From positions 32,001-96,000 of IMG/VR virus record IMGVR_UViG_3300027749_000047: a stretch of DNA of 64,000 nucleotides. One strand, written 5' to 3'. The notes below the pieces were generated by a model that was not told where the DNA came from, made no database searches, and saw only the letters and a program-made list of their open reading frames with translations. The position numbers were made by a program, and so were the translations under genes. The stretch is from a virus. The stretch's first letter is position 1. The number at the start of each line of letters is the position of its first letter. This document shows positions 1-64,000 of the stretch, in pieces.

Positions 1-173
1 GCATGTCCAGTGCATGTTGCTGTTACTGTTCCGCTTGATACTGAAAGAGTTGCTGATTTTGCAAAAGAAGCTCGCACTGGCATAGCCGAACCCGTACTGT
101 CTGCCCATAGTAATTGACACGCAAAGTCTTCACCTGCGTCCAAATCTATTTCAACATAATCGCGGTTGGCCAT
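1..173 (-). CDS. Partial (5' part) minor structural protein, apparent paralog of the 48489..48836 tail/baseplate protein
   Basis: Not in the ORF track. ATG at 173-171 overlaps the TAA of the upstream ORF (TAATG coupling). Reads MANRDYVEIDLDAGEDFACQLLWADSTGSAMPVRASFAKSATLSVSSGTVTATCTGH and runs off the window. N-terminus resembles MANAHPYPIKIDQGGTWTLSLTY. Confidence 0.6.
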   Translation of the reverse strand, partial: MANRDYVEIDLDAGEDFACQLLWADSTGSAMPVRASFAKSATLSVSSGTVTATCTGH

Positions 174-673
174 TAGTATTCTCCTTGATCAATCATTGTT
201 GGTAATTCTGCTACACGCCGAAGTGCAGCAACATACTCTTCAGATGTACCTGCAACAACAATAGTGTTATTAGTTATTGTACTAGTAGGCATGTTATCTA
301 AGCCTAAGACTTTGGCTCTTGCTTGAATAATTTTTAACGCTGTTTCTACGGCTTGCCTATCTCCAGAGATGGCATCTTGCCATACTGCGCTCTGTAATTC
401 GTCTAAACGGTCTACTTCCATAGCCAAAAGTGAGCGTTTGTGGCCCGCATCTACTAAATCTGCGGCTTCTTTTAAGGTATCTGCAATTAGCGTATTTGCT
501 TTGCGTTCAGATATACCTAAATATTCAGCAATTGACCATAGTGAGCGTCCTGATCTGCGCATCTCTAAAGCTTTGCGAGCCATTTCGTTGCGTTCATCTT
601 GAATTATTGCCATGGTATTAACTTTTTTGGCTTTAGCAACGGCTTTAGTTGGTGATGCTTTTTTTACAGTCAT
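173..673 (-). CDS. HTH DNA-binding protein, probable terminase small subunit
   Basis: HTH (RRSGRSLWSIAEYLGIS) followed by EVDRLDELQSAVWQDAISGD..AVETALKIIQARAKVLGLD, a pattern typical of actinophage TerS-like proteins. Confidence 0.6.
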   Translation of the reverse strand: MTVKKASPTKAVAKAKKVNTMAIIQDERNEMARKALEMRRSGRSLWSIAEYLGISERKANTLIADTLKEAADLVDAGHKRSLLAMEVDRLDELQSAVWQDAISGDRQAVETALKIIQARAKVLGLDNMPTSTITNNTIVVAGTSEEYVAALRRVAELPTMIDQGEY

Positions 674-1101
674 TTCTTTCTTCTCCTAGGCGCTACAAAT
701 GTTTTATCATCATAATCATCCATGGCTTTCTTTACATCATTTTTATTTTTAGCCAAAGCCGCTCTGCGTTCAAATGCCGTAAAGCCGCCCCAAACACCAT
801 AAGGTTCATTTGTTTTTAAAGCAGTAATTAAACAATCACGTTGCACTTCACATAATTTGCAAATAGATTTAGCATAATTTATTTGCTGTGATGACATTGG
901 TAAATCGGAGTGACCGTAAAAAATTTCTGATGGCATACCAAAACAGTATGCGTCATCCTGCCAATACTTTTTGGCCGTATAGCGCCAGGCAGGTGGAATC
1001 GATGACGTCTTGTGGTTTTTTGCATTTTTGGCAACATTCGTAGTATCTGGGATGCTTTGAGGCAAGCCATCTTTCAACGGCTTGTTTGTCCGCGTTTCCA
1101 T
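670..1101 (-). CDS. whiB: WhiB family Fe-S transcription factor
   Basis: Four Cys (AYC, ICKLC, RDC) plus the YGVWGG turn and a basic C-terminus. Start codon uncertain. Confidence 0.92.
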   Translation of the reverse strand: METRTNKPLKDGLPQSIPDTTNVAKNAKNHKTSSIPPAWRYTAKKYWQDDAYCFGMPSEIFYGHSDLPMSSQQINYAKSICKLCEVQRDCLITALKTNEPYGVWGGFTAFERRAALAKNKNDVKKAMDDYDDKTFVAPRRRKK

Positions 1102-1423
1102 ACCCTAATACCGCCTTTTTCCATGATGATGGTCCAATAAATGTTACTTCTGAGTCTACCTGTTGTGACGCCAAAGCCAAAGCCCCGGCTACCATACCAA
1201 GAGATATGCCTGTTCTAACATTACGACTAACGCCCTGAATAGGCTGTTCAATAACTACCAGTTCAGGGCGCGTCGCCGTAATTTTGGTTTTTAACCATTC
1301 AGACATGGTTACTAAGTTTTTGATGTCATCTTTACTGGTCAAAATAAGTTCATCAAAAACCATGTGATTAGGGTGTGCAAACGCAATACGTCTGACGCCA
1401 TAATCAACACCTGCTGAATTCAT
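953..1423 (-). CDS. RuvC-like Holliday junction resolvase
   Basis: GVDYG, VVIEQP, WKKAVLGYGNADK and DVIDS acidic RNase H-fold motifs. Confidence 0.85.
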   Translation of the reverse strand: MNSAGVDYGVRRIAFAHPNHMVFDELILTSKDDIKNLVTMSEWLKTKITATRPELVVIEQPIQGVSRNVRTGISLGMVAGALALASQQVDSEVTFIGPSSWKKAVLGYGNADKQAVERWLASKHPRYYECCQKCKKPQDVIDSTCLALYGQKVLAG

Positions 1424-1506
1424 ATACCATTTCTACCAGTTTTGCTTGTTAATGTACAGAACGACACCAAGCAAGCCACCGATTAGCAGTAAAAATACCA
1501 CTTCTC

Positions 1507-1716
1507 TCATCCTCTTTTTTCTCCTTCAATTGGTGGACCCCATGAATCCCATGGGTTTTGTCGCCAAGCAATGCGACAAATTTTGTTATCAAAAACATTG
1601 ATAAGAAGCTGACCACCTAAATTTATAGGCACATAGTATTGGTCGTCTAAATTAACTACAAAAGTAGACATTGCATCGTCAATTGGATCAGTCATCTTTA
1701 TCCTTAATTTCTTCAA
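1507..1716 (-). CDS. Hypothetical protein
   Basis: Small ORF packed in the leftward operon. Confidence 0.5.
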   Translation of the reverse strand: MKKLRIKMTDPIDDAMSTFVVNLDDQYYVPINLGGQLLINVFDNKICRIAWRQNPWDSWGPPIEGEKRG

Positions 1717-1888
1717 TTTGTGTCAAGGCGTCACGGTATCCCATTACCAAAATATTGGCAAGTTTAAGACCGTTTAATGTACCTTCAAAAAAAGTACCTG
1801 TGTATGGTCCAGATTCATCAATATAACTGCTAATTTCTTGAGCAATTTTTTGCCTGAATTCTTCTTCAGTCATCGTCAGATTCGTCAT
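1688..1888 (-). CDS. Hypothetical protein
   Basis: Small ORF packed in the operon, overlapping its neighbours. Confidence 0.55.
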   Translation of the reverse strand: MTNLTMTEEEFRQKIAQEISSYIDESGPYTGTFFEGTLNGLKLANILVMGYRDALTQIEEIKDKDD

Positions 1889-2105
1889 TAATAGCCTCCT
1901 CTATGGCTTCTGCACGGCATTCCCAGCAATTATTTGGGTATGCTCTACCTTTAGGATGATGGCGCCAACAACTGGCATTCATTTCATCATCATCAACAGT
2001 AATTTCTAACATGTGTGGTACCTCATTATCAACAACCAAACTTAACTTGTTTGGTCTATTAGCATAGGTTGTCATTTGTTTTCCTTCCATTGAGCAGTTG
2101 GGCAA
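1866..2105 (-). CDS. Hypothetical protein with possible Zn site (CWRHH..CWEC)
   Basis: Small ORF; probable start at MTTYAN. Confidence 0.55.
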   Translation of the reverse strand: MPNCSMEGKQMTTYANRPNKLSLVVDNEVPHMLEITVDDDEMNASCWRHHPKGRAYPNNCWECRAEAIEEAINDESDDD

Positions 2106-2842
2106 GATTCTCTAAAATCGCAATAATTGTAAGAAGAACCTGTTTTAGCAATACATGTTTCTAGCATTTCTGGTAACTCTTGCATTGCGATATGACCATG
2201 TAAAGATTCCATGAGCATTTCTAAGTTGTCATCTACTTCTTGCATTCGAGCTACGCGAAATTCTTTCCAAATTGCATGGTCACGATTTTCATACACGATT
2301 GAAAAATGACTAAGATCAAGTGCTTTCATGTAAGCATGTGTTTGCATAAGGTGTGGGAACAGTGGTGCGTTACGTTTTAGAATGTCGCGCCATTTATTAC
2401 TATTGACTGTTTTTAATTCCCAACCAGAACCATCACTAATGATTCCGTCCATTGCACCTTTTACAAGCCATGGTGAGTATTCAACTTGAACCTCAATGTC
2501 TGCTAGCCAGCCTTGCGAAAGCCCAGCTAACTGCCATCGATAATGGCCCCAAGTTCCCGCATTCATAACATCAAAACTGCCGTCAGATGGTGTTAATTTA
2601 TTTTCACCCAAATAAGACAATAAATGCTTTCGTTGGCAAGAATCACCAATTAGCGATGGGCGTATACGACCAGCACCACTTGTACGTGAGTTATCAAAAG
2701 AGTCATTATGCATGACTTCCTGTAGTCGGTCAAAGGCTTCTATAGTGATAACAGATCCGCCTTCTCGCCATTTACTCATACCAAACGTAACTGGCATATC
2801 ATTGTTTCCCATTACGCTTTTTAACAGATTAACCATACTCAT
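2072..2842 (-). CDS. Cas4-like PD-(D/E)xK exonuclease with Fe-S cysteines
   Basis: RPSLIGDSCQRK, GAMDG, WELKT, QTHAYM and C-terminal C..YCDFRESC. ATG at 2842 overlaps the DnaE stop (ATGA). Confidence 0.8.
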   Translation of the reverse strand: MSMVNLLKSVMGNNDMPVTFGMSKWREGGSVITIEAFDRLQEVMHNDSFDNSRTSGAGRIRPSLIGDSCQRKHLLSYLGENKLTPSDGSFDVMNAGTWGHYRWQLAGLSQGWLADIEVQVEYSPWLVKGAMDGIISDGSGWELKTVNSNKWRDILKRNAPLFPHLMQTHAYMKALDLSHFSIVYENRDHAIWKEFRVARMQEVDDNLEMLMESLHGHIAMQELPEMLETCIAKTGSSYNYCDFRESCPTAQWKENK

Positions 2843-5481
2843 GATTGCTCTCTTTCTAAGCCGATTAAAGCACCGGCATCGTGTAGTGCTGCGACGATAC
2901 CGCCGCATGCGGATGGTGTGTGTCCAAGTCCAAGCGATTTAGCGCCTGTAACTCTTCTTCCACTTACTTTTCGTGCAAAGTCATCAAGTGAAGTGTATGG
3001 TGCGTGTCTGACAATTTCATCAGCCGCTTTATCCCCTAAACCTTTAATTGAGGTTAACCCTTTACGAATTGCGTTCTTACTTATGTCAGCCGAATAACTT
3101 TCTTTTGACCTATTTACATGTGCTGTGCGTATTTGAACGCCCGCCTCTCTTGCAGCTTTTAGATAAAACGGTTCTTGTTTTGCGCCTGTGTAGGAATGTA
3201 GCATTCCAGCCCAAAACGCTGCTGGGTGATGTACTGCATAGTAACCTGTTATGTATGCAAGCACACCGTATGCTGTGGCGTGGGCTTTGTTAAACCCATA
3301 ACCAGCGTATGCTTCTAATGCTTCTTCTAACCATTTAAGGTCATGAATTGTCATTCCTTTTGCTAACGCTAGTTCGCGCACTCGCTTTAATAGTTCAGTT
3401 AGTTCATCGCGAGCGTTACCAACATCTGCGTTAGATGCCTTGATTACTTTGCGCATACGCTCAATTTCTTCTGAATCTAAACCAATGTTGCGCATAACAC
3501 CAATCACTTGCTCTTGGTATAACAAAACCCCATAAGTTTCTTTTGTTTCATCAGAAATAATTGCGTGCCGTTCTGGTACTGGTGATACGCGTTGGCGCCG
3601 AAGAATAAAATCCTCGGTGGCACCAGATTCCATTGTGGCTGGACGAAATAATGCCATAGCAGCAATAACGTCTGCTATTTTTGTTGGCTTTAATCGACGT
3701 ACACCATTGCGACTTGAACCACCTTCTAACTGAAATAGCCCAACCGTATTACCTTTAGACATGGCGCTGTAAACGGCTTTATCGTTTAAAGGTATGTCTT
3801 CTGGCTCTACACCTGAATATTCACGCATAATACGTAATGCTGTTAATGTTTTAAGGCCAAGCAAATCAAGTTTGACTAGCCCTAAACGTTCAACATCATC
3901 TTTATCAAAAGCAGTAACCATAGTTTTGCTCGATGCTACATACTGCAGTGGTACTACTGATGCGGCTTCAGCGCTAGGTGCTACAAGCAAACCTGCTGCG
4001 TGTACGCCATAGCCAAGGAATGCTTTTTTGTTTGCTAATCCTTTTAGGCTATTCCACTGATATGTAGTTAAAGGCAAGTCGGGGTCTTCGCCTAGTTTTC
4101 TGGCACGCATTTTCCAACGAACCATTAAGCTACCTTTCTGATCATTCTCATCATCATCTAAGCCCATTTGTAGCCAAGTGCTGATGTTAACGACGTGAAA
4201 GTTTTCACGCAACCAATTAACTACTTCATCGCGACGGTCATGCTCAACATCAATATCAATGTCTGGTGGTTTTGTGCGGTCTTTGGATAAAAATCGGTCA
4301 AAACGCAAACCCCAAATAATTGGATCAAATGAAGTAATACCTAATAACCAACAAAGCAAAGATCCAGAAGCCGAACCACGAACATTATAATTAATTTTAT
4401 GCTCGTCCATGTATTTACAAACTGAAGCCGTAAACATAAGATAGCCTGAAAAACCAGCGCTAGTAATAACATCTAATTCTTCATAAATACGTTCAAGATA
4501 TGCTTTCTTTTTATTTGGCTTTATCTTTCCTGCATCAATTTTTTCATCAAGCACTTTAAGGCTTATTTCGGCTAATTCTTTTTCTGGATTACCCGATACG
4601 GTTGTGTCTGGTACTTTGAGTTTGAATGTATCTAGTTCAGGAATAACTACATTTGCTTTTGACAACAAATCTTCAAGGCCTTGCATACCAGCACTAAAAA
4701 TTGCTGGCGCATGGTGCTCTTTCATCCATTGTGTATCAACCATGTGGTAACCGTCACCTGGGAACAAAGCATCTTCTGGTTCTTCCGACCAAGATACCAA
4801 CTCTTTCATAGTGTCATGTAGTTCACGGTCGCTTTCTTCAACATAATGCGAATCCTGTGTAATAATTACTGGTAGTCCATGCTTTTGAGCAATGCGCCAT
4901 TGTAAGTTAGAGTGCAAGTCGCTGTCTTGTCCTTCAAGATAAATAGCATGGTTTTGTATTTCTACATAAAGCCCAGAACCAAACCATCCAGCCATGCTGA
5001 GTAATAAATTATTTGTAATTTGGTCAACGTTAGCGTTTGGAGTTTTTAGTGTTTCCGATAACACACCAAACCAGCACCCTGTCATTGCCGCAATACCATC
5101 TAATCTGCCATCCTCAGCGGCTTGCGCTAAATCAGCAAAATCTAATATTGGTTTGTATTTAAATTGCTGATGTGATTGCGTGACTAGTCCGGATAAATTA
5201 CGGTAACCTTTTTCGGTAGTTGCTAACATACCTAAATGCATTGTGCTTGGTCGTTTGTGTTCACGGTTAAATGCAATGTATGCTTCAACGCCAGGTAATG
5301 GCTTTATGTCTGCTTTTTTACATGCCGTATAAAGTTGGGCTGAGCCGGCCATTGTTCCGTGATCTGTTAAACCAAGTGCTGGATACTCTAACATTTTTGC
5401 TTTATTAACAATTGCATCAACGGTAGGTAAAGCATCTTTAGCTGAATAGCGACTGTGGGTGTGGGCACTCCAGTATTTCAT
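2839..5481 (-). CDS. dnaE: DNA polymerase III alpha subunit (family C) with PHP domain
   Basis: PHP motifs HTHSRYS, TDHG and QDSH; polymerase motifs RGSASGSL, PDIDID, KLDLLGL, GLFQLE, YQEQV and FNKAHA. Confidence 0.97.
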   Translation of the reverse strand: MKYWSAHTHSRYSAKDALPTVDAIVNKAKMLEYPALGLTDHGTMAGSAQLYTACKKADIKPLPGVEAYIAFNREHKRPSTMHLGMLATTEKGYRNLSGLVTQSHQQFKYKPILDFADLAQAAEDGRLDGIAAMTGCWFGVLSETLKTPNANVDQITNNLLLSMAGWFGSGLYVEIQNHAIYLEGQDSDLHSNLQWRIAQKHGLPVIITQDSHYVEESDRELHDTMKELVSWSEEPEDALFPGDGYHMVDTQWMKEHHAPAIFSAGMQGLEDLLSKANVVIPELDTFKLKVPDTTVSGNPEKELAEISLKVLDEKIDAGKIKPNKKKAYLERIYEELDVITSAGFSGYLMFTASVCKYMDEHKINYNVRGSASGSLLCWLLGITSFDPIIWGLRFDRFLSKDRTKPPDIDIDVEHDRRDEVVNWLRENFHVVNISTWLQMGLDDDENDQKGSLMVRWKMRARKLGEDPDLPLTTYQWNSLKGLANKKAFLGYGVHAAGLLVAPSAEAASVVPLQYVASSKTMVTAFDKDDVERLGLVKLDLLGLKTLTALRIMREYSGVEPEDIPLNDKAVYSAMSKGNTVGLFQLEGGSSRNGVRRLKPTKIADVIAAMALFRPATMESGATEDFILRRQRVSPVPERHAIISDETKETYGVLLYQEQVIGVMRNIGLDSEEIERMRKVIKASNADVGNARDELTELLKRVRELALAKGMTIHDLKWLEEALEAYAGYGFNKAHATAYGVLAYITGYYAVHHPAAFWAGMLHSYTGAKQEPFYLKAAREAGVQIRTAHVNRSKESYSADISKNAIRKGLTSIKGLGDKAADEIVRHAPYTSLDDFARKVSGRRVTGAKSLGLGHTPSACGGIVAALHDAGALIGLEREQS

Positions 5482-5505
5482 ATGTTTTTCCTTTTTTAAA
5501 CGCAA

Positions 5506-5536
5506 AAGGAGCTGCCCAAATGGACAGCCCCTTTTA
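5506..5536 (-). terminator. Intrinsic terminator after the SSB gene
   Basis: Minus-strand RNA GGGGCUGUCCA/UGGGCAGCUCC stem with G.U pairs, followed by UUUU. Confidence 0.7.
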
Positions 5537-5544
5537 CTTAGTGT

Positions 5545-6447
5545 TTAGACGTTATGTGCAATTGCAAGTGCAATTAGTGCAGAACGTGTTGAACGTGGTG
5601 GAATAGACACCTTAGCGCTAGTCAAAAGTGTCTTTAAGCGAATGTCTGAAATAGCAGCATACTTGTCTTCTTCTGTAGGCTCTGCTTCAACCACTGCTTC
5701 TTCGTAAGCATCAACAACATCATGCTCTTCTTCAGTAGTTACCACTTCTACATGTGTGTCGGAAAGACTACGCACATAGTCTTCAACTTCACTACGAATA
5801 GAAGCAAACACTTCAACCAAATCATATGGCTCTGGTAGTTCAGCCGGCGCCTCGTTCTTGATTGGCTTAACGGTTAGTGTTGTGTTAAGGCCTTCACCAC
5901 GAACGGTTAACGCCCATGGGTACTGTGTGCATGAGAAGTTTTCGTCCATCTCACGATAATTGTTAAACGCACGGAATAGGTCTTTTGCTCGCGCTGAACT
6001 CATCTTTAGGATGATGTGCCGACCTTCTTCCGTAAGAACGTTAACTGCAACTTTGTCTTGTCCTTTAACACGACCGTCTGCTGGCGGGAATCGCAACGAT
6101 GGAACGACTAGTTCCAACAATGGATCAGTACCACGTGGTGCATACTGGCGACGCTTTTCACCAGTGTCAGGGTCTTCCACAATGATTTGGTCATTGACTG
6201 GAAATTCTTTACAACCGCCAGGTAACTGGAAGCCACCTCGAAGTCCTTCAAATGCCGCAACTTCACGGTAGATGTGCCAACCGTGGTCAACGCTCATGGT
6301 TTCTTTATCTGTCAAGAAACGAACGATTGTGGTACCGCGCTCTAGACGGTAGATAGGACGGAAAGTGCTATTGTCCTTTTGTGGCTGTGAGTATCCATCG
6401 ATACCGGCCAGTAACAGGTCTTCGTCGATATTGTAATCAATCGGCAT
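5545..6447 (-). CDS. Probable single-stranded DNA-binding protein (gp32-like) with C-terminal HeH/LEM-like helix pair
   Basis: IVRFL motif, acidic linker and location in the replication operon. C-terminus IRLKTLLTSAKVSIPPRSTRSALIALA. Confidence 0.6.
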   Translation of the reverse strand: MPIDYNIDEDLLLAGIDGYSQPQKDNSTFRPIYRLERGTTIVRFLTDKETMSVDHGWHIYREVAAFEGLRGGFQLPGGCKEFPVNDQIIVEDPDTGEKRRQYAPRGTDPLLELVVPSLRFPPADGRVKGQDKVAVNVLTEEGRHIILKMSSARAKDLFRAFNNYREMDENFSCTQYPWALTVRGEGLNTTLTVKPIKNEAPAELPEPYDLVEVFASIRSEVEDYVRSLSDTHVEVVTTEEEHDVVDAYEEAVVEAEPTEEDKYAAISDIRLKTLLTSAKVSIPPRSTRSALIALAIAHNV

Positions 6448-6449
6448 AA

Positions 6450-6761
6450 CTAACTGATCTCCTTTGTTTTCTTTGCTTGTAACGCGGCTTCTCGCTTGGC
6501 GTCAATGATGGTTGCCAAATTTTCGGCAGTTTGGAAAGCAGTGCCAAGCGCAATTGCTTGCGCTCGTTCACTAGCTTCGTCGGATGTTTCTTCAGGCAAT
6601 ACAGCAATATTTGCTTCTGCAGTTGCCCATTGTGTTTGCCCATTTACCAAAAAGGTATGGGTAACTTTTACTGTGATTTTGTCGCCATCGCTTATCGGGA
6701 TGGGTGTGTAGACGTCATCATCGTCATACTCGTTACTCATCGGTGCTTTCCTCCGTGTCAA
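6450..6761 (-). CDS. Hypothetical protein
   Basis: Operon-packed ORF; probable start at MSNEYD. Confidence 0.65.
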   Translation of the reverse strand: MTRRKAPMSNEYDDDDVYTPIPISDGDKITVKVTHTFLVNGQTQWATAEANIAVLPEETSDEASERAQAIALGTAFQTAENLATIIDAKREAALQAKKTKEIS

Positions 6762-7146
6762 TGATTTCGCTGATTGATAGCCATGGCTTACGTGGCTTAA
6801 TTGCGATTATCTTATTTGCTAAGTCAGCTTCTAAACCGCCATTAGTTACTATACGGTTAAATGCTGTTTTGTCCAAAACTGGCTTAGTTACTTTTGAATA
6901 CAATTCTGGTGCTTCTGCTTTTAGCACCGCTAGGTCAACATCAAAAGTTTCACTACGCATTACTTTGGCTTTGAAGTGACGGTTATCAACCTCAAAATCT
7001 ATTTTTTCAAACAAGTCTGCTAGTTGAACTTGAATAAATTCAATCTCATGTTCAATTTCTACTTTCCTTGCTTTTAACTGTAAAAGCCTATAAAGGTCTT
7101 TTGTAAGATCTTCATCTGCTTTTTCTATTGTGTCTTGTTCAGACAT
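6733..7146 (-). CDS. Hypothetical coiled-coil protein (possibly Gam/Gp157-like)
   Basis: N-terminal coiled coil followed by a short beta region; family not securely recognised. Confidence 0.55.
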   Translation of the reverse strand: MSEQDTIEKADEDLTKDLYRLLQLKARKVEIEHEIEFIQVQLADLFEKIDFEVDNRHFKAKVMRSETFDVDLAVLKAEAPELYSKVTKPVLDKTAFNRIVTNGGLEADLANKIIAIKPRKPWLSISEIIDTEESTDE

Positions 7147-7168
7147 TTTTTCCTCTTTTCAGTGTATT

Positions 7169-7426
7169 TTAATTTTTATCAACATAAGGCAAAATTTTAA
7201 CTGCCTCGTCACGACGGTGTAGCCATTCTAATTCATGACATGGTGCCATTTCATAATTATATGGATCAAGAATCCCGCCGTTGCATTTTGGACAATAAGT
7301 CATAGCGCTGTGGTCTTGGATTTGCATTACGTGACGATGAGTCACTCCCAATACCCAAAAGTATCTTAATGCGGTATTTACGGGGCTTAGCTGCAAATGC
7401 AGCCATTCTTTAATGTTGTTAAACAT
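7169..7426 (-). CDS. Hypothetical protein with CPKC zinc-ribbon-like motif
   Basis: ORF with RBS in the operon. Confidence 0.55.
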   Translation of the reverse strand: MFNNIKEWLHLQLSPVNTALRYFWVLGVTHRHVMQIQDHSAMTYCPKCNGGILDPYNYEMAPCHELEWLHRRDEAVKILPYVDKN

Positions 7427-7434
7427 TTCTCTCC

Positions 7435-8259
7435 TTAACTGTGTTTTTTGTATGTACTGTTTTGTAATAGGTTACGAATGCTTGTGATTCGTTCACCTAC
7501 TTTTACTTCGCCAGGATCATTGCCACCCACTGTAGTCCAATGGTGTGACAAAACTGGTGAAATGTCATTTAACTGGTATTTTGCTCTTTGTGACGCACCC
7601 CAACCAGCATTATCATCATCAAAAGCAGTAATAACTACCTTTGGTGATAAATCTGCAATCATTTGCACTTGTGGTGCATGTAACCCCGAACCAAAGCAAC
7701 CTAAAACTGTCCAATGCTCTGGTATACCTGACTGATCTAAGGCCATAACGTCAGCAGCACCTTCAACCAAAACAATTACTCGTGATGGTTTGTATTCACC
7801 ATAAAAAGTTGCTGATGTTCTTACACCGTATGGGTATTTGTATTTGGCTTTTTCATCTTCATGCCTTGTAACTACACCAATAAGTTGATTGTTTTGATTT
7901 CTTATTGGATAAGTTGGTGAACCATCAACATAACTAGTTCCACATCGATGTTTAGTTGCTGTTTCAACACCAAACCTTTTTACCCAGTAGGGGCTAGGGC
8001 TATGTGCATCAAATATGTCAAGCCAGGCTTCTGAGTAAATGCGTGCTGGTACATCACCAGCAAGTACGCGAATAATGTCTTCAACAGTTGGTACATAACC
8101 TTCTGTTGTTCCATTAGCTTTACATGCGTGACAATACCAAACACCTTTACCTACGTTAACTGATGCTGAAGCGTTACCGTCATCGTGTACAGGGCAACAA
8201 AACGACCGCTCTAATCCTCTTCCTGTCGTTAAAGCCTCGTCTAACGTTATTCTTTTCAT
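7435..8259 (-). CDS. DNA primase (CHC2 zinc finger plus TOPRIM)
   Basis: CCPVHDD..SASVN..WYCHAC zinc finger; VLVEGAADV and AFDDDNAG TOPRIM motifs. Confidence 0.92.
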   Translation of the reverse strand: MKRITLDEALTTGRGLERSFCCPVHDDGNASASVNVGKGVWYCHACKANGTTEGYVPTVEDIIRVLAGDVPARIYSEAWLDIFDAHSPSPYWVKRFGVETATKHRCGTSYVDGSPTYPIRNQNNQLIGVVTRHEDEKAKYKYPYGVRTSATFYGEYKPSRVIVLVEGAADVMALDQSGIPEHWTVLGCFGSGLHAPQVQMIADLSPKVVITAFDDDNAGWGASQRAKYQLNDISPVLSHHWTTVGGNDPGEVKVGERITSIRNLLQNSTYKKHS

Positions 8260-8265
8260 GTTTTC

Positions 8266-9564
8266 CTAACTTATTTGTATTTCGTCAGCTTCATCGTCAG
8301 CCATTCGCATTTCTGTTGCTTTTTCAGCACTAATGTCATTAAAGCGCCCAAACGTTGGGTCAAACTCTGTAAACCATCGAGCGCCCGACTCACCATGGCG
8401 ATACTTAGTTAATGAATTAAGCAATACTCGTTTAGATATTCGCTTGAGTGTTATTAGTGCGTCTGCGTCTTGTCCAAGCGCATCAGATTGTGCTAAATGT
8501 TCAGCGCCTGGTGTTTTGTCTGAATTACCACCTGCACGGTTAATTTGCGCTGCAGCAATAATTGGAATGTTACGGTTAAGCGCTACTTCTTTTAGTTGGT
8601 TAGAAATAGCAGCCATGGCACGCCAATCTTCAATCGCTCTAGAGCCTGTGGTTGTATGCATCAAACCAACATAATCAACAATTACTAATGTGTTTTCATT
8701 AGCAACCGCTGAAATAACTGAGGCATCGCATCTACCTTTAGATGGATCATAAATACTGATTGTTCCTTTATCTTCACTTGACCATTTTTCCAAAAGGTCA
8801 CGGCGAGTATCTATGTCTATGTCTTGCCATGGATGTTTATAGTTTTGGAATGCTACGCGGTGAATACGGTCCTGTACTGATTTGGCAGGCATTTCTAAAC
8901 TAAAGTATGCGACATCCCAACCACCTTCGGCAGCAGCTACGGCATGTTGAATCATTTTCCATGATTTACCAATACCTAGACGCGCTGCAACAAACCACAA
9001 ATCTCCAGCCGCTATGCCACCTGTAAGGGTGTTTAACATACCAAATGGTACTGGACATATCTGCAGGTCTTCATTGCTTTCTAGGAGCGTTAAATCGGTT
9101 GCGTCAATACCCATGCCAATTGCTGGTTGTATTTGGTTTAGCCCGGTTTTTAGAATGTCAATTGCTTCATCGTTTGCATCTTCTGCAAGTGATGCTGATG
9201 CTTTGGACATTGCTGAGCGTAGTACGCGGTTGGTGTGTGCATCTGATAGTTGGCTTGCAGCCCACACAGGGTTTATGTCTGATGTGTATGGGAATCGCGC
9301 ATAGCGTTCTAGCAGTAAATGAATAGGTGGTGCACAGTTAGCATCTTGTTGGTATTTCATACAAAACTCGTGAATAGGTTTATGGCCTGATATTTGTTCT
9401 GTCTTAATACCAAACATTCCAGGCACATAAACGCCTGTATCTAAAAGCGCTGAAATAAATAATGCTTCCGGAGCATGATCTGCTGTAGAACCGTAATTTA
9501 TCTCTTTTTGTCTATTGCTAACTAACTGAACATAACTATCTTTTTCTTTTTTCTGTAATCCCAT
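8266..9564 (-). CDS. dnaB: DnaB-like replicative helicase
   Basis: Walker A AARLGIGKS, FSLEM, VIVDYVGL, AAAQINR, LAQSDALGQDAD and KYRHG. Confidence 0.93.
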   Translation of the reverse strand: MGLQKKEKDSYVQLVSNRQKEINYGSTADHAPEALFISALLDTGVYVPGMFGIKTEQISGHKPIHEFCMKYQQDANCAPPIHLLLERYARFPYTSDINPVWAASQLSDAHTNRVLRSAMSKASASLAEDANDEAIDILKTGLNQIQPAIGMGIDATDLTLLESNEDLQICPVPFGMLNTLTGGIAAGDLWFVAARLGIGKSWKMIQHAVAAAEGGWDVAYFSLEMPAKSVQDRIHRVAFQNYKHPWQDIDIDTRRDLLEKWSSEDKGTISIYDPSKGRCDASVISAVANENTLVIVDYVGLMHTTTGSRAIEDWRAMAAISNQLKEVALNRNIPIIAAAQINRAGGNSDKTPGAEHLAQSDALGQDADALITLKRISKRVLLNSLTKYRHGESGARWFTEFDPTFGRFNDISAEKATEMRMADDEADEIQIS

Positions 9565-9590
9565 GTTTTCTCCTATGTGTTAAAAAGCAA

Positions 9591-9642
9591 AAGAGCCTTA
9601 AGTCTGTGCCTAGGATTACCTAGACTAAGGCTTAAAGCTCTT
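9591..9642 (-). terminator. Leader hairpin plus U-tract (attenuator-like) upstream of the helicase
   Basis: Minus RNA GCCUUA-GUCU/AGAC-U-UAAGGC enclosing CUAGG/CCUAG, followed by UCUUUUGCUUUUU. Confidence 0.55.
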
Positions 9643-9701
9643 CTTGGGAAGTTAATCTGTTAAATCTTTTGGGCATACTGCCCCTTCCCCGTGTATAAGC
9701 A

Positions 9702-9710
9702 ATTATAGCA
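9702..9710 (-). promoter_or_regulatory. Extended -10 promoter (TGcTATAAT) for the replication operon
   Basis: Plus-strand ATTATAGCA equals minus-strand TGCTATAAT. Confidence 0.6.
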
Positions 9711-9822
9711 GATAAATCTGTACAGGGATACCATTTAAGAACTGTTAACAGGTAATGCTTTATAACGATTTTGTTATAAACAGTAAAAGCAAGAAAAGTA
9801 AGCGTTGTGATTAGGAAGTATA

Positions 9823-9831
9823 TGCTACAAT
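9823..9831 (+). promoter_or_regulatory. Extended -10 promoter (TGcTACAAT), rightward
   Basis: TATGCTACAAT. Related TATGCTAGTA elements occur near 51777 and 60896. Confidence 0.5.
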
Positions 9832-9833
9832 AA

Positions 9834-10057
9834 AGGCTGAGTACGTAGTGTTCAGAAAGCGGATTAAATAACATTCACAATAACACTCCTTAAAGGTGTT
9901 GAAGTGAAAGAAGCAAAAGCAGAAAATCCGAGAACTTACCAGAGCATAGCTGTTAAAGCGAAGCGCCACTACGGTACGGAAGCCTATACATATAGTGATT
10001 AACACTGTAAAAACTAGGTGAGAATTAACCCTTGCAAACGCAGGGGTTTTTTCTTTT
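9834..10057 (+). ncRNA. Candidate structured RNA (long interrupted hairpin) ending in an intrinsic terminator
   Basis: Nested pairings AGGCT/AGCCT, GTAC/GTAC, GTAGTG/CACTAC, CGGATT/AATCCG, TTCAC/GTGAA and AACAC/GTGTT. Lies between a promoter and a terminator. Confidence 0.5.
10027..10057 (+). terminator. Intrinsic terminator
   Basis: AACCCTTGC-AAAC-GCAGGGGTT followed by TTTTCTTTT. Confidence 0.8.
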
Positions 10058-10094
10058 GATACACTTATCACATAACTACTATCAAGGAGAAGCT

Positions 10095-10511
10095 ATGGCT
10101 TTATCACGAATTACCGGTTTTCAAGCATATGCACATATGCATCAATGGATGCTGCAACACAAAAAAGGTTTTCTAGGCCATTGCCATAAAACATGTCAAG
10201 ACGCTTGGGGATTACCAGTTAAATATGCTTCAGCTATTGATGCTTGGAATCATGTGCCAAAGAAACATCAACACACTGATCTGTCTAAGATTCCAGTGGG
10301 TTCGCCAATCTTTATGGATGGTGGCCAATATGGTCACGTATGCCTCCAGTCAGACAAAAAAGGCATTGTTATATCTACAGATGCTCCAACAGCTGATTAC
10401 ATTGGTGAAGTGCCATTGGAATGGTTTACCAAGCATTGGGGTAAAAAAGTTCTTGGCTGGGCATCTCAATACAATGACGTTGATTTGCAATTAGACAAAA
10501 TGCCTGTTTAA
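10095..10511 (+). CDS. CHAP/NlpC-like cysteine-histidine peptidase, probable endolysin
   Basis: GHCHKTC..ASAIDAWN..PVGSPIF..GGQYGHV. RBS AAGGAG upstream of ATG 10095. Confidence 0.75.
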   Translation: MALSRITGFQAYAHMHQWMLQHKKGFLGHCHKTCQDAWGLPVKYASAIDAWNHVPKKHQHTDLSKIPVGSPIFMDGGQYGHVCLQSDKKGIVISTDAPTADYIGEVPLEWFTKHWGKKVLGWASQYNDVDLQLDKMPV

Positions 10512-10519
10512 ACTAGGCA

Positions 10520-10599
10520 GGGGCAGGAAGGTTTCGACTAGACATTAAGACCACACGTTGGTAGTGTCTAGGACCAGAGTTCAATTCTCTGCTGCTCCA
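10520..10599 (+). ncRNA. Minimal tmRNA-like RNA: tRNA-like domain only, no tag reading frame
   Basis: Acceptor stem GGGGCAG/CTGCTCC with G3.U70 and discriminator A; D-loop GAAGGTTTCGAC; P2 TAGACATTA/TAGTGTCTA; GGAC; T-arm CAGAG-TTCAATT-CTCTG. Confidence 0.88.
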
Positions 10600-10621
10600 C
10601 ACAAAAGAAAGTGAGAAAAAA

Positions 10622-10951
10622 ATGGAATATGAAGACCCTGTATTAACTAGATTCTATTCATTTACTAAAAAAGATTTAGAAACTGGTTGTTTAATTTGGC
10701 AAGGTGGAATAAAAGGCAAAGGCTATGGTGCTTTTAAGTTTGAAAAAGTATCTCACCGTGCACATAGATTCATTTATGAATATGTAAAAAACAATAATGA
10801 GCGTTTACCACGAGAAACAATTATTAGACACACATGTGACACCCCATTATGCGTTGACTTAAATCATTTATTACCAGGAACACATAAAGAAAACTATCAA
10901 GACTCTGTTGACCGTGGTAGAAGAATATTTAAGAAAAAAGATATTGCATGA
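10622..10951 (+). CDS. HNH homing endonuclease
   Basis: GCLIWQG..KGYG..AHRF..IRHTCDTPLCVDLNHL..GTHKEN. Confidence 0.9.
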   Translation: MEYEDPVLTRFYSFTKKDLETGCLIWQGGIKGKGYGAFKFEKVSHRAHRFIYEYVKNNNERLPRETIIRHTCDTPLCVDLNHLLPGTHKENYQDSVDRGRRIFKKKDIA

Positions 10952-11085
10952 GTACATCAGATATCATTACCGGAATGTTATTGGCCTTTTTAGGTGGGTC
11001 AATGTTTTTGTTAACGCTCATGATGATGTTTATGATATGGGATGATTATCAAGATAACAAGAAAAGACGTAACAGCAAAAAATGA
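10948..11085 (+). CDS. Small single-pass membrane protein (45 aa)
   Basis: Not in the ORF track: MSTSDIITGMLLAFLGGSMFLLTLMMMFMIWDDYQDNKKRRNSKK, with ATGA coupling at both ends. Confidence 0.65.
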   Translation: MSTSDIITGMLLAFLGGSMFLLTLMMMFMIWDDYQDNKKRRNSKK

Positions 11086-12587
11086 CCGAAGCACCTATCT
11101 TTAGCCTTGTCAGGCCACCAACTAATAAAGAAGAACTATGGTGGACTGTCAAGACTCTATGGGGTGTTGAATTACCTAGAGTACAGGTATGTCCAGATCA
11201 CACGGCTCCTTTTGATGCATTTGCGGAGGCTTATTTTGGTAACGAGTTTAACTGGGTTCTTTGGTATGGTTCGCGTGGTACTGGCAAAAGCTATATGCTT
11301 GCTCTTTTGGCCCTTACTAAAGCTGCTCTTCTTGAAATAAATGTGACACTATTGGGTGGGTCTATGGCTCAGTCACAAAACATTCACGAGCATGTTGAGT
11401 TTTTGACACAACACAAGCATGCACCTGTTCATGCAATTGAATCTATGATTAAAACACAGATTACTTTTACTGGCGGTAATTGGATTAGACCACTACCTGC
11501 ATCACAAAAGACTGTTCGTGGACCTCACCCTCAAATGACATTACTTGATGAGATTGATGAAATGGAACGCAAGATTTATGATGCTGCTATGGGTCAGGCT
11601 ATGACTAAACCCAATGCTAGAGGTGTTGAAGTTGCTGAAATGGTTGTTGCTTCGTCTACATGGCAAAATCCTGTTGGTACTTTTCAGTCTGTTATGGATG
11701 AGGCTTTGGCTAAAGGTATGCCTGTTCGTACATGGTGTTATCGTGAGCAGTTAAAGCCTCATGGGTGGATGGATCCTGATTTTATTGAGCGTAAGCGTAT
11801 GTCTGTTCCGGCTGAGATGTTTCGTGTTGAGTATGAGCTTGGTGAGCCTGCTGGTGGTTCACGTGCGTTTGATTTAGAGAAACTTAATAAGGCTTTTGTT
11901 GATTTAGAGATTGTTGATGAGCGTCATTCGGCTAATGATGATGAGTGGGTATTCGAACGACCTGTACCTACTGCTACTTATTCTGCTGGTGCCGATTGGG
12001 CTAAAGAGCAGGATAAGACTGTTATTGCTGTGTTTAGGCTTGATGAAAGTATTAGACGGCTTGTTTATTATCGTAGGTTTAATCGTACTGATTGGCCAAC
12101 AATGATTGGCGTGTTTAATCGAGTAACTACCGAGTATCAAGCTATGGCGGCGCATGATGCTACAGGTATTGGCAATGTTGTTCATGACATGGTTGATGAG
12201 CGAGTTATTAAATTTACTATGTCTTCTAATAAACGTACAGAGATGTTGACTAATTACATTACGGCTGTTGAGCAAGGTCGCTATAAGTTGCCTCGTAATA
12301 CTCCTGCGTACCTACAGCATAAGTCAACTACGGTTGAGGAAGTCTTTGGTGGTGGCGGTTGGAACTCTCATCTGTCTGATGATGTGTGTGCTTTTGCTTT
12401 GGCTCATCATGCTGCAGAGCGTATGGCTCCGCCGGCAGCTGGTGAGGGCGTTAAGAAGACAGAGTATGCTCCTGAAAAGTTTAAAGACATTACTCCTGTG
12501 TATGAGGATGATGGTCGTTATGTTACGCAAGTGGGTGCTGTTACTGTTAAAGATGATAGCGGTGTTGGAGTTTTTAATCTTTTCTAA
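11082..12587 (+). CDS. terL: Terminase large subunit
   Basis: Walker A GSRGTGKS, Walker B LLDEID, nuclease motifs GADWAK..D and SDDVCA. Confidence 0.93.
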   Translation: MTEAPIFSLVRPPTNKEELWWTVKTLWGVELPRVQVCPDHTAPFDAFAEAYFGNEFNWVLWYGSRGTGKSYMLALLALTKAALLEINVTLLGGSMAQSQNIHEHVEFLTQHKHAPVHAIESMIKTQITFTGGNWIRPLPASQKTVRGPHPQMTLLDEIDEMERKIYDAAMGQAMTKPNARGVEVAEMVVASSTWQNPVGTFQSVMDEALAKGMPVRTWCYREQLKPHGWMDPDFIERKRMSVPAEMFRVEYELGEPAGGSRAFDLEKLNKAFVDLEIVDERHSANDDEWVFERPVPTATYSAGADWAKEQDKTVIAVFRLDESIRRLVYYRRFNRTDWPTMIGVFNRVTTEYQAMAAHDATGIGNVVHDMVDERVIKFTMSSNKRTEMLTNYITAVEQGRYKLPRNTPAYLQHKSTTVEEVFGGGGWNSHLSDDVCAFALAHHAAERMAPPAAGEGVKKTEYAPEKFKDITPVYEDDGRYVTQVGAVTVKDDSGVGVFNLF

Positions 12588-12650
12588 TTGCAAACGTGTT
12601 GTTATGGGTTTAGTCTTGTAGTATCTGCTGTCTTTCTTTGCGAGGTTCTT

Positions 12651-12935
12651 ATGAACAAATTTCTTAAATGGCTTGGTACTAGCCCTACTGCTGCTGTATT
12701 AAAAATTGCCCTTGGTGGTTTGTTAGTTATTGTGTTTGATTCTATTGATTCATATAACTTGCCTGCAGGTGTTGCTTTGGCAATTACTGCGCTTATCCCA
12801 GTTATTGTTGATGCGCTTAATCCTCAAGACCCTCGTTTTGGTAGAGGTAAATCTCCTAGTCTTAAAGACTTTTTGGCTGTTATTGATGGTATTGTTGGCG
12901 AACGTCAATCTGCTGTTGAACCAAAGAAGCCATAA
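12651..12935 (+). CDS. Holin-like membrane protein
   Basis: Two TM helices and the LNPQDPRFG motif typical of actinophage holins. Confidence 0.7.
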   Translation: MNKFLKWLGTSPTAAVLKIALGGLLVIVFDSIDSYNLPAGVALAITALIPVIVDALNPQDPRFGRGKSPSLKDFLAVIDGIVGERQSAVEPKKP

Positions 12936-12940
12936 GTGTT

Positions 12941-13180
12941 ATGGATCAGTCGCTTATACACGTAGGCCAAATCTGCGGGGCTTTATTAGCTATTCTTTCT
13001 TTGGGTGGTGTGTTAGTGAAGTGGGGCATTGTTAAACCAATTAAGGCTTACATTGACCAAATGACTTACCCTATTCAACCTCATGCTAATGGTGGTGATT
13101 CTTTACCAGATGTCATTAAGACAATGAAAAGAATAGAAAACAAACTAGACCAGCATCTTGATGTGGATCACGGTCGTTAA
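12941..13180 (+). CDS. Lysis-associated membrane protein
   Basis: N-terminal TM followed by PHANGGDSLPD..RIENKLDQH, a common actinophage lysis-cassette pattern. Confidence 0.65.
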   Translation: MDQSLIHVGQICGALLAILSLGGVLVKWGIVKPIKAYIDQMTYPIQPHANGGDSLPDVIKTMKRIENKLDQHLDVDHGR

Positions 13181-13221
13181 AAAAACGCGTAGTGTAGGCT
13201 AAACCTGTACTTGGAGGAATT

Positions 13222-15450
13222 ATGAGTAAAAAACCTGCTGGTCGTCCTTATCCTAATCTTGTGGATAACATGGCTGTTAGTAAGGCGCTTTTTAATAAAG
13301 GAAAAATTGCAAGTGCAGTTAAAAATAGATATGCTCGTCCTCTTGCTGATAATGAGTTTTATCATGGTACTAACTTAAAATCTGCTACAAAGATTAAAAC
13401 TCAAGGTTTTAAAACAGTTGACCCTAGAAAAAAAAATTATGAGCCTAGTAGTCACTTAAGATCCGCTGGGAGAAGTTCCACTGGATTTGGTCGCCCAATA
13501 CCTGAAGGAAACATGGGTCCTGGCGCTTATATGACAAAAAACAAATCTCACGCTAAAAAATATGCAAAAGGTAAGTCTGGATTGCCAGCTGTTGTTCGAT
13601 TGCAAGTACCTGAAAACACTAAATTTGTAGAAGTAGATCTTCATGATAAAAATCTAATTGCTTATGTTAACCATGGCAGAAAATCAAATGCTACACATAG
13701 TATTAATGGCCGAATTGCTAATTATGTTAAAAGAAATCATAATACTCATGGTATTTATGATGGTGATTATTATTATGGTCAAACTAAGCACGTAAAAATG
13801 GTTTCTGGCTTAAAACCTGTAAATATTGCTACCGATACTACTGCAGTCGGCGGTGCTGGCTATTACGGCAACAAAAAACTAAACAGTAAGCCTGTTAGTA
13901 AGTCTTGGGAAGAAGTATCTAAAGTATTTCCTCAACGGGCTATCCTCACGCAAGGTACGCGTAAGACACGAGTTATGGTGCATTATGAATATTCACCTAC
14001 ACATTGGGGAATTATTCATCCTACTGAAGGGCAGCGTGTAGCACACAAAGATAGTATTAGGTTTATTCCAAATAAAAAGCCTAAGAGTCCTGGTCCTGAT
14101 TTGTTTGGCGAACCTTTGAAAAAGTCGATGGAGTATAGTGTAGTTATGAATCAGTCCCGTTTTGGAAATGCTAGCAACGTAGCAAAATCACTAGATGATT
14201 ATTGGAAAAAAGAGCAGGCCGAGAAAGAGGCTGCTCATCGTTTGCAAATTAAAGAAACACATGCAATTAGCCGCAATGCTTTTAAACAAGGCGTTAAAGG
14301 CGGTTTGATTATTGGTGTACCTACTGCTGCGGGCGCTACTTATGGCACTATGAAAGCTAAAAAGAAACTTTCTGAAGTACGTAAAGCATCTCTGGGCGCT
14401 GGAAAAATCTTTGAAGGTGCTGCTAACGCTGCGCATCACGCAACTCCTGTTGGTCATGGTTCTGGTGATTTTAGTGCTGAGATGCGTCGCAGTATTCGTG
14501 AGCATGCTGAGCGCACGAGGGCAGCAGCTAATAAGCGTGGTAAGGAACTTGTTTTACGTCCTAAGCCAGGTGAACTTGTTGATACTCGCCCACCTGCGCC
14601 TAAGCCTGCTAAAAAAGGTAGAGAACTTGTTCGTTTGAAACAGGACGTTCCTACTGCTAGTGTCTCTGCGCCTCGCCCAATTAAAATTACTCGCCCGATT
14701 AAAATTACTCGTGGACCTGCTGCTGGCGCAGGAACAAGAGCGCCTTCTGTAGCACCTGCTGTAGCACCTGCTGCGGCGGCACCTAAAGGTGCTCCTGGCT
14801 TAGCGCATTTTGATGAAGGTGTTAAAACTAAGAGTTATGTTCCACATGCTTTGGCTGCTTCTGCTGCGGGTATTACTGGTGGCGTGGCTATTACTGATCC
14901 TGAGAAGCGTAAGAATTGGATTAATGGCGCTAAAAGCCAAATTCATGAGTTGACTAAGGCTGATGAGTACGATGCTGCAGGTAATTTAAAGCAGCCTGCA
15001 AAAATTTCTGGCAACACTGCTATGGGTCTTGCTGGCGCGGGTACGGTTGCTTTGGGTGCGCGTACTCTTGGGCGTGCAGGTAATCTTCCTTATACTGCAG
15101 CACGTAATGCTAATTTTGCTAACAATAATTTGATGCAACAACGTACTTTGCATGCTGATAAAGTAGCTAATACTCAGGCTGCCCAAGCTAAAGCTGCTAA
15201 GGCGCGTATGCCTTGGACTAAGGCTATGGCTAATAAAAATGTTGACCGAGCTGTGTATCATGAATCTCGTCAAGACCAGCGTCTTATTGCTCAAGAAGCT
15301 AAGACCGCTGAAGCGCATGCTTTGGCACATGCTGTTAAGCCTCGTATGAAGATGATGCGTAATGGTGGCATGGGTATGGTTGCTGGCGGTTCTTTGTTGG
15401 CTGCTGGTGCTTTGGTTAATGCTGGTAAAAAGCGTGAGGTTCCACAGTAA
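13222..15450 (+). CDS. Putative internal head polyprotein with N-terminal ADP-ribosyltransferase-like domain
   Basis: FYHGT..IKTQGF..GPGAYM..AKKYA; repeated hydrophobic-x-K(A/S) motifs; four Gly/Ala hydrophobic segments. Confidence 0.65.
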   Translation: MSKKPAGRPYPNLVDNMAVSKALFNKGKIASAVKNRYARPLADNEFYHGTNLKSATKIKTQGFKTVDPRKKNYEPSSHLRSAGRSSTGFGRPIPEGNMGPGAYMTKNKSHAKKYAKGKSGLPAVVRLQVPENTKFVEVDLHDKNLIAYVNHGRKSNATHSINGRIANYVKRNHNTHGIYDGDYYYGQTKHVKMVSGLKPVNIATDTTAVGGAGYYGNKKLNSKPVSKSWEEVSKVFPQRAILTQGTRKTRVMVHYEYSPTHWGIIHPTEGQRVAHKDSIRFIPNKKPKSPGPDLFGEPLKKSMEYSVVMNQSRFGNASNVAKSLDDYWKKEQAEKEAAHRLQIKETHAISRNAFKQGVKGGLIIGVPTAAGATYGTMKAKKKLSEVRKASLGAGKIFEGAANAAHHATPVGHGSGDFSAEMRRSIREHAERTRAAANKRGKELVLRPKPGELVDTRPPAPKPAKKGRELVRLKQDVPTASVSAPRPIKITRPIKITRGPAAGAGTRAPSVAPAVAPAAAAPKGAPGLAHFDEGVKTKSYVPHALAASAAGITGGVAITDPEKRKNWINGAKSQIHELTKADEYDAAGNLKQPAKISGNTAMGLAGAGTVALGARTLGRAGNLPYTAARNANFANNNLMQQRTLHADKVANTQAAQAKAAKARMPWTKAMANKNVDRAVYHESRQDQRLIAQEAKTAEAHALAHAVKPRMKMMRNGGMGMVAGGSLLAAGALVNAGKKREVPQ

Positions 15451-16103
15451 TGACTATTTCTCAGTCTCGTTATGGCAGTAATGCTGAAGTTGGTCGTGCG
15501 CCTAATCGTAAGCCTGTTAAGGATCAGCATCATTGGGGTGCTGCGGCTGGTTTAGGTGTGGCTGGCACTGGTCTTGGTGCTACTCGCGCTTCTAGTGTTT
15601 TGAGCAATAATGCTGGCGCTTCTAAAGGTAAGGCTAATCAATCTTTTGCCGGTGCTCGTATTAGTCGCGGTGATGCTAATCTTCAGCGTCAACTTCAGGC
15701 CAATGAGCAGGCTAAATTAACTAAATTGCGTGGCCGTACTAAAGGTCAGGCTATGTGGATTACTGATGGTCAGGGTAAGCGCATTAACATTCCTGCTGGT
15801 GCTTCTAATGGTGATATTAAAAACATCATGACGGGTGTTTCTCGTGATAGCGCTAGATATTCGCAAAGGGCTGGTATGCACGATAAAGCTGCGCAGGCTT
15901 CGCGCGACGAGGCTCGTAAGCATACAGAAAATTATGTTCGTATGAATCGTTATAGTAAGTTAGCGAGTCGTGGTGGCAAGGTGGCTATTGGTGCTGGTTT
16001 GTTGGGCGCGGCGGGCGCACTTGCTAATACTGAGCATGCTCGTGGTACAGTTGGCTACAAGCGACCTACACGCGCACAATTAAGGGGACGTAATGTCAGA
16101 TGA
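15450..16103 (+). CDS. Basic Gly/Ala-rich protein with two hydrophobic segments (putative virion protein)
   Basis: TAATG coupling; segments WGAAAGLGVAGTGLG and VAIGAGLLGAAGALA. Confidence 0.65.
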   Translation: MTISQSRYGSNAEVGRAPNRKPVKDQHHWGAAAGLGVAGTGLGATRASSVLSNNAGASKGKANQSFAGARISRGDANLQRQLQANEQAKLTKLRGRTKGQAMWITDGQGKRINIPAGASNGDIKNIMTGVSRDSARYSQRAGMHDKAAQASRDEARKHTENYVRMNRYSKLASRGGKVAIGAGLLGAAGALANTEHARGTVGYKRPTRAQLRGRNVR

Positions 16104-17661
16104 TGTACGTTTGGCGGCTAGACAGACTGATGGGTTAAATGCGACACCTGCTGATATTCAGGCAATAGAGGAATTAAAAAATGCTTCTCCTTTTATGGAG
16201 CTTGGTACTACAGGTTTAAAGCGTGCCGGTGGTTACATTGATGAGCAGTTTCTTCCGCAGTTGCGTGGGCGTAAGGCTGTTCAAGTCTTTAAGGAAATGG
16301 CTGAGAATGACCCTTTAGTGGGTTCTTTGTGGTTCACTATTGATCGTCTTATTCGTAATGTTGAGTGGCGTGTTGAGCCTGCTAGTAAGTCTAAAGAAGA
16401 TACAGATAATGCCAAACTTGTAGAAACTTGTATGGATGACATGTCTCATACTTGGGATGACTTTATTTCTGAAGTTTTGTCTTGTGTCATTTATGGCTGG
16501 TCTTGGCATGAGATTGTTTATAAGCGTCGTATTGGTCCTTGGGAAAAAGATTCTTCTAAGCGTTCTAAGTACACTGATGGTCTTATTGGTTGGCGTAAGA
16601 TGCCTATTCGTGCGCAGGAAACTTTGTTGCGTTGGGCGTTTGATGATACGGGCGATGTGTCTGCAATGATTCAGTTGGCTCCGCCTCGTTATGAAACTAA
16701 AGTTTTACCTATTGAGCGTTCTTTGTTGTTTCGTTATCGTCATCAAAAAGGTAATCCTGAGGGTATGTCGATGCTTCGTCAGGCTTATCGTCCTTGGTAC
16801 ATGAAGAAGCGCCTTGAAGAGTATGAGGCTGTTGGTATTGAGCGTGACCTTGCTGGTTTACCTGTTGTTAAGGTTCCGGCAGAGTTTTTGCGTGCTAAGC
16901 CAGGTTCACAGCAAGCCCAAACTGTTGAAGCGTTTAAGCGCATGGTTAAGAGTGTGCGTCGCGATGAGCAAGAAGGCATTGTCTTTCCTATGGCTTACGA
17001 TCAAGATACTAAGCAACCTTTGTATTCTTTTGAACTCATGGGTGGCGGTGGTGCTCGTGCTTTTAATACTGATGCGATTATTCAGCGTTATGAGCAGCGT
17101 ATTCTTATGTCTGTGCTTGCTGACTTTATTATGGTCGGCCATGAGGGTAGCGGTTCTTACAGTTTGCATACCGATAAGACAGGTATCTTCCGTACATCTT
17201 TGAACTCTATTGCGGGTTCTATTGCGGATACGCTCAATCGGTATGCAATCCCTCGTTTGTTTTCTGTTAATGGTATGAAGCCTTCAGAGTTGCCTAAGAT
17301 TGTTCCTGGTGATGTTGATAGTCCAGATATTTCACAGTTGGCTCAGTTTATGTCTGCTATGTCTAGTACTGGTGTTACTTGGTTCCCAGATCCAACTATG
17401 GAAAACTTTATTCGCGATGCTGCGCGTTTGCCTAAACTTAATGATGAAGATGAAGAGCGTCGTCGTCAGATGCAGATGCGTACGGAAGCTACTCAGTATG
17501 CTCAGGCTAATATTGCGTATGTTCAGGCTAAGCAACAGTTGGCTCAAACTCTTATGGGTCAGATGCAGCAACCTGGTCAGCCGGGTCAACCTGCGCAACA
17601 AGATAGTCAACAAAATGCTGCGCAACAAGATAGTCAACAAAATCCTCAACAGGGGCAGTAA
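16093..17661 (+). CDS. Portal protein (DUF935/Mu gp29-like)
   Basis: 522 aa downstream of TerL; YGWSWHEIVY, GNPEGMSMLRQAY and ERDLAGLP; Gln-rich tail. Confidence 0.85.
   Translation: MSDDVRLAARQTDGLNATPADIQAIEELKNASPFMELGTTGLKRAGGYIDEQFLPQLRGRKAVQVFKEMAENDPLVGSLWFTIDRLIRNVEWRVEPASKSKEDTDNAKLVETCMDDMSHTWDDFISEVLSCVIYGWSWHEIVYKRRIGPWEKDSSKRSKYTDGLIGWRKMPIRAQETLLRWAFDDTGDVSAMIQLAPPRYETKVLPIERSLLFRYRHQKGNPEGMSMLRQAYRPWYMKKRLEEYEAVGIERDLAGLPVVKVPAEFLRAKPGSQQAQTVEAFKRMVKSVRRDEQEGIVFPMAYDQDTKQPLYSFELMGGGGARAFNTDAIIQRYEQRILMSVLADFIMVGHEGSGSYSLHTDKTGIFRTSLNSIAGSIADTLNRYAIPRLFSVNGMKPSELPKIVPGDVDSPDISQLAQFMSAMSSTGVTWFPDPTMENFIRDAARLPKLNDEDEERRRQMQMRTEATQYAQANIAYVQAKQQLAQTLMGQMQQPGQPGQPAQQDSQQNAAQQDSQQNPQQGQ
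17591..17644 (+). repeat. 27-bp tandem repeat in the portal Gln-rich tail
   Basis: CTGCGCAACAAGATAGTCAACAAAAT occurs twice. Confidence 0.85.
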
Positions 17662-17918
17662 TGAATTTAACACTTGAACGTAGGGCGCAAATAACTGTTG
17701 CTGGTGCTTGTGCTCACATTGCTCAGGAAAACAATGCTGATGCTGCCAAATTGGTTAATATGTTTGTTACTGATGTTATGGAAGAAAATGGCATTAAGTT
17801 TGATGAGGCTTTGGAGATGCTTGCGCGTGCGGGTATTGCTATTTCTATGATGGCTGCTGAGCCTGATGTTGAGGAAACTTTTCGCCGTATTACTTTGACG
17901 TTGAGTGAGTTGCAGTGA
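17661..17918 (+). CDS. Hypothetical protein
   Basis: Translationally coupled ORF after the portal. Confidence 0.65.
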   Translation: MNLTLERRAQITVAGACAHIAQENNADAAKLVNMFVTDVMEENGIKFDEALEMLARAGIAISMMAAEPDVEETFRRITLTLSELQ

Positions 17919-19096
17919 ATAAGAAAAACAAAAATAGGCTTCATGGTGTTGAAGCTGCTGCAGTTGGTGGCAGTGTTGCTGGTGTTGGCGCAAACATTAA
18001 TTATCGTTCTGAAAAGGCTTTGCGTGCTTCTGGCAAAAAGGGTTTGTGGGATGCTACTAAAGCGCGTGAATTGGGTGTGGAGCATGCCAAGTTTGTTGGC
18101 TCTAAGTTAGGCGCTCGAGGTTTGCAGGTTACGGGTATTCCTTTGGCACTTGTTGGTGCTAAGCATGCTGTTACTGGCGAGCCTACTCGCCGTTTAGATA
18201 TTCATCATGATGTTGTTAAACCTGTGGCGCATAATGCTGTTATGGCTGATCAGTTAAAGCGTGGTGAAAAGAATTTAAGTAAAGCTGATGTTCCCGATTA
18301 TGAGGATAAGATTCTTAGTTCTAAGCGTCGCGCTAAAAACTTTTCTCGCGTTGCTGGCACTTTAGGTTTGGCTGCTCTTGGTACACGTGCGCCTGAGATT
18401 GCTAATTATGCCGCTAAGAAGGCACCTAAACTTGCTACTAATAAACATGTTGCAGGTATTATTGCTCATGAGCCTAAAGCAACTAAAGCTTCTAATACTT
18501 TAGGTATTGGTGCTATTGGCGTTGGCGCACTTGGTTCTTTTAATAATGCTAAGTTACAAAATCTTGAGTTTAAGCAAGGTAAGCAACGTAAGGCTGGTAT
18601 TGCTAAACGTGATGATAAGTTTTTAGCACAGCATCGTAATCGTATTAGTCCTGAGGCTGAAGAGGGATATAAATATCTACGCAATGGTGTCAAGCATCGT
18701 ACTTTTGATGCCGCCGCTGCAGGCGCCTTAGGTACTGGCGTTATTGCCTATTCTGCTAGAGATTTGCGTCATAAAAATAAGGCTGGCGCTGCTTTGGGTA
18801 CGTTGGCTGGTGCTATTACACTTAAAGAAGCGCATGATAATTATAAGGCTGCTAGGTCTTGGAATGCTAAGGCTAATAAGATTAAGGCTAAAGCTTATGA
18901 GCGTGAGGCTGCTGGTGAGTGGGGCAAGAATCGTCAAGTTACTGTTGCTAAGTCTTTGTGGGATGTTGATAAAGCATCTTTAGGTATGGTGCCTAATGTT
19001 CCTAAAGGTTTGATGCGTCGTCCGGCTATTAGGCAAGGGCATTTGATGAGAACGCGTAGTGGTAAGGTTGTTTCTGTTAATGGGTCGATTGGTTAA
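17915..19096 (+). CDS. Putative internal head polyprotein (basic, Gly/Ala hydrophobic segments)
   Basis: LSKAD, IAKRD, VAKSL and VDKAS motifs separate modules that each carry two hydrophobic helices. Confidence 0.65.
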   Translation: MNKKNKNRLHGVEAAAVGGSVAGVGANINYRSEKALRASGKKGLWDATKARELGVEHAKFVGSKLGARGLQVTGIPLALVGAKHAVTGEPTRRLDIHHDVVKPVAHNAVMADQLKRGEKNLSKADVPDYEDKILSSKRRAKNFSRVAGTLGLAALGTRAPEIANYAAKKAPKLATNKHVAGIIAHEPKATKASNTLGIGAIGVGALGSFNNAKLQNLEFKQGKQRKAGIAKRDDKFLAQHRNRISPEAEEGYKYLRNGVKHRTFDAAAAGALGTGVIAYSARDLRHKNKAGAALGTLAGAITLKEAHDNYKAARSWNAKANKIKAKAYEREAAGEWGKNRQVTVAKSLWDVDKASLGMVPNVPKGLMRRPAIRQGHLMRTRSGKVVSVNGSIG

Positions 19097-19107
19097 GGGG
19101 TTTTGTT

Positions 19108-22100
19108 GTGTCATTGCTTGATGCGGTTCGTAAGGCTGTAGAGGAAGACCCTGAAGGTGGTTCTATTCTCATTGATGAGATTGTTTATTCTTTTTTGGCT
19201 GATGAGGCTGAGCAGATTCGTCCTGAAGTTCAGGAAATGTTATCTGAGTTTATGGCTGACCGTGTTGCTGTCGCTAAACGTGCGTTAGGTCGTGCTTATG
19301 TTGAAACTATGGCTAATGGTGAATACCCTGACCCTGAAGTTCAGAAGAATGCTGAGTGGATTGCTGGCATCGAGCGTTTTGTTGCTTCAGATATTTCTAA
19401 GGCTGATGATCGTCCTTTTGATGAGCGGTTGCATCCTCGTGGTAGCGGTGGTCGTTTTAGCACTAAAGCGCCTCATGCGGCTGAGGTAGCGGCTGGTGCT
19501 TATGTTGGTTATGCTGGCGCACAGCATCCTAAAAAGCATAGTGCTACTACTAAAACTCATGTAATGCCCGATGGTAGTGGTAAAAATGTTTATTCTGAGG
19601 GTATTGATGTAGATACTAAGAAACTTGTTGACCAGCATCAGTATCAATGGGATGCAGCTAATCAGCAGGCTAGTGATATTTTAAATAGTTTTGGTGGCGA
19701 TGCTAAAAATGTTAATCTACATATCACTGTTCAGAATAAACATAATGACAAAATGCGCGACATTATTGTCCCAGGTAGTGATGCTAAAGGTGGTTTGCCT
19801 GAAGATGCTGCTTGGTCATTAAATGATGATTACAAGTCTATGAGTGTTGAATCAGCAAAGTTAGATAGTCCTGATAAGCAAATTATGATTGATAGGCGCG
19901 TGGATGCCTACAATGTTATGGGTAATGCTGGTGGTCCTGCTATGGCAGAGTTAGGCGCTGTCGACCCTGCACGCTATTCTCAGTTACGCACTTCTATGGG
20001 CCGTAATTACATGCGCGATAACAAAAAGTCTAAAATGACTACGTTTTTTGACCGATTGCATGCTGGTGGTGGAGTTCTTCGAGAAGTCCCAGGTATGGAA
20101 AAGTATGGTCGTTTTGCACAGTTTGTTGGCGTTAATGGCCCAGAGGCTGAAGAAGCGCTTGGTCCTTATGCTAAACAAGCTGCGTATCGTTACCGCGGCA
20201 CTGAGAAAGAGCCAGATTTAGAAATAGTTACACAGTTCAATAGCACTACTATGAATGCTGTTAATGCTGTGGCTGTTAATCCTAATAATAAGTTGGCTAT
20301 GGATCATCTTGAAAATGAAATTTCTGGTCAGGGTGAGAAGGATGTAGTTGCTACTTCTGCTGTTTATGAAATGAATCACTTAAAGCGCACTCGTGGTGGT
20401 GAATACACTCCGGATGAATTAGCGCTTAATGTTCGTGCTGATGTGGCTACACGTCATTTGTTAAACACTTTACCAACTGACCCTTTTGTAGCTGATTTGT
20501 CACGCGCTGCAGGTAATGTTTTGCCTTCGCAAGGAATTATTATTGATGCTGATGGCGATGTTGTTTCGCAGTCTGTTGGTTTTGCGGATGACCACTATTT
20601 GCCGTTTGATCTTAAGAATCTTAAGTCTTTGCGTGGCGGTCAGTATGTTCGTACGCGCCAGCAAGGCGGTTTGACTGCTGAGGATGTTTACGCGTCTATT
20701 CGTACGGGTGCGCGTATGGCTACGGTTGTTTCATCTTCTGGTGTGTTTTCTTTAGAGTTTGACCCTAACTTCCGTGGTGCTCGCGCCAATTCTGATAAGG
20801 CTCGTCAGATGGTTGATCGTTATGTCAGCATTCTTGATGCAGTTCAAAATTCTAATCTTTACACTCAAGACATTGACCAGAAAGAAAAAGAGCGCTTAAA
20901 GGGTTTGGCTAACTCAATGGGTGCTACTGATGCAGAACGTAAGGATTTGTTTAATCATTATGTTGATCAAGCACGTAACGCTGGTGAGAATCTTAATGAA
21001 CAAGATTTACAGTTAATTCAAGAAGATGCTGTTAAACAGGTTGATAATGAAGGCTTTAAGTACAAGAATGAGCGTTACAATCGCCGTGTTAATGAAGTGT
21101 TTGATGAAATGGCTGAGCAAAAGCGTGCGCAACGCGTTTCGCGTCTAAATCTTAATTCAAAGGGTTATGATGCTGCGTTGCAGACTTTGCAGCAACAGTT
21201 CCCGTATTTTATTCGTTCTGTTAAGTATCAGCCTTTGACTGCTGATAAGAATGGCCAGCGCGGCTTTTTACAGTCTCTTGGTCAGTCTGGTGCTGCAGGT
21301 GCTCGTCAAAAGTTGTCTGCTAAAGACCAGGGTTATGTTAATGCTGGTGCTGGTGACCTTCGACCTAATGTTGGTTACCCAAAGCCTGCTGAAGAAAAGA
21401 TTGGTGCTGGCGCTACTAGCGAAACTAAACCAACTACTGGTGGTACTGAATCTAGTACTGCAGAGGCACCTAAGCCTAAGTCTGTTCCTAAGGCTAAATT
21501 CTTGGGTGATTTGGAAGTATTTACTGCTAGTGCCAATAAAGAAGCGGCGTCTGAAGTTGAAGAATTAGCATCTATTTTCCGTAGTCATGACCCAGGAATT
21601 CAAGGTGTTCCAGGTACTACTGAGTGGTCTGTAGCAAAAGGCGCTTTTGAAACTACTGGCGATAAACGTTTGGCTGCTAAGTATTTATTAGCTGCTTCAA
21701 ACAATGGCGAGCATGATGCTTTGGCTAAGGCTTACAAGTCAGACCCTGCTATTGTTGGTGCTGTTTTGTCAGATGAAAAAGCAGTTAAAGAAGCTCTTTC
21801 TGCTCTGTATGGTTCTGCTTGGCAAGGCGAGGCAGAAATTAGTTTTGGAATGTCACTTAAAGATTTGCAGGGAAATGTTCATTATGTGGCCGATAAAATT
21901 AACGAGGCTTTGGAATTAAAAACACCCTATGCCCCTGCATCTCATGGCCCTGCTGGTTTATTTTACACAGGCAATAAGCCTCAAGAAATGGCTGAGTTGG
22001 CTGCAGTTAACGATAAAGCAGGTCTCAAGAGCATGATTAATGCTAGCCCTGCTGTTGCCGAAATTGCTTCAGATCTTGATGGTTTAGATAATGCACAAAT

Positions 22101-22584
22101 GAGTGAACTTGTTGGCGAGCGTGTTGCTGTGCTTAAGAAAGCCAAGGATGCTCGTATTAGTGAATTGTTTAGCGCTGAGGCTGCTATTAATCCAGATGAT
22201 GCGCCCGCTAAGGCTTTATCAAAAGCAGATATTACTCCAGATGAGTGGAAAGCCGCTATGGGCTCTAGTGCTAGTTCACATTTTGGTACGTTCCAACAAT
22301 TCTTACCTGAAACCATTGATCAGCGTGCTCAGGCTACCCAGACTGCTTGGGGTGCTATTTACACGTCTAATTTGATGGATAAGTTGGAGGAGTTGAAAGC
22401 ATCTTCCGCTAAGGCAGGTGGTGTTGAGGCCCCAAAAGCGGAACCCCCAGTGGGGGAATTAGCGAAAAGCCAGCCGGTGTCCTCGTCCCGACGGGTGCAA
22501 GTCGCGAAGAACCATTGGCTAGCCCAAGAGGTAGCGGTGAGGCGCGAGGCGGGCCTACCTCTGGTGCCGACCCGCAAAAGGTAG
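19108..22584 (+). CDS. Large head-associated protein with HPR motif and degenerate JAB-like domain; probable -1 frameshift extension
   Basis: ISKADDRPFDERLHPRGSGGRF; IIIDADGDVV..GGLTAEDV; slippery site at 22431. Confidence 0.7.
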   Translation: MSLLDAVRKAVEEDPEGGSILIDEIVYSFLADEAEQIRPEVQEMLSEFMADRVAVAKRALGRAYVETMANGEYPDPEVQKNAEWIAGIERFVASDISKADDRPFDERLHPRGSGGRFSTKAPHAAEVAAGAYVGYAGAQHPKKHSATTKTHVMPDGSGKNVYSEGIDVDTKKLVDQHQYQWDAANQQASDILNSFGGDAKNVNLHITVQNKHNDKMRDIIVPGSDAKGGLPEDAAWSLNDDYKSMSVESAKLDSPDKQIMIDRRVDAYNVMGNAGGPAMAELGAVDPARYSQLRTSMGRNYMRDNKKSKMTTFFDRLHAGGGVLREVPGMEKYGRFAQFVGVNGPEAEEALGPYAKQAAYRYRGTEKEPDLEIVTQFNSTTMNAVNAVAVNPNNKLAMDHLENEISGQGEKDVVATSAVYEMNHLKRTRGGEYTPDELALNVRADVATRHLLNTLPTDPFVADLSRAAGNVLPSQGIIIDADGDVVSQSVGFADDHYLPFDLKNLKSLRGGQYVRTRQQGGLTAEDVYASIRTGARMATVVSSSGVFSLEFDPNFRGARANSDKARQMVDRYVSILDAVQNSNLYTQDIDQKEKERLKGLANSMGATDAERKDLFNHYVDQARNAGENLNEQDLQLIQEDAVKQVDNEGFKYKNERYNRRVNEVFDEMAEQKRAQRVSRLNLNSKGYDAALQTLQQQFPYFIRSVKYQPLTADKNGQRGFLQSLGQSGAAGARQKLSAKDQGYVNAGAGDLRPNVGYPKPAEEKIGAGATSETKPTTGGTESSTAEAPKPKSVPKAKFLGDLEVFTASANKEAASEVEELASIFRSHDPGIQGVPGTTEWSVAKGAFETTGDKRLAAKYLLAASNNGEHDALAKAYKSDPAIVGAVLSDEKAVKEALSALYGSAWQGEAEISFGMSLKDLQGNVHYVADKINEALELKTPYAPASHGPAGLFYTGNKPQEMAELAAVNDKAGLKSMINASPAVAEIASDLDGLDNAQMSELVGERVAVLKKAKDARISELFSAEAAINPDDAPAKALSKADITPDEWKAAMGSSASSHFGTFQQFLPETIDQRAQATQTAWGAIYTSNLMDKLEELKASSAKAGGVEAPKAEPPVGELAKSQPVSSSRRVQVAKNHWLAQEVAVRREAGLPLVPTRKR
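22431..22456 (+). other. Candidate programmed -1 ribosomal frameshift signal
   Basis: In-frame heptamer C CCA AAA, 6-nt spacer, then CCCCC-AGT-GGGGG hairpin. The -1 frame opens just after TGA 22425-22427 and continues into the AAA ORF. Confidence 0.75.
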
Positions 22585-23378
22585 AAGAAATTAGTGCTGA
22601 CCTTCATTCAATGATTGGTATGAATAGTGTCGCTAACGAAGTTGATAGTCTTGTTGCTACTGGTTTAATTAACCAAAAGCGTGAAGATGCTGGTTTGCCT
22701 GTTTCTCGTAATGCTAAGCATTTGGTGTTTGTTGGCGAGCCTGGTACTGGTAAAACTACGGTTGCTAAGAAATTGGCTAAGTTGTATAACGCTGCTGGTC
22801 TTTTGCCTAGTAGTAAGGTTGTTGAAACTGACCGTAGTAAGTTGGTTGGGCAGTATGGCAATAACATTTCTGATCGTGTGCGTCAAGAGTTTGAGAAGGC
22901 TCGTGGTGGTGTTTTGTTTGTTGATGAGGCTTACACTCTTGCGGATGACCAGTTTGGTAAAGAAGCTGCTACTCAGTTGATGAAAATGATGGAAGAGCAT
23001 AAAGACGATACCGTGGTTATTGTTGCTGGTTATCCGGGTGAAATGGATAAGTTTATGAGTCTTAATCCTGGCATGAAGTCGCGTTTCTCTAAAACAGTTA
23101 ATTTCCCTAATTATTCACATAAAGAACAAGTTCAAATTCTTGAGCAACGTATGGCTAAACATAAAGATGTTGTTGATAGTCCTAAGACCGCTAAGGCGCT
23201 AAATAATGCTGTTCGTGTTGCTACTGCTGAGGGTGGCAATGGTCGCGCTATGGAACGTCTACATGCTAAGTTGGAAGAAAGCCGTAATGTGCGTTTGAGT
23301 CGCATGCCTGATGTATCTGAGGAAGATTTGTCAGTATTTACTATTGATGATGTAAACTCGGCTATTGCTTCTAATTGA
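22515..23378 (+). CDS. SpoVK/CbxX(CfxQ)/EccA-family AAA+ ATPase (probably expressed as a frameshift fusion)
   Basis: HLVFVGEPGTGKT, VLFVDEAYTL, VIVAGY and NPGMKSRF. The TTG start has no clear RBS. Confidence 0.9.
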   Translation: MASPRGSGEARGGPTSGADPQKVEEISADLHSMIGMNSVANEVDSLVATGLINQKREDAGLPVSRNAKHLVFVGEPGTGKTTVAKKLAKLYNAAGLLPSSKVVETDRSKLVGQYGNNISDRVRQEFEKARGGVLFVDEAYTLADDQFGKEAATQLMKMMEEHKDDTVVIVAGYPGEMDKFMSLNPGMKSRFSKTVNFPNYSHKEQVQILEQRMAKHKDVVDSPKTAKALNNAVRVATAEGGNGRAMERLHAKLEESRNVRLSRMPDVSEEDLSVFTIDDVNSAIASN

Positions 23379-23390
23379 AAGTAGGGGATT

Positions 23391-25886
23391 GTGAATCGTT
23401 GGTGGGCCAGCCCAGAGACTTCTACAGTTGTTCTAAAATCTGTTGATGATTCTGATGTTATCAATGGCGTTGGTGTGGCTATTCTTGGCTATCACGGGCT
23501 CGCTATGGGCGTTTTACAGCCTTTAGTTACTCAGACACTAGTTGATACTTATACGGTGCGTAAGGCTTTGTCTGGGATTGATTTAGAGCCTATTGCTAAA
23601 GCGTTATCTGAGGCTACTAAACCAGTTATGGGTGAGGCTTCTGAACGTTATGGAAAGTTGCTTGCTGATGCTATTCATGAGAAAGCTACTGATTCTACTG
23701 AGCGTCTTTTACATACTTGGACTAATAATGGTATGCCGTGGCCTAATGCGATTGAAAGGGCTGCTGAAGTTCATGGCGTTCCTATTGAGCGTTTGGGTCG
23801 TTATGCCACTGTTATGAAAGGCGCTACGGTTAATCCTCATATTCGTGCTGATTATGCTGATCGTGAGCTTATGACTTACGCATCCGTTATAGGTAGCCGC
23901 GAGGCTTCTATTTCTCCTGAATTAATTTCTAAACAATCTAGTGAGTTTGAAGAGTTACATCCCCGGTCTGTTAATGGTCAATTTACTGATAAAGCTGAAG
24001 TTTTAGATTTACGCGCCAAATTAAATAAATTTAAAAAACTTAAGAATGCACGCGAAGTTGGGTCACAGATTAAGCGCGGTACTTTTGAATTTGCTAAACC
24101 ACAAACGTCTAATCAAAAGCATGTAAAAGTTCAACCTCAAGTTAAAACTATGGCTACTGAAACTACTGGCACTAATTTTCGTACTAACTTTAAAAAAACT
24201 CCTTTTAAAAAACCTAATTTTAAAATAGAGCCAAAACCTGAACATCCAACAGTTGCTACTTTGTTTGTTGAAGGCGATTTATACATCCCTGTTAATCAAG
24301 ATTTGCTTAAAGATTTTCAAAAGCAAGGTAATCAGTTTGTTGCTGGTGATGTGGTTGATTTGTCACCTGATCGTTTGCAAGGCGAATTGATGGCTTTGGG
24401 TAAAAATGGTTTTAGTGATTACATTGAAACGCGTGGTTTGAGAACTGTTATTGACGAAAAAACTGTGTTTTTGCGGTGTTCTTCTACTCCTGTTTATAAA
24501 AACCGCGCTGAAGTTTTAACTAATTCTTCTGGTTTTCCTCATGCTGATGATTTTGTGGAAAGTTTTGTTGTTCCTAAAGCGCATTTTAGGTTGGTTACTG
24601 GTAAACCAGAACCTCGTAGTTTGATGTCTTTAATTAATCAGGGTAAGTATAAACAATATGCGGCGTCTGATGATGATATGTTTGAAGACAAATTTGTTGT
24701 TGATTCTAGTGATTTTTTGATTTATGACATTCAGTTATTGAATGATGATCCTGAATTATGGGAAGAAGATATTAGTAAAAACTTGTCTGAGGATGAATTA
24801 CAGCATTTTAATGAAGAGCATCCTCGGTCTGTTAACGGTCAGTTTGCTGATAAAAATGTTTCTGATTTGAAAGCTAAGTTGGATAAGCGCAATAAGATGG
24901 CTCGTCAGCGTGAGATTGGCCAAAAGGCTAAACAGGGTAATTTTGAGTTTAAGCAGTCTAATCGTAGTAAAGTTGAGTCACGTCAGAAGGCTGAAGTTTT
25001 GCGTAATGAAAAAGCACAGGCTGCTACTAATTTTAAGCAAAGTTTTAGAAATAATTTTAAGTATGTTTATCGTCAAGAAACAGAATACCCTTTAGATTTT
25101 GCTAATCTTTATGGTGTTATTATTCCTAGCGGTCATAGGTCTAAAATGTATGATCAGTGGCCTCATTTTAGTGATACAGACACTTATGGCGTAAAAAATG
25201 GCAGTGAAGCAAAAGAAATGCCTTCTGGTAGTCTTAGTGATTCTCGAACAATTGCAAAAGTTTTTGACCAAACGTATGGAAGCATGATGCTTTTGAAAAA
25301 AGAAAACAGAGTAGCAGGTGATGTAGCGTTGTCGCCTGTAATCGGCAACATTATTACACATGCTGATTATCGTGAACCCGAAGAAACAATAAAAGCATTT
25401 AGAATTGAGCCTAATGGTATGAATAGCGGTGAACATTCTTTTAATACTTCTGCTGAAGCAAAGCATGCTGCTAGTACTTATATGGAAAAAATTGAGCCAT
25501 CTAATGCTAATTTAGTTTGGCAACCTGAAGCGCGTTTTAATGAAGATGGCGGTTTTGATGCTATTTTGGCTGGTTATGAGCCTGAAGAAAAGTATCAAAT
25601 TATTATTGGTTCTTTTTCTGACATGCATGACACAAATGTATTTATGAATAAATTAAATAAACTTAAATTAGATAATGAACAATTTGAGCATTATTTGTCT
25701 AAGAATGTTGAGATAGTTCCATATACTGAAAATGATGTTGAAAATCTTAGGGATTTGCTAGCGTACGGCGATAGTGATGAATTAATTGATGAATTTAACG
25801 GTGCATCTAGGGATAAGGTCACAAATCCGCCTATTGAGTTGTATCAAATTAAGTTTAAAGGCAAGCGTGGAGAAAGCATTGTGTAA
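23391..25886 (+). CDS. Putative internal head polyprotein with two HPR-motif modules
   Basis: ISKQSSEFEELHPRSVNGQF and ISKN..FNEEHPRSVNGQF are an internal duplication. Confidence 0.65.
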   Translation: MNRWWASPETSTVVLKSVDDSDVINGVGVAILGYHGLAMGVLQPLVTQTLVDTYTVRKALSGIDLEPIAKALSEATKPVMGEASERYGKLLADAIHEKATDSTERLLHTWTNNGMPWPNAIERAAEVHGVPIERLGRYATVMKGATVNPHIRADYADRELMTYASVIGSREASISPELISKQSSEFEELHPRSVNGQFTDKAEVLDLRAKLNKFKKLKNAREVGSQIKRGTFEFAKPQTSNQKHVKVQPQVKTMATETTGTNFRTNFKKTPFKKPNFKIEPKPEHPTVATLFVEGDLYIPVNQDLLKDFQKQGNQFVAGDVVDLSPDRLQGELMALGKNGFSDYIETRGLRTVIDEKTVFLRCSSTPVYKNRAEVLTNSSGFPHADDFVESFVVPKAHFRLVTGKPEPRSLMSLINQGKYKQYAASDDDMFEDKFVVDSSDFLIYDIQLLNDDPELWEEDISKNLSEDELQHFNEEHPRSVNGQFADKNVSDLKAKLDKRNKMARQREIGQKAKQGNFEFKQSNRSKVESRQKAEVLRNEKAQAATNFKQSFRNNFKYVYRQETEYPLDFANLYGVIIPSGHRSKMYDQWPHFSDTDTYGVKNGSEAKEMPSGSLSDSRTIAKVFDQTYGSMMLLKKENRVAGDVALSPVIGNIITHADYREPEETIKAFRIEPNGMNSGEHSFNTSAEAKHAASTYMEKIEPSNANLVWQPEARFNEDGGFDAILAGYEPEEKYQIIIGSFSDMHDTNVFMNKLNKLKLDNEQFEHYLSKNVEIVPYTENDVENLRDLLAYGDSDELIDEFNGASRDKVTNPPIELYQIKFKGKRGESIV

Positions 25887-25921
25887 GATAAGATTGACCG
25901 TAATAAGAATTTGGAGAATCA

Positions 25922-26635
25922 ATGGATTCGTTAGAGATTGTTAAGTCGCTTCATAAGGTTGACCCAGGCTTTGTTGACTTGTGTAAAACACTATTTGGCG
26001 ATGCTATTTACCCTGAGGTTATTTGGGAATATTTGTATACCCCTGAGGGTATTTCTAAGATGGGTCCTGATCCGTCAGAGTTGAATACTTCTTCTAGCAA
26101 TAAGCGTGGTCGTTTGGTTCCACAAGAGCGTAATCCTCAGGTTCCTCGAGTTAAGGTACTGGCTAAGCATTCTCATAAAGGCGAACAAGTCGATAATACT
26201 GATGCTATGAGTAAGTCTGATGATGATTTTGACATTACTTGGTCTGGTGAGTTTGCTAAAGCTGATGAGGATAAGCGTCAGGTTTTTGGCTGGGCTTCTA
26301 TTGTTGAGGTTGATGGCACTCCGGTTGTTGATCGTCAGGGTGATTGGATTACTCCTGAAGAGATTGAAAAGGCTGCTTATCAGTATGTTTTGAATTCTCG
26401 TAAAGCTGGGCATCAGCATAAGCGTGATGGTGATCAGCCTTTTCATGCAGGTGACATGATTGAGTCTTTTGTTATGACTCCTGAAAAGGTTGAAAAGATG
26501 GGTCTTCCTGACGATACGCCTATTGGCTGGTGGGTTGGTTACAAGATTCATGATGAGGATGCTTGGCAGAAGGTTAAGAAAGGCGAAGTTACTGGCTTTT
26601 CTATTCATGGTCGCGGTAAGCGCAAAGAAGTCTAG
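25922..26635 (+). CDS. Prohead maturation protease, XkdF-like
   Basis: KRQVFGWAS..DRQGDWI..IEKAAYQY..HQH..IESF..GWWVGYK..WQKVKKGEVTGFSIHG. Confidence 0.85.
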   Translation: MDSLEIVKSLHKVDPGFVDLCKTLFGDAIYPEVIWEYLYTPEGISKMGPDPSELNTSSSNKRGRLVPQERNPQVPRVKVLAKHSHKGEQVDNTDAMSKSDDDFDITWSGEFAKADEDKRQVFGWASIVEVDGTPVVDRQGDWITPEEIEKAAYQYVLNSRKAGHQHKRDGDQPFHAGDMIESFVMTPEKVEKMGLPDDTPIGWWVGYKIHDEDAWQKVKKGEVTGFSIHGRGKRKEV

Positions 26636-26637
26636 TT

Positions 26638-26937
26638 ATGTCAATTAGCAAAGCACTTGTTGAAGGTAATATTTCTAAGGGCTCTAATGTTCGAGAGTTT
26701 CCTTATCTTCCTGAAAACATTAGGGAATGGCAAAATAGCGCTGCTCCTATTCGCCGTAATCCTGTTTCACCTTTGTCTATGATTGCGGCTAGTAATGTGA
26801 TGGCTTTGGGTAATAATTTGGGTAACCAGTCTGGTATGTCTAAGCGCCAGTTGCGTCGTCTTGCTCGCGGTTTGAATCTTTATGAAGGTGGTCGCGCTAA
26901 TGTGTATTCGCCTATTGGTCAGGGGACGATGGTTTAA
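26638..26937 (+). CDS. Small head-region protein
   Basis: Begins MSISKALVEGNISKGS, with two cleavage-like motifs. Confidence 0.6.
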   Translation: MSISKALVEGNISKGSNVREFPYLPENIREWQNSAAPIRRNPVSPLSMIAASNVMALGNNLGNQSGMSKRQLRRLARGLNLYEGGRANVYSPIGQGTMV

Positions 26938-28733
26938 TGGCTACTGATCAACCTAAGGGTCATGCTCAAGAGTTGGGTGTAGGTCTTGTAGGAGCTACTG
27001 CTGCTGAAGCTGCTGCGGTTTCTGAGTCTGCTAAAAAGTATCGCAATTTGAAGGCTAAAGGTTTTCATGTTGCGCCTGAGGAAATGGGCGCTATCGCGCG
27101 TAGAATTGGTCCTAAGAATGCAGCTATTGCGGGTCTTGGTTTACAAGGCACAAATATGGTTGTGGGTGCGAGTGCTGCGCATCATTTGTTGAAGAAACCT
27201 AAAGGAAGTGCTATGAAATCTGGTCAGACTGCTATTCATAAGGCAGAGGGTGCTGTAAGCCGTAATGGTCATGGTAAAAAAATGGACAGTAAGTTGCCTG
27301 CTGCTATGGCTACATCTGGCGGGGTTTATGGCGCTGCTATGGGTGGTTATTTTGGGCATGCTTTTGGTGATCGCGGTTTAGAAAATGCTTATGAAGCATA
27401 CGGACTTCGCGAAGCACGCGCAGAAAAACCTAAACGCGATGGCGTAAAAGGTTTAACTAAAACTAGTCGTGAGTATAAAAAAATGATGCGTGCAAATGGT
27501 TTAATGGCTCAGCCAAAGTCTTTAGCGCAACATGGTAAAGATGCTAAACATTTTGCTGGTAAAAATAAATGGGCTATTGCTGGGGCAACAGGTCTTGGTA
27601 CCGTGTCTGCTTTAGGCTCTTATGCTGAGGGTAAAAAAGCGGTTAATAAAGCTGACCGTGGTAAGGCTTTGGACGCTACTGGTGCGGTTGCCGCTGGTGT
27701 TGGCGGTGCAGGTTTGTATCAAGCTGGAAAAATGAATACTAAGGCTAAGCGTGCTACTGCGTCTGCTGAAAAATATGGCGAAAGATTTCTTGATTACAAA
27801 AATCAAGAATCAAAAAAATTAAGGGATGCAGCAAAACAATACAATAAATCGGTGGCTAATGGTGTAATTAAACCTAGCATACACCACACTGCTGCTGGCT
27901 CTGTTGGATTTGTTCATGACCCAGAAACTTTAAGACACATGGGTTGGGCACAATCTCACGCCGAGCAAGCAAGCCGTGAGTATGACAAGTCTAAAAAAAT
28001 GGAGGGTATTGCTCAGAAACTTAAGTCAGGGCGTAACAAGTACGCTCTTGGTGGCGCTGCTTTAATTGGAGCTGCTGGAGCTGAACGCGTTTACAACAAC
28101 AAAAAAGTTAATAAAGCTGTTGGCGCTAATTCTTTAGTTATGATTCAAAATCGTAAAAATAAAAAGAAGTTAGAAGCTGCGGGAACTCCAGTTGAAAAAT
28201 CCAAAGCTGCTGAAAGAAGAGAACATAAAACTAATGCTGCTATAGCAGGTGTAGGTGGATCTGCTCTTTTATATAACGCTGCTAATAAAACTTCTGCTAG
28301 CAAAACTGCATCGTCTTTGGGCTCAGATTATTATGCAAAAAAAATTGCTCGTGGGCGTAATTTAGGTGTTGCAGCTGGCAGTGGTTTTTTGGCAATTGCT
28401 GCTAATGAGGCTAATAAAGCACATAAATTAAAAACTCCAGTTAAAAAAGCTTATCGTCGTTTTGATCCTGAGGCTGACCGTCAACGTCGTCTAGGTCTTT
28501 ATTCGGGCGCCGCTGCGGGTTCTGGTATTGTGTTGGGCCGTGAAGCTGCACGTAATTATAAAGTTAGTGGTTTGGATTCTGCTAGTCGTGCAGAACATGG
28601 TTTGGGTGTCAAACTTAAGCCTGGTCTGACTAAGCGCGGGTTAGGCCTTACTGCTGCCACATTGGCTGCTGGTGCTATTAGTGCTGGTTCGTACAAGCGT
28701 GGGGTTAGTGCTCGTAATCAGCCTTGGACATAA
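26937..28733 (+). CDS. Putative internal head polyprotein (about 10 Gly/Ala hydrophobic segments)
   Basis: IHKAE, VNKAD, VNKAV, VEKSK and VKKAY delimit cationic two-helix modules. Confidence 0.65.
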   Translation: MATDQPKGHAQELGVGLVGATAAEAAAVSESAKKYRNLKAKGFHVAPEEMGAIARRIGPKNAAIAGLGLQGTNMVVGASAAHHLLKKPKGSAMKSGQTAIHKAEGAVSRNGHGKKMDSKLPAAMATSGGVYGAAMGGYFGHAFGDRGLENAYEAYGLREARAEKPKRDGVKGLTKTSREYKKMMRANGLMAQPKSLAQHGKDAKHFAGKNKWAIAGATGLGTVSALGSYAEGKKAVNKADRGKALDATGAVAAGVGGAGLYQAGKMNTKAKRATASAEKYGERFLDYKNQESKKLRDAAKQYNKSVANGVIKPSIHHTAAGSVGFVHDPETLRHMGWAQSHAEQASREYDKSKKMEGIAQKLKSGRNKYALGGAALIGAAGAERVYNNKKVNKAVGANSLVMIQNRKNKKKLEAAGTPVEKSKAAERREHKTNAAIAGVGGSALLYNAANKTSASKTASSLGSDYYAKKIARGRNLGVAAGSGFLAIAANEANKAHKLKTPVKKAYRRFDPEADRQRRLGLYSGAAAGSGIVLGREAARNYKVSGLDSASRAEHGLGVKLKPGLTKRGLGLTAATLAAGAISAGSYKRGVSARNQPWT

Positions 28734-28786
28734 AAATGCTTAAGTCTAATGCGAGCAGTCAAAAACTGTAAGAAGATTGGAATACT

Positions 28787-29788
28787 ATGAATCAAAATGT
28801 GAAGCGTCTTTTTGACATTGAGATAGATGAAGTCTCTGTCGTTGACCGCCCTGCTAATCAGCATGGTCTTATTGCGTTTGCTAAAAACGATGACAGCGTT
28901 GATGAAACTCCTGCTTTGTTTGATGAAACTGGCGAAGAAGTACCTGCCGAAATTCTTGAGCATGGTGATGTTGTTTTTGATGCTGAAGGCAACGAGTATG
29001 TTTACGTCGAGGATGAAGTTGACTCTGATGACGATGTTGAAAAAGGTATGTTCACCGGATTTGCAGAAAAATTTGCTGCATCTAAGGCTGGACAAAAGGT
29101 ACTTCCACACCTTGTAAACGGTGCGGAAAAAGCTGGCACTAGTTACCGTGGTGCTATGACTTCTGAAGCTGGTCAGTCTCTTGCTCGTGGCACGAAAAGG
29201 ACGACTGGTTGGATGAAAGAAAATCCGGGCAAAAGTCTTGCCTTAGCTGCTACCGGCGGTGGCGCTGCTGGATACGCCTTATCAAAGGCAGAAATGAGTG
29301 ATCATATGAGTCTAGGTGACTCGGTTCTTGAAGAACTAAGTAAGGCGGTCACCGAGCGTGATCGCGAAGAAATCATTGCTAAAGCAATGGATGAAGTTGA
29401 AATCGCAAAGGCTCAAGCTGCTGAAGCATACGAATATGCTGCTGCAATCGAAGATGCCCGTATCGAAGATGCTTTCATCTCTAAAGCAGCGGAATACAAT
29501 CTTCCTGTTGCACCAGAAGTATTCGGCCCTATTTTGAAGTCAATTGCTGAGGCTTTGACTGATGAAGAGCTAGAACTTGTTGATGAACTTTTCTCCGCTA
29601 TCGGTGATGCGTTGTACAACGAAATCGGCTATGTTGGAGATACAGACAATGTTTCTGTTCTTGACACAGTTAATGGTCTTGCTAGTGAATTTGTTGGTAA
29701 GGCTGATGTGTCTTACGAGCAGGCGTTTACTGCAATGTTTGAATCAAACCCAAGCGCATATGACGCTTACTTAGCAGAAGGACGATAA
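28787..29788 (+). CDS. Capsid scaffolding protein
   Basis: IDEVSVVDRPAN N-terminus, acidic coiled coil, many xxKA sites, upstream of the capsid genes. Confidence 0.75.
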   Translation: MNQNVKRLFDIEIDEVSVVDRPANQHGLIAFAKNDDSVDETPALFDETGEEVPAEILEHGDVVFDAEGNEYVYVEDEVDSDDDVEKGMFTGFAEKFAASKAGQKVLPHLVNGAEKAGTSYRGAMTSEAGQSLARGTKRTTGWMKENPGKSLALAATGGGAAGYALSKAEMSDHMSLGDSVLEELSKAVTERDREEIIAKAMDEVEIAKAQAAEAYEYAAAIEDARIEDAFISKAAEYNLPVAPEVFGPILKSIAEALTDEELELVDELFSAIGDALYNEIGYVGDTDNVSVLDTVNGLASEFVGKADVSYEQAFTAMFESNPSAYDAYLAEGR

Positions 29789-29791
29789 GTC

Positions 29792-30442
29792 ATGGCTTAC
29801 GAAGAGTCCCTTAAATCCATTTCCCTCGCGGCTGATGCTTCGATTGCTGGTTACACCGGTGTATCTAACGTTGGTCTTGGTGGATTCCCATCTAGCAAGT
29901 CTTTGACTGCTACTATTTCTTACGCATCGTCAGTGAACACTTTCACCACTCCGACACCTCATGGTTTTTCTTTTGGTGACACGATTGTTGTTACTGGTGC
30001 TACTGCTGCAGCAAATAATGGCACTTTCACTATTACAGGTATTGCTTCGGCAACTACTTTTACTGTTGCTAACGCTGCCCCTGGTGTTACGCAGTCTGGT
30101 GCAGGTATCACTGTAACTCGTAACATCAGCACTGCTGGCTTCCAGTACCGCTTTGTTAAGATTACTGGTTCTAAGACTGCTGGTCTTTGTACTGCTTCAT
30201 CTGATTACAGCATTGGTGTTCTTCAGAACAAGCCACAGGTTACTGGCGCTGCTGCTCAGGTTGGCTTCATCGGTGTCTCGTTTGTTGTTTCAGGCGATGC
30301 TTCAATCACTGCAGGTACAAAAGTAACTGCAGATTCACTCGGTCGTGCAACAACATACTCTAGTGGTGTGGTTGGCGGTGTAGCTCTTGCTGCTTCTTCA
30401 ACTGTTGGCGAACTTATCCCCGTGCTTCTGGCCGCACGATAG
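29792..30442 (+). CDS. Capsid cement/decoration protein (DUF2190-like) with inserted beta domain
   Basis: C-terminal IGVLQNKP..ITAGTKVTADSLGRA..GVALAAS..GELIPVLL; insert HGFSFGDTIVVTGA..NGTFTI. Confidence 0.7.
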   Translation: MAYEESLKSISLAADASIAGYTGVSNVGLGGFPSSKSLTATISYASSVNTFTTPTPHGFSFGDTIVVTGATAAANNGTFTITGIASATTFTVANAAPGVTQSGAGITVTRNISTAGFQYRFVKITGSKTAGLCTASSDYSIGVLQNKPQVTGAAAQVGFIGVSFVVSGDASITAGTKVTADSLGRATTYSSGVVGGVALAASSTVGELIPVLLAAR

Positions 30443-30459
30443 AAATAGGAGACTAACTC

Positions 30460-31467
30460 ATGCCAAGTCCATCCCAGTCCGATCTGCATGTAAATGTGCC
30501 GTTGACCAATGTGTCGATTGCCTACATGCAGTCTGCAGATGCATACATTGCTGACAAGGTATTTCCTAAAGTACCGGTCAAAAAGCAATCAGACCTTTAT
30601 TGGAAGTACAGCAAGAGCGATTGGCGTCGTACTGACGTTGCTCGCCGTGCGCCTTCTACAGAGTCTCCAGGCGTTGGTTGGAACACAACCACCGACCAGT
30701 ACTTTGCTCACGTCTACGCCGTGCACAAGGACATTGACGATCAGTTACGCGCCAATGCTGATAGCAACTTCGTACTAGACCGTGACAGCACCGAATTCAT
30801 CACAAACCAACTTTTGTTGAAGCGTGACGTTGACTGGGCTGCTAAGTACTTCACCACTGGTATTTGGGACAATGACCTTACTGTTGGTGCTTCTGCTAAC
30901 GCTAATGGTTTCACTGCTCCTGCCGCTAAGTGGTCAGATGCTGGCTCAGACCCAATTGGCGACGTTGCTCGTGCGGTTATTTCTTTCCGCAAGAACACCG
31001 GTTTTGCTCCAAACATCATGGTTCTTGGTGCCGATGTTATGACTGCCCTAAAGCAGCATCCAGATATCATTGACCGTATCAAGTACACTCAGCGCGGTAT
31101 CGTGACTGAAGACTTGATTGCTACAATGTTTGGCGTTAACGAACTGTACACATCGTACGCTTCACAGTCAACTGGTCCACAGATTCCAGATGCTAAGACT
31201 CAGGATGCTGCTGCTTCATACAGCTTCATCAATGATTCTAAGTCTGCTCTGTTGTGCTACGCGCCTTCAGCACCTAGCTTGATGACTCCATCAGCTGGTT
31301 ACACCTTCACTTGGAATGGCTACCTTGGTGGTAATTCTGAAGGTATCAAGATCAAGCGTTTCCGTATGGAACACATTGCATCAGATCGTATCGAAGCAGA
31401 AATGACTTACGATATGAAGACTGTTGCTACTGACCTTGGTGCATTCTTCACAAGCGTGGTTGCATAA
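30460..31467 (+). CDS. Major capsid protein
   Basis: LTNVSIAY..IADKVFPKVPVKKQSDLY, lambda gpE-like family; highly expressed codon style. Confidence 0.9.
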   Translation: MPSPSQSDLHVNVPLTNVSIAYMQSADAYIADKVFPKVPVKKQSDLYWKYSKSDWRRTDVARRAPSTESPGVGWNTTTDQYFAHVYAVHKDIDDQLRANADSNFVLDRDSTEFITNQLLLKRDVDWAAKYFTTGIWDNDLTVGASANANGFTAPAAKWSDAGSDPIGDVARAVISFRKNTGFAPNIMVLGADVMTALKQHPDIIDRIKYTQRGIVTEDLIATMFGVNELYTSYASQSTGPQIPDAKTQDAAASYSFINDSKSALLCYAPSAPSLMTPSAGYTFTWNGYLGGNSEGIKIKRFRMEHIASDRIEAEMTYDMKTVATDLGAFFTSVVA

Positions 31468-31469
31468 TC

Positions 31470-32099
31470 ATGTACCGTCCTGCAACTGTTCTTCGCTTAG
31501 CTAAGGCTCTTACCATTAATGGTGTGGCTCGTGCTAAGGGATATGTTCTTACTGATGCTGAAGTGCTTAGTATGAAGACGTTGCAGTCTATTATTGCGAA
31601 GCGGTGGGTGGTTCCTGTTCCTGGGCCATCCGCCGCTCGCCTTAGTACTGCTCGCCAGCAATCTGCAGATGGTACTTTTAGTAATGGTATTTTAAACTCT
31701 ACTGTTATGACTGATACTTCGTCTAATAATTCTGTAAAGTACACTCCACATCCTACATATTTGAATCCTCAAGTTCTTCGCGATTATGCTAAGGATAATA
31801 TTCCTTATGCTTTGACTGGTACTGTTACTGGTCAGGCTGCTGGCGCTGTGGTTTTGAATTGGTATGCTCCTGTTAATGCTCCTGCATTGCTAACAGATTA
31901 TGTTGTTCAGTATCGTACGTCTGCTGTTGGTTCTACTGCTGCAGGATCGTTTACTACTTTTTCTGATGGTACTTCTACTGCAGTTACTGCAACTGTTACT
32001 GGTTTGACTTCTGGTGTTAGTTACGATTTTCAGGTTGCTGCAGTTATTAATAGTGTTACTGGCACTTATTCAAATATTTTTACTACTACACCTAAGTAG
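31470..32099 (+). CDS. Fibronectin type III domain virion protein
   Basis: VVLNWYAP..DYVVQYR..ATVTGLTSGVSYDFQVAAV. Confidence 0.8.
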   Translation: MYRPATVLRLAKALTINGVARAKGYVLTDAEVLSMKTLQSIIAKRWVVPVPGPSAARLSTARQQSADGTFSNGILNSTVMTDTSSNNSVKYTPHPTYLNPQVLRDYAKDNIPYALTGTVTGQAAGAVVLNWYAPVNAPALLTDYVVQYRTSAVGSTAAGSFTTFSDGTSTAVTATVTGLTSGVSYDFQVAAVINSVTGTYSNIFTTTPK

Positions 32100-32104
32100 G
32101 AATT

Positions 32105-32404
32105 ATGACTGTGGCTAAAGCTGCTAATGGCAAAGTGCAGACGTCGATTAAGAAAGCCACTTCTACTACTTCTCGTGCTAGTTCTATATCTCAGCAGGAT
32201 GTTTCAGTGGCTAATAAAGAGGTTCAGCGGGTTGCTACTCGTAATGCAATCGTAGCTGATACTACTAAGGCTATTGTGTATAAGGCTGTCAAGACTATGG
32301 TTGTTGGCGCTAATACTTATGCTCCGGGTGATGTTGTGCCTGAGGCTAATAGTTGGTTGCGTCTTGAGTCGTGGATTGCGGCTCGTTGGATTCAGGAGTC
32401 ATAA
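32105..32404 (+). CDS. Small head-associated protein
   Basis: VAKAA, IKKAT and VYKAV motifs; operon position. Confidence 0.6.
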   Translation: MTVAKAANGKVQTSIKKATSTTSRASSISQQDVSVANKEVQRVATRNAIVADTTKAIVYKAVKTMVVGANTYAPGDVVPEANSWLRLESWIAARWIQES

Positions 32405-32449
32405 TGTGTGCTGGGTCTAAAGTTGAAGATAAAATTTCTAGAGTAAAGC

Positions 32450-33055
32450 GTGGTTATTAAAATGGAAAAATCGTTTATGGTTGCTAAGGCTTACCGTGAT
32501 TTGGAAGAGTTTGCTAAGTCTTTTGATTTGGCTCCTACGCACGTAGGTAGTATTTCTGCTGGTCAACGTTATTGCGATAATGGTTCTTGTGCTACTTGCA
32601 TTAAGCAGAAGAGTCGTGACGATAATGATAAGCAGACTGCTTTGCATATTCGTAAAGATGATGATGTTGAAAAAGGTTTGCCATCTGTGGCTCGCCAAGC
32701 TATTCGTGAAGGCAAGGGCGCTAATGCATTCAGGCAAAATGGTCCCATGCAGTTCAGAATGGGTGCTAATAATGCTGGCAAGCGTGCATCAGCAGGGCTT
32801 AGCGCTGGCGGAGAGCGTAGTCACCTTAATACGATTATTGATTCTGGAAGAAACACAAAAGACCATTACCGTCTTTTGTCTGGCGAAAAAAACGTAGCAA
32901 ATCGTGGCAAAATTGGCTTACAGCGCTCTACTATTAATCCTGGCACCACGGTTAGGGAAAGCCAAGCGTCTCTTTCTGAAAAGCGAGAAGCTCTTTTAAG
33001 ATCTCGACGTCCAGTTCAAATCCGTGGCGGCGAAGCAAACAAGCCCGCCTGGTAA
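32450..33055 (+). CDS. Putative internal head protein
   Basis: MEKSF, VAKAY, FAKSF and DDVEKGL motifs, followed by a basic domain. Confidence 0.6.
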   Translation: MVIKMEKSFMVAKAYRDLEEFAKSFDLAPTHVGSISAGQRYCDNGSCATCIKQKSRDDNDKQTALHIRKDDDVEKGLPSVARQAIREGKGANAFRQNGPMQFRMGANNAGKRASAGLSAGGERSHLNTIIDSGRNTKDHYRLLSGEKNVANRGKIGLQRSTINPGTTVRESQASLSEKREALLRSRRPVQIRGGEANKPAW

Positions 33056-33075
33056 AACTAAGTTAGGAATTTATT

Positions 33076-33732
33076 ATGAGTAATGAGCAAGATTATTTAG
33101 TACGCAAGGCTCAGCGCGGTTTTAATGATATTGCTGATGCTGTGCTTGACGATGTTTACGAAGATGACTTAGTTGTTGACGAATATGGTAACGTTTATGC
33201 TCTGGTTGAATTAGAGGGCGTAGAAAAGGATGCTAATACTGCAACTGCTATGGGTGCAATACCTATTGCAAGTACTGTTGCTGGTCCTGGTTACAATGCT
33301 TCTCAGGCGCGTAAGGGACGTAAGGCCGCTGTTGCTGGTCGTACTTATGGCTCGCAAGCAGTGTACGGAGGTCTTGCAGGTACGGCTGGCGCAGCGGGTG
33401 TTCTTGCCCATGCTTCGCGCAAGGCAGGTGGTCTTGAACATATTGGACCTAGTTTAAGTCCTAAAGCAAAGCTGGCTGTTGGTGGCGCTGCCTTAGCTGG
33501 TACTGGTTTTGGCGCCCGTCGTGCTCATATAAATGCTAAAAAGCGTGGAGACATTGTTGAAAAAAGTATGAGTTCTGAAGGTGTTCGTAGTGCTTACTAT
33601 GGCGCTAAAGATGCTATGCGTGAAGCTAAGTATAAGGCTGGCGATTCTATGCGTGAGGCTAAATACAAGGCTGGGGATTCTTTACGCGAAACTCGTCTTA
33701 AAACTGGCGATAAACTTCGTAGGTCAAAATAA
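33076..33732 (+). CDS. Putative internal head protein with 11-residue C-terminal repeats
   Basis: VRKAQ, VEKDA and VEKSM; Gly/Ala helices; MREAKYKAGDS repeats. Confidence 0.6.
   Translation: MSNEQDYLVRKAQRGFNDIADAVLDDVYEDDLVVDEYGNVYALVELEGVEKDANTATAMGAIPIASTVAGPGYNASQARKGRKAAVAGRTYGSQAVYGGLAGTAGAAGVLAHASRKAGGLEHIGPSLSPKAKLAVGGAALAGTGFGARRAHINAKKRGDIVEKSMSSEGVRSAYYGAKDAMREAKYKAGDSMREAKYKAGDSLRETRLKTGDKLRRSK
33613..33712 (+). repeat. 33-bp tandem repeat (about 3 copies)
   Basis: CTATGCGTGAAGCTAAGTATAAGGCTGGCGATT and degenerate copies. Confidence 0.75.
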
Positions 33733-33762
33733 TTTTTTAGCAATTTAGGTTAGGATTGTCCT

Positions 33763-34263
33763 ATGTCATGGACGTATAGCGGTAATCCGGGTTCTTCAGA
33801 TAAGGACAGTGTTCGCTTTTATGTGGGTGATACTGATTCTTCTTTTCCGTTGTTAACGGATGAGGAAGTACAGTTTCTTTTAGATCAGTGGGAGTTAGAT
33901 TACAATGCGCCTCTTTATGTGGCTGCTGTGGCTGCCGAGGTCATTTCTGGTCGTTTTGCTCGTGAGGTAAGTGTTTCTGCTGATGGTGTTTCTGTTCAGT
34001 TAAGCGAGTTGCAGGAGCGTTATAACAATCTTGCTTCGTCTTTGCGTGACCAGTACAAGGCGTTGTATGGTTGGTTTGACCCTGCTACTGCTAATAATAT
34101 TCTTAGCATTGATTGGGATCCTGAGATTAAGCCTCTTGTGTTTGGTATTGGCTTTAATGATAATTATTTGGCTGGTCGCCAAAATTATGGAGATTTCCAT
34201 CCTGGTCGTTCGACTGACTGGTGGAAGTCTGATGTTCAAAACGAACCGATTGTTTGGGGTTAA
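33763..34263 (+). CDS. Head-to-tail adaptor
   Basis: SVRFYVGDTD..LLTDEEVQFLL..AAEVISGRFAREV. Confidence 0.75.
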   Translation: MSWTYSGNPGSSDKDSVRFYVGDTDSSFPLLTDEEVQFLLDQWELDYNAPLYVAAVAAEVISGRFAREVSVSADGVSVQLSELQERYNNLASSLRDQYKALYGWFDPATANNILSIDWDPEIKPLVFGIGFNDNYLAGRQNYGDFHPGRSTDWWKSDVQNEPIVWG

Positions 34264-34265
34264 TT

Positions 34266-34604
34266 ATGGAAAAAGATTATTTGATTAGTAAAGCTCAGCG
34301 AGAGATTGAAAAAGGTTGGCGTGATCCTAAAGTTAGAGGTCAGGCTGTTTGGGTTGATGTACATGAAGGTAATGAAAAAAAGACGTTAGCGCCTACTAAA
34401 ACTGAAATTCACCCAAAAGGTAAAAGTCTTATTTTGCGACGTAATAAATATTTTTTGACTTCTTTGCCTGAATTAAAGAAAAAACAAAATTTAATTGGCC
34501 TTCATGATGCTAAAAACTTTAAACTTGATAGTACTGGCGCTAAATTTGTTGAAAATGAATATAAGTCTGGTAAAAGGTATACAAAAACTCGAATTGGCGG
34601 CTAG
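34266..34604 (+). CDS. Putative internal head protein
   Basis: Begins MEKDYLISKAQREIEKGW, followed by a Lys-rich domain. Confidence 0.55.
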   Translation: MEKDYLISKAQREIEKGWRDPKVRGQAVWVDVHEGNEKKTLAPTKTEIHPKGKSLILRRNKYFLTSLPELKKKQNLIGLHDAKNFKLDSTGAKFVENEYKSGKRYTKTRIGG

Positions 34605-34606
34605 TT

Positions 34607-35074
34607 ATGTACAAGATTAATACAAGTCTTGTACGCAGGTATTCTCAGCGTTATGCCGAGATGAATATGATTGCTACTGTGCGTATTGACCGCCCAGGTC
34701 AACCATCTTTAAATACTTCGACTGGTGATGCTACAGCTACTGTTTTGTCTACTGTTTATTCCGGTAAAGCTAGAGTTACTACTGTCGCTGGGCCTGTTCA
34801 GTATCAGTTGGGTGAAGAACCTCAATATTTTTCTAGTGGCGCTGTGTCTATTCCTTTACTTGATGAGTCTGGTCAGCCTACTACTCCTCAGGTTAATGAT
34901 GTTGTTGTGGTTACTTCTCATCCTGATGTTTTGATGGTTGGTAGGGCTTTTCGTATTATGGATGTTCAGGCTGCTGGTCAGTTTGAGGCTGTTCGTCAGT
35001 TGAGTGTTACTGGCGTTCAGCGTTGGGAAGGTTGGACTCCTGATACTAATATTCCGTCGGAGTGGTATGTATGA
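34607..35074 (+). CDS. Head closure/stopper protein (DUF6093-like)
   Basis: TVRIDRP..VYSGKARV..PQVNDVVVVT; position after the adaptor. Confidence 0.7.
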   Translation: MYKINTSLVRRYSQRYAEMNMIATVRIDRPGQPSLNTSTGDATATVLSTVYSGKARVTTVAGPVQYQLGEEPQYFSSGAVSIPLLDESGQPTTPQVNDVVVVTSHPDVLMVGRAFRIMDVQAAGQFEAVRQLSVTGVQRWEGWTPDTNIPSEWYV

Positions 35075-35349
35075 CGTTTAAGAATGTTACTGATCAGTTA
35101 AAAAAGATGCAATTGGAAGCACAAAAAATTCCACAATCTTTGCATAATAGTGCACAGGAGATTGTTAAAGCTAAGCCTATGGCTAATGTGTCTGCTGTTG
35201 TTCACAATACGTCTACTGGTACTGCTGTGACATTTAAGCCTAATGCGGGCGCTAGAGTCGATTCTAAGGCCATTTCTGAGCATGCTAATAGTATTGCTAA
35301 GGAATTGGCTAATAGGGGCTCTCAGGTCGCTAAGGGGGCTTTACGATGA
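35062..35349 (+). CDS. Neck-region hypothetical protein
   Basis: Coupled ORF between the stopper and the tail terminator. Confidence 0.55.
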   Translation: MVCMTFKNVTDQLKKMQLEAQKIPQSLHNSAQEIVKAKPMANVSAVVHNTSTGTAVTFKPNAGARVDSKAISEHANSIAKELANRGSQVAKGALR

Positions 35350-35804
35350 TTGACCATGGTGCTTTAACTGACTCAATTATTGCTGCTTTAACATCTACTG
35401 GCGAGTTGATTGGTGATGGTGTTGCGCCTACTGATGGTGGTTGGCTTAAAGGGCAGCCTAACCAGAGTGTTTTTGCGCCGTATACCGTGTTGGTTTCTAC
35501 TGGCTCTAATGTGATGATTAACGATCTTGACGGTAATTTGGATTGGACTGTTAACTTTAATTTGCGCCATTTTGGTGGTTCGCGCAAGCAGGTTGATTGG
35601 ATTGCCAATAAAACTCGTATTGCTGTTGATGGTGGGCCTAATAATCTTTTGCATTCTACGTTTGGCAGTGTAGAGGTTTTTAAGATTACTGCTATTCAGT
35701 GGCAAAATCTTGGTTCTGTTACTCGTGTTGATACAGTTAACCCACCTTATTGGCAATGTTTTGACTCTGTAGGATTTGTTTGTTCGAGGAACAGTTTTTC
35801 GTAA
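35346..35804 (+). CDS. Tail terminator/completion protein
   Basis: APYTVL..RKQVDWIANKTR; directly upstream of the major tail gene. Confidence 0.7.
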   Translation: MIDHGALTDSIIAALTSTGELIGDGVAPTDGGWLKGQPNQSVFAPYTVLVSTGSNVMINDLDGNLDWTVNFNLRHFGGSRKQVDWIANKTRIAVDGGPNNLLHSTFGSVEVFKITAIQWQNLGSVTRVDTVNPPYWQCFDSVGFVCSRNSFS

Positions 35805-35867
35805 AGTTGTAGTAGTATCGGATATACCGGTATTTAATCGTACGATTGGCTTAGGAGGCCTACCACC

Positions 35868-36869
35868 ATGGCAAGAATTATTCCGAATAATAATACGTGG
35901 ATTGGATTTATTCCAGTCACATCATTTGGTTCGGCTATTTCGGGTTACAGCAACACTTGGAACTCGTCACAGGCACAACCAAACATCACCGCTGCTGAAT
36001 TAGCTTTGGCTTACGACATTACACCTTTCGTAATTTCTGTAACCGCACAGTCAACAGGTAACACTGTTCCTACGCCTTCTTTGGACACTTTGTTCGAAGG
36101 TAACGTTCCAGGTACAGTTAATGCTTCGTTTACTGCAGATTTTTACCGCGATGATGCTTCATACACTGACCTTAACGGTACTGGCGCTAACGCTGTTGAC
36201 TTTGCTTGGACTAAACTTCCACGCGGTCAAAAAGGTTACTTTGTAATCTCGCGTTTCAATGATCCAGGCAGTATTACTCAGGGTACTAACCAGTCACCTG
36301 CATCAGGTAACGTTGTTGAAATTTGGCCTGTAGTTGTAACTGCTCGTACTGCGGGTCCTGTTACATCTAACACTGTTCAGACTTTCACAGTCACTGGTGC
36401 TGTTCCACAGGAACCAGCTGAAGGTGCAAACGTTATTGCTAGTGCTAGTGCTGTTCCATCTGCTGTTGTTAACCTTGTGGCTACTCGCTTGACTCAGACT
36501 GCATCTGCTTCTGTGCCATCTATTGGTCTTGACTGGGATACTCCGGCTTACACTGGTACGCTATCTGCCGGTGGTTCAGAGGCTGCTACGCCTTATGTTA
36601 TCCAGGTTTCAACTTCAGCGACTGGTACGTTCACTGACATTACTCAGTTGACTGCGACTTCTATTGCGTCTTCAACTAATTCATTGCACGTAACTTCGGT
36701 TTCACAGGTTCTAAACACTACGCCAACTACTCCGGTAACTAGTGGTGGTGTTGCATTCACGACTTCACAGGGTACTTCAAAGACCTTGTACTTCCGTGTA
36801 GCAGCGCGTAACGCTAACGGTGTTGGTACTTACAGCAACGTTGTTTCTGTAGCGGCCGTTCACGGTTAA
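35868..36869 (+). CDS. Major tail protein with C-terminal Fn3-like domain
   Basis: NITAAELALAYDITPF..PTPSLDT..VEIWPV; C-terminal LDWDTP..YFRVAARNANGVG. Confidence 0.85.
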   Translation: MARIIPNNNTWIGFIPVTSFGSAISGYSNTWNSSQAQPNITAAELALAYDITPFVISVTAQSTGNTVPTPSLDTLFEGNVPGTVNASFTADFYRDDASYTDLNGTGANAVDFAWTKLPRGQKGYFVISRFNDPGSITQGTNQSPASGNVVEIWPVVVTARTAGPVTSNTVQTFTVTGAVPQEPAEGANVIASASAVPSAVVNLVATRLTQTASASVPSIGLDWDTPAYTGTLSAGGSEAATPYVIQVSTSATGTFTDITQLTATSIASSTNSLHVTSVSQVLNTTPTTPVTSGGVAFTTSQGTSKTLYFRVAARNANGVGTYSNVVSVAAVHG

Positions 36870-36879
36870 ACTAATTTTG

Positions 36880-36920
36880 TATAGGCGGGGAGTTTTCCCT
36901 CTCTTTTCTCCCCGCCTATA
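36880..36920 (+). terminator. 13-bp hairpin after the major tail gene (terminator/attenuator-like)
   Basis: TATAGGCGGGGAG/CTCCCCGCCTATA perfect inverted repeat. Confidence 0.65.
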
Positions 36921-36991
36921 CTTAATACATGTCCGCATCTACACCTCGTAATAAGCGTAAGCTTAAACAGACCAAACGAAGGAAATATATC

Positions 36992-37378
36992 ATGGCACGT
37001 AAGATTGCTACTCTTGAAGATTTATTGAAGAAGCCTGCTCGCACTAAAGAAATTATTATCAATGTTCCTACGGGCAAGTCGTCTACTACTGACTTTGTTG
37101 TCACTATTAAGGCGATTGGTTCGAAGGCTTATGATGATCTGTTGGCTGCTCATCCCCCAACTAATGAGCAGAAGAAGGAAGGCACTTCGTACAATATTGA
37201 TACGTTTGCGCCTGCTCTTATTTCTGCTTGTTCTGTAACTCCGGCATTGTCTGAGGAGCAGGCTACACAGATTTGGACTTCTAATGAGTGGTCTCGCGGT
37301 GAGTTGACTGAGTTGTTTATTGGGTGTGTTGAGGTTAATTCTAAAGGCCTTGATGTCCCTTTCAACGAAGTCGGCTGA
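36992..37378 (+). CDS. Tail assembly chaperone (G)
   Basis: Between the major tail and tape measure genes; RBS-preceded ATG at 36992. Confidence 0.8.
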   Translation: MARKIATLEDLLKKPARTKEIIINVPTGKSSTTDFVVTIKAIGSKAYDDLLAAHPPTNEQKKEGTSYNIDTFAPALISACSVTPALSEEQATQIWTSNEWSRGELTELFIGCVEVNSKGLDVPFNEVG

Positions 37379-37719
37379 GGTACGACCCGACTTTCTATAT
37401 GGAGGTCGCATGGTGCTCAGACCATGGGCTTCCTCACTCAACTTTGTTTAGTTGGGATGAGGATGACCGAGCTAAACTTGCAGCATATTTGTTGGAGTCT
37501 GGCGAGAAGTGTCAAATGTGTGGCACTGCGGGCTGGGAGTGGGAAGAAGATAGGTATGCTTACGAACCTATTACTCACCAGTGTTGGGGTTGTTACATGA
37601 AGGATCGTGCTACGGACGAGAATGACCGCTTGCCAGGCTCTACAATAACATTAGTACCTTCTTATGTTGCTGAGAGTGTTCGTAATCAAAAGACAAAGAG
37701 GCCTGAGCGAAAGGATTAA
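37357..37719 (+). CDS. Tail assembly chaperone GT, -1 frameshifted segment
   Basis: In-frame heptamer C CCT TTC (37357-37363). The -1 frame reads QRSRLRYDPTFYMEVAWC into ORF 37399..37719. Confidence 0.8.
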   Translation, partial: PFQRSRLRYDPTFYMEVAWCSDHGLPHSTLFSWDEDDRAKLAAYLLESGEKCQMCGTAGWEWEEDRYAYEPITHQCWGCYMKDRATDENDRLPGSTITLVPSYVAESVRNQKTKRPERKD

Positions 37720-37721
37720 CT

Positions 37722-40700
37722 GTGTTTAATGAAGATGTAACAGTTGATTTTAATGCCAACGTAGGCCCTTACACGTCTTCTCTTGGTCAAGCTTTGGCTA
37801 TGACCAATCAATTTAGTGCGGCTAATGATATCGCGATTGCTAAATTGGGCAATCTTAATAAGATTTCTTTATCTCTTATTCAGTCTACGGCTGCTTTTAC
37901 TGGTGCTAATAAGGTTGCTGTTGCGCAGGCTGCGGCTTATGAGCAAAAACTTTCTTCACTTAATGCTACTGCCAAGATTGCTGGTAAACAGTTTGAGGGT
38001 CTTGGCTCTGTAACTATGAAGTTTGCTCGCCAGTTTCCTGTGGGTATGGATAAGGCGATTGAGACTACTAAGACTTTAGCAACGTCTGGCGTTACTACAA
38101 CTAAACAGATTCAAAAGTTGGGCCAGGAGTTTATTAAACTACAGGCTGCTTCTGGCGAGTGGGGCTCTGGCATGCAGCAGGACATGCTTCAGGTTACTCG
38201 TTCTTTTGGTAACTCTACTAACATGATTAAGGGTTTTAGCGATTCCCTTGTTTCTGTTACAGCAAAGTATGGCGCTTCAGCTTCGTCTGTTTTGGCTTTT
38301 TCTAAAGCTATTGCGCCTATTGCTTCTGTAGTTGGTATTAGCCAAGCTTCTGTGTTTGGTTTGTCTACGGCGATGTCTCGTCTTGGTGAAGACGGTTATC
38401 GTTCTGCTAACGCGTTTAACAAGGTTCTTTTGGATATGAACCGGTCTATTCGTACTGGTTCTCCTGAAATTCGTGAGTATGCCAAAGTTTTGAACATGTC
38501 TACGGACTCTTTGGGTAACTTGTTTAAGAGTGATCCTACTGAAATGATTTTGCGTTTTACTGACGCTATCAATAAGCAAGGTTCGCAGGCTGTTACGACT
38601 CTTGATAATTTGGGTCTTGATGGTGTTAACACGTTTAAGTCTTTGCAGGCTTTGTCTAAGTCTGGTGACTTGCGTCAAATTGTTGGCGATGCTACTAGTT
38701 CTTACAATAATGGGTCTGCTAATGCAGGTGCTACTTCGGCATTAGGCGGGGTTAATGACCAATTGTCTAAAATGCAAGAAACTATGTCGCAAACTACTGC
38801 TGAGGCAGGTAAACCATTTCTGTCGTTTTTAAATAGCGTTTTGGGTGTATCAAACGGTATGGCTGAAGGCGTTCATGGTTTGGTTACTGCTCTTTCGGGG
38901 CTTGGACCATTGCTTCCAGTTTTGACTAGTTTGTGGACAATTCTTAAAGGTATTGCTGTCATTCAACTTGGTCGTCTTGGCTTAAGTATGTTTACAAATT
39001 CTAATTTTGGGCAACAATTTTTTGCTGGACGTACCCAAGCTATTAACGGGCAGGCTTTTGGACCTAATGCTTTGTCTACTGCTGGCGCTCGCGTTGGTCA
39101 AGCATTTGGCACGCTTTTTGGTGGTAAGGATCCAGTTACAGGTGCAAGAGGCGGACCGATTGGGATGCTTAAGGGTGGCGCTCAGTGGATTGCGCAGGCT
39201 TATACCAACGCTAATGCCAACCTTTACAACGCTGACCCAAGTAACTCTCGTATGCGTACCGATGCCGGTATGGCTGCTTCTAATAATAAATTTATGCTTA
39301 AAAATGGTGGAACAATAATGTCTGCTGAAGAGCAGGCTATTCGTTATGGTAGAGATTCAAATAATGTAATTCGTCCTGCAACGATGGCTACTATGCCTAA
39401 TGCAATTGCTAGTCAACTTGCTATGCAAATGGGTGCGTATGGTTCGCCTAATGGTGAGTATGGTGCGTCGCAACGTTTGGCTGTACAAAAAGCAATGTTT
39501 AATGATATGCGTCAAACTTCAGGTACTTTAGGGTTTTTTAAAGATGCTGTTAAGTATGCAGGCAAAAATGTCGGTGAATTTGGTAAGTCTATGGGCACTA
39601 GAGTTAAGGATTGGGTTAAACAAGGCGCTATTACTGGTGTTTCTGAAGAAGGTACAGCTATTCGTGGTGGTCAGCGTTTTGGTGCTTTAGGCGGCGCTTT
39701 AAGCGGAATGATGGGAATGCTAGGATCTACTATCGGAATTATGGCTGTCATGGCTGCTGCGGGTTTTGTATCTAAAGCAATTAAGCAAAATAATGAGCGC
39801 CAAACTGGTACTGGTTTTAGTGATGCTTATTCTGTGTACAATGATTTTGCTACTAAAGCAGGTTTGCCAACGCAGTCTTACACTAATACAAATGCTATGT
39901 ATGATCCTATGGCTTGGGCGAGTTATTATGCAAAAAGTGCTAAGTCGCCTAGGCAAGCAACTAAAATGTCAACGTCGGAAATTTTAAATGCTTTAAAAAC
40001 TGATTACAAAGCTAGCTATACTTTTAATACTCAAAAAGAGTTATTAACTGGTACTGGTTTGGGTATTCAAGCAAGAATGATGGCTGGTCCTAATGCTAGT
40101 CCTGAAGTTATTAGCCGTTTGACGCAAGATGCGCTTGCTGGCACAAAAAATGCTACTTTGGCGCGTGCCGCTGGTAATTACGCTACTGGTAAATCAACTT
40201 ACGGTAGTTCTAATAGTGGTCTTTATACCGACGCTTTTCAATCGGCTGCCGACACAATGACTTATACTGATGCTGTGGCTCACCGTCAAAGTGCCTACGG
40301 CGGAACTATGGCACAGTTGATTCGACAAGAGGCGACTTCTAATATTAATAATACTGCCCTAAAATTTGGAACCGGTACTATCCGTATGGCTACGCTTTCC
40401 GAGGCAGTAAAAATTCTTAGGGGCACTGCTGGCATTTCAGGCTCAAAGGGCTATAGAGATGTGCAGAACATGAATGCAGCTCGTATTGTTTCGGAATTGC
40501 TTGGTGTAAAGTATGACCTTAATTCTTGGAATTTACTCAAACAACAACGTGTTAACTCAGCTGTGTCTCAGTCTACAAGTGACACTGATCCGCTAAGTGT
40601 ATTTTTTGCTAATACTTCTGACAAAAAATCACTCCCAAGTAATTCTTTTTACCAATATTACAAAACTTTGATTAAGGGTGGCGGTTACGGCTGGGAGACG

Positions 40701-43127
40701 CCATATTATGTAAAAGGTAAGCGCCAAGTTTCTCCTGAAGAAACTTATGCTAAAAAACAAAATAGCCAACTTGGCGGGGCTCTTTTTGCAGCCGAAGATT
40801 TTGCTTGGTCAAAAAGCAAAACTGTTTTAGATATTTATAATGATCCTACAGTTTTTAATGGTATTAAAAACAAAATTGTTAAATTGGCCATTAATGCTTT
40901 TGTTGCTCAAAACGATGTTGGTTCGCAAAATTCTTTTTCACAAGCAATATCTACAATGTCTTTGACTGCTAATGCAGAAAATGGCGCAAATGCTGTCATT
41001 GATTTGTTAAAAGAATTAGCAAATCCTAACCTTGCCGCTACCAGTTCACAAGCTGCTGCAATCATGAATGCTTACAGTATGACGGCTGCTTCGCGCTCGG
41101 TTCAACAAGCGGGTCAATCTGGTTTGGCTAATATTAATGAAAATATTAAAACTGGTGTTAAAGCGGCCAATACTGTTTTGCCTACCGGCGCAACTCAAGA
41201 TGAGCAGTCGATTCTTAATCAAGAAAAATCTAATGGTCAGCAAGCAGTTTCGCAAGTGATGTCGTTTGCTAAGCAAATTGCTAATTTAAATCATTCTTTG
41301 GCTGAAAGCCAAAATGATATGAATCTAAACATTACACGTTCACAAGCCAAATTTACATTGGGTATTTTGCGCGGTACGCAAGATTTTGCTAAAAGTTATT
41401 ACAATGTTTATGAGCGTATTGGCGGTCAGCGTGTTGCTTCAACAGGCGCGTTAGTTACGAACCTTAAAGAGCAAAATACTCTTTTGAATCGTCAAATGAA
41501 GAATGTGGCTAAGTTGAAAAAACTTGGGCTGTCTGATGATGCCATTCGCACTTTGGATTTGATGAATCCTGCTAACGCACAACAAACAGATCAGCTTGTT
41601 AATGATATGACTCGTAATGCTGCTTTAGTATCGCAGACTAATGAAACAGTATCTAAGCGCATTGGGCTCTCAAATCAACATGAAACTAGTCCTTTTAATA
41701 CGGCTTATGCTCGTGCTAAAGAAGATTTTAATTTGCAGATGCAGTACATGAATGAAGATTTTGAAAAGGCTGCTAAGCGTGCATATAACGATTTGTTTAA
41801 TTTTGGCGAGAACGTTGCTATTGGCGGTAAAGGCGCTACCGATAAACTTGCCAAGGCTTTATCTGGTATGCCTGATGTTGCAGGTAAAGCCGCTAAAGCA
41901 GCCGGACAAGCAATTTTGGCTAATCTAAAAAGTTCTTTAGGTGGTTTGACTGGCAGCGAGCAATTTAGTTTAGTAAACGGTATTTTGAATGCTCCTAAAA
42001 AAGCGCCAAATGCTGTTTCTGCGCCTAATAGTGGCTCGTCAGGCAGCGGGTATCTTGCTGGTGGTAGCGGTAGTACTTCGCCTACTGGCTCCGCTAATCG
42101 TAATGCCGCTAGTACTATTGGTAAAAATACAGGAGTTGGAACTAGAATTGGTGGCGTTCAATCACAAAGTTCTACACCCGATACTGTGTGGGGCGCTGGT
42201 GTTCCTGTTTTTGGAACTGGTAAGAATCGCACTGAGGTTTGGGCTGCTAGTAACGATTTGATTCATTACGACAAGCATTATGATGCAGCTAGTAAAAAAT
42301 GGGTTTGGAATGCTACTGATACTGCCAGTGGCAAGAAACTTACTACTGCTCGCAAGCTAGAGGTTAACGCTTCTTCAAAGCGTGCGCAGTTTCTTGAGGC
42401 TGCTTTTCAACAAATCGGCAAGCCTTACAAAACTGGTGGGTGGCACTACACGGATCATGATGGGCATGATTTTGACTGTTCTGGGCTTGTTGATTACGCA
42501 GCGCATGCTGCTGGGGTTAAAGATTTAGGTTATAGCACTGCGCAAGGTATTAAAAATAAAGTTGCTAAGATTGACAGTAAAAATGCTAAGGCTGGAGATT
42601 TAGTTTTTTGGACTAAAAATGGTTCAAACGAAGCACATCACGTTGCTATTTTTATTGGTAACGGTATGGTTTTGGATGCTCAAAAATCCGGTACTAATGT
42701 GCACGTCCAAGGTCTTAATGATTTTAAAAATGATGGTAATGAGTCTTGGGGACGTATTAAAGGTTTTGCTACTGGTGGTTACATTACTGGCCCTGGTACA
42801 GGTACTTCTGACTCTATTCCCGCCAAACTTTCTCATGGTGAGTTTGTTGTTAAGGCTGATGCGGTTAATAAGTATGGCATTGATTTGTTGCATGCTTTGA
42901 ATGACCAAAAACTAGGTTCTCCGGGTTATGTTAAGCATAGTGATGTTAGGGCGTCTAGAATGAATCATTATTCTACTCAAACCTATAATGTGAGTCATTC
43001 TCAGTATGACCAATCTACGCAGATTAATGGTCCTATTACTGTTCAATCTTCTGATCCTGCAGAGTTTGCTCGTAAGATGAATGCTCGTCAAAGGCGTCAG
43101 CGTCTCTTACAACCGGTAGGTAACTAA
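37722..43127 (+). CDS. Tape measure protein with C-terminal NlpC/P60 peptidoglycan hydrolase
   Basis: 1801 aa; TMP-type helical N-terminus; DFDCSGLV..HHVAIF; LSHGEFVVKADAV. Confidence 0.93.
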   Translation: MFNEDVTVDFNANVGPYTSSLGQALAMTNQFSAANDIAIAKLGNLNKISLSLIQSTAAFTGANKVAVAQAAAYEQKLSSLNATAKIAGKQFEGLGSVTMKFARQFPVGMDKAIETTKTLATSGVTTTKQIQKLGQEFIKLQAASGEWGSGMQQDMLQVTRSFGNSTNMIKGFSDSLVSVTAKYGASASSVLAFSKAIAPIASVVGISQASVFGLSTAMSRLGEDGYRSANAFNKVLLDMNRSIRTGSPEIREYAKVLNMSTDSLGNLFKSDPTEMILRFTDAINKQGSQAVTTLDNLGLDGVNTFKSLQALSKSGDLRQIVGDATSSYNNGSANAGATSALGGVNDQLSKMQETMSQTTAEAGKPFLSFLNSVLGVSNGMAEGVHGLVTALSGLGPLLPVLTSLWTILKGIAVIQLGRLGLSMFTNSNFGQQFFAGRTQAINGQAFGPNALSTAGARVGQAFGTLFGGKDPVTGARGGPIGMLKGGAQWIAQAYTNANANLYNADPSNSRMRTDAGMAASNNKFMLKNGGTIMSAEEQAIRYGRDSNNVIRPATMATMPNAIASQLAMQMGAYGSPNGEYGASQRLAVQKAMFNDMRQTSGTLGFFKDAVKYAGKNVGEFGKSMGTRVKDWVKQGAITGVSEEGTAIRGGQRFGALGGALSGMMGMLGSTIGIMAVMAAAGFVSKAIKQNNERQTGTGFSDAYSVYNDFATKAGLPTQSYTNTNAMYDPMAWASYYAKSAKSPRQATKMSTSEILNALKTDYKASYTFNTQKELLTGTGLGIQARMMAGPNASPEVISRLTQDALAGTKNATLARAAGNYATGKSTYGSSNSGLYTDAFQSAADTMTYTDAVAHRQSAYGGTMAQLIRQEATSNINNTALKFGTGTIRMATLSEAVKILRGTAGISGSKGYRDVQNMNAARIVSELLGVKYDLNSWNLLKQQRVNSAVSQSTSDTDPLSVFFANTSDKKSLPSNSFYQYYKTLIKGGGYGWETPYYVKGKRQVSPEETYAKKQNSQLGGALFAAEDFAWSKSKTVLDIYNDPTVFNGIKNKIVKLAINAFVAQNDVGSQNSFSQAISTMSLTANAENGANAVIDLLKELANPNLAATSSQAAAIMNAYSMTAASRSVQQAGQSGLANINENIKTGVKAANTVLPTGATQDEQSILNQEKSNGQQAVSQVMSFAKQIANLNHSLAESQNDMNLNITRSQAKFTLGILRGTQDFAKSYYNVYERIGGQRVASTGALVTNLKEQNTLLNRQMKNVAKLKKLGLSDDAIRTLDLMNPANAQQTDQLVNDMTRNAALVSQTNETVSKRIGLSNQHETSPFNTAYARAKEDFNLQMQYMNEDFEKAAKRAYNDLFNFGENVAIGGKGATDKLAKALSGMPDVAGKAAKAAGQAILANLKSSLGGLTGSEQFSLVNGILNAPKKAPNAVSAPNSGSSGSGYLAGGSGSTSPTGSANRNAASTIGKNTGVGTRIGGVQSQSSTPDTVWGAGVPVFGTGKNRTEVWAASNDLIHYDKHYDAASKKWVWNATDTASGKKLTTARKLEVNASSKRAQFLEAAFQQIGKPYKTGGWHYTDHDGHDFDCSGLVDYAAHAAGVKDLGYSTAQGIKNKVAKIDSKNAKAGDLVFWTKNGSNEAHHVAIFIGNGMVLDAQKSGTNVHVQGLNDFKNDGNESWGRIKGFATGGYITGPGTGTSDSIPAKLSHGEFVVKADAVNKYGIDLLHALNDQKLGSPGYVKHSDVRASRMNHYSTQTYNVSHSQYDQSTQINGPITVQSSDPAEFARKMNARQRRQRLLQPVGN

Positions 43128-43636
43128 TGGCTGTTAGTAAGTCGACTCCGTATTCAAATTTGCATACTGATGTGCAGGTTCGTATTTCTTTATCTACTGA
43201 TTTGTATTACTCAAATTCGGTAGTTAACAATGCAAGCCGGTGGTTGCTTGTCAATGATGGAATTGTTTATAAACTTGCTAAGGGTTCTTTTGAGAACTCT
43301 GCAGTTCAGTTTAGGCGCGATGAGGTAACTAACTCGTTTCTTGAGGGTAAGTACACTATTAATGCTTTGCGTGAGAATGTTACGGAAACGTTAGCGGTTT
43401 ATGTCCATGGGTCTACACATATGGAAGTTATGGATGCCGTTAAGTCTTTAACTGATGCGTTGTCTCAGATTGGGTTTGTTATTGAGGTGAGTATAGGTAA
43501 TTTGATTAAAAGCTGGAATTGTTATGCTTCGGACTATACGGTAAATATTTCGCATGAGTTGCTTCATGCTAAGATGGCTCTTGTAACGGCACAGGTGACG
43601 CGTGATCCTGTTGAAACAATAACTGAGGAAATTTAA
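43127..43636 (+). CDS. Minor tail protein (distal tail-like)
   Basis: First gene after the TMP, about 170 aa. Confidence 0.6.
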   Translation: MAVSKSTPYSNLHTDVQVRISLSTDLYYSNSVVNNASRWLLVNDGIVYKLAKGSFENSAVQFRRDEVTNSFLEGKYTINALRENVTETLAVYVHGSTHMEVMDAVKSLTDALSQIGFVIEVSIGNLIKSWNCYASDYTVNISHELLHAKMALVTAQVTRDPVETITEEI

Positions 43637-44046
43637 TGGGCTATATTTCAATGTATGGCGACCAGTTGCTTTTGGCTTCTTTATTGACGCCAGATTCAGC
43701 TGTTAGTATTGACTCATTTTATGTGGCTCTTTTGACTGATTTACCTGACAAAAACATTACTGATTCTGCGCTGTTGAGTGAACCTTCTGGTAGTGGGTAT
43801 GGCCGTGTAAGTTACCAATCGGGTTACGCTAACTGGTCTTCTTCTGTTGGGGTTTTTTACAACGCTAATGACATTGTTTTTCCTACGCCTACTGGCGATT
43901 GGGGACGTATTGTTGGGTGGGCTTTGTGTGATAGTGCCGGTATTGGCAATGTTATTGCTGTTGGTGCTTTAACGCCAGAATCTAGCGTGTCTGCTTATTC
44001 TAATGTTTATATTCCAGCAACGTCTTTGCGTTTAAAGTTGGTTTGA
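43636..44046 (+). CDS. Minor tail protein
   Basis: YVALLT..EPSGSGYGRV..IVFPTPTGDWG motif common in tail modules. Confidence 0.7.
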   Translation: MGYISMYGDQLLLASLLTPDSAVSIDSFYVALLTDLPDKNITDSALLSEPSGSGYGRVSYQSGYANWSSSVGVFYNANDIVFPTPTGDWGRIVGWALCDSAGIGNVIAVGALTPESSVSAYSNVYIPATSLRLKLV

Positions 44047-44047
44047 T

Positions 44048-45361
44048 GTGGCTTACGGCGTCGCTATTGCTTATCATGATTTTTCGGCAGCTTTACCTGA
44101 CCTAAATAATTCATACTATTTTTCTTTCGGAACTTATCCAAACGCATCTCCAGGTCCTATTACTGTCGGTGATGATGTCACTATTAGGTCGGTTAGTAAT
44201 ACTGATTGGTACATGTTTGGCTATGTAAATTCTAGTGTTGGCACTACTAGTACAACTATTGTTTACAACATTACTGTTACTGGTTTGTCAGAAATACTTC
44301 ATGGTGCATCTGTTGTTGATGAAACATATTGGAGTATTGATAGCACTGTTAGTATTGATGTTCCTTTGCCCTCTGACGAGTCACTTTCTATGTCAGACGC
44401 TAGCGCTTCGTTAACGGTTCGACCTAAAATTGCGTATCATAAAGGCCTTATTATGGCTAAATCTGCTGTTTTCAATACCGATCCTTATTTTGTTGTAGCC
44501 GGATACCCTATTGCAGCTAGCGGTTTTGGTGTCAATATTTATTCCAAAGGCACTATTGACATGAATGGTGTTGAAACTAACGTTAAATATTCTGATGTTG
44601 ATTTGTATTCTGATGAACGTTGGGTGCCTATCGATTCCACTTTAGGCATTAGCACTCAAGGGGCAAATACTTATTTAACAAAATGGTGGCCGTGGAAATC
44701 TAATGTTGCTAATAGTGTTTTGGCTTCTTCTACAAACAGCCCAACAGTAGTAAATAATGTTCAGGTTAATTACGGCTATGGCACGCAAAACACTAGGCTA
44801 AATGAAAAAGCCGTAAGATTTTTAAATGACCAATATCTAGTTACCAATAATAAACCTTTGACTACTGTTAATAATCAGTCGAAATATTTCACTATGATGT
44901 CGGTCATTTTTTTACAGCCTCCAACTAAAAGCAATTGGTATGTTGTTATGGGTGCTGGTGGGGATAAATATACTTCTTTTGATCCTTTAATTAGTGTAAG
45001 GTATTACAGAAACAGTACTTTGAAGTTGATGCTGGGTCATACTGTTTTGTCTGAGATACGTATTGATGCGTCTAGGTTTCAAATGTTTAAGCCTATTGTT
45101 ATTGCTGTTAGTGTTTCTGCTACAGATAAAATAGTGCGTTTTGCTGTTTTGGACACTCAATTTCATTACGAACAGGTGGCTATAGCGGCAAATCATCCGT
45201 TTGATGTTAACTTTTATCTTGGTGGGGCTCCTGTTACTGACAAGAATTACACGGCGCATATGTATTTGCTGGAGCATAATCAGTATTATTCTGAGTTGTC
45301 ACAAGAACAAATACAAGACCGTATGCTTTTGTTAGATAAAATTTATGGAGTTACTTTATGA
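44048..45361 (+). CDS. Minor tail protein (possible lectin/beta-sandwich C-terminus)
   Basis: Position and beta-rich composition. Confidence 0.6.
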   Translation: MAYGVAIAYHDFSAALPDLNNSYYFSFGTYPNASPGPITVGDDVTIRSVSNTDWYMFGYVNSSVGTTSTTIVYNITVTGLSEILHGASVVDETYWSIDSTVSIDVPLPSDESLSMSDASASLTVRPKIAYHKGLIMAKSAVFNTDPYFVVAGYPIAASGFGVNIYSKGTIDMNGVETNVKYSDVDLYSDERWVPIDSTLGISTQGANTYLTKWWPWKSNVANSVLASSTNSPTVVNNVQVNYGYGTQNTRLNEKAVRFLNDQYLVTNNKPLTTVNNQSKYFTMMSVIFLQPPTKSNWYVVMGAGGDKYTSFDPLISVRYYRNSTLKLMLGHTVLSEIRIDASRFQMFKPIVIAVSVSATDKIVRFAVLDTQFHYEQVAIAANHPFDVNFYLGGAPVTDKNYTAHMYLLEHNQYYSELSQEQIQDRMLLLDKIYGVTL

Positions 45362-47970
45362 AACGGCCTCAAGCAAATATTACGTCTTTAACTGAGTCTG
45401 GTTATTGGCGTATCATTGTTGATCCTTTGCCTAAAACATCTGGAGATAAGTCTAAAAGGGATGTCACTGTGTTTCGTGGCGGGGCTACTACTGTTTCTAG
45501 TTTGTCTACTACAGACCCTTTTGGGCCTGCTACCGCTACTATTTCTTTCCCAGCTATTACTATTTTTGATTCGTTGGGTACTGGCGATTTGGATTGGTGT
45601 GTGCCTGAGGCAAATGTAGATATTATTTGGATGTCTCCTCAGTCAGCTGACGGCACTTCTGCTGGTACGCCTTTGTATTATTGGGAAGGTTACTTTCTCG
45701 CTTTTGAGTTTGGCGAAGATGATGCTGGCGGTACTTTGACTATTACATGTAATGGAGCGATGCGTCAGTTAGATAACTTTTTGGCTAAGCCTGAATATTT
45801 GACGCATCCTATTTCTTATGAGCAGGCTATCGCTCGCCAGTTTTATTATAGTCTGCATCCTTCAAGTCGCCTTCGAGAAATTAGTCCTCTTTCTGAAACT
45901 CTTGATGAGTTGGATTGGTGGGATACGGTATATAACGCTTCTGATTATGCTAATCTTTCTAACTTTTATCGTCCTGTAAGTATTAAAGATAAGACTCGTT
46001 GGACTGGTTTTTTAACTCGTTCTACTGGTAACTTTGAACCTGTTTTGACTACTTATATTCAGGGTTTGTTATCTACTATGCAAACATCTAGGGGCTGTTT
46101 TACTATTTTGTTAGGTAAGGATCGTAGACCTTATTTTAAACATCGTGACCGTTTACATGCGCCTTCTAACGAAACGCTAGTAATTGATTTGTTGTGGCCG
46201 GGTGTACAGGTTAGTGTGTCTCAGGATTATTCGCAGCGCCTAAATGTTGTTTATGGTAATGGGCAGTCTTTGTCGGGATATTCTTACTCTAACCTTAAAG
46301 TTTCTGCCGATGGGTCTAAAACTTATTACCAACCTTTTGCGGCTAGGCGCCAGGTTTATCCTTCTTTGGAAACAAACATTAATTTTGACCCTAATAAAAT
46401 GGCTAAAGAAGTTTCGTTGCAGTTCTTTAGTGGTTTAGATGCAGATGAGGCTGCTGCTGTGGCTAGAAAGCATTTGGAGATGTTTTCTGAGCCTGGTATT
46501 ACTGGGTCTTTGACTTTAAAAACTGACCCTCTTGTTAATGGTGTTTCTTATCCTCGTCAAATGATTACAGCTGGTATGTCTGTTCAGTTGGTAGGGCTTT
46601 TTGGCGACCCTAATGGTGTTGTTGTTCATATTACAGAAACGTCTTATTCTGAAGACGGAAGCGTTTCTATCACTTTTGATTCAAAGTTTCGTGATCAGTT
46701 GACTGTGCAAGAAGTACGTAAGCGCGGGCGTGATTCTATGGTGGTTAATAGAGTTTTGGGCGTTGGCCGTTATGCTCCGAGTATTCCGGATTTGTTGTTC
46801 CCGTGGACTTACGAAAAGCCAGTTTATTCAGGGTACATTCCGCAAGCGTCAGGGTTTATGTGGAATGCTGGCGTGAATTCTAATACTATTGCTAATGACG
46901 TTTCTTTCCCGTGGGCTGGTTTTACTAAAGCGTATCCACCAGGTAAGTCAGGGCATGAGTCTTTTTATGCCAAGATTGAGGGGCCTGCTAGTACAAATAA
47001 TGCTGACAGTAACTGGTCTGACCCTACGGTAGTTAATCTTGCGGTTACTGGGCAGGTTGTTGGTGCGCAGTTTGTTGCGGTCAAATCTGATGGTACACAG
47101 TACAAAGTGCCTTTTCATGTTTCTATTTGGTATCAAAATGTTGATGTTTTGACAGGTATGCCTATTTTGCCTACGGCAACTGGGGCGGATACTTTTTCTA
47201 AAACTATTACAGATCATGCTTTGGTGACTAGTACAGCAACTATTTCTGGCGGTATGTATACGATTACGTTTACTACTTCTAGGGCGCACAATCTAAACGT
47301 TGGCGATAATGTTTTTGTGATGGCTGACCCTGCGCCAACTATTGATGGGTTGTTGTCTCCAACTTATTACGTGGTCGATACTGTACCAAGTGCAACTAAA
47401 ATAACTGTCAAGGTAAGTTCTAGTGCTATTTCTGCTGCTGAGGCTAATACTTTGAAGTATGGTGATTCTACTTTTGCTAGGCAGTATGTAGGGCTTGCTA
47501 AATACATTATTGGTGTAAAAGATGCTGCTACTGGGTTTTCTTACCAGCCTGGTCAGTATTACCCGTTTTTTGAAGGTGCTTGGGAAAACAATAGAGCTGA
47601 TGGCACTATTATTCAGGACCCTAATGTTGTGGCTAAAACGCCTCCTATTGCTGCGTGGGGTACTCATTATCAAAAGGCTGGCTATTGGCCTGCTTCATCG
47701 CCCGGTCCGGAACGCGATGGAGTAACTGTTCCTACCGGCAGGCTGGTGGATGAAACGCCTTTTAGTTTTGACTTTAAGGGTACTTCTATTGTTAATGTCA
47801 GCCAGTATGAGGCTTTCAATCCTAAGTTGCCTGATGCTGCGCGTGTGGCAGCTTATGTGATGTTTTATTGTGATCAGGAATGGAGTGATTCTCAAGGTAA
47901 ACTTATTCCTAGAACTGAGGATGTCTATTTCTTGGGTCGCTTGTATCACCAACCACCGACGGGACAATAA
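45358..47970 (+). CDS. Large minor tail/baseplate hub protein
   Basis: 870 aa; PFGPATATISFP..WEG..LTITCNG; position in the tail module. Confidence 0.65.
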   Translation: MKRPQANITSLTESGYWRIIVDPLPKTSGDKSKRDVTVFRGGATTVSSLSTTDPFGPATATISFPAITIFDSLGTGDLDWCVPEANVDIIWMSPQSADGTSAGTPLYYWEGYFLAFEFGEDDAGGTLTITCNGAMRQLDNFLAKPEYLTHPISYEQAIARQFYYSLHPSSRLREISPLSETLDELDWWDTVYNASDYANLSNFYRPVSIKDKTRWTGFLTRSTGNFEPVLTTYIQGLLSTMQTSRGCFTILLGKDRRPYFKHRDRLHAPSNETLVIDLLWPGVQVSVSQDYSQRLNVVYGNGQSLSGYSYSNLKVSADGSKTYYQPFAARRQVYPSLETNINFDPNKMAKEVSLQFFSGLDADEAAAVARKHLEMFSEPGITGSLTLKTDPLVNGVSYPRQMITAGMSVQLVGLFGDPNGVVVHITETSYSEDGSVSITFDSKFRDQLTVQEVRKRGRDSMVVNRVLGVGRYAPSIPDLLFPWTYEKPVYSGYIPQASGFMWNAGVNSNTIANDVSFPWAGFTKAYPPGKSGHESFYAKIEGPASTNNADSNWSDPTVVNLAVTGQVVGAQFVAVKSDGTQYKVPFHVSIWYQNVDVLTGMPILPTATGADTFSKTITDHALVTSTATISGGMYTITFTTSRAHNLNVGDNVFVMADPAPTIDGLLSPTYYVVDTVPSATKITVKVSSSAISAAEANTLKYGDSTFARQYVGLAKYIIGVKDAATGFSYQPGQYYPFFEGAWENNRADGTIIQDPNVVAKTPPIAAWGTHYQKAGYWPASSPGPERDGVTVPTGRLVDETPFSFDFKGTSIVNVSQYEAFNPKLPDAARVAAYVMFYCDQEWSDSQGKLIPRTEDVYFLGRLYHQPPTGQ

Positions 47971-48347
47971 TGTTAGGTATTGCTACTAATGAAACATATA
48001 ACCGTTTTGTTGAACTTATTAAATCGCAAAACTGCTATATGTCGCTTCATTTTGACTATCCGTCTAATGTTGACCCTACTGCCACTGAGTTAACTTCTGG
48101 CGGGTACAAGCGTCAGCAAATCAGCTGGTCTACATCTACGATTTCTTTGGTTAACTCTAACCGTATTACTTTTAGTGGTTTAACGTCGTGCACGATTAAA
48201 TATGTGGGTATTTTTGATGATTTAACCGGCGGGTATCTTTTGTTTAAACTTCCGTTGACTGACCCTATTGTTATTATTAATTCTGGGGCTTATCAGGTTG
48301 CGCCTAATGATTTGTTTATCGCTTTTGGTTCATCTGGTGACGTCTAA
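47970..48347 (+). CDS. Minor tail protein, paralog of 43636..44046
   Basis: TELTSGGYKRQ..NSNRITF..VGIFDDLTGG. Confidence 0.7.
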   Translation: MLGIATNETYNRFVELIKSQNCYMSLHFDYPSNVDPTATELTSGGYKRQQISWSTSTISLVNSNRITFSGLTSCTIKYVGIFDDLTGGYLLFKLPLTDPIVIINSGAYQVAPNDLFIAFGSSGDV

Positions 48348-48385
48348 GTCTTGGTAGACTAAGACTATTGTTTTAAGGAGTTTAA

Positions 48386-48496
48386 GTGGCTGCCCATACC
48401 TATCCGATTACTATCAATCAGGGTTCTGAGTGGGCTTTTTCGTTTACTTATTCAACTAAATTGAAACTGGAAGGTCTGGTCCTGTCTAATGGCTAA
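48386..48496 (+). pseudogene. 36-aa truncated duplicate of the next gene's N-terminus
   Basis: AAGGAG RBS, GTG start: MAAHTYPITINQGSEWAFSFTYSTKLKLEGLVLSNG versus MANAHPYPIKIDQGGTWTLSLTY. Confidence 0.6.
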
Positions 48497-48836
48497 TGCG
48501 CATCCTTACCCAATTAAGATAGATCAAGGTGGTACCTGGACCCTATCTTTGACTTATAAAATTAACAGCACTCTGGTTAATTTGACTGGTTTTACAGCGT
48601 CAATGATGGTGCGTACAAATTACACAGATGACAATCCTTTGCTATCTTTAACTACTGCTAATGGCGGTATTGCTTTGGGAGGCACTGCTGGCACTATCAT
48701 AATTACTGCTTCGGCCATTAAGACTGCTGCTATTCCTGCTGGACAGGCTGTTTACGATTTGGAACTATATACAGGTAGTGAGGTTCGTAAGCTTCTGCGC
48801 GGTGATGTGACGATTGTGCCTGAGGTTACTCGATGA
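48489..48836 (+). CDS. Minor tail/baseplate (BppU-like) protein
   Basis: IDQGGTW..NLTGFTASMMVR..GTIIIT..YDLEL..LLRGDVTIVPEVTR. Confidence 0.7.
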   Translation: MANAHPYPIKIDQGGTWTLSLTYKINSTLVNLTGFTASMMVRTNYTDDNPLLSLTTANGGIALGGTAGTIIITASAIKTAAIPAGQAVYDLELYTGSEVRKLLRGDVTIVPEVTR

Positions 48837-49219
48837 GCGAAATTGTTGAAATTGGCAAGGATACGGTCAATTTGACGGTTGTTGATAATAATGTGTCCCT
48901 GAATGTCACTACATCGCAAATAACCCTTGAAACGGCTTCTGTGGGCCCTCAAGGGGTTGCTGGGGTTGCTGGACCAACTGGACCCGCAGGACCTACTGGA
49001 CCTGCCGGACCTACCGGACCTACAGGCGGCACTTTTACATACACACAGGGCAGCCCTGCGTCTACATGGACTATTACACACAATTTGGGTTATAGACCGC
49101 AAGTTAGTGTTATAGATTCCGCAAACAGTTTAGTTGAGGGCGACTTTGCTTATCCGACCGTTGATACAATGATATTAACTTTTTCATCTGCTTTTTCTGG
49201 TGTAGCATATTTATCTTAA
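48833..49219 (+). CDS. Collagen-like repeat tail fibre-associated protein
   Basis: GPQGVAGVAGPTGPAGPTGPAGPTGPTG; WTITHNLGYRP. Confidence 0.8.
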   Translation: MSEIVEIGKDTVNLTVVDNNVSLNVTTSQITLETASVGPQGVAGVAGPTGPAGPTGPAGPTGPTGGTFTYTQGSPASTWTITHNLGYRPQVSVIDSANSLVEGDFAYPTVDTMILTFSSAFSGVAYLS

Positions 49220-49233
49220 GGAGATAATGACTA

Positions 49234-50553
49234 ATGGCACGTAAATTTTTAACTAAAATTGATTTGAACGGAAATGAACTAACTAACTTTGCTGTTCAAA
49301 ACTTAGGTACCCTTCCGGGCTCTGCTGCATATGGTCAATTGGTCTTTTACACTTCTGACAACACCCTTAGATATAACACCAGCAGTGTGCTCGGTTCACC
49401 TAGCTGGCAGACCGTCAGCAATGGTGCTGGATCCTTTATTTTGGGTTCTACCACTATTAATTTGGGCTCAACCGCTGCAACTGTTAGTGGCCTTACACTT
49501 AGTACTTCTAGTGTTTGGAATGGTAACGCAATTGGCGTTGGTTATGGTGGTACTGGAACGTCTACTGGTTCTATTACAGGTACCGGCGCCCTTACTTTTA
49601 CAGCCGGCGGGACAAACACCAACATTAACTTAGTACCCCTTGGTACGGGATCTGTAGATGTTGCTAGCAAAAAAATTACAAGTGTTGCGGACCCTACTCT
49701 TGCTCAAGATGCTGCTACTAAAGCTTACGTAGATACTCAGGTTGGTACTGTTGCTAGTGGTCTAAATGCCCATGATGCTGTGGCGTACGCTACAACTGGC
49801 GCTCTAGGTACTACAGGTAACCTTGTTGGTGGAACTATTACCACTACCCATACCACCCCATTTCTTACGCTAACTATTGCTACTTCAACTAACTGGACCT
49901 CTATTACAATTGACGGTCAGTCTCTAACCGTTGGCGATCGTGTTCTTATCAAGAATCAAGCTACTACTTCGCAAAATGGTATCTACACAGTAACTTCCGT
50001 TGGTGCTATCGGCAACACAACCTCGTTTGTATTTACTCGTGCAGCCGATGCTGATACTGTTGGTGAACTTAGTGCAGGCGATTTCTGTTACGTTCTTAAC
50101 GGCACTACCAACGGTCGTTTTACGTATGTTGAAACAGCAACCGTTTCTACTCTTGGATCTAGCGCAATTACTTACTCGGTTTTGTCTAATGGTAACTTGA
50201 CCAGTATTGTTACTGCAGCGCAGGGCGGTACTGGCGCTAGCAACACTGCTACGCTAAATAACTTCCTTGTTGGTGATGGCACTAACTTTGTTGCTACTAA
50301 CCCTGCTAGTGCAAGAGCTGCTCTTAGTGTTTCTGGTAAATACTCTGGTTCAGTATCTTTTAGTGCAGCTACTACTGCAACAGTTACACATGGTCTTGGA
50401 ACATCTGCACTTATTGTTCAAGTATACGATAACGGTTCTCCGGCAAACTTAGTTGATTTTGATGTAAGTATTGCTGCTGCTTCGCCGTACACTATTACTT
50501 TAACTTCAGCAACAACAATCACGGGTACGTATTCTGTTGTTGTTATTGGCTAG
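49234..50553 (+). CDS. Tail fibre-like protein
   Basis: Thr/Gly-rich; DAATKAYVD; VLIKNQ..QNGIY; THGLGT C-terminal domain. Confidence 0.7.
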   Translation: MARKFLTKIDLNGNELTNFAVQNLGTLPGSAAYGQLVFYTSDNTLRYNTSSVLGSPSWQTVSNGAGSFILGSTTINLGSTAATVSGLTLSTSSVWNGNAIGVGYGGTGTSTGSITGTGALTFTAGGTNTNINLVPLGTGSVDVASKKITSVADPTLAQDAATKAYVDTQVGTVASGLNAHDAVAYATTGALGTTGNLVGGTITTTHTTPFLTLTIATSTNWTSITIDGQSLTVGDRVLIKNQATTSQNGIYTVTSVGAIGNTTSFVFTRAADADTVGELSAGDFCYVLNGTTNGRFTYVETATVSTLGSSAITYSVLSNGNLTSIVTAAQGGTGASNTATLNNFLVGDGTNFVATNPASARAALSVSGKYSGSVSFSAATTATVTHGLGTSALIVQVYDNGSPANLVDFDVSIAAASPYTITLTSATTITGTYSVVVIG

Positions 50554-50565
50554 TAGGGGTTTGTA

Positions 50566-51744
50566 ATGTCTAGGGTATTTAAAACAAATATCAGTGCACC
50601 AAATATTATTGCAACTAATACGGTGTATGGTGCTGCGGTGGATGTTACTACTATAAGCTCAGGTTCATTAAATGTTCGTACAGATGGTGCAATAACTCTT
50701 ACCTCAAGTACGGGTCAGCCTATGAGTGTAGATGCATCAACGGGCATAATTCAGGCTGCCACAAGTGTGATTGCAAATCTTGGTAATGTTGATGCTTGGG
50801 ATAATTCCTCAACACTGCCATCAGTAACAACAGGTTATGGAAATGTTAGGGCTATCAACCAAATTATTACCAGTAGTACTGCTTCAAATTCTATTAAAAC
50901 TTCTGGTGGAATTGTTACTGGAGGTAGCCTTAATATAACTTCTAGTGCCATACCTTTAACCGTTACTACAACTGCTGGAGCAAGTTTTACGGGTGGATAT
51001 TTAGCTACTTTTAGTAATCCTTTTGATCAAACTACTAATTTAGTTACTATTGACTCTGCGGGGAATATAAATACACAAGCTGGTTTAACTGCTGGCCCTA
51101 TACAGTGCAATGGTACATTCACTCTTCCAGCAACCGGAACCCCCGGTTCAGGAGGTTACTCTGCAGGCTCTATTGGATTTGACTCCGCTAGTAATAAATT
51201 TTATGGAACTACAACTACAACTAGTGGTAGAGGGCTTATTCCATCTATTCAAAAGCAAGTTCTTGCTGGAAATAGCTCCGCCGCTACCACTAATACTTTA
51301 GTTAACGTATTTCCAACTACCCCTGGATTACCTATTGAAGCGGCTAAACTTTATTACTTTAAGGCAACCTATCATTTTAATACCACTTGGACTTCAGGAA
51401 CGGCGGTTGCTAACGTAGCTTTCACGTTTGCTAATGCCCCAGTAGCAATTAAGTACACCATAAAAACTTACAATGCCACTACTGCAAACTCGGCTTTAGA
51501 ATACAATGCCGTGCGTACTACCGCAGCGGCCTCTCAAGCAACTGCTGCTTTTACAGCCTCTAGGAACTCAACGGCTGAAATTGAAGGTTACTTTACATCC
51601 AATGCGACAACGGGTGGAACTATGACTCCTCAATTTAGTATGTCAACCACAGGATCATCCACAGTAGTTTCACAGTTTTCTACTTTTGAGATTCAAAAAA
51701 TAGGTACTACAGGTACTCAAAATATTGCTGGTGCATGGGCATAA
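50566..51744 (+). CDS. Tail fibre/receptor-binding-like protein
   Basis: Thr/Ser-rich beta repeats; last large gene of the tail module. Confidence 0.65.
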   Translation: MSRVFKTNISAPNIIATNTVYGAAVDVTTISSGSLNVRTDGAITLTSSTGQPMSVDASTGIIQAATSVIANLGNVDAWDNSSTLPSVTTGYGNVRAINQIITSSTASNSIKTSGGIVTGGSLNITSSAIPLTVTTTAGASFTGGYLATFSNPFDQTTNLVTIDSAGNINTQAGLTAGPIQCNGTFTLPATGTPGSGGYSAGSIGFDSASNKFYGTTTTTSGRGLIPSIQKQVLAGNSSAATTNTLVNVFPTTPGLPIEAAKLYYFKATYHFNTTWTSGTAVANVAFTFANAPVAIKYTIKTYNATTANSALEYNAVRTTAAASQATAAFTASRNSTAEIEGYFTSNATTGGTMTPQFSMSTTGSSTVVSQFSTFEIQKIGTTGTQNIAGAWA

Positions 51745-51816
51745 TAATAGTTTAATTAACAAGTTGTCATAACATATATGCTAGTATTTCCTTGACCATC
51801 TAACTAGGAGTAAAAC

Positions 51817-52044
51817 ATGGCCATCGATTACGACGCTCTGCTATCTGCTGAGCAAAAGCAAACAATCATTGAGAACCGTATTCAGCAGTTTGCTGCCGAT
51901 ATGTTTCAAACTGAACTAAATCGTGAGATTCATGTACGCGCAGGTAATGAAGATGCTATTACTGGTTCTGACGAATCTATTGCATTTTTGAAGATTGCTA
52001 TTGATGTTCATCAGGAAGAATTGGCTAAAATTTCTGCCGAGTGA
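51817..52044 (+). CDS. Small coiled-coil protein (possible fibre chaperone)
   Basis: RBS AGGAG; last gene before the terminator. Confidence 0.65.
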   Translation: MAIDYDALLSAEQKQTIIENRIQQFAADMFQTELNREIHVRAGNEDAITGSDESIAFLKIAIDVHQEELAKISAE

Positions 52045-52059
52045 CCTGTTTTTGGGCAT

Positions 52060-52108
52060 AAAAAAAAGACCAAATGGGGCGCCCCCGAAGGGGTGCCCCA
52101 TTGGCTTT
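52060..52108. terminator. Bidirectional intrinsic terminator between convergent arms
   Basis: A-tract, then CCAAATGGGGCGCCCC-CGAA-GGGGTGCCCCATTGG, then CTTT. Confidence 0.85.
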
Positions 52109-52450
52109 ATACATTGACGTAATGCATAACGCACACACCAAATAAAACACGACTAAGGAAAATGTCTCATTGGTTTTATGCATTAGCGTAATGTAGTTGC
52201 ACATGTTGCGTCCGGTTTTTACCTTGCACTGTCTACCACACAAGGCTTGGTATGTGCATGCACGCAGGCCTCTGTCTATTTGCATATCAGCGAGGGGCCA
52301 CTCACGTCAATGTCTTTCGGGTATTGCTACGTGCGTCGTGCGGGCGATACATCAAATAAATAGTCAGTCGACCTTAAACTACTGCCAGAACAACAGTAAG
52401 CATAGGCAGGTTGACGTTTGCTCCCTGGAAAGGAGTCAGACGCACTTTAC

Positions 52451-52810
52451 TTAAGGTATCGTAACTGCGGGAGCAGTCATCTTGGGGGGTAGACCCAAGT
52501 CTTTTCCAACAGGATCACCAATGTACAGGTCATTTTCTGTCATTCGTGTCGGTGGACGTTGTGCTGCTGGCGCACCGTTTGGCACACCAGCTTTTGCTGG
52601 AACAGGTACGGTCAAGGGTCCTTGACCTACGTGACCTTCAGCAAACCAGATTGCTACTTGCCGTACTGAATCAAATACGGTCAAGACGCGAGTGAGGATT
52701 CCTGAGAGGTTTCCAAACTGGTTGAGTCGGTCAAGGTTTCTTGCTCCGTTAGTCTTTGCCCAGGAGAATCCAAAAATGGAGACTGCTGTTGCCACAATAA
52801 GTAAGCCCAT
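52451..52810 (-). CDS. Membrane-anchored hypothetical protein
   Basis: N-terminal hydrophobic helix; RBS AAGGA. Confidence 0.6.
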   Translation of the reverse strand: MGLLIVATAVSIFGFSWAKTNGARNLDRLNQFGNLSGILTRVLTVFDSVRQVAIWFAEGHVGQGPLTVPVPAKAGVPNGAPAAQRPPTRMTENDLYIGDPVGKDLGLPPKMTAPAVTIP

Positions 52811-53661
52811 CGGTTACTTCCTTCATCTTGTAAGTCGTACACAGTTTGCCATCCTCTGTAAAAAGCATCTTGTGCTATTGACCAGATTTTGGCTGAGGTT
52901 TCAGATAGATGTTCTTCGATAACTGGTGGGTTAACATAGATTTCTTCTATCAATTGTTGTGCGTGATCTCGTGCATCGCAGTCACAGTCTTGCCTGTAAT
53001 CTTTAGCATGCGAGCACTCATCGGTGCATTCTACGAGTTCTAGTGAGCACCAACAGTCGTTAAATCCTTCTAGCTTTTTCACAATTTCTGGGCTATTAAT
53101 TTCGGATTTAAAGATGCGGTAATACTCTTCTTTAAGAGGCATTACGGTCCAGATAGGAACAACACCTACAATATGAAACTTATTGTTTTCGTTTCCGACA
53201 ACAATTTCGTTACCGTTTACTTCGTAATCAAAACGGTCAGCGTTAGATTCATACTGTAGGTTGTCTATAGCCCACCGGTGATTTTCAAGCGGGCTATAGA
53301 CTCGTTGGATTCCTACGCAAGGGTAATCAATGTCAAAGAAATCAACTAGTTGCTGGTATGGCATGTTAGTTGATGGGTCAATGATTGAGCACCATTGCAC
53401 TGCTGTTGGGTACAGGTAGGGCTGTCGCTGTTGTGTACAAACGCAGTTGTAAGCCATGCTGTGGTAATACCCGACGCAATTGTTGCATTCAAATATTTGT
53501 CCAGCGTGTATTCCAACACCGGATTCAGCACCGCTAAGTAGTGAATACCAGTTTGTTTTGTCACCGGAAAGCCAGCGTTCATAGCCCGCTTTCCATTCAG
53601 CGATAAAAGGTGAATAAAAGGTATCTAACGTTGGCCTTTCATCACCTCTCATGCCCCACAT
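52681..53661 (-). CDS. Cys-rich hypothetical protein
   Basis: CNNC..CVC and CWC..CTDEC..CDC clusters; no family recognised. Confidence 0.65.
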   Translation of the reverse strand: MWGMRGDERPTLDTFYSPFIAEWKAGYERWLSGDKTNWYSLLSGAESGVGIHAGQIFECNNCVGYYHSMAYNCVCTQQRQPYLYPTAVQWCSIIDPSTNMPYQQLVDFFDIDYPCVGIQRVYSPLENHRWAIDNLQYESNADRFDYEVNGNEIVVGNENNKFHIVGVVPIWTVMPLKEEYYRIFKSEINSPEIVKKLEGFNDCWCSLELVECTDECSHAKDYRQDCDCDARDHAQQLIEEIYVNPPVIEEHLSETSAKIWSIAQDAFYRGWQTVYDLQDEGSNRWAYLLWQQQSPFLDSPGQRLTEQETLTDSTSLETSQESSLAS

Positions 53662-53663
53662 GG

Positions 53664-54641
53664 TTACTTACGCTTTTTGTTCGGGTTGCTCTTAGGGTAG
53701 CTGTTACGCTGTCCCGGCTTGACGTTTGGGAAGTCTTTAGCCAGCGAACGTTCAGTGTCTGCTACTTCTTGAGCAACTGCTGCATTAGCAACCATTTCTG
53801 CTTGCTCTAGAGTGATGTCACCCTCAACTTCTACAGTGGCAATGTTTGACACAATGTCAATTACCGTTGCGCTTGCTGTAATCTTGTCGATGTTTTCGCT
53901 GATTACTTCTGCTACGATTTCGTCACGCTTGTAGAACAGGGTAAATGCTGCGCTAGCCATTGCTACGGAAACAATGAATAGGACGGTTGCGACTCCGCCT
54001 GATAGTGCTGCGGCGATGAAATTTCCGACGAACGGAAGGCTTGAAACAAACGATACAACAGCGCCGTTTAGTAGAGCGTTAACAGCTAGTCCTGCGCCAA
54101 CTGTTACAGATGCAAAAGTTGTTGAGCGGATAGTGATTGGGTTGTTGAAAGCGTGCTTCATGATTGTTCCGAGACCTGAAAGGTTACGGTATGCAAAGTT
54201 AGCAGCGTTGTAACGCATTTCAGTGAATGTAGCGTTTGCATCATGCACAAAATCACCAGTAGGTGCGTGTACACTCTTTACCAAACTGCCGAGCAATGCA
54301 CCGACCTTATCAATGCTGTTGTGCGTGATAATCGCGACTGTAGTGATGGTATTTGTTACAAAAGAAATCACTGACTGTACGATTCCTGTTAGTGTCAAAT
54401 ACCCTTGCTTAGTTGCAGTTAAACTAGCAACTAGTGATCCACTAACACCTGCTGGCATGGATGACCATACGCGCTTTGCAAAGTTAAGGCCTGTTGTCGT
54501 GATGCCTTTTGTTGATGATGTTAGCTTGATTGCTAGTGCCTTAAGGAAGGCTAGCTGGTTAGTCGCTTTGGACTGTACTTTAACTAGGACTGACTTGTAG
54601 TCCAAGCCTGCGCCTACTGGCGCTGCTGATGATGCAGACAT
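53664..54641 (-). CDS. Multi-pass membrane protein
   Basis: Long Ala/Thr-rich helices and 2-3 TM segments; acidic then basic C-terminus. Confidence 0.7.
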   Translation of the reverse strand: MSASSAAPVGAGLDYKSVLVKVQSKATNQLAFLKALAIKLTSSTKGITTTGLNFAKRVWSSMPAGVSGSLVASLTATKQGYLTLTGIVQSVISFVTNTITTVAIITHNSIDKVGALLGSLVKSVHAPTGDFVHDANATFTEMRYNAANFAYRNLSGLGTIMKHAFNNPITIRSTTFASVTVGAGLAVNALLNGAVVSFVSSLPFVGNFIAAALSGGVATVLFIVSVAMASAAFTLFYKRDEIVAEVISENIDKITASATVIDIVSNIATVEVEGDITLEQAEMVANAAVAQEVADTERSLAKDFPNVKPGQRNSYPKSNPNKKRK

Positions 54642-54715
54642 GTCTACACCCTTTCTTTGTGTGTAATTCACTTTTAGTGAATGGGTAAGGTACTTCTGTT
54701 TCCCTAACTCCCCTA

Positions 54716-54745
54716 GATGCTCAACCAGATAAGTGGCTGAGCATC
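54716..54745 (-). terminator. 12-bp hairpin after the XRE gene
   Basis: Minus RNA GAUGCUCAGCCA/UGGUUGAGCAUC with one G.U pair. Confidence 0.55.
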
Positions 54746-54760
54746 GTAGGCAATCAGAGG

Positions 54761-55003
54761 TTAAAGTGCTTCACCTGGGCTGATTACTTCAAGGGCGCGA
54801 AGTAGCGTATTGATTTCTACGCCTAGCGCTTCGCACAGCGGGGGAAGAATGTCGATACTTGGCCTGGTTTCAAATGTGAAGTAACGGTACAAGTTACCTC
54901 GGTTGATACCAACGGCTACTGCGACTTCTTGCAGAGACTTATACTCAAGCTCTTTCATTCGTTCGCGTAGCCATTTCATTCCGGTTGGTTGTTTCTTAGC
55001 CAT
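54761..55003 (-). CDS. XRE-family HTH transcriptional regulator
   Basis: WLRERMKEL..SLQEVAVAVGINRGNLYRY..PSIDILPPLCEALGV. Confidence 0.88.
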   Translation of the reverse strand: MAKKQPTGMKWLRERMKELEYKSLQEVAVAVGINRGNLYRYFTFETRPSIDILPPLCEALGVEINTLLRALEVISPGEAL

Positions 55004-55391
55004 GGTGTACTAGCTCCTTTTCTTCTGCGCATTCGATGCAACCGCAGTCGCTGCACATTTTGTCGTATTCGTTAAAGATGTGACTGAGTGTTGCTGATGT
55101 TAGGTTGCAGTTACGGTCAATGACTTTTGCTGCTTGGGTAGTTGTTTGTGCGAGTGCGTCTACAATTTCGCCGTCGATTGAATTCATGATGCTTGACGCT
55201 TGTGACGCTGCAACATCTGGCGGTAGATAGTTCTCTAGGTGGCGTGTGATTGTGGTCTCGATAGCACCTAGTAGTTCACGACCAAAGATAGTTTTAGCTT
55301 GGTCGTTAAAGTGGTCAATCATGATACTGCGTGTTACTTCGTTTTTTTCATACTCGCGCTTGAGTATTGCTTTTTGTATTTGCTTGCACAT
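54996..55391 (-). CDS. Hypothetical helical protein
   Basis: GGAG RBS before ATG 55391; C-terminal CSDCGCIEC. Confidence 0.65.
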   Translation of the reverse strand: MCKQIQKAILKREYEKNEVTRSIMIDHFNDQAKTIFGRELLGAIETTITRHLENYLPPDVAASQASSIMNSIDGEIVDALAQTTTQAAKVIDRNCNLTSATLSHIFNEYDKMCSDCGCIECAEEKELVHHG

Positions 55392-55407
55392 GTTTACTCC
55401 AGACATG

Positions 55408-55439
55408 AAAAAAGCCCCGACGCTGTTTGCGTCAGAGCT
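55408..55439 (-). terminator. Intrinsic terminator at the end of a structured leader
   Basis: Minus RNA AGCUCUGACGC-AAACA-GCGUCGGGGCU followed by UUUUU. Confidence 0.8.
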
Positions 55440-55578
55440 GATTGCTTTGTATTTTGTCTTAAGGTTTGTCCGGTCACATCCAAATCGTGACTGAGGTTAT
55501 CCTCCGAGACTGGGAGTGATTATCAGATCAAATCGTAATAATCACTAGTTATCGGGTAAAGGTCTCCCAACCCGATAC
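55440..55578 (-). ncRNA. Candidate structured leader/sRNA with four hairpins and pseudoknot potential
   Basis: Stems UAUCGGGU/ACCCGAUA, AGUGAUUAU/AUAAUCACU, GAGG/CCUC and GUCAC/GUGAC, between a strong promoter and a terminator. Confidence 0.55.
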
Positions 55579-55582
55579 ATCT

Positions 55583-55612
55583 ATTATACCACACATTTAC
55601 AACGGCTTGCAA
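55583..55612 (-). promoter_or_regulatory. Sigma70/SigA-type promoter TTGCAA-N18-TATAAT with extended -10
   Basis: Minus strand TTGCAAgccgttgtaaatgtgTGgTATAATaga. Confidence 0.75.
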
Positions 55613-55614
55613 CT

Positions 55615-55803
55615 TTATTTGAAAGTTTTTTCTAACTCTCTTAAAACATCTTTTTCTTCACGAGATAGTTTGAGTTTATCTCGGTAGTAGCCAGATGTTA
55701 CCGTTCGTGTAGAAAGCCAGGCGCGAACACCAGCAGTAATAGCTACTGATGAACCTAATGTAAGTAGTGCACCCATGTATTTAATGGTATCTAAATGTGT
55801 CAT
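55615..55803 (-). CDS. Small membrane protein
   Basis: One hydrophobic helix; coupled to the upstream gene. Confidence 0.55.
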   Translation of the reverse strand: MTHLDTIKYMGALLTLGSSVAITAGVRAWLSTRTVTSGYYRDKLKLSREEKDVLRELEKTFK

Positions 55804-56105
55804 TATTTGTCAACCACAGTCGGGCCTGTGTATCCGCTAATCTTTCGTGCAGCAACCTCAATGTTATTGATGTCGCCAATGTGGCTTAGTTCACACGTCT
55901 TATTCTTGTACAGTTCTCGTTCTTCGTACAAGATTTGATTCTCTGTGTCGTAGTCGTACAGAGATTTTAATAACTTTTGATTCTCAGCGTCACGTTCTAC
56001 AATTTCGCTAAGAAGTTTGTGGTTTTCTTCAACGCGGTAAAAACCGCCAATAACAATGCCTGTAAATAAAATTCCAAACATTTCTACATAACTAATGGCG
56101 TTCAT
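55803..56105 (-). CDS. Membrane-anchored coiled-coil protein
   Basis: ATG 56105 overlaps the upstream TGA; N-terminal TM. Confidence 0.6.
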   Translation of the reverse strand: MNAISYVEMFGILFTGIVIGGFYRVEENHKLLSEIVERDAENQKLLKSLYDYDTENQILYEERELYKNKTCELSHIGDINNIEVAARKISGYTGPTVVDK

Positions 56106-56281
56106 TTCTTGCCTTTCTCGTGCTTTTCTAAGTACGCCGTGCATAGGTTAGCAAAGCGTACATCAACGGGTTGACTTTCATCCTCTAGATGTACCAATAG
56201 TTCTTGGTTATCCATAAGAAGTTTAATTAAGTCTGCTTGCGACTTTTTTAGGGCATTTACAGCTTTTATTTTATTGAGCAT
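56102..56281 (-). CDS. Hypothetical protein (59 aa)
   Basis: Not in the ORF track: MLNKIKAVNALKKSQADLIKLL..EKGKK fills the operon gap with coupled ends. Confidence 0.55.
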   Translation of the reverse strand: MLNKIKAVNALKKSQADLIKLLMDNQELLVHLEDESQPVDVRFANLCTAYLEKHEKGKK

Positions 56282-57020
56282 TTAGCGACCTGTAGTTGAT
56301 TCGAGTGTTTCCATAAGATGATTGGTATTTAACAAATTCTTTGTCGTCACAAAAAACTTGTTGTATCAATTTTTCTTCGTTTGTGTAAGGGTTTTCTGAA
56401 ACGACTATGTGATACCTATGCTTATCGCAAAAACAAAGATTTGCTCTAATGTATTCGATAGCTGCTTTTTTAGTAAGAAACACACCCCAAAACTTTGCTT
56501 TAAACAAGCTAGAGTGTTTAGGTATGTCTAATGCTAAATAAGTTTTTGGTGGATCAATAACGTCAGACTCTAAAATGTCGTCAACAATTTTGATTGTAGG
56601 GCACGGATACTCAAGGTCGCACTCTACGCAAAAACCTTCTTCCTCTGTGTGCAGTTCATCTAACTTATCGACATGAAGTAAAACGTTATTAAACTTTTCG
56701 TTAATAGCAATTTCACGTTCAAATTTTCTTTCATTTCTTTCTTTTTGTTTTTGCCTCTTAGACTTGTGTGCAAAAGGATTGACATTGACTACTCGCTCAC
56801 CGATATTATTCGGACTACCAATAGAGTCCATGTAAGCGTTTGCAGCGTACGTACCTAATTGTTTTTCTACCGCACTGCGTAAACCTTCCGCATTACCTTC
56901 GGCTACTACCTTAGCAATATCTGAATTTTTTTCGGCGGCTTTTGCAAGTTCGGCAGCGATTTCTTTATACTCATCTGCGGTCAACAGAGTTATCGTTCTT
57001 AGATTAGTGTTTTTAATCAT
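56271..57020 (-). CDS. Hypothetical protein with CVEC..YPCPT motif
   Basis: Probable start at MIKNTNL (57020); the motif is a recurring small actinophage domain. Confidence 0.6.
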   Translation of the reverse strand: MIKNTNLRTITLLTADEYKEIAAELAKAAEKNSDIAKVVAEGNAEGLRSAVEKQLGTYAANAYMDSIGSPNNIGERVVNVNPFAHKSKRQKQKERNERKFEREIAINEKFNNVLLHVDKLDELHTEEEGFCVECDLEYPCPTIKIVDDILESDVIDPPKTYLALDIPKHSSLFKAKFWGVFLTKKAAIEYIRANLCFCDKHRYHIVVSENPYTNEEKLIQQVFCDDKEFVKYQSSYGNTRINYRSLNAQ

Positions 57021-57264
57021 CAGCGTTTTTCTCACATTCGTGTTTGATGCTGTAATCAAATTGGCAGTAGTAGCACTCCATTGTTTCACCACAGTTCTTG
57101 CACTCGTAGACAAACTGTTGCTCATCGCAGTGGATGATTGTATTGTCAAGAATCCAGTAGTAAGTGTTGTGGTCGATTGCATAATCAGGCATGTTCCTGG
57201 TGTCTGCATCTTTAATGGCGTCGTGCATTGCGTCGAGAGTTCCATGGTCAGCCATGCTGACCAC
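57013..57264 (-). CDS. Zinc-ribbon protein
   Basis: ECKNCG..ECYYCQ..HEC. Confidence 0.6.
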   Translation of the reverse strand: MVSMADHGTLDAMHDAIKDADTRNMPDYAIDHNTYYWILDNTIIHCDEQQFVYECKNCGETMECYYCQFDYSIKHECEKNADD

Positions 57265-57520
57265 TTACTTGCTTTTGTGTGTGCAAATCCGTATCCAGTT
57301 TGGTTAAGGCTTGCTCTAACTCTCTTGCTAATTTCCTTGCTTCGTTAAACGTCAATGACGTTATCAACTTGTCAAGGTGCGCGTGGTCTTGCCAGACATT
57401 TACTGTTATGTTAACAACACCCTCAACGTAACCGTCTGGCGTGAACATGGTGGCGGAAGTTACGTCAACCAACTTGGTGCGATCTGCTGCGCGTAGCATT
57501 TCTAATTTACGAATATTCAC
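57248..57520 (-). CDS. Hypothetical protein
   Basis: GTG start overlapping the upstream TGA. Confidence 0.55.
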   Translation of the reverse strand: MNIRKLEMLRAADRTKLVDVTSATMFTPDGYVEGVVNITVNVWQDHAHLDKLITSLTFNEARKLARELEQALTKLDTDLHTQKQVSGQHG

Positions 57521-58068
57521 TTGACTTCCTTTCGGCTTGGGTTGCTGATAGTCACAAAGCATTCCATGCATACGTAACCTTTTGGGTGTATTAGCAGGGA
57601 GTTTTCGTAATCGTCAGCAACTAGGCACTGGCCGCTGTTCATTGCCATAACGAAGCAGCCTTGGCAAACAGGACGAGTCTCAATGTAGTAGACCTGGTAC
57701 TGCTTTTCTGGCTCTTGCTTAGACAAGCTAAACAGGGCTTTGATAGAGCCTGTAACTAACTCAAACAAAAACGTAACGGCTTCGTTCACGACATCTGAAT
57801 TGTGCGGTAGCGTGTGATCAGGGCATTTGCAGCAATCAACACACAGATAGTCGCCGTCTTGAATGGTGTGCGGGCAAGCCCACTCATCAACACGCAGTAC
57901 ATTACATTCCTTGCACAATGGTGGCTTAATCACTTCTTGCTCCTTTGCGGGTTCAGGCATCAATTCTTTGATGTCAGATTTAACTAGGTGGTACAGGATG
58001 ACTAGCAGGACTGGCATGAGCACTAGCAGAAATGCACGTTCTAGGAACGTGGCGATGGTCCAGCCCAT
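57517..58068 (-). CDS. Membrane-anchored multi-Cys (Zn-finger-like) protein
   Basis: N-terminal TM, then CKEC, CVDCCKC, CQGC and CMEC. Confidence 0.6.
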   Translation of the reverse strand: MGWTIATFLERAFLLVLMPVLLVILYHLVKSDIKELMPEPAKEQEVIKPPLCKECNVLRVDEWACPHTIQDGDYLCVDCCKCPDHTLPHNSDVVNEAVTFLFELVTGSIKALFSLSKQEPEKQYQVYYIETRPVCQGCFVMAMNSGQCLVADDYENSLLIHPKGYVCMECFVTISNPSRKEVK

Positions 58069-58069
58069 G

Positions 58070-58309
58070 TTATTTACCTTCCTTGCATAAAGCGCAGTAA
58101 CTGCTGTTGTGGCGTTGCCCGCGCATGTGAGCGATGGTTTCTTCTTCGCGAAGCTTTTGCTGAGCCTCGCCAGCAGTTCCAAGTGCTACAAGTATTGACA
58201 TTGCTGTCTTTGCTGTAACACTGGCTGCCTTTTTTGCTGCTGCTTTAGCGTCAACACTTGGGGCGTCGACCTTAGAGCTACTGGTGTTTCCGGTTTTTGC
58301 TTTTGACAT
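58070..58309 (-). CDS. Small hypothetical protein
   Basis: AGGAG RBS; first gene after the promoter at 58395. Confidence 0.6.
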   Translation of the reverse strand: MSKAKTGNTSSSKVDAPSVDAKAAAKKAASVTAKTAMSILVALGTAGEAQQKLREEETIAHMRGQRHNSSYCALCKEGK

Positions 58310-58394
58310 GATTTTCTCCTGTAATGCAGAAACCCCCAAAACACGGTATTTTGGGGGTATTTTCAGGCAGCACAAATGCCGCTTGAATACTTCT

Positions 58395-58424
58395 ATTATA
58401 GCACACTTTGTGACCTTTATGCAA
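58395..58424 (-). promoter_or_regulatory. Sigma70/SigA-type promoter TTGCAT-N18-TATAAT with extended -10
   Basis: Minus strand TTGCATaaaggtcacaaagtgTGcTATAATaga, same design as the 55583-55612 promoter. Confidence 0.75.
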
Positions 58425-58460
58425 CACATAAAGGCAAAAAAATACCGATAGGCTAATAGA

Positions 58461-58525
58461 TACAGAAAGGCTGGTCTCTTTCTGTAGTAGGAAGGGCAGT
58501 TTTGCCGTGTTTCTGCCCTTCCTAC
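58461..58525 (-). terminator. Tandem hairpins after the DUF932 gene
   Basis: GTAGGAAGGGCAG/CTGCCCTTCCTAC (13 bp) and TACAGAAAG/CTTTCTGTA (9 bp). Confidence 0.7.
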
Positions 58526-58534
58526 GTCTATTTA

Positions 58535-59491
58535 TTACAGTTTAGCCAGAATAGAATGTGCTTCTTGCTTAGGGCTTTCCAAGCGAGTCAAAGTGCGCTT
58601 AATTAACGAATCAGTGGTCTTAAACTCATTAACATGATCGCACAACTCAATAGCAGCCTGCAAAATGCCCCATTTGGTACCAGAAATACCAGCACATGTA
58701 GGGCCTTCGTACAGTTTGCGTAACTGTGCACGCTTACCAGTTACATTGTCACGAATCCTTTCAGACATGTCGGTTGAGTATGGCAACCACAAATCCATAA
58801 AGTCTTCAAACATGTAATCGCTAGCGTTCTGTGTCGCAAAATGCTCAGCCATACGTTCCCAATGCTTAAAAGCACCCAAACTAGATTGAATGTGCATTCT
58901 TGCAGCCTCAATCTTGGTAGCCCAACTGCTGGTATGGCGAATAGTAAACGATGTCTTGTTGCTATCCATTTGCCGTTCAGCGATTGCTTGAGTATTAGCA
59001 CAAACAACCCGTACGGCTGTAGGGCCTAGCTTTAACCCACCCTGACCGTCGTGCCGTGAAATAAACACAAGGTAAGGGTATGTTTCTGACGGGTCATTCC
59101 GGACTTGGATTGGTTCGTCCAAGTACATTGTGGCGACAATTTGTCTTCCGCCATCTAAACTAACTAGCGTTTCAAACTTTAGATTGCTAGTTCCAGCGAT
59201 GTTTCCATCCAAGACATAATCGATAATATCGCCAAACTCAGAATTTCCAATAACAGTGTACGAATTCTTTTCAATAGAGAGAATAGAGCCTGTATCATTG
59301 CGTACAATCCGTTGCCAACCGGGGATAACACTGTGGTCATCATCAAATAACTCCTTTGTTTCAACTTCCCAGGTTAAACCTGCTTGTTTGCGTGCTTCTT
59401 CAAACGATCCTGGCCAATCGCCAATTACGTTGCCTAACTTGTGCCAGGCTGGTGTGCGGACAAACATTCCGCTATCAAATAAATGTGCCAT
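58535..59491 (-). CDS. DUF932 (phage/plasmid-like TIGR03299) family protein
   Basis: PAWHKLG..AGLTWEV..FETLVSLDGGRQI..HDG..TAVRVVCANT..RHT..WGILQA. Confidence 0.85.
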   Translation of the reverse strand: MAHLFDSGMFVRTPAWHKLGNVIGDWPGSFEEARKQAGLTWEVETKELFDDDHSVIPGWQRIVRNDTGSILSIEKNSYTVIGNSEFGDIIDYVLDGNIAGTSNLKFETLVSLDGGRQIVATMYLDEPIQVRNDPSETYPYLVFISRHDGQGGLKLGPTAVRVVCANTQAIAERQMDSNKTSFTIRHTSSWATKIEAARMHIQSSLGAFKHWERMAEHFATQNASDYMFEDFMDLWLPYSTDMSERIRDNVTGKRAQLRKLYEGPTCAGISGTKWGILQAAIELCDHVNEFKTTDSLIKRTLTRLESPKQEAHSILAKL

Positions 59492-59499
59492 GCTTTCTC

Positions 59500-59766
59500 C
59501 TACAGGCTTATTGTGTGTGTGTAGTCAAGACCTGCTTCTCGTAGCAAGTCGTTTGCGTATCTTTCGGCATCTGACCATGCGGTCTCTGTGTCAAAAGTTT
59601 TGATTTTTGTGATTTTTATTTCTTTAGGTTTACCAGTTGTTTTTACAATAGTGTACTTTCCAGCCACTCCTTCATTTGGCTCGTAGTAAACCTCAATTAG
59701 CATATCTCCAACTAATCTAGTTGCCGCTAATGTTCTCATCGGGTTGTTGTGTTCCTTCATATTCAC
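59500..59766 (-). CDS. Hypothetical protein
   Basis: Operon-packed ORF. Confidence 0.55.
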   Translation of the reverse strand: MNMKEHNNPMRTLAATRLVGDMLIEVYYEPNEGVAGKYTIVKTTGKPKEIKITKIKTFDTETAWSDAERYANDLLREAGLDYTHTISL

Positions 59767-60070
59767 CTTCTGGGGTTAATAAAACCCACATTCTGTGGAT
59801 AAGGTTAAGTGGTGTTGTGTGTGGCTCTTCCCATGAATGGACCATAAAACCATTCGCGTAAGATTTTTTGGGATTTAGATGAACGCTGTTTGTGCCTAAG
59901 TTGTGGCATTCATGGTGTAATGCTACGGCGTTCTCGATGTTGTTTGTGCCTCCTTGTGAGCGGAGTTTGCGGTGATGAGCTGCCCAACTTTCTGGTAAAT
60001 CACCACCGCAATACTCGCACATGCCTTTGCAGCGCTTGTAAAGCGCTTTTCGGTCAATACCTTTAGACAC
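59717..60070 (-). CDS. HNH endonuclease
   Basis: CEYCG..HHRKLRSQGG..NAVALHHECH. Confidence 0.85.
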   Translation of the reverse strand: MSKGIDRKALYKRCKGMCEYCGGDLPESWAAHHRKLRSQGGTNNIENAVALHHECHNLGTNSVHLNPKKSYANGFMVHSWEEPHTTPLNLIHRMWVLLTPEGEYEGTQQPDENISGN

Positions 60071-60407
60071 GCATACCGCTGTTTTTGTGGTCAGAATCGA
60101 TAGCGTACGACATTGTTCTTGCCGCTTCTACATTGTTCTTAAGGATTGAAAGGTGCATTGATAGTGCTTTGGTGTTTGCTTCTGCAAGTTTGGCATACAA
60201 ACGGTCATCGGCGCTTTCTAAAAATGCTTTGTTTTCTTTCTCAAAAACAGTTCCAGTTGCTGATAACCCTGCTTGAGACAGTTTTGTTCGATATTTTTGG
60301 TCAGCTAATACTTCTTCAACCAAAGCATCTTTGTAGTCTTGATATACCGCGGACTGTTCTAAAGTTACTTGCTCTAGATCATGCACGATACTGGTTTGTC
60401 GTATCAC
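60063..60407 (-). CDS. Hypothetical coiled-coil protein
   Basis: Operon-packed, helical. Confidence 0.6.
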   Translation of the reverse strand: MIRQTSIVHDLEQVTLEQSAVYQDYKDALVEEVLADQKYRTKLSQAGLSATGTVFEKENKAFLESADDRLYAKLAEANTKALSMHLSILKNNVEAARTMSYAIDSDHKNSGMRV

Positions 60408-60649
60408 TTCTTTTTTCCTAACTCTTTGGCTAGCTTAGCGATGATGGCCACAAGGTCGTCCACAATGTCTTCGTAGATAGAAGTTTTAGGGTCTTCTTGC
60501 GGGGTTGGCTTGTGAAAGTGCTCGTTTGCTTTGGCGTTACTATATGGTTTTTTTTCATTGTTATCGTGAAAAAACCAACTGGTGTCGCGCTTGCGTTCCT
60601 TTGGCACTTCGGGTAAGTTTGGTGGTGGAGTCGTGTTGTTCTCGTCCAT
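60404..60649 (-). CDS. Hypothetical protein
   Basis: RBS present; coupled to the next gene. Confidence 0.55.
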   Translation of the reverse strand: MDENNTTPPPNLPEVPKERKRDTSWFFHDNNEKKPYSNAKANEHFHKPTPQEDPKTSIYEDIVDDLVAIIAKLAKELGKKK

Positions 60650-60682
60650 TGCGGTTCTTTCTCCTTTGTGTGTGTTGAGTGG

Positions 60683-60712
60683 AAGGCCCCCTAGTTCTCT
60701 AGGGGGTCTTTT
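60683..60712. terminator. Hairpin/terminator
   Basis: AAGGCCCCCTAG-TTCT-CTAGGGGGTCTT followed by TT. Confidence 0.6.
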
Positions 60713-60842
60713 ACATTACTGCAGTTATCTTAATGTCTGAGCAATGATTTTCCAATTCTTGTTCGACTCTTTCAGAAGCCGTTTCAGGATCTGGAGCGTC
60801 AAGCGTTACTCGGACTATAGCCTCTACTTCATAAGTCGGCAT
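60711..60842 (-). CDS. Small hypothetical protein (43 aa)
   Basis: Not in the ORF track: AAGGAG RBS, MPTYEVEAIVRVTLDAPDPETASERVEQELENHCSDIKITAVM. Confidence 0.6.
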   Translation of the reverse strand: MPTYEVEAIVRVTLDAPDPETASERVEQELENHCSDIKITAVM

Positions 60843-60930
60843 TAATTTCTCCTTTTATTTCCTAGTGGTGTTCTTGACTTGACTTCCTTACTGTGTATGC
60901 TAGTAGTACACACTGACAGAAAGGTTACTG

Positions 60931-61155
60931 ATGGCACTCAGTCTTGACGTACCAGTTGTAAAGAAAGACAAAATCTGTTCTTTACAAAAACTTCGCAATA
61001 AATTAGATGTAGATGATCAAGCAATACTTGATAGCTGGATTGATGGAAAGGTAACACCTTACCGCATCTACATGGCTCTTAAACGAGACGGACATGCTAT
61101 CGGCAGACAAGTTGTCTACGAACATATGAATGGATGTTGTATCTGTGGCTCTTAA
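60931..61155 (+). CDS. Small hypothetical protein (possible HTH, C-terminal CCIC)
   Basis: First gene after a TTGACT..TATGCTAGTAG promoter-like sequence. Confidence 0.6.
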   Translation: MALSLDVPVVKKDKICSLQKLRNKLDVDDQAILDSWIDGKVTPYRIYMALKRDGHAIGRQVVYEHMNGCCICGS

Positions 61156-62332
61156 AGATTTTGTTGAAATGGGCCCTGGCAGCCCTGACCCTCGTGGCAA
61201 ACACCCAAACATTCCTAAAGGGTGGGAGCCACGTTTAGAGTATGACGAAGCGCAGGGTGGTTATCTTGTCACTAAACCCCGCGAGGTCAAACAAGACGAC
61301 CCAAGTTCTTTAGAAATCTTTGACCAATTTAATGTGAATCCTGATAAATGGAAAATCACTAATTTGCGCAGATCTACATGGCAAACATTTAGTGGCGAAT
61401 GGCTTGAATCTTTTAAAGCCACTTTTGTGCCGGTTACTCAGTTTAATGAGACACTTAGACTAGATGCAGACCAGTTAATTGAGGAAGTTAAGCGTCACAA
61501 ACCAAGTAAGCGCACAGCCCCCTCAGGAGACTTTACAGCCGTTTTTGCTGTGGGTGACACTCAGATAGGTAAAGTAGACGGCGGTGGCTCAGAGACCATT
61601 CTGAGGAACATGCTGACGCGTTTTGACGCCTCTAAAGACCGCCTGACTGATTATCGCAAATTAGGTTACGGTATTGGCGAAGTAGTTGCTCCGTGGTTGG
61701 GTGACTGTATTGAGGGTAATCAAAGTCAAAGCGGGAATGCTGCAGCAGCTGGTCGTATAGATTTGACAATTACAGAACAATACCGTGTGCTACGTCGAAC
61801 GATGATGTATCAGATTAAAGCCTTAGCGCCTATGGTTGAAAGGCTTATTATTCCTGTTATTCCAGGTAATCATGACGAAGCTGAGCGTAGGGGTGGGATT
61901 GTTCGGTCTTACACTGATTCTTGGGCTATCGAAGCTGGAGTTGCTGTAGCGGATGCTTGTGCGGCAAATCCAGAGGTTTACGGAAATGTATCGTTTATCT
62001 TTCCTCAGCCTGATGAGTTAACTGTCACTATGCAAACTAGCAATACTATTCTTGCTATGGCACATGGACACCAGTTTGGTAGAGATCCAATTAAATGGTG
62101 GCAAGCACAGTCGCACGGACGTCAACCTGTAGGCGAAGCGCACATTCTGTTAGGCGCTCATCTTCACCATCATAAAATGCAGGATAGTGGCCAAGACCGT
62201 GTGTTTATCCAGGTCCCTGCGCTTGATGGCGGGTCTACTTGGTTCAGGCATAGGCAAGGTGAAAGCGCTAAAGCAGGTCTGCTAACATTTGTTACATCAA
62301 ACGGCGCATGGCATGAAATGAGTATTTTGTAA
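61130..62332 (+). CDS. Calcineurin-like metallophosphoesterase (Mre11/SbcD-like fold)
   Basis: GDTQ, GDCIEG, GNHDE, HGHQ and AHLHH metal-binding motifs. Confidence 0.88.
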   Translation: MDVVSVALKDFVEMGPGSPDPRGKHPNIPKGWEPRLEYDEAQGGYLVTKPREVKQDDPSSLEIFDQFNVNPDKWKITNLRRSTWQTFSGEWLESFKATFVPVTQFNETLRLDADQLIEEVKRHKPSKRTAPSGDFTAVFAVGDTQIGKVDGGGSETILRNMLTRFDASKDRLTDYRKLGYGIGEVVAPWLGDCIEGNQSQSGNAAAAGRIDLTITEQYRVLRRTMMYQIKALAPMVERLIIPVIPGNHDEAERRGGIVRSYTDSWAIEAGVAVADACAANPEVYGNVSFIFPQPDELTVTMQTSNTILAMAHGHQFGRDPIKWWQAQSHGRQPVGEAHILLGAHLHHHKMQDSGQDRVFIQVPALDGGSTWFRHRQGESAKAGLLTFVTSNGAWHEMSIL

Positions 62333-62589
62333 TGGACCAAACAATCCTTGACGAAGCATGGGAACTAGTTAATGGAGATCGTCAAAGCGACTATGGCAAA
62401 GCTAAAACTAACATGAGCAGAACAGCCAAAATTTGGTCAGGTATTTTAGACATTGATGTGACACCTGAACAAGTGGCTTTATGTATGGCTGGTGTAAAAC
62501 TTGCTCGTACACAACAGGCATACAAGCGTGACAATGTTGTCGATGCTGTTGGTTATCTGCTTGTTTACGACAATGTTATTAGGTCATGA
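62332..62589 (+). CDS. DUF6378-like domain protein
   Basis: LDEAWELVNGDRQSDYG..RTAKIWS..VALCMAGVKLAR..DNVVDAVGY. Confidence 0.75.
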   Translation: MDQTILDEAWELVNGDRQSDYGKAKTNMSRTAKIWSGILDIDVTPEQVALCMAGVKLARTQQAYKRDNVVDAVGYLLVYDNVIRS

Positions 62590-62792
62590 GACGCCAAATT
62601 GTCATCAAACTTTTTGGTGATGAGATTGTCAATATTCTCATTGACGAAAGTGATGATGATGTTTTAGAAGAAACAGAAGATTCTGCGGAGCATTTGGGAT
62701 CTGTAGGTTCAGCAGATGTTTCTATCTCCGGGAAGAGTTCTGTTGGTTTTGGGTCTCCGTGGTCTGTGGAGTATTGGTCTGAAGAAGATTAA
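62586..62792 (+). CDS. Small acidic hypothetical protein
   Basis: ATGA coupling. Confidence 0.5.
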   Translation: MRRQIVIKLFGDEIVNILIDESDDDVLEETEDSAEHLGSVGSADVSISGKSSVGFGSPWSVEYWSEED

Positions 62793-62952
62793 CTCTGTGC
62801 TCTACCCATTCAACTTTTTGCACATCATAATCGTCATTAATGTTGTCGGATTTCCAACCACATCTACAACCCGCTGATTTCAGCACTGTTAAAACACCAT
62901 TTATTGGTTTAATTTGTATTGCTTGGTCGTAACGGCACTTTTTGTTAGCCAT
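62722..62952 (-). CDS. Small hypothetical protein at the end of the leftward tail-like module
   Basis: TAATG coupling; CRCGW motif. Confidence 0.55.
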   Translation of the reverse strand: MANKKCRYDQAIQIKPINGVLTVLKSAGCRCGWKSDNINDDYDVQKVEWVEHRVNLLQTNTPQTTETQNQQNSSRR

Positions 62953-63656
62953 TATGCCGCTTCGTAGATTCCACTAAAAACAATAAGGTCACTTGTGTTA
63001 CGTGTGTAGATAGCGCTTGTGATACCAGCGCGGTTAGCGTAAATAATTGATGGTGAAGCAGTTGTTGTAATGCTTAACAGCTGAGGAATAAATGTTGTTG
63101 TGCTGTTTGGCGAAATGATAAGGGCAGCAGTTGATGCTGTGCCTGTAAGTTGTGCTCTGCCTGTGCCTGACCAGTTGGTATCTAATGCTGTTACCGGAAG
63201 ACTGAGCACAAGAGACGTACTGCCGATAGTTGCTGTGGCTAGTGACCAACTACCTTTGAAATAGACTGTTTTGCCTATTTGTTTCCATTGTCCTACTGGG
63301 ACAGTGGCGCCTGTGGCCCAACTAGTACCTGTGACAGTTGGGTTGTAAGTTGTCCAAGCCGTGCGATCTACAGCCAAAGTAGAGCCAGATACACCGCCGA
63401 TAGTTGACGTCGAATCAATCGTTCCGGTTATGTTAGTGGCTGTTAGTTGTGCAAGATTTAATGACGCTGTTGCAGAGTTGTAATCCGCTAAGGTATCAAC
63501 TTGTAGTGGCGCTGCTACCCATTTGTTGTCTAGGTAAACAATGGTGTCATTAAGGTTCGGGCTTCCAGCGCTGATGTCGGTAATGTCGTTCAGTTCATGG
63601 ACATGCCCTGTTGCCGAGGATGTTGATGTTACTTTTCCTTGGTTTACTAAATCCAT
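62952..63656 (-). CDS. Tail fibre-like structural protein
   Basis: HVHELNDITDI..DTIVYLDNKWVA; AWTTYNPTVTG..GQWKQIGKTVYF beta domain typical of actinophage fibres. Confidence 0.7.
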   Translation of the reverse strand: MDLVNQGKVTSTSSATGHVHELNDITDISAGSPNLNDTIVYLDNKWVAAPLQVDTLADYNSATASLNLAQLTATNITGTIDSTSTIGGVSGSTLAVDRTAWTTYNPTVTGTSWATGATVPVGQWKQIGKTVYFKGSWSLATATIGSTSLVLSLPVTALDTNWSGTGRAQLTGTASTAALIISPNSTTTFIPQLLSITTTASPSIIYANRAGITSAIYTRNTSDLIVFSGIYEAA

Positions 63657-64000
63657 TAGGTAACTGTTACTTTCATTTGCCCATTAATGTTTGTTAATCC
63701 AGAAGTTAAATCACGGTCTAATCTCATGTATCCAGTACTAGAGTTGGAATAATCATACATTTGTCCGCCAATTGTTATGCCTTTGTATGTACCTGCTTTT
63801 AGTAGCGCTACCCATTCGGATGGAATCGTTATCCATCCTGACTTTCCTTTTGTTAGCGGCACAGTAGTAAAGCGGTACCATCCTGATTTGTCTGCGGGTT
63901 TTGATGTGGCATAGTCAGTTGTGCTATTAACTGTGTTTGCAGAGGAATAAGTGGTGTACTTATGCAATGTCATTGTTACATAAGTTGTTGTTGGGCCTGG
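63656..64000 (-). CDS. Partial (3' end) minor tail-like protein
   Basis: The frame is open from the window end through ORF 63656..63973; WITIPSEWV..KGITIG..GYM. Confidence 0.6.
   Translation of the reverse strand, partial: PGPTTTYVTMTLHKYTTYSSANTVNSTTDYATSKPADKSGWYRFTTVPLTKGKSGWITIPSEWVALLKAGTYKGITIGGQMYDYSNSSTGYMRLDRDLTSGLTNINGQMKVTVT

Follow-up and report, generated by a model that had tools for sequence, protein, structure and literature searches.

Background

Can a phage carry, as a working gene, nothing but the tRNA-like domain (TLD) of a tmRNA, and what would such an RNA do in a host cell? This question is raised by an 83-nt element at 10520-10602 of a 64-kb stretch of viral DNA, hereafter the window, which comprises bases 32001-96000 of an IMG/VR record of 135,953 bp. 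An earlier note made from the letters alone had described the element as a phage-encoded, complete alanyl tRNA-like domain in which the whole mRNA-like domain is replaced by a 14-nt loop, and had offered three possible functions: sequestering host SmpB, adding alanine to stalled ribosomes without a degradation tag, or countering tRNA-cleaving defences of the host. Here, we report on the anatomy of this mini-tmRNA, its relatives and covariation, its genomic surroundings, and the explanations that compete for its function.

Results and discussion

A tRNA-like domain on a capped helix 2

On re-reading the sequence, the coordinates previously assigned to the acceptor stem, G3.U70, A73, helix segment P2a, the GGAC linker and the T-arm all proved correct (Table 1). 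The structure consists of three helices only, the D-arm and anticodon arm of a cloverleaf being absent, and G10522.T10596 reads as G3.U70, the alanine identity pair. The GAC of the D-loop region faces GGA at 10571-10573, matching the Rfam tmRNA consensus. P2a comprises 9 bp (TAGACATTA at 10539-10547 with TAGTGTCTA at 10562-10570), whose strands are separated by only 14 nt; hence, there is no mRNA-like domain (resume codon, tag ORF, stop codon) and none of the pseudoknots PK1-PK4. These 14 nt do span the whole distance between the P2a strands, as claimed, but they are not an unstructured loop, since they hold a 3-nt bulge (AGA, 10548-10550), a covarying 3-bp helix P2b (CCA/TGG, 10551-10553 with 10559-10561) and a 5-nt loop (CACGT, 10554-10558). 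Bulge and inner helix correspond to the bulge and second helix 2 segment of the Rfam consensus, and helix 2 is capped where a normal tmRNA holds ~290 nt of pseudoknots and tag ORF. On visual inspection, the bulge was judged not to form a kink-turn, as the 3' strand lacks a GA dinucleotide. The fold is more stable than that of dinucleotide shuffles (z = -3.3), none of 200 shuffles folding equally well. The encoded 3' tail is ACAC, so that CCA is incompletely encoded, as had been stated; probably, the mature RNA corresponds to 10520-10600 (G1 to C74) with the remainder of the CCA end added post-transcriptionally.

Table 1 Coordinates of the mini-tmRNA gene, its parts and neighbours in the window, and of copies in cultured phages
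Feature	Position	Strand	Basis or remark
TLD-only (CDS-less) mini-tmRNA gene	10520..10602	+	RF00023 match; R1 92.5 bits
Acceptor stem, 5' strand GGGGCAG	10520..10526	+	7/7 pairs with 10592-10598
D-loop region without D-stem, GAAGGTTTCGAC	10527..10538	+	aligns to GGaUUCGAC of RF00023
Helix 2	10539..10570	+	P2a, bulge, P2b and loop
GGAC linker and T-arm CAGAG / TTCAATT / CTCTG	10571..10591	+	GGAC 10571-10574; T-stem 10575-10579 / 10587-10591
Acceptor 3' strand CTGCTCC, A73 (10599), C74 (10600)	10592..10600	+	pairs with 10520-10526
Upstream ORF, possible CHAP/NlpC-P60-like peptidase (lysin)	10095..10511	+	ESM Atlas neighbours
HNH endonuclease gene	10622..10951	+	phrog_1872, 5e-23; Pfam HNH_3 below cut-off
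Terminase large subunit gene	11082..12587	+	phrog_2, 4e-17
Shaeky mini-tmRNA	MT701595 42932-43013		R1 match
Jojan60 mini-tmRNA	ON045087 37722-37804	-	R1 match
pSt2308 mini-tmRNA	PV588686 33356-33436		R1 match

The Rfam tmRNA model RF00023 matched 10520-10602 over its whole length (model positions 1-374; 57.3 bits against a gathering score of 47; E 7.8e-20) with 292 central positions skipped, which supports the earlier description of a complete, phage-encoded tRNA-like domain without its mRNA-like part. Throughout the 64 kb of the window, no other Rfam family scored above threshold, and clan competition retained tmRNA over tRNA at this locus. ARAGORN, by contrast, called no tRNA, tmRNA or tag peptide in the window and, across the window and 34 related loci, no tmRNA at any mini. 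The prediction that standard finders would miss the RNA was therefore right for ARAGORN and wrong for Infernal with Rfam, which detects it. A tRNA-Ala identity was ruled out by the absence of an ARAGORN tRNA and of D-arm and anticodon arm. Neither megablast with 2 kb round the locus nor blastn with the 83-mer gave a match among 50,697 GenBank phage records; members of other lineages, used as queries, did match cultured phages in GenBank.

A family with patchy distribution

Using the terminase large subunit protein as query, 59 related viral loci were collected, and a retrieval pattern that combined D-loop, GGAC and T-loop and allowed a 20-50-nt gap yielded 27 further loci from unrelated phages and 61 stretches from bacterial genomes. 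A covariance model, R1, was built from 21 distinct sequences, with the element of Mycobacterium phage DS6A left out. The search with R1, a step that the earlier note had suggested, recovered covarying TLD-only copies: 39 distinct sequences, drawn from viral contigs, bacterial genomes and cultured phages, match over the full length at 47-95 bits.

Within the window's clade, relatives with a terminase 81-91% identical carry the RNA, while R1 did not find it in one relative at 82% (L006) nor in those at 71% terminase identity or less, indicating a patchy distribution among terminase relatives. The RNA also occurs on contigs attributed to Streptomyces, Cellulosimicrobium, Mycobacterium, Acidimicrobiales, Christensenella, Sinomicrobium, Saccharibacteria, Microvirga and a Bacillota MAG, and the tmRNA-specific features span phages of Actinomycetota, Pseudomonadota, Bacteroidota and Bacillota. 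Three cultured phages, namely the Streptomyces phages Shaeky and pSt2308 and the Stenotrophomonas virus Jojan60, carry the RNA (R1 74-85 bits), which is unannotated in all of them. In Jojan60, a CDS annotated as "hypothetical protein" overlaps the first 29 nt of the mini-tmRNA.

Several members reside in or beside tRNA genes. In Shaeky, the RNA lies in a 136-nt stretch without annotation that separates tRNA-Phe from tRNA-Leu, within a same-strand array of more than 14 tRNA genes; that of pSt2308 is likewise situated within a tRNA cluster. A tRNA-Trp gene abuts the 3' end of the RNA in locus L008, and in L009, L023, L069 and L085 tRNA genes are found a few hundred bases or less away. These arrangements are consistent with co-transcription and tRNA-like processing. 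As a separate observation, several clade members, namely L001 (1484-1500), L023 (3264-3280), L077, L009 and L069, have a short inverted repeat (e.g. TTGCA-N6-TGCAA) whose last base immediately precedes G1. This repeat is absent at the window copy; it may serve in processing or as a promoter element.

Two groups of TLD-like elements differ from the members described above. Matches of ~79 nt in Synechococcus and Cyanobium (L093, L108, L115, L117, L124, L136, L146 and others; R1 31-36 bits) share the D-loop motif of tmRNA, a T-arm and the acceptor strand of the 3' side, but were left out of the member count as they have no pairing 5' acceptor strand; these picocyanobacterial elements may be linked to permuted tmRNA genes or island junctions. 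Genomes of Treponemataceae and Rectinemataceae (L127, L135, L140) hold 113-nt elements with a GC-rich insertion before the D-loop motif (R1 25-27 bits).

Such a phage RNA is not without precedent. Hudson, Lau and Williams (2014; PMC4131195) list "Mycobacterium phage DS6A (TLD only)", and Nawrocki, Petrov and Williams (2025; PMC11915505) place the DS6A form beside the CDS-less tmRNAs of mitochondria and some plastids. A full-text literature search for other descriptions of phage TLD-only or mini-tmRNAs found none beyond DS6A. R1, built without the DS6A element, nevertheless matches it over its full length (JN698994 28478-28560, tmRNA Website tmID 11587; 55.8 bits, E 7e-13), and the window RNA thus belongs to the same family. 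The novelty that the earlier note implied is consequently lost: the window RNA is homologous to a described element, for which the idea of SmpB titration is also in print (PMC4131195, PMC11915505). It adds an actinophage clade to a kind published from a single phage and is not new in kind; the published record, however, appears to understate the size and spread of the family considerably.

Covariation and conservation

In the 39-sequence alignment, standard pairs occupy 91.9% of pair cells, compared with 39-51% after displacing the 3' partners by 1-3 columns and with 67% in shuffles. Both sides change in 20 of the 25 base pairs, and not one of 500 shuffles reaches any of the observed measures. 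Such compensatory changes, whose absence from homologues would have spoken against the proposed structure, occur in the acceptor, P2 and T stems alike: both partners change in 9 of 10 P2a pairs and in all three P2b pairs, the T-arm is paired throughout (100%), four of its five pairs with compensatory changes, and acceptor pairs 4-7 covary, while G1-C72 and G2-C71 are invariant. Even within the window's clade, the third P2b pair appears as A-U, G-C, U-A or C-G. G3.U70 is found in 37 of 39 aligned sequences, the two apparent A-U cells being register slips of the model alignment; when registered separately, all 32 matches show seven of seven acceptor pairs with GGG...TCC. The segment TCCAC (U70-C74) is invariant throughout, positions 75-76 vary, and about one third of the members encode CCA.

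The motif GG.-TCGAC is invariant in the same alignment; yet, most members were retrieved by a pattern including it, so that the invariance of D-loop and GGAC is partly imposed. The acceptor stem, in contrast, lies outside the retrieval pattern, and its conservation is an independent observation. Among clade members fetched via the terminase, GGTATCGAC occurs as a D-loop variant. An alignment of nine clade members displays conservation from G1 to C74 with unrelated sequence on either side, a block that rules out chance, an assembly deletion or a decaying remnant.

Given homology to tmRNA and to the DS6A element together with this covariation, we are nearly certain that the window RNA is a functional phage gene, namely a tag-less, TLD-only tmRNA of the DS6A type.

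Two genomes in one record

Self-comparison of the source record revealed that bases 1-68175 match bases 68176-135953 colinearly at 72-90% identity, both halves beginning at the same point. The record is therefore two related ~68-kb phage genomes joined head to tail at window position 36175/36176 and not one 136-kb genome; probably, the join is an assembly chimera, which renders the completeness estimate of 100% misleading. GC content is 40-45%. Both genomes possess a single mini-tmRNA, at corresponding positions, that of the second genome being located outside the window at record 109671-109753 (L001 1501-1583; 61.4 bits with RF00023). The two copies are 94% identical, as against 72-90% in the alignable regions elsewhere, and their immediate flanks are unalignable; among the differences between them, an A-U pair of the inner helix is replaced by G-C, a compensatory change, and a G-C pair of P2a by G-U.

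The sister genome carries an extra 850 bp upstream of its mini-tmRNA. A tRNA-like gene is found there at L001 938-1009 (record 109108-109179; Rfam 36.6 bits, gathering score 29), which ARAGORN did not call, and a manA RNA motif (RF01745) at L001 1130-1312 (record 109300-109482), 190 nt upstream of the mini-tmRNA, scores 52.1 bits against a gathering score of 55.2 (E 9e-12). At the equivalent place in the window's genome, no manA motif was found.

Gene neighbourhood and host

DnaB helicase and primase genes occupy the minus strand up to ~9870, after which a plus-strand block starts. The stop codon of the ORF upstream of the RNA gene lies 8 nt before it. This ORF (10095..10511) has no Pfam match and a weak PHROG match (1.4e-5), while its ESM Atlas neighbours are named CHAP or NlpC_P60 with scores of 0.94-0.97, which is a lead only. 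The HNH gene starts 19 nt after the RNA gene and is followed by a 45-codon ORF and then by the terminase gene. Thus, the proposed location between endolysin and terminase holds on the downstream side, with HNH and terminase in place, whereas the lysin is suggested through language-model look-alikes. A scan for promoters and terminators round the RNA gene yielded nothing above shuffle expectation except a terminator-like hairpin with T-run at 10027-10048 (+). This hairpin overlaps the nominal TTG start of ORF 10032-10511, whose true start is more likely the ATG at 10095.

Of ~10 clade members, only three have HNH downstream of the RNA, namely the window, the sister genome (L001) and L069, and in L005 HNH lies on the opposite strand; it is therefore a variable neighbour rather than a partner, and an obligatory link between both was rejected. 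No protein neighbour of the RNA is conserved among the relatives. Searches of the whole record found no smpB, extending to both genomes what had been noticed for the window, and neither an RF-1/ArfB domain nor Pth, nor a tyrosine (Phage_integrase) or serine (Resolvase) recombinase.

A WhiB-family gene (68 bits) is present at window 760-963 (-), and the sister genome possesses its orthologue. WhiB proteins are markers of actinobacterial phages, and their presence in both genomes indicates an actinophage despite a GC content of ~42%, in agreement with the actinobacterial host assumed before. The T-arm plus acceptor 3' strand was not found with up to three mismatches in 401 sampled Actinomycetota genomes, so that no recent host copy was seen among those. 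The clade represents freshwater-type, probably lytic actinophages.

A possible competitor of host tmRNA

The stacked acceptor and T-arm constitute a substrate for RNase P and the CCA-adding enzyme, G3.U70 and A73 form the alanine identity set, which is effective even in minihelices, and SmpB binds tRNA-like domains at the D-loop/T-loop elbow. On these grounds, the overall explanation that we favour, as somewhat more probable than improbable, is a TLD-only tmRNA that is processed, charged with alanine, bound by SmpB and in competition with host tmRNA; for the mechanism in its separate steps (transcription, processing, charging, binding of SmpB and EF-Tu, competition) we would place the chances at even. 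The RNA would be transcribed together with the rightward lysin-HNH-terminase genes, its 5' end would be cut by host RNase P in the manner of a tRNA, and its 3' end would be trimmed and its CCA completed by the host CCA-adding enzyme. Host AlaRS would then charge it with alanine via G3.U70 and A73, and through the D-loop/T-loop elbow it would bind host SmpB and, once charged, EF-Tu; both alanylation and binding are suggested for the window RNA by the conserved G3.U70/A73 and elbow nucleotides. Lacking resume codon, tag ORF and pseudoknots, the mini-tmRNA cannot perform trans-translation, but it could compete with full-length host tmRNA for SmpB and stalled ribosomes, and the outcome would be lower ssrA tagging and degradation of (phage) proteins during infection.

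A role of the window RNA as an SmpB sink, the first option of the earlier note, has published precedent and would agree with the inhibition on record: both papers (PMC4131195, PMC11915505), which cite Mao et al. 2009, describe strong inhibition of E. coli tmRNA by such a molecule, perhaps via SmpB titration, and Hudson et al. (PMC4131195) report that inhibition was independent of chargeability. A pure SmpB sponge would therefore leave unexplained that every lineage nevertheless keeps G3.U70 and A73. This hints that charging and ribosome entry matter for phage minis, and the retention of charging determinants in every lineage makes tag-less rescue, or a ribosome-level block by the charged form, a serious rival.

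In tag-less rescue, the alanine-charged mini-tmRNA would enter the stalled ribosome together with host SmpB and EF-Tu and accept the nascent chain, which host ArfB, Pth or drop-off would release; ribosomes would be recycled and the protein would gain one alanine without a degradation tag, as proposed for CDS-less mitochondrial tmRNAs. We consider this possible, albeit unlikely. The full set G1-C72, G2-C71, G3.U70, A73 and C74 is kept in all lineages, although inhibition reportedly needs no charging, and jakobid mitochondria and some plastids retain a CDS-less tmRNA together with SmpB (PMC11915505). Furthermore, the last paired U of P2a and the bulge spell a stop-like triplet (UAA, UAG or UGA) in 21 of 27 lineages (<85% mutual identity), compared with 8.5 +/- 2.2 in shuffles of the same segments, where none of 2000 reaches 21; in the window, the junction reads UUAAGA at 10546-10551 (region 10545-10553). 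However, this triplet is buried inside helix 2, which argues against decoding, is absent from DS6A and five other lineages, and may be nothing more than an A-rich bulge after a closing U-A pair. Likewise, ArfB and Pth are missing from the phage record as searched, a release mechanism has been demonstrated for no CDS-less tmRNA, and the published test of a similar molecule gave inhibition and not rescue. A bolder variant, to which we attach little credence, is that minis, rather than being passive SmpB sponges, are charged, EF-Tu-delivered "anti-tagging" rescue RNAs, and that the junction UAA/UAG/UGA is either read as a message of one codon or recognized by a release or hydrolysis factor; if true, tmRNA function would have been cut to its smallest possible form, in viruses.

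It is also rather improbable that the element is a tRNA-like structure unrelated to trans-translation, acting as RNase P "punctuation" between the lysin and HNH/terminase messages or as a decoy or spare substrate for tRNA acceptor-end enzymes or toxins. Its tight, same-strand placement between two ORFs would suit such a role, and RNA genes are variable at this site in the clade, ordinary tRNA genes being found at the equivalent place in relatives and a tRNA plus a manA-like RNA in the sister genome. Yet processing alone would not keep the missing D-stem, GGUUUCGAC, GAC/GGA and G3.U70 across phages of four bacterial phyla, and a conserved protein neighbour is wanting. In addition, anticodon nucleases could not be decoyed by an RNA without anticodon loop, which leaves the earlier suggestion of countering tRNA-cleaving defences unsupported.

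Phages often carry ssrA 3' fragments as attachment sites, and one Pseudomonas phage match is annotated as attR. Still, a non-functional remnant, be it a decayed full-length phage tmRNA, an ssrA attP fragment or an assembly deletion, is scarcely credible here, as both halves are present and perfectly paired (as the earlier note had argued against an att site), neither integrase type was found in the record, conservation is much stronger in the gene than in the flanking sequence, no T-arm/acceptor sequence within three mismatches was found in the 401 Actinomycetota genomes searched, and the same architecture recurs with compensatory changes in nine independent clade assemblies (eight besides the window's) and more than 25 other lineages.

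Returning to the competing TLD-only tmRNA as the favoured explanation, mini-tmRNAs may represent a common phage tool against the ribosome-rescue and protein-tagging pathway of the host, overlooked by standard tRNA and tmRNA finders, with unannotated copies in cultured phages and in phage-like regions of several bacterial phyla, often within tRNA arrays. The cultured carriers make the question of SmpB sponge versus tag-less rescuer testable.

Comparison with known tmRNAs

The closest known counterpart is the element of DS6A. Like the window RNA, it is phage-borne, measures ~80 nt, and combines a complete acceptor with G3.U70, a ..UCGAC D-loop without D-stem, and a T-arm; it ends in A73-C74 without full CCA and has no resume codon, tag or pseudoknots. 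Its helix 2 also shares the A-rich 5' bulge and the short CCNCAYG..GG hairpin, CCGCACGCGG. Nevertheless, in the DS6A element GGAC is replaced by GGCAC, the D-loop is longer and the bulge lacks a stop-like triplet, and the element belongs to a different phage lineage, where it is placed between gp33 and a DNA polymerase III gene rather than between a lysin-like ORF and HNH/terminase. Moreover, DS6A is temperate and possesses a tyrosine integrase, of which none was found in the window's record.

With the consensus of RF00023, the model of canonical tmRNAs such as the full-length forms of cluster C mycobacteriophages and of Streptomyces phages with annotated tag peptides, the window RNA aligns in the tRNA-like domain and the first two helix 2 segments. 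The mini-tmRNA, however, is devoid of PK1, resume codon, tag ORF, stop codon and PK2-4, and without these 292 central model positions protein tagging is impossible. With tRNA-Ala and alanine minihelices it has G3.U70, A73, the 7-bp acceptor stem and the 5-bp T-arm in common, whereas, unlike tRNA-Ala, it has neither D-stem nor anticodon arm.

Compared by description, the organellar CDS-less tmRNAs (jakobid mitochondria, RF02544; Mallomonadaceae plastids, ~65 nt; PMC11915505) likewise consist of the tRNA-like domain only, with no tag frame and a presumed SmpB partner. In contrast to the phage RNA, these are encoded by organelles, are products of reductive evolution and represent the only tmRNA of the cell. 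The mini-tmRNA of a phage coexists with the full-length tmRNA of its host, and acting beside it, would be expected to compete.

Follow-up and report, generated by a model that had tools for sequence, protein, structure and literature searches.

In phage T4 the protease gp21 acts through an (L/I)-x-E↓ code (the arrow marks a scissile bond, known or predicted), the scaffold being gp22 and the internal proteins IPI-III and Alt having capsid-targeting N-terminal leaders. In HK97 gp5 the bond that is cut is K103↓S104, and capsid proteins of the SPO1/A511/K type are cut at K↓S. To our knowledge, experiment has established the code of a prohead protease in few phages, namely T4, the phiKZ group and, for single sites, those of the HK97 type. 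Large multi-module products of head genes are known as polyvalent proteins (Iyer, Burroughs, Anand, de Souza & Aravind, 2017; PMC5512222) and as the Dar/DdrB head proteins of phage P1; packaging, processing and delivery are predicted for such proteins. In the systems of phiKZ gp175 and SPN3US gp245, many head proteins are processed and multi-motif N-terminal propeptides are shredded (PMC10052503, PMC7411985). A basic residue at P1 has precedent among HK97-type proteases: in S. aureus phage phi12, cleavage follows R128 of the capsid protein and K87 of Ccm (PMC8569155).

We describe here the head module of an uncultured freshwater phage, lying in a 64,000-nucleotide stretch of DNA (the window, from whose first letter positions are counted). 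The initial annotation's 'modest-sized siphovirus' is borne out: the 135,953-bp contig is a tandem pair of related genomes of ~67 kb. Like T4, the phage seems to have one head protease and a three-position code (aliphatic P3, free P2, charged P1) common to the scaffold, the protease and other head proteins (packaged in T4, predicted to be so here), with short leaders that end in a site. It differs in having Lys rather than Glu at P1 and a protease of family PF14550, not the T4 family, and in being a siphovirus, known from sequence alone, with its cargo genes between terminase and capsid. The system would work like that of T4, the protease not being a member of the gp21 sequence family. An assemblin-fold serine protease, a basic P1 and a small P1' are predicted likenesses to HK97-type (Peptidase_S78) systems, but there the known substrate is essentially the capsid delta domain, whereas here the capsid protein has neither delta domain nor site and the predicted substrates are the scaffold and about a dozen extra proteins. 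Long N-terminal propeptides with several motif copies, and (here predicted) self-processing of the protease, recall phiKZ and SPN3US; these, however, are jumbo myoviruses of at least 240 kb with a Glu-type motif proved by mass spectrometry, against a computational Lys-type motif in ~67 kb. As in polyvalent proteins, large head proteins have several modules that are shuffled between relatives, but no MuF, zincin-like metallopeptidase or other defining domain was detected, and processing would fall to a separate prohead protease acting through a linker code. The reading that we prefer, to which we give a probability of about 0.75, is that a short lysine motif in these proteins is the substrate-recognition and cleavage code of the phage's XkdF-type (assemblin/gp21-fold) prohead protease, cutting after the lysine.

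A lysine motif in the head module

The central genes of the module are as follows.

16093..17661, + strand: portal protein, Mu-like (PF06074, E 5e-34); 0 strict sites
25922..26635, + strand: XkdF-type prohead serine protease, 237 aa (Pfam PF14550, Peptidase_S78_2)
28787..29788, + strand: scaffolding protein, 333 aa; the heaviest motif carrier, with 8 loose and 5 strict sites
29792..30442, + strand: 216-aa protein between scaffold and capsid; 0 sites, motif depleted in its family
30460..31467, + strand: major capsid protein, 335 aa, no delta domain (phrog_1005, E 5e-87); 0 sites

The protease gene lies between those of portal and capsid and beside that of the scaffold (portal 16093, protease 25922, scaffold 28787, capsid 30460), and the order portal, protease, scaffold, capsid is kept in 79 loci.

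The initial annotation had defined the motif as hydrophobic-x-K↓(A/S/G), and each instance that it listed was found again in its gene. The observation is borne out, but the selective form of the motif is narrower. The loose motif [VILMF]-x-K-[ASG] occurs 58 times in the full set of 20 head proteins (32.8 expected, 1.77x) and 59 times in the remainder of the window (44.1 expected, 1.34x), so that much of the loose signal is background. A per-position scan places the head-specific excess in V (27 against 9.7) and I (14 against 5.7) at P3, with none for Leu (10 against 9.9), and in A (35 against 14.3) and S (14 against 7.9) at P1', with none for Gly (9 against 10.2). The refined (strict) motif [VI]-x-K-[AS] is accordingly in excess over composition in the head only: 33 copies against 10.8 expected (3.05x, z 7.1), compared with 5 against 5.5 in the tail and 10 against 9.3 in non-structural proteins. 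Among 394 class motifs taken without prior choice it ranks first in the head (z 6.9; runner-up z 3.8), and in the remainder of the same genome copy it ranks 439th of 1053 (z 0.17). Some conserved sites have L/M at P3 or G/N/Q at P1' instead. The claim that the motif is rarer in portal, capsid and tail proteins holds for the refined form, of which portal and capsid have 0, but not for the loose form, of which the tape-measure protein has 15. Placement near N-termini, also claimed, was confirmed: a loose site falls within the first 25 residues of 10/20 head proteins and of 8/56 others (Fisher p = 0.004). Lysine codons at the sites are mixed (AAA 17, AAG 16), and the signal is therefore one of protein and not a DNA motif.

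Could all this be an artefact of composition or secondary structure, such as a functionless bias towards amphipathic helices or Ala/Lys-rich linkers? The background of the loose motif outside the head points that way, as does L-x-K-[AS], at 1.8-1.9x in tail and non-structural proteins. We nevertheless give the idea almost no weight, for shuffling within 20-residue windows leaves the same excess of the loose motif (1.79x in the head), the controls [VI]x[R/E][AS] are flat (~1.0), the first rank is confined to the head, there is depletion where composition predicts 21-62 copies, and P2 varies freely between invariant neighbours.

The refined motif is also enriched in eight related metagenomic head modules (2.3-3.3x; their pooled tails, 0.40x), and the parts of these relatives that do not align to the window (15,750 residues) contain 42 copies against 18.8 expected. 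When protein classes were pooled over the 79 loci, the scaffold stood at 15.9x (193 observed, 12.1 expected), the protease at 4.6x, cargo families at 2-4x, the portal at 1.34x, the capsid protein at 1.27x and the terminase at 0.44x, while the head-module AAA+ ATPase had 0 sites against 3.2 expected; members of a family share ancestry, so that counts here and below are not independent, an effect that empirical class-motif ranks lessen but do not remove. This ranking (scaffold > protease > cargo > portal/capsid > terminase) is, as far as sequence can tell, as expected of prohead-protease substrates. The family of the 216-aa protein (35 proteins) has one copy against 6.3 expected.

No cultured phage was found to carry the scaffold or cargo genes. 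Cultured-phage scaffolds adjoining an XkdF-type protease are full of phi-x-K-[AS] (B83, 13 against 1.6; RDJL6, 9 against 1.4), and ORF085 of KPP23, its presumed scaffold, has 10 such sites; all three phages are without the cargo genes. As a control, T4 was put through the same enrichment test: [LIV]xE came out on top (38 against 18.9), recovering the known L/I-x-E code, and a lysine code was absent. These comparisons bear on the possibility that the sites are cut by a lysine-directed protease of the host and not by the phage enzyme. Maturation by a host protease has a precedent in the staphylococcal phage 80alpha (PMC8569155), and there is no direct link between the phage enzyme and the bond. 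We consider it very unlikely, however: the motif saturates scaffolds that lie beside XkdF-type proteases in hosts as far apart as Bacillus and Roseobacter, the presumed scaffold of KPP23 (Pseudomonas) and those of the freshwater clade, T4 with its Glu-specific protease lacks the lysine code, and the phage protease carries a site of its own at the end of its linker.

Protease and scaffold

The relevant parts of the two proteins are these.

25922..26635, + strand: protease, with a helical N-part (residues 1-40), a disordered linker (54-100) and a catalytic domain (105-235)
26207..26218, + strand: MSK↓S, protease residues 96-99, at the end of the linker; candidate self-cleavage site by its position in the model
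29336..29488, + strand: cluster of invariant scaffold sites, LSK↓A 184, IAK↓A 197, IAK↓A 206 and ISK↓A 231

Residues 110-235 of the protease align to positions 4-125 of the 126 in the PF14550 profile (E 1.4e-23; 83.7 bits, cut-off 24). H166 (98%), S227 (95%) and H229 (95%) are conserved in 42 homologues, and these residues are presumably catalytic, by analogy with H85 and S140 of T4 gp21. The best structural match of the protease model is T4 gp21 (5jbl_A, VIA-align; Z 7.6, rmsd 4.5, 114 residues aligned), the model being of low confidence (pLDDT 59.5) and a Z below 8 lying within the chance range; the match stands 2.6 Z above the next row, and the protease of VZV gives Z 4.3 (VIA-align). MSKS is kept in 18/44 homologues, close relatives reading [MV][ST]K[SAN]D, and in the model MSK↓S 96 is a candidate self-cleavage site that would free the catalytic domain. 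IEKA148 and VKKG218 are conserved copies inside the predicted fold, and perhaps structural.

Copies per scaffold range from 5 to 13. All 42 homologues retain LSKA184, IAKA197 and ISKA231, and 40/42 retain VGKA303, the identity of the flanks being 0.40-0.48. The invariant sites fall in predicted coiled-coil-like sequence, where conservation is no proof of cutting. The scaffold N-terminus retains a C-terminal strand like that of Peptidase_S78 (weak match, E 0.048).

The extra head proteins

The larger extra genes, and the junctions within them, are listed here in order.

13222..15450, + strand: 742-aa polyprotein-like cargo protein; VSK↓A 19, VSK↓S 225, LKK↓S 299, VAK↓S 320, VRK↓A 386, LTK↓A 577
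17915..19096, + strand: 393-aa head-module protein; LSK↓A 121, VAK↓S 344, VDK↓A 351
19108..22584, + strand: 1158-aa head protein, of a family of >330 proteins; helical pro-domain 1-95, ISK↓A 96-99, HPRGSGGRF 109-117, body 120-753, linker 754-793 ending in VPK↓A 793, helical domain 797-1102, linker 1104-1131 with LAK↓S 1118
19393..19404, + strand: ISK↓A, residues 96-99 of the 1158-aa protein, where a disordered linker begins, just ahead of the HPR motif; main hot spot of the family
22459..22470, + strand: LAK↓S, residues 1118-1121, in the C-terminal disordered linker; hot spot in 46/114 homologues
23391..25886, + strand: 831-aa head-module protein; two I-S-K↓Q/N plus HPRSVNGQF elements (sites 179 and 461), IAK↓A 68
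26638..26937, + strand: 99-aa protein, a conserved module after the 14-residue leader MSISK↓ALVEGNISK↓G
26937..28733, + strand: 598-aa polyprotein-like cargo protein; IHK↓A 100, VNK↓A 236, VNK↓A 391, VEK↓S 419, VKK↓A 502; conserved C-terminal module at residues 505-598, YRRFDPEADRQRR ... RNQPWT
28440..28451, + strand: VKK↓A, residues 502-505, junction of variable cargo and conserved C-module in gene 26937
32105..34604, + strand: four small post-capsid genes (32105, 32450, 33076, 34254) with motif-ended N-terminal leaders

The claim that the motif marks module boundaries is upheld by the coincidence of homology-block ends (shown below by a colon) with sites. In gene 13222, blocks begin exactly at lkks/veks:MEYSVVMNQSR (299) and ltka/vvka/iyka:DEY (577), and a weak ART-like module (39-218) is enclosed by sites 19 and 225, other swappable blocks being delimited by sites in the same way. 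In the gene 26937 family the C-module is preceded by aliphatic-x-K-A in all 28 of 28 database homologues, with P3 filled by V in 17, I in 8, or M, L or A, P2 by nine different residues, P1 by K and P1' by A; the variable N-parts contain 61 copies (19.8 expected) and the C-module 0 (2.8 expected). In 7/7 homologues of gene 26638, [VI]SK[GS] stands directly before the module SNVREFPYLPEN, ahead of which relatives have 60-300 unrelated residues. VAKS344 of gene 17915 is retained by 14/17 aligned homologues, with a flank identity of 0.29, and LSKA121 by 10/16; for ISKQ179 and ISKN461 of gene 23391 the figure is 16/18 in both cases, at flank identities of 0.37 and 0.21 respectively.

The post-capsid leaders are MTVAK↓A (32105), M(E)KSFMVAK↓AYR (32450), MSNEQDYLVRK↓AQR (33076) and MEKDYLISK↓AQR (34254), three of the genes sharing [DK][YF][LM][VI]xKA[QY]R. 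Internal sites are VEK↓G 73 in gene 32450, where block 66-201 starts at vekg:LPSV in both phages, and VEK↓S 161 in gene 33076, where a block end, ve:ks, lines up with ivk:aYRRF of a relative. The gene at 33763-34263, within the same span, has 0 sites.

Apart from ART-PolyVal (PF18760) in gene 13222 (E 0.012; 16.8 bits, below the cut-off of 31.2), no Pfam or PHROG domain was found in genes 13222, 17915, 19108, 23391 and 26937, and neither the MuF domain PF04233 nor a metallopeptidase matched at E <= 0.01. That the precursors are cut into enzymes, as had been proposed, is barely supported, by this sub-threshold match and by an AAA+ ATPase that has no site. The weak ART-like domain, and the invariant lysine in a fixed neighbourhood, might instead suggest that the lysine is modified or cross-linked (by an ART-like, acyl or isopeptide reaction) and not scissile. 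This seems highly improbable to us: the clades with the motif have no conserved modifying enzyme in common, B83, RDJL6 and KPP23 being without the cargo genes, and placement at module joints and in leaders would not be expected.

The 1158-aa protein shows selection in both directions. In 114 members of its family, residues 1-120 contain 203 copies of the motif against 18 expected (the most enriched of 435 classes), and the last ~58 residues have it at 7.9x, whereas the fast-evolving residues 121-330 contain 1 against 20.9 (the most depleted of 518 classes) and in residues 761-1100 it lies 26th from the bottom of 919 classes. In the AlphaFold model (pLDDT 82.7; no match with Foldseek) residues 97-111, 754-793 and 1104-1131 are disordered, and sites 96, 793 and 1118 lie in or at these linkers. 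Of the 307 sites in the family, 45% fall on the 11.9% of residues that align to disordered segments and 45% in the N-terminal pro-domain, leaving 10% for the other 80% of residues. A site lies within +-7 alignment columns of ISK↓A 96 in 70/114 homologues, the family consensus being VSKA. VRKA7 is a conserved copy inside a predicted helix or strand, and may be structural. The earlier idea that the largest protein is diced into many pieces does not fit this pattern, in which, as in phiKZ and SPN3US, an N-terminal helical pro-domain of ~98 residues and a C-terminal tail would be removed or shredded. Polyprotein-like punctuation appears to fit genes 13222 and 26937 better.

It might be supposed that the motif is a non-proteolytic peptide docking these proteins to the capsid interior, the portal, the N-terminal domain of the protease or the AAA+ ATPase. 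Enrichment in co-assembling proteins, N-terminal leaders and a conserved place before modules would equally fit targeting, and a second element, HPRxxxG[RK]F, which is conserved and follows many sites at a distance of 6-17 residues, shows that further short linear motifs are at work. Docking leaves unexplained, however, the purging of protein bodies (1 against 20.9), the many copies per scaffold and the combination of P3, free P2, Lys at P1 and small P1' that is typical of protease subsites, and the module itself encodes a dedicated protease whose presumed catalytic residues are intact. We therefore think docking unlikely.

Proposed maturation and its significance

The protease-code reading is preferred because the motif is enriched in parts of relatives that cannot be aligned, depleted in protein bodies, placed in linkers and at block ends, and saturates the scaffold. 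Its core idea, that a prohead-protease code would be common to the scaffold, the protease and many extra head proteins, is strongly supported; cleavage, the scissile bond, packaging and injection we infer from these patterns. On this reading, scaffold, portal, capsid protein, protease and extra head proteins would assemble into the prohead, and the protease would free its own catalytic domain at MSK↓S 96. The scaffold would be chopped at ~5-8 sites into fragments small enough to exit, short N-terminal leaders (5-20 residues) or the site-rich helical pro-domain would be removed, and the modules of genes 13222 and 26937 would be separated at disordered linkers, regions needing to survive having been purged of the motif. 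Related phages would swap cargo modules as cassettes ended by cut sites.

We found no published cleavage specificity for PF14550 (XkdF-type) proteases in the literature. It is possible, though we would lean slightly against it, that aliphatic-x-Lys↓small is the general code of these enzymes and that in this large uncultured freshwater clade the cargo cassettes are plug-and-play, any module that has the code at its flanks and is joined to a conserved leader or anchor being loaded into the head and freed, so that ~10 kb turns over while the cut sites stay fixed.

The finding offers a testable, sequence-readable code with predicted scissile bonds for a widespread type of protease, with selection favouring the motif in linkers, leaders and the scaffold and disfavouring it in protein bodies. 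The set of extra head proteins that the protease would mature (~10 kb) seems unusually large for a siphovirus of ordinary size, and its modules seem to be exchanged at the cut sites. The code appears to reach the cultured phages B83 of Bacillus, KPP23 of Pseudomonas and RDJL6 of Roseobacter, so that bench tests are already within reach. A code of this kind would help in annotating mature virion proteins and candidates for injection, and, if the general-code reading is true, sequence alone could serve to predict, for thousands of phages, the proteome of the mature virion and the cargo that it injects.

The structural module and its extra genes

The siphovirus structural module lies on the + strand between about 10.6 and 51.7 kb of the window, and the following genes within it could be assigned.

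Assigned structural genes (gene numbers are start coordinates in the window)
11082, + strand: large terminase (most similar to the large-terminase genes of related contigs)
16093, + strand: Mu-like portal (PF06074, E 5e-34)
22515, + strand: AAA+ ATPase
25922, + strand: XkdF-type prohead protease (PF14550, E 1.4e-23)
30460, + strand: major capsid protein (phrog_1005, E 5e-87)
31470, + strand: fn3 domain protein
37722 (37722-43127), + strand: presumed tape measure, 1801 aa (from size and position)

Genes 13222, 15450, 17915, 19108, 23391, 26638, 26937, 29792, 32105, 32450, 33076 and 34254 have neither a Pfam nor an informative PHROG match. From terminase to capsid the distance is about 18 kb; in the Pseudomonas phage KPP23, a cultured relative with 43% identity in the capsid protein, it is about 7.5 kb, which leaves roughly 10 kb of additional sequence here. 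The 135,953-bp contig, of which the window is positions 32001-96000, comprises two related, non-identical genomes of about 67 kb in head-to-tail tandem (period about 67,227 bp), with orthologous proteins 45-98% identical and terminase genes (contig positions 43082 and 110309) 94% identical; most likely it is a chimera, produced when the assembly joined two co-occurring variants, and not a true 136-kb genome. The real genome is thus modest in size, as the initial annotation had supposed.

A lysine motif in the head proteins

The initial annotation had read a recurring motif, [VILMF]-x-K-[ASG], as a proteolytic code running across the head genes, and all the instances that it listed were found in the window. 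In the 20 head proteins this loose form exceeds expectation from composition 1.77-fold, but it does so 1.34-fold elsewhere, so part of the loose signal is background. If the putative cut follows the lysine (P1), position-by-position scans place the source of the head-specific excess in V or I at P3 and A or S at P1', L at P3 and G at P1' being, as classes, at expectation; [LMF]xK[AS] stands at 1.34-fold in head proteins, against 1.8-1.9-fold in tail and non-structural proteins. L, M or F at P3 and G at P1' were therefore rejected as head-specific classes for the window, and the motif was narrowed to [VI]-x-K-[AS]. This strict form occurs 33 times in head proteins, against 10.8 expected (z 7.1), five times in tail proteins (5.5 expected) and ten times in non-structural proteins (9.3 expected), and with K swapped for R or E the ratios are near 1. 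The supposed enrichment beyond composition is therefore sound for the narrowed motif and only partly so for the loose one. Nor is the loose form rare in every tail protein, as had been thought, since the presumed tape measure has 15 loose matches (three strict).

As a guard against post-hoc tuning, all 394 class motifs of the same shape were scanned: [VI]xK[AS] ranked first in the head proteins (z 6.9; runner-up z 3.8), and 439th of 1053 in the rest of the same genome copy. A composition artefact, which the background in the loose signal might have suggested, is directly contradicted; shuffling within 20-residue windows left the loose-motif excess unchanged, ruling out Ala/Lys-rich linker composition for that form. 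A DNA-level motif was also ruled out, since the codons at the sites are heterogeneous, which places the signal at the protein level. A logo of the flanking positions (P11-P9') gave mild acidic preferences downstream of the site only, and nothing decisive, and per-column identity around the sites was uninformative, since A/S and V/I swaps score as mismatches.

Gene order is shared by eight related head modules, one being that of the second genome copy of the same contig and the other seven coming from metagenomic contigs of 13-67 kb; the strict motif is enriched 2.3-3.3-fold in each, against 0.40-fold in their pooled tail proteins. Among these relatives, 15,750 residues have no alignable counterpart in any window protein; they contain 42 copies, against 18.8 expected (z 5.4), and so lend independent support. 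A profile built on the 1158-aa product of gene 19108 then gave 79 further loci, with 858 non-redundant proteins.

Motif counts by protein class
Scaffold: 193 observed, 12.1 expected (15.9-fold)
Protease: 121 observed, 26.4 expected (4.6-fold)
Cargo families (other extra head-module proteins): 2.0-4.0-fold
Portal: 1.34-fold
Capsid: 1.27-fold
Terminase: 0.44-fold
216-aa protein between scaffold and capsid genes: 1 observed, 6.3 expected (0.16-fold)
AAA+ ATPase: 0 observed, 3.2 expected (ratio 0)

This is the order that would be expected if the motif were the one cut by a prohead protease. The 216-aa protein (window 29792-30442) is nearly motif-free over 35 homologues, and such scarcity would fit a prohead component needing protease resistance. 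No motif was seen at the -1 frame junction into the AAA+ ATPase.

Placement of the sites in the 1158-aa protein and other cargo

The family of the 1158-aa protein (window 19108-22584) has more than 330 database members, all unannotated, which occur in freshwater phage contigs of about 67 kb. For the protein itself neither Pfam nor PHROG gave a match, and a Foldseek search of the PDB with its model gave nothing at E <= 0.001. Counts in 114 full-length members were as follows.

[VI]xK[ASG] in the 1158-aa family, by region
First 120 residues: 234 observed, 25.5 expected
Residues 121-330: 1 observed, 32.3 expected
Residues 331-760: 10 observed, 54.1 expected
Residues 761-1100: 20 observed, 61.7 expected
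Last 58 residues: 103 observed, 13.0 expected

A control motif was flat across the regions. Because the members are related, [VI]xK[AS] was also compared, region by region, with every class motif. Of 435 classes in residues 1-120 none is more enriched (203 against 18), and of 518 in the fast-evolving residues 121-330 none is more depleted (1 against 20.9); in residues 761-1100 it stands 26th from the bottom among 919. The core (residues about 331-760) is strongly conserved, with many invariant residues. The motif has been favoured by selection at the ends and purged from the body, as a cleavage signal would predict, a combination hard to explain otherwise. The motif might instead be a docking signal, the sites might be cut by a host protease, or the lysine might be a modification site, but none of these, nor composition, accounts for depletion inside protein bodies, and it is chiefly for this reason that all four explain less than cleavage by the phage's own protease.

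In a confident AlphaFold model of the 1158-aa protein (mean pLDDT 82.7, from an alignment of 114 sequences), residues 97-111, 298-303, 754-793 and 1104-1131 are disordered, and the window sites ISKA 96-99, VPKA 793-796 and LAKS 1118-1121 lie exactly at or in three of these segments (p ~0.01). Of the family's 307 strict sites, 45% map to positions that align with disordered segments (11.9% of residues), 45% to the N-terminal helical domain (8% of residues), and only 10% to the remaining 80%. The protein looks trimmed at both ends, rather than diced; the initial annotation, which envisaged head proteins cut into dozens of peptides and enzymes, appears largely right about the code but outruns the evidence in this dicing. 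Its 'enzymes' outrun it too, coming down to one sub-threshold match: residues 46-157 of gene 13222 (window 13357-13692), between two motif sites, resemble ART-PolyVal (PF18760), an ADP-ribosyltransferase-like module, at E 0.012 (16.8 bits, cut-off 31.2).

When cargo proteins of different phages are compared by BLAST, the starts and stops of homologous blocks coincide with the motif, as (arrow, joint) in genes 13222 (lkks/veks↓MEYSVVMNQSR and ltka/vvka/iyka↓DEY), 32450 (vekg↓LPSV) and 33076 (ve↓ks aligned with ivk↓aYRRF). In 28 database proteins, the conserved module that ends gene 26937 (YRRFDPEADRQRR ... RNQPWT) has unrelated sequences on its N-terminal side, and at the junction all 28 have K at P1 and A at P1', with any of nine residues at P2, and V or I at P3 in 25 (M, L or A in the rest). 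Homologues of this gene have 61 sites in their variable parts (19.8 expected) and none in the C-terminal module, and the gene 26638 module is preceded by [VI]SK[GS] in 7/7 homologues. Despite low flank identity, ISKQ179 and ISKN461 of gene 23391 are kept in 16/18 homologues, and VAKS344 of gene 17915 in 14/17.

In every relative, the two conserved C-terminal modules at window 28449-28733 and 26680-26937 come after a putative cut site, behind differing N-terminal partners. They have Gly/Ala-rich hydrophobic stretches and invariant ends (...RNQPWT and ...YSPxGxG[TS]M), and may be anchors or membrane-active pieces. Three small genes (window 32462-32500, 33076-33120 and 34266-34304) share an N-terminal leader, M..[DK][YF][LM][VI]xKA[QY]R, found internally in a 398-aa protein of one relative; it resembles a capsid-targeting leader ending in a putative cut site. 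A further composite element is present here as HPRGSGGRF (window 19432-19458) and twice as HPRSVNGQF (23958-23984 and 24819-24845), and also in relatives. Of 54 cases of [HNQ]PRx(3-4)G[RK][FWY], 47 have an aliphatic-x-K-small site at a distance of 6-17 residues upstream (mode 13); at random positions the share is 21%. The element, not mentioned in the polyvalent-protein paper (PMC5512222), may serve as an exosite, or as a signal displayed on the new N-terminus.

The protease, its scaffold and known systems

The protease model (pLDDT 59.5) has a helical N-terminus, a disordered linker (54-100) with MSKS 96-99 at its end, and a catalytic domain from residue 105; H166, S227 and H229 are conserved. 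Its best structural match, at low model confidence, is T4 gp21 (Z 7.6; next row Z 5.0), and a sequence search against solved structures gave no match. In the literature on XkdF / PF14550 proteases we found no paper stating cleavage specificity. Four sites in the scaffold (gene 28787) are kept in 40-42 of 42 homologues despite low flank identity; a 50,697-record phage collection contained no homologues of it. The scaffold N-terminus LFDIEIDEVSVVDRPANQHGLIAFAKN (window 28787-28900, residues 5-33) is conserved in all relatives and shows a weak similarity to the C-terminal strand region of HK97-type Peptidase_S78 (PF04586 positions 128-156 of 165, E 0.048). It might be what is left of an ancestral fusion between protease and scaffold, or else a strand docking onto the protease.

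We consider it probable, at roughly three chances in four, that [V/I]-x-K↓[A/S], at some sites with L/M at P3 or G/N/Q at P1', is the cleavage code of the phage's own prohead protease. Guided by such a code, the protease would degrade the scaffold, process itself, remove leaders and pro-domains, and separate the modules of genes 13222 and 26937; we infer cleavage, packaging and injection of the head proteins alike. In its working the system would parallel T4 gp21 and its internal proteins, as well as the head maturation of phiKZ/SPN3US, but it belongs to neither family, since its protease is of family PF14550 and its P1 residue is Lys. SPN3US propeptides, site-rich and cut several times (PMC10052503), resemble the 1158-aa family in site placement, and the HK97-type protease of phage phi12 provides experimental precedent for a basic P1 (PMC8569155). 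The system also overlaps conceptually with polyvalent proteins, but lacks the MuF and metallopeptidase domains that define them (PMC5512222).

The same scan, applied as a positive control to T4 gp21, gp22, gp67 and gp68, returned as top motif the experimentally known [LIV]xE (38 against 18.9) and no lysine code. In cultured phages, phi-x-K-[AS] saturates the proteins adjoining XkdF-type proteases: there are 13 copies in the Bacillus B83 protease-scaffold protein (1.6 expected), nine in the scaffold of Roseobacter phage RDJL6 (1.4 expected) and ten in KPP23 ORF085, a presumed scaffold beside a presumed protease gene. These sequences suggest that the lysine code characterizes the XkdF-type protease family.

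Follow-up and report, generated by a model that had tools for sequence, protein, structure and literature searches.

The stretch of DNA analysed here (the window, 64,000 nucleotides of a lake-water phage genome) holds a head block in which TerL (11082) and the portal gene (16093) are followed by a large gene, an ATPase gene, an 831-aa gene and an S78-type prohead protease gene (25922), and the head blocks of related phages have the same gene order. The 1158-aa product of the large gene has homologues of 1130-1185 aa in this same order and a highly conserved core at approximately residues 330-760, and no family match was found for it in Pfam and PHROG. A profile of the core found no relative among PDB sequences, and the predicted fold of the core, which is confident (pLDDT 87.7), gave no match in the PDB at E <= 0.001 with Foldseek. 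VIA-align of the core model returned only helical-hairpin matches (Z <= 6.2) and a weak deaminase-like row (Z 5.0), while Foldseek against BFVD gave no more than weak rows labelled 'minor capsid protein' (TM about 0.19). Pfam gave no match to a MuF domain in the 1158-aa protein, and hhalign of the core profile with SPP1 gp7 (MuF / minor head protein) yielded a probability of 0.3%. The name 'head protein', given to this product in a first-pass annotation of the DNA, would thus be a conjecture drawn solely from the position of the gene between portal and prohead protease.

Towards the end of the large gene, the 0 frame of ORF 19108-22584 reads GCC CCA AAA GCG, and the following features are found in and around this site.

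19108-22584, plus strand: 0-frame gene, from the ORF list and its translation; 1158-aa product with no family match in Pfam and PHROG
22416-22423, plus strand: Shine-Dalgarno-like (SD-like) stretch AGGTGGTG, read as Gly-Gly codons in the 0 frame
22425-22427, plus strand: TGA stop of the -1 frame, separated from the heptamer by 3 nt
22431-22437, plus strand: slippery heptamer C CCA AAA (X XXY YYZ), in phase with ORF 19108-22584
22431-22584, plus strand: GC-rich dual-frame stretch from the heptamer to the 0-frame stop, an overlap of 154 nt
22437-23378, plus strand: predicted -1-frame reading after a slip, a linker and then an AAA+ ATPase, 313 codons and a stop
22438, plus strand: the G that follows the heptamer, an invariant base
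22444-22456, plus strand: candidate stimulatory hairpin CCCCC-AGT-GGGGG, 6 nt from the heptamer
22482-22496, plus strand: -1-frame linker motif L-V-P-T-G, upstream of any start codon in that frame
22489-22581, plus strand: 0-frame tail RV.V(L)SK.HPL...V..R...GLPLV, conserved in the unshifted products of 26 junctions

Within the SD-like stretch, AGGTG occupies 22416-22420, which leaves 10 nt to the heptamer. From 22428 onwards the -1 frame has no stop until 23376-23378, and GC content is 59-63% across 22400-22600 versus about 43% in the flanks. A slip at the heptamer would yield a fusion of 1110 + 313 = 1423 aa. The first-pass annotation had proposed precisely this, a programmed -1 frameshift of dnaX-like layout that fuses the 1158-aa protein to an AAA+ ATPase, and the heptamer, the TGA, the hairpin, AGGTG, the 0-frame end and the length sum from which it argued were all found where it had placed them. 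Its remark that the ATPase ORF lacks a start with a clear ribosome-binding site also holds, since the candidate starts TTG 22515, ATG 22611 and ATG 22620 are all without an SD-like motif upstream; for comparison, such a motif is present at about 18 of the 26 other genes of the same block.

The similarity of the -1-frame product (P0002) to CbbX and EccA1 begins at 22578. Pfam reports PF00004 (E = 2e-17) in this product, along with a weak lid match (AAA_lid_6, PF17866) that is below cut-off in the window protein and recorded in relatives. The best matches among solved structures are EccA1 (9lur, E = 9e-40) and CbbX (3zuh/3syk, E = 3e-36), in alignments that start at residue 51-52 and cover residues ~51-300, and the translation contains a Walker A motif (GEPGTGKT), a Walker B motif (VLFVDEA) and SRF. 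With its AAA core, both Walker motifs and these closest solved matches, the predicted product is classed as an AAA+ ATPase of the CbbX/EccA/SpoVK type. Searches with the ATPase by tblastn returned only distant SpoVK-like genes in other gene contexts. Among related phages, differences in the ATPase part concentrate at third codon positions (0.29 versus 0.04 and 0.09), indicating strong purifying selection on the ATPase.

The arrangement recurs in relatives. Our comparison set comprises 26 different related junctions, 24 of which were retrieved by protein similarity and hence independently of the heptamer motif. The ATPase lies in the -1 frame in all 26, the overlap measures 109-529 nt, and every overlap contains an in-frame C CCA AAA G, with CCCAAAAG invariant in alignment A3. 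The codon before CCA is NNC throughout and encodes A, G, S, N, P, F, L or V; proline is always CCA and lysine always AAA, with no synonymous replacement; and the base after the heptamer is always G, even though it starts codons for five different amino acids. An NNC codon that serves eight amino acids next to a fixed CCA, AAA and G argues that selection acts on the nucleotides and not on the peptide. Between the heptamer and the start of ATPase similarity lie 51-80 codons, which are free of stops in the -1 frame at 26 of 26 junctions as opposed to 2 of 26 in the +1 frame; when the same number of codons is taken upstream of the heptamer, only one junction has a -1 frame without stops. As the first-pass annotation had anticipated, the heptamer, the position of the hairpin and the overlap are thus all kept among relatives, and no conserved ribosome-binding site was found for the ATPase in them. 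As a negative control, among 79 pattern-matched metagenome stretches only four (three different) belong to this family, and the remaining 75 showed no such arrangement. A blastn search of 21800-23400 against 50,697 phage records gave no match.

The pattern of substitution indicates that the overlap is translated in both frames. In ten close pairs the differences per site within the overlap are flat and low at the three codon positions (0.11/0.12/0.14), whereas they peak at position 3 of the 0 frame upstream (0.385) and at position 3 of the -1 frame downstream (0.291), so that the three-base periodicity of substitutions is lost only inside the overlap, as is expected of dual coding. Each frame also has a peptide signature of its own. 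The 0-frame tail remains conserved in places where the -1-frame linker varies and is of low complexity. The linker motif LVPTG in turn recurs in most lineages, twice in L003/L097, and where it varies the changes are silent in the -1 frame and alter the amino acid in the 0 frame; in L116 its register against the 0-frame motif is different. The first ATG, GTG or TTG of the -1 frame comes at codon 52-81 in many loci, downstream of LVPTG. A sortase-type reading of LVPTG was considered by inspection and set aside, as the motif has no proline at position 2 and is followed by no hydrophobic anchor.

The elements flanking the heptamer are less uniform. The 5-bp hairpin of the window is weak and on its own within chance (-10.9 kcal/mol, z = -1.75, with 15 of 200 shuffles folding equally well), so its significance derives only from the comparison with relatives. 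There, a perfect stem of at least 5 bp starts 4-9 nt after the heptamer at 21 of 26 junctions (81%) versus 23-26% of controls, and a stem of at least 7 bp is present at 50% of them versus 3-5% of controls; a simple perfect stem is missing from the expected place in the other five. The stem sequences vary between lineages while their distance to the heptamer is conserved, and because the stem columns differ in this way a positional stem statistic was used instead of a single consensus structure. Upstream, a match of at least 5 nt to AAGGAGGTGATC within 22 nt occurs at 81% of the junctions, compared with 13% of control positions and 26% of shuffles. However, its spacing to the heptamer ranges from 2 to 16 nt and the same bases encode the conserved Gly-Gly, so that this enrichment is confounded with selection on the Gly-Gly codons and the two cannot be separated from the sequences.

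Further relatives carry the large protein and the ATPase as a single polypeptide. Among 120 matches listed, 51 are in-frame fusions of 1240-1500 aa, found with the core domain as the query; the ATPase as the query returned mostly bacterial proteins with multiple AAA modules. One example, P0010 at locus L170, has 1434 aa, close to the predicted 1423 aa, and shares 32% identity with the window in the core and 41% in the ATPase. These fused relatives are open in one frame throughout; the heptamer is absent from them, and so is a separate short product that carries the HPL/GLPLV tail. In relatives that lack the ATPase no heptamer was found, and the next gene overlaps the stop by approximately 4-97 nt. 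In a tree of the core domain the in-frame fusions form a sister clade apart from the frameshift clade, which has a single origin, and the 26 junctions therefore testify to long maintenance rather than to 26 independent events.

We consider it highly probable from these sequences that a programmed -1 ribosomal frameshift joins the AAA+ ATPase to the 1158-aa protein, as the first-pass annotation had suggested, and the 26 junctions, the dual coding and the fused relatives all support this reading and its dnaX-like layout. That ribosomes slip here, how often they do so and what the hairpin and the SD-like stretch contribute is inference. Most ribosomes would read through the conserved 50-residue tail and terminate at 22584, while a fraction would pause with tRNA-Pro on CCA and tRNA-Lys on AAA, a pause that the hairpin 6 nt downstream would promote and for which pairing of the upstream AGGTGG with 16S rRNA would be a probable second stimulus. 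Both tRNAs would then re-pair one base back, onto CCC and AAA, and the ribosome would carry on in the -1 frame, translating first a flexible linker and then a complete ATPase of the CbbX/EccA type, giving the fusion of ~1423 aa. Two products with a common body of 1110 residues and different C-termini would result, in a ratio set by the efficiency of the slip. C_CC.A_AA.A is known to be shift-prone in E. coli (PMC4066793). Sites of the type X XXA AAA are less efficient there than X XXA AAG (PMC4066793).

It is conceivable, if quite improbable, that these are two ordinary overlapping genes, with the ATPase starting by itself at TTG 22515 or ATG 22611 and no fusion being made; conservation of the overlap would then be due only to the 0-frame tail, with perhaps a contribution from an RNA structure that modulates translational coupling. 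Gene callers do annotate a separate ATPase gene at these loci, an ATG at the Met of 'MIGM' (ATG 22611 in the window) is present at about 21 of the 26 junctions and in most lineages, and initiation without an SD occurs in many bacteria. Nevertheless, this ATG is without an SD at nearly all loci, which such a scheme leaves unexplained, a start there would cost the protein about 10 residues of the alignment with CbbX and EccA1, and in L103, L105 and L115 this ATG is missing. Two separate genes would also leave unexplained why NNC-CCA-AAA-G is invariant across eight preceding amino acids, why 51-80 stop-free -1-frame codons precede the ATG at all 26 junctions, why LVPTG varies synonymously only in the -1 frame and why in-frame fused relatives exist. 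Some ATPase could also arise from its own start at the MIGM ATG.

The same two products with a shared N-terminus would be expected if RNA polymerase were to slip on the C4A4 run, such that mRNAs with one base more or less encode the fusion, and some phages and insertion elements do use transcriptional slippage (PMC5009743). We regard this as very improbable here: the strict X XXY YYZ phasing with the 0 frame, a hairpin 4-9 nt away and an SD-like element typify slippage of the ribosome, not of the polymerase. Moreover, four C and four A make a run far shorter than those known to be prone to polymerase slippage. There is only the slimmest chance that the locus reflects an artefact or decay, either as an assembly indel that splits an in-frame fusion or as a tolerated old frameshift with an ATPase pseudogene. 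In-frame fusions are indeed known in relatives, and the metagenome contig L001 has an additional break inside the ATPase; its near-twin L002 has none. Against this, the same phase relation is found in 26 different junctions from many independent assemblies, the ATPase is under strong purifying selection, and the 0-frame tail keeps a conserved motif of its own, which a broken fusion would not. The first-pass annotation had itself raised the possibility of an indel error and of a normally fused form: at the level of contigs from two independent runs, at which rare variants could escape notice, no indel was found at the site, and the fusions that do exist belong to the separate sister clade and do not represent the 'true' form of this genome.

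A programmed frameshift at this site has several known counterparts. The closest in sequence is gene 5 of Lactobacillus phage A2, which ends ACC CCA AAA GCG TAA in the A2 genome record and is listed as a case of -1 frameshifting (PMC5009743), one that has been described experimentally. The heptamer and the next codon of this major head gene (orf5, gp5A/gp5B) are identical to those of the window, and both genes would lie in a head module and give two products with a common N-terminal body. In A2, however, the heptamer directly precedes the stop, and what the slip adds to the major capsid protein is, according to the review (PMC5009743), a small Ig-like decoration, whereas in the window there is an overlap of 154 nt with both arms conserved and the extension would be a 313-aa linker plus enzyme. 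With tau/gamma of E. coli dnaX the site shares an X XXY YYZ heptamer whose last codon is for Lys, a hairpin after a spacer of 5-6 nt, the involvement of an AAA+ protein and, as a candidate stimulator, an SD-like element ~10 nt upstream (PMC5009743; PMC4066793). Yet the dnaX slip, on A AAA AAG instead of C CCA AAA, truncates the product at an immediate -1-frame stop, whereas that in the window would add a whole domain. Lambda G/GT likewise involves a conserved -1 frameshift in a morphogenesis gene with a fixed ratio of short and extended forms (PMC5009743). Its products, by contrast, are small chaperones without an enzyme domain, and its site is located between the genes for the major tail protein and the tape measure. 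Since the site described here falls in the interval between portal and protease, we do not assign it to the G/GT tail-chaperone frameshifts. A separate candidate site of the G/GT type, C CCT TTC at 37357-37363, is present in the window before the tape-measure gene (37722). In retroviral Gag-Pol, too, a late -1 slip in a gene of the structural module tethers an enzyme to a minority of the products, in a ratio given by slip efficiency; it has no homology to the phage genes and depends on eukaryotic translation, and packaging of its fusion is proven, whereas for the phage fusion it is hypothetical. The cellular CbbX (red-type Rubisco activase) and EccA1 (type VII secretion) have partners or N-terminal domains of their own (TPR in EccA), whereas the N-terminal partner of the window ATPase would be a 1110-aa phage protein joined to it by recoding. 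In the literature that we searched there is no description of this site or of an ATPase fusion made by frameshifting in a phage head module.

For tailed phages of this lineage a strategy like that of Gag-Pol, in which the slip would set the ratio of an AAA+ protein-threading motor on an internal head or ejection protein and the motor would be packaged into the capsid, is conceivable but doubtful, and that either product is carried in or on the virion is as yet speculation. If it did operate in this way, the motor would perhaps be delivered into the host together with the DNA, it might be freed when the prohead protease encoded nearby cuts at the linker motif, and it might also act on the conserved C-terminal tail that is unique to the unshifted copies, in the way that CbbX threads the C terminus of the large subunit of Rubisco.

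While the mechanism of the putative frameshift is canonical, its cargo, a whole ATPase, is unusual. Known recoding in tailed phages mostly adds small extensions, such as the T domains of tail chaperones or Ig-like decorations of capsid and tail, and the site described here would equip a large head-block protein with a complete AAA+ ATPase. As the family holds frameshift, in-frame fused and ATPase-free forms, the three architectures of this module lend themselves to direct comparison, and the signal, which has candidates for all three classic elements within 60-70 nt, is clean and experimentally tractable. The reading would also call for corrected annotation in a widespread group of phages from lakes and soils, in which the ATPase is now called as a separate, N-terminally truncated gene. 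It raises the question why these phages should need tail-bearing and motor-bearing versions of one protein in a fixed ratio.

The candidate -1 frameshift site lies among the following genes of the window, and is therefore placed by these assignments inside the head-morphogenesis block.

11082-12587, large terminase
16093-17661, Mu-type portal
17661-17918, 85-aa ORF
17915-19096, 393-aa ORF
19108-22584, 1158-aa gene
ending at 23378, AAA+ ATPase
23391-25886, 831-aa gene
25922-26635, S78-type prohead protease
37722-43127, tape-measure protein

The layout that the first-pass annotation had described around the end of the 1158-aa gene is present throughout. This ORF begins with GTG and reads GCC CCA AAA GCG, which puts the heptamer C CCA AAA in phase at 22431-37. 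A TGA at 22425-27 closes the -1 frame, which thereafter remains open up to 23378, giving a predicted fusion of 1110 + 313 = 1423 aa. AGGTG, a Shine-Dalgarno (SD)-like element, occurs at 22416-20, and the hairpin CCCCC-AGT-GGGGG (22444-56) follows the heptamer after a 6-nt spacer, although this 5-bp hairpin taken alone is unremarkable (-10.9 kcal/mol, z = -1.75). The region is GC-rich, as claimed (59-63% at 22400-22600, with about 43% on either side). An SD-like motif is absent at all three possible starts of the ATPase (TTG 22515, ATG 22611, ATG 22620), whereas it precedes about 18 of the 26 other genes in this block.

The -1-frame product is an AAA+ ATPase of the CbbX/EccA/SpoVK type (PF00004, E = 2e-17; EccA1, 9e-40; CbbX, 3e-36), and its alignment with EccA1/CbbX already begins 10 residues ahead of the first ATG. 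The name 'head protein' fits the position of the gene in the head block, but matches of family and structure do not back it: the 1158-aa protein has no family in Pfam or PHROG, and its conserved core (residues 300-770), despite a confidently predicted fold (pLDDT 87.7, pTM 0.82), matched no solved structure and showed no clear relation to SPP1 gp7/MuF. Thus, it is gene position that suggests a head protein.

Is the heptamer conserved beyond the window? Loci of relatives were collected from the DNA of large-protein homologues, from viral contigs scanned with a protein profile (79 loci) and from two DNA-pattern scans. After removal of duplicates, 26 different junctions carried the large gene and the ATPase as separate ORFs, 24 of them reached via protein similarity and hence independently of the heptamer. 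The alignment of related phages proposed earlier finds heptamer, hairpin position and overlap all kept: every junction has its ATPase in the -1 frame, the two ORFs overlap by 109-529 nt, and an in-phase CCCAAAA lies within each overlap. In an ungapped alignment of 19 of the junctions, CCCAAAAG is the sole invariant block amid variable sequence. The codon before CCA is NNC in all 26 (coding A, G, S, N, P, F, L or V), proline is always CCA, lysine always AAA, and the next base (window 22438) always G, opening a 0-frame codon for A, V, D, G or E. Selection here acts on the nucleotides, as tRNA re-pairing needs, and not on the peptide. In the -1 frame, the invariant G yields Ser or Arg. None of the 26 junctions has a -1-frame stop in the 51-80 codons between the heptamer and the point where ATPase homology begins; the +1 frame of that stretch is free of stops in 2 junctions, and the -1 frame of an equally long stretch upstream of the heptamer in 1.

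Candidate stimulatory elements are enriched at the junctions. A perfect stem of at least 5 bp begins 4-9 nt past the heptamer in 21 of the 26 junctions, versus 23% when these 45 nt are shuffled and 26% elsewhere in the same genes; stems of at least 7 bp occur in 50% of junctions versus 3-5% of controls. Stem sequences vary by lineage at constant position (CCCCC/GGGGG, ACCTCCC/GGGAGGT, GGCCAGC/GCTGGTC, AGCGGCC/GGCCGCT, GCCGGCT/AGCCGGT, GATGGC/GCCATC and an 11-bp stem in locus L097), as expected for a structural element. In 81% of junctions, versus 13% of control positions, the 22 nt upstream contain a match of at least 5 nt to the extended SD. Because the same bases code a conserved Gly-Gly, the match may reflect that peptide as well as a stimulatory role.

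Within the overlap, both frames bear marks of coding. Ten close pairs were compared by codon position (1/2/3 of the 0 frame), and the differences per site were 0.23/0.18/0.39 upstream of the heptamer (0-frame coding), 0.04/0.29/0.09 downstream of the 0-frame stop (-1-frame coding) and 0.11/0.12/0.14 in the overlap, a low rate without periodicity. Nearly all lineages share a motif of the form RV.V(L)SK.HPL...V..R...GLPLV in the 0-frame tail, and most have LVPTG in the -1-frame linker, with two copies in L003 and L097. Where the LVPTG codons vary, the changes are silent in the -1 frame but alter the 0-frame peptide. The conserved peptide in each frame and this pattern therefore suggest that both products are functional. 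In many loci LVPTG lies upstream of the first -1-frame ATG, GTG or TTG, which comes only at codon 52-81. The likeness between GVLVPTG (linker, 22479-22496) and GLPLVPT (near the 0-frame C-terminus, 22555-22575) may be chance or a motif needed by both products.

Relatives fused in frame exist: one, L170, encodes large protein and ATPase as a single 1434-aa protein (P0010), and 51 among the 120 matches listed for its core domain are in-frame fusions of 1240-1500 aa with PF00004 and PF17866. That the two ORFs here are one gene broken by an indel error is improbable: contigs from two freshwater runs of different studies span the site without an indel. In the contig graphs of two lake metagenomes, the 31-mer 22412-22442 (SD-like stretch and heptamer) is a node common to two or more co-occurring strains whose sequences diverge to its left and right, so the slip site is an island of identity amid diverged strains. 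A loose end in the lake contig graph matches a third, L003-like junction. The IMG/VR virus record that contains the window also holds a second copy of the locus, 88% identical at the protein level and with the same junction, 67,455 bases away (window 22428-23375; L175 1501-2445, record 121883-122827); its junction is identical to that of L001 and L002. As the record measures 135,953 bases and relatives' contigs 66-70 kb, it seems to consist of two related genomes, each about 68 kb, placed one after the other, and not of a single one of 136 kb. In the metagenome contig L001 (3762-4534) the ATPase is broken into 122- and 134-aa ORFs, probably by an assembly or strain indel; the near-identical L002 (3762-4535, other sample) is intact.

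In an unrooted maximum-likelihood tree of the core domain (108 rows), the frameshift forms make one clade (27 rows, support 99) and the fused forms another (52 rows, support 97), with ATPase-free forms apart. The frameshift form has one origin on this tree, so the 26 junctions document long maintenance, with core identity falling to about 41%, and not repeated invention. In ATPase-free relatives other than L118 the heptamer is absent, and the overlap of the following gene with the stop is short (about 4-97 nt). In L118 (8109-8690), which is sister to the frameshift clade, C CCA AAA G and an SD-like stretch are retained, and an open -1 frame of 195 aa that matches no ATPase and nothing in Pfam occupies the gap before the next gene. 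The slip site may here serve another cargo or, the genome being about 70% GC, this may be a chance ORF. Among 79 metagenome stretches matching the DNA pattern, 4 (3 different) belong to this large-protein/ATPase family and the remaining 75 show none of this arrangement.

There is precedent for the slip site. Lactobacillus phage A2 gene 5, a listed -1 frameshift case (PMC5009743), ends ACC CCA AAA GCG TAA, the window's heptamer and next codon. In E. coli, C_CC.A_AA.A is among the shift-prone motifs (>0.1% shifting without stimulators), and the highest efficiency in that host, 54% with a pseudoknot, belongs to C_CC.A_AA.G (PMC4066793). A literature search returned no account of this site or of an ATPase fusion of such type. 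Elsewhere in the window, an in-phase C CCT TTC (37357-37363) near the end of ORF 36929-37378 is followed by a -1-frame ORF (37399-37719) immediately before the tape-measure gene, as expected of a G/GT-type tail chaperone frameshift. Near its C-terminus (residues 1566-1665), the tape-measure protein of 1801 aa has a peptidoglycan hydrolase domain of the NlpC/P60 family.

Given the anatomy, conservation beyond coding needs, a hairpin variable in sequence but conserved in position, dual coding, a -1-frame motif unreachable from any start and the fused homologues, programmed -1 ribosomal frameshifting is by far the best explanation of the site at 22431-37 and very probably the right one. Judging by these sequence patterns, the slip would take place at some rate and the candidate stimulators may each contribute; part of the ATPase may also start at the conserved Met. 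The mechanism is canonical; for phage recoding the unusual part is the cargo, an entire AAA+ motor in the head-assembly block.
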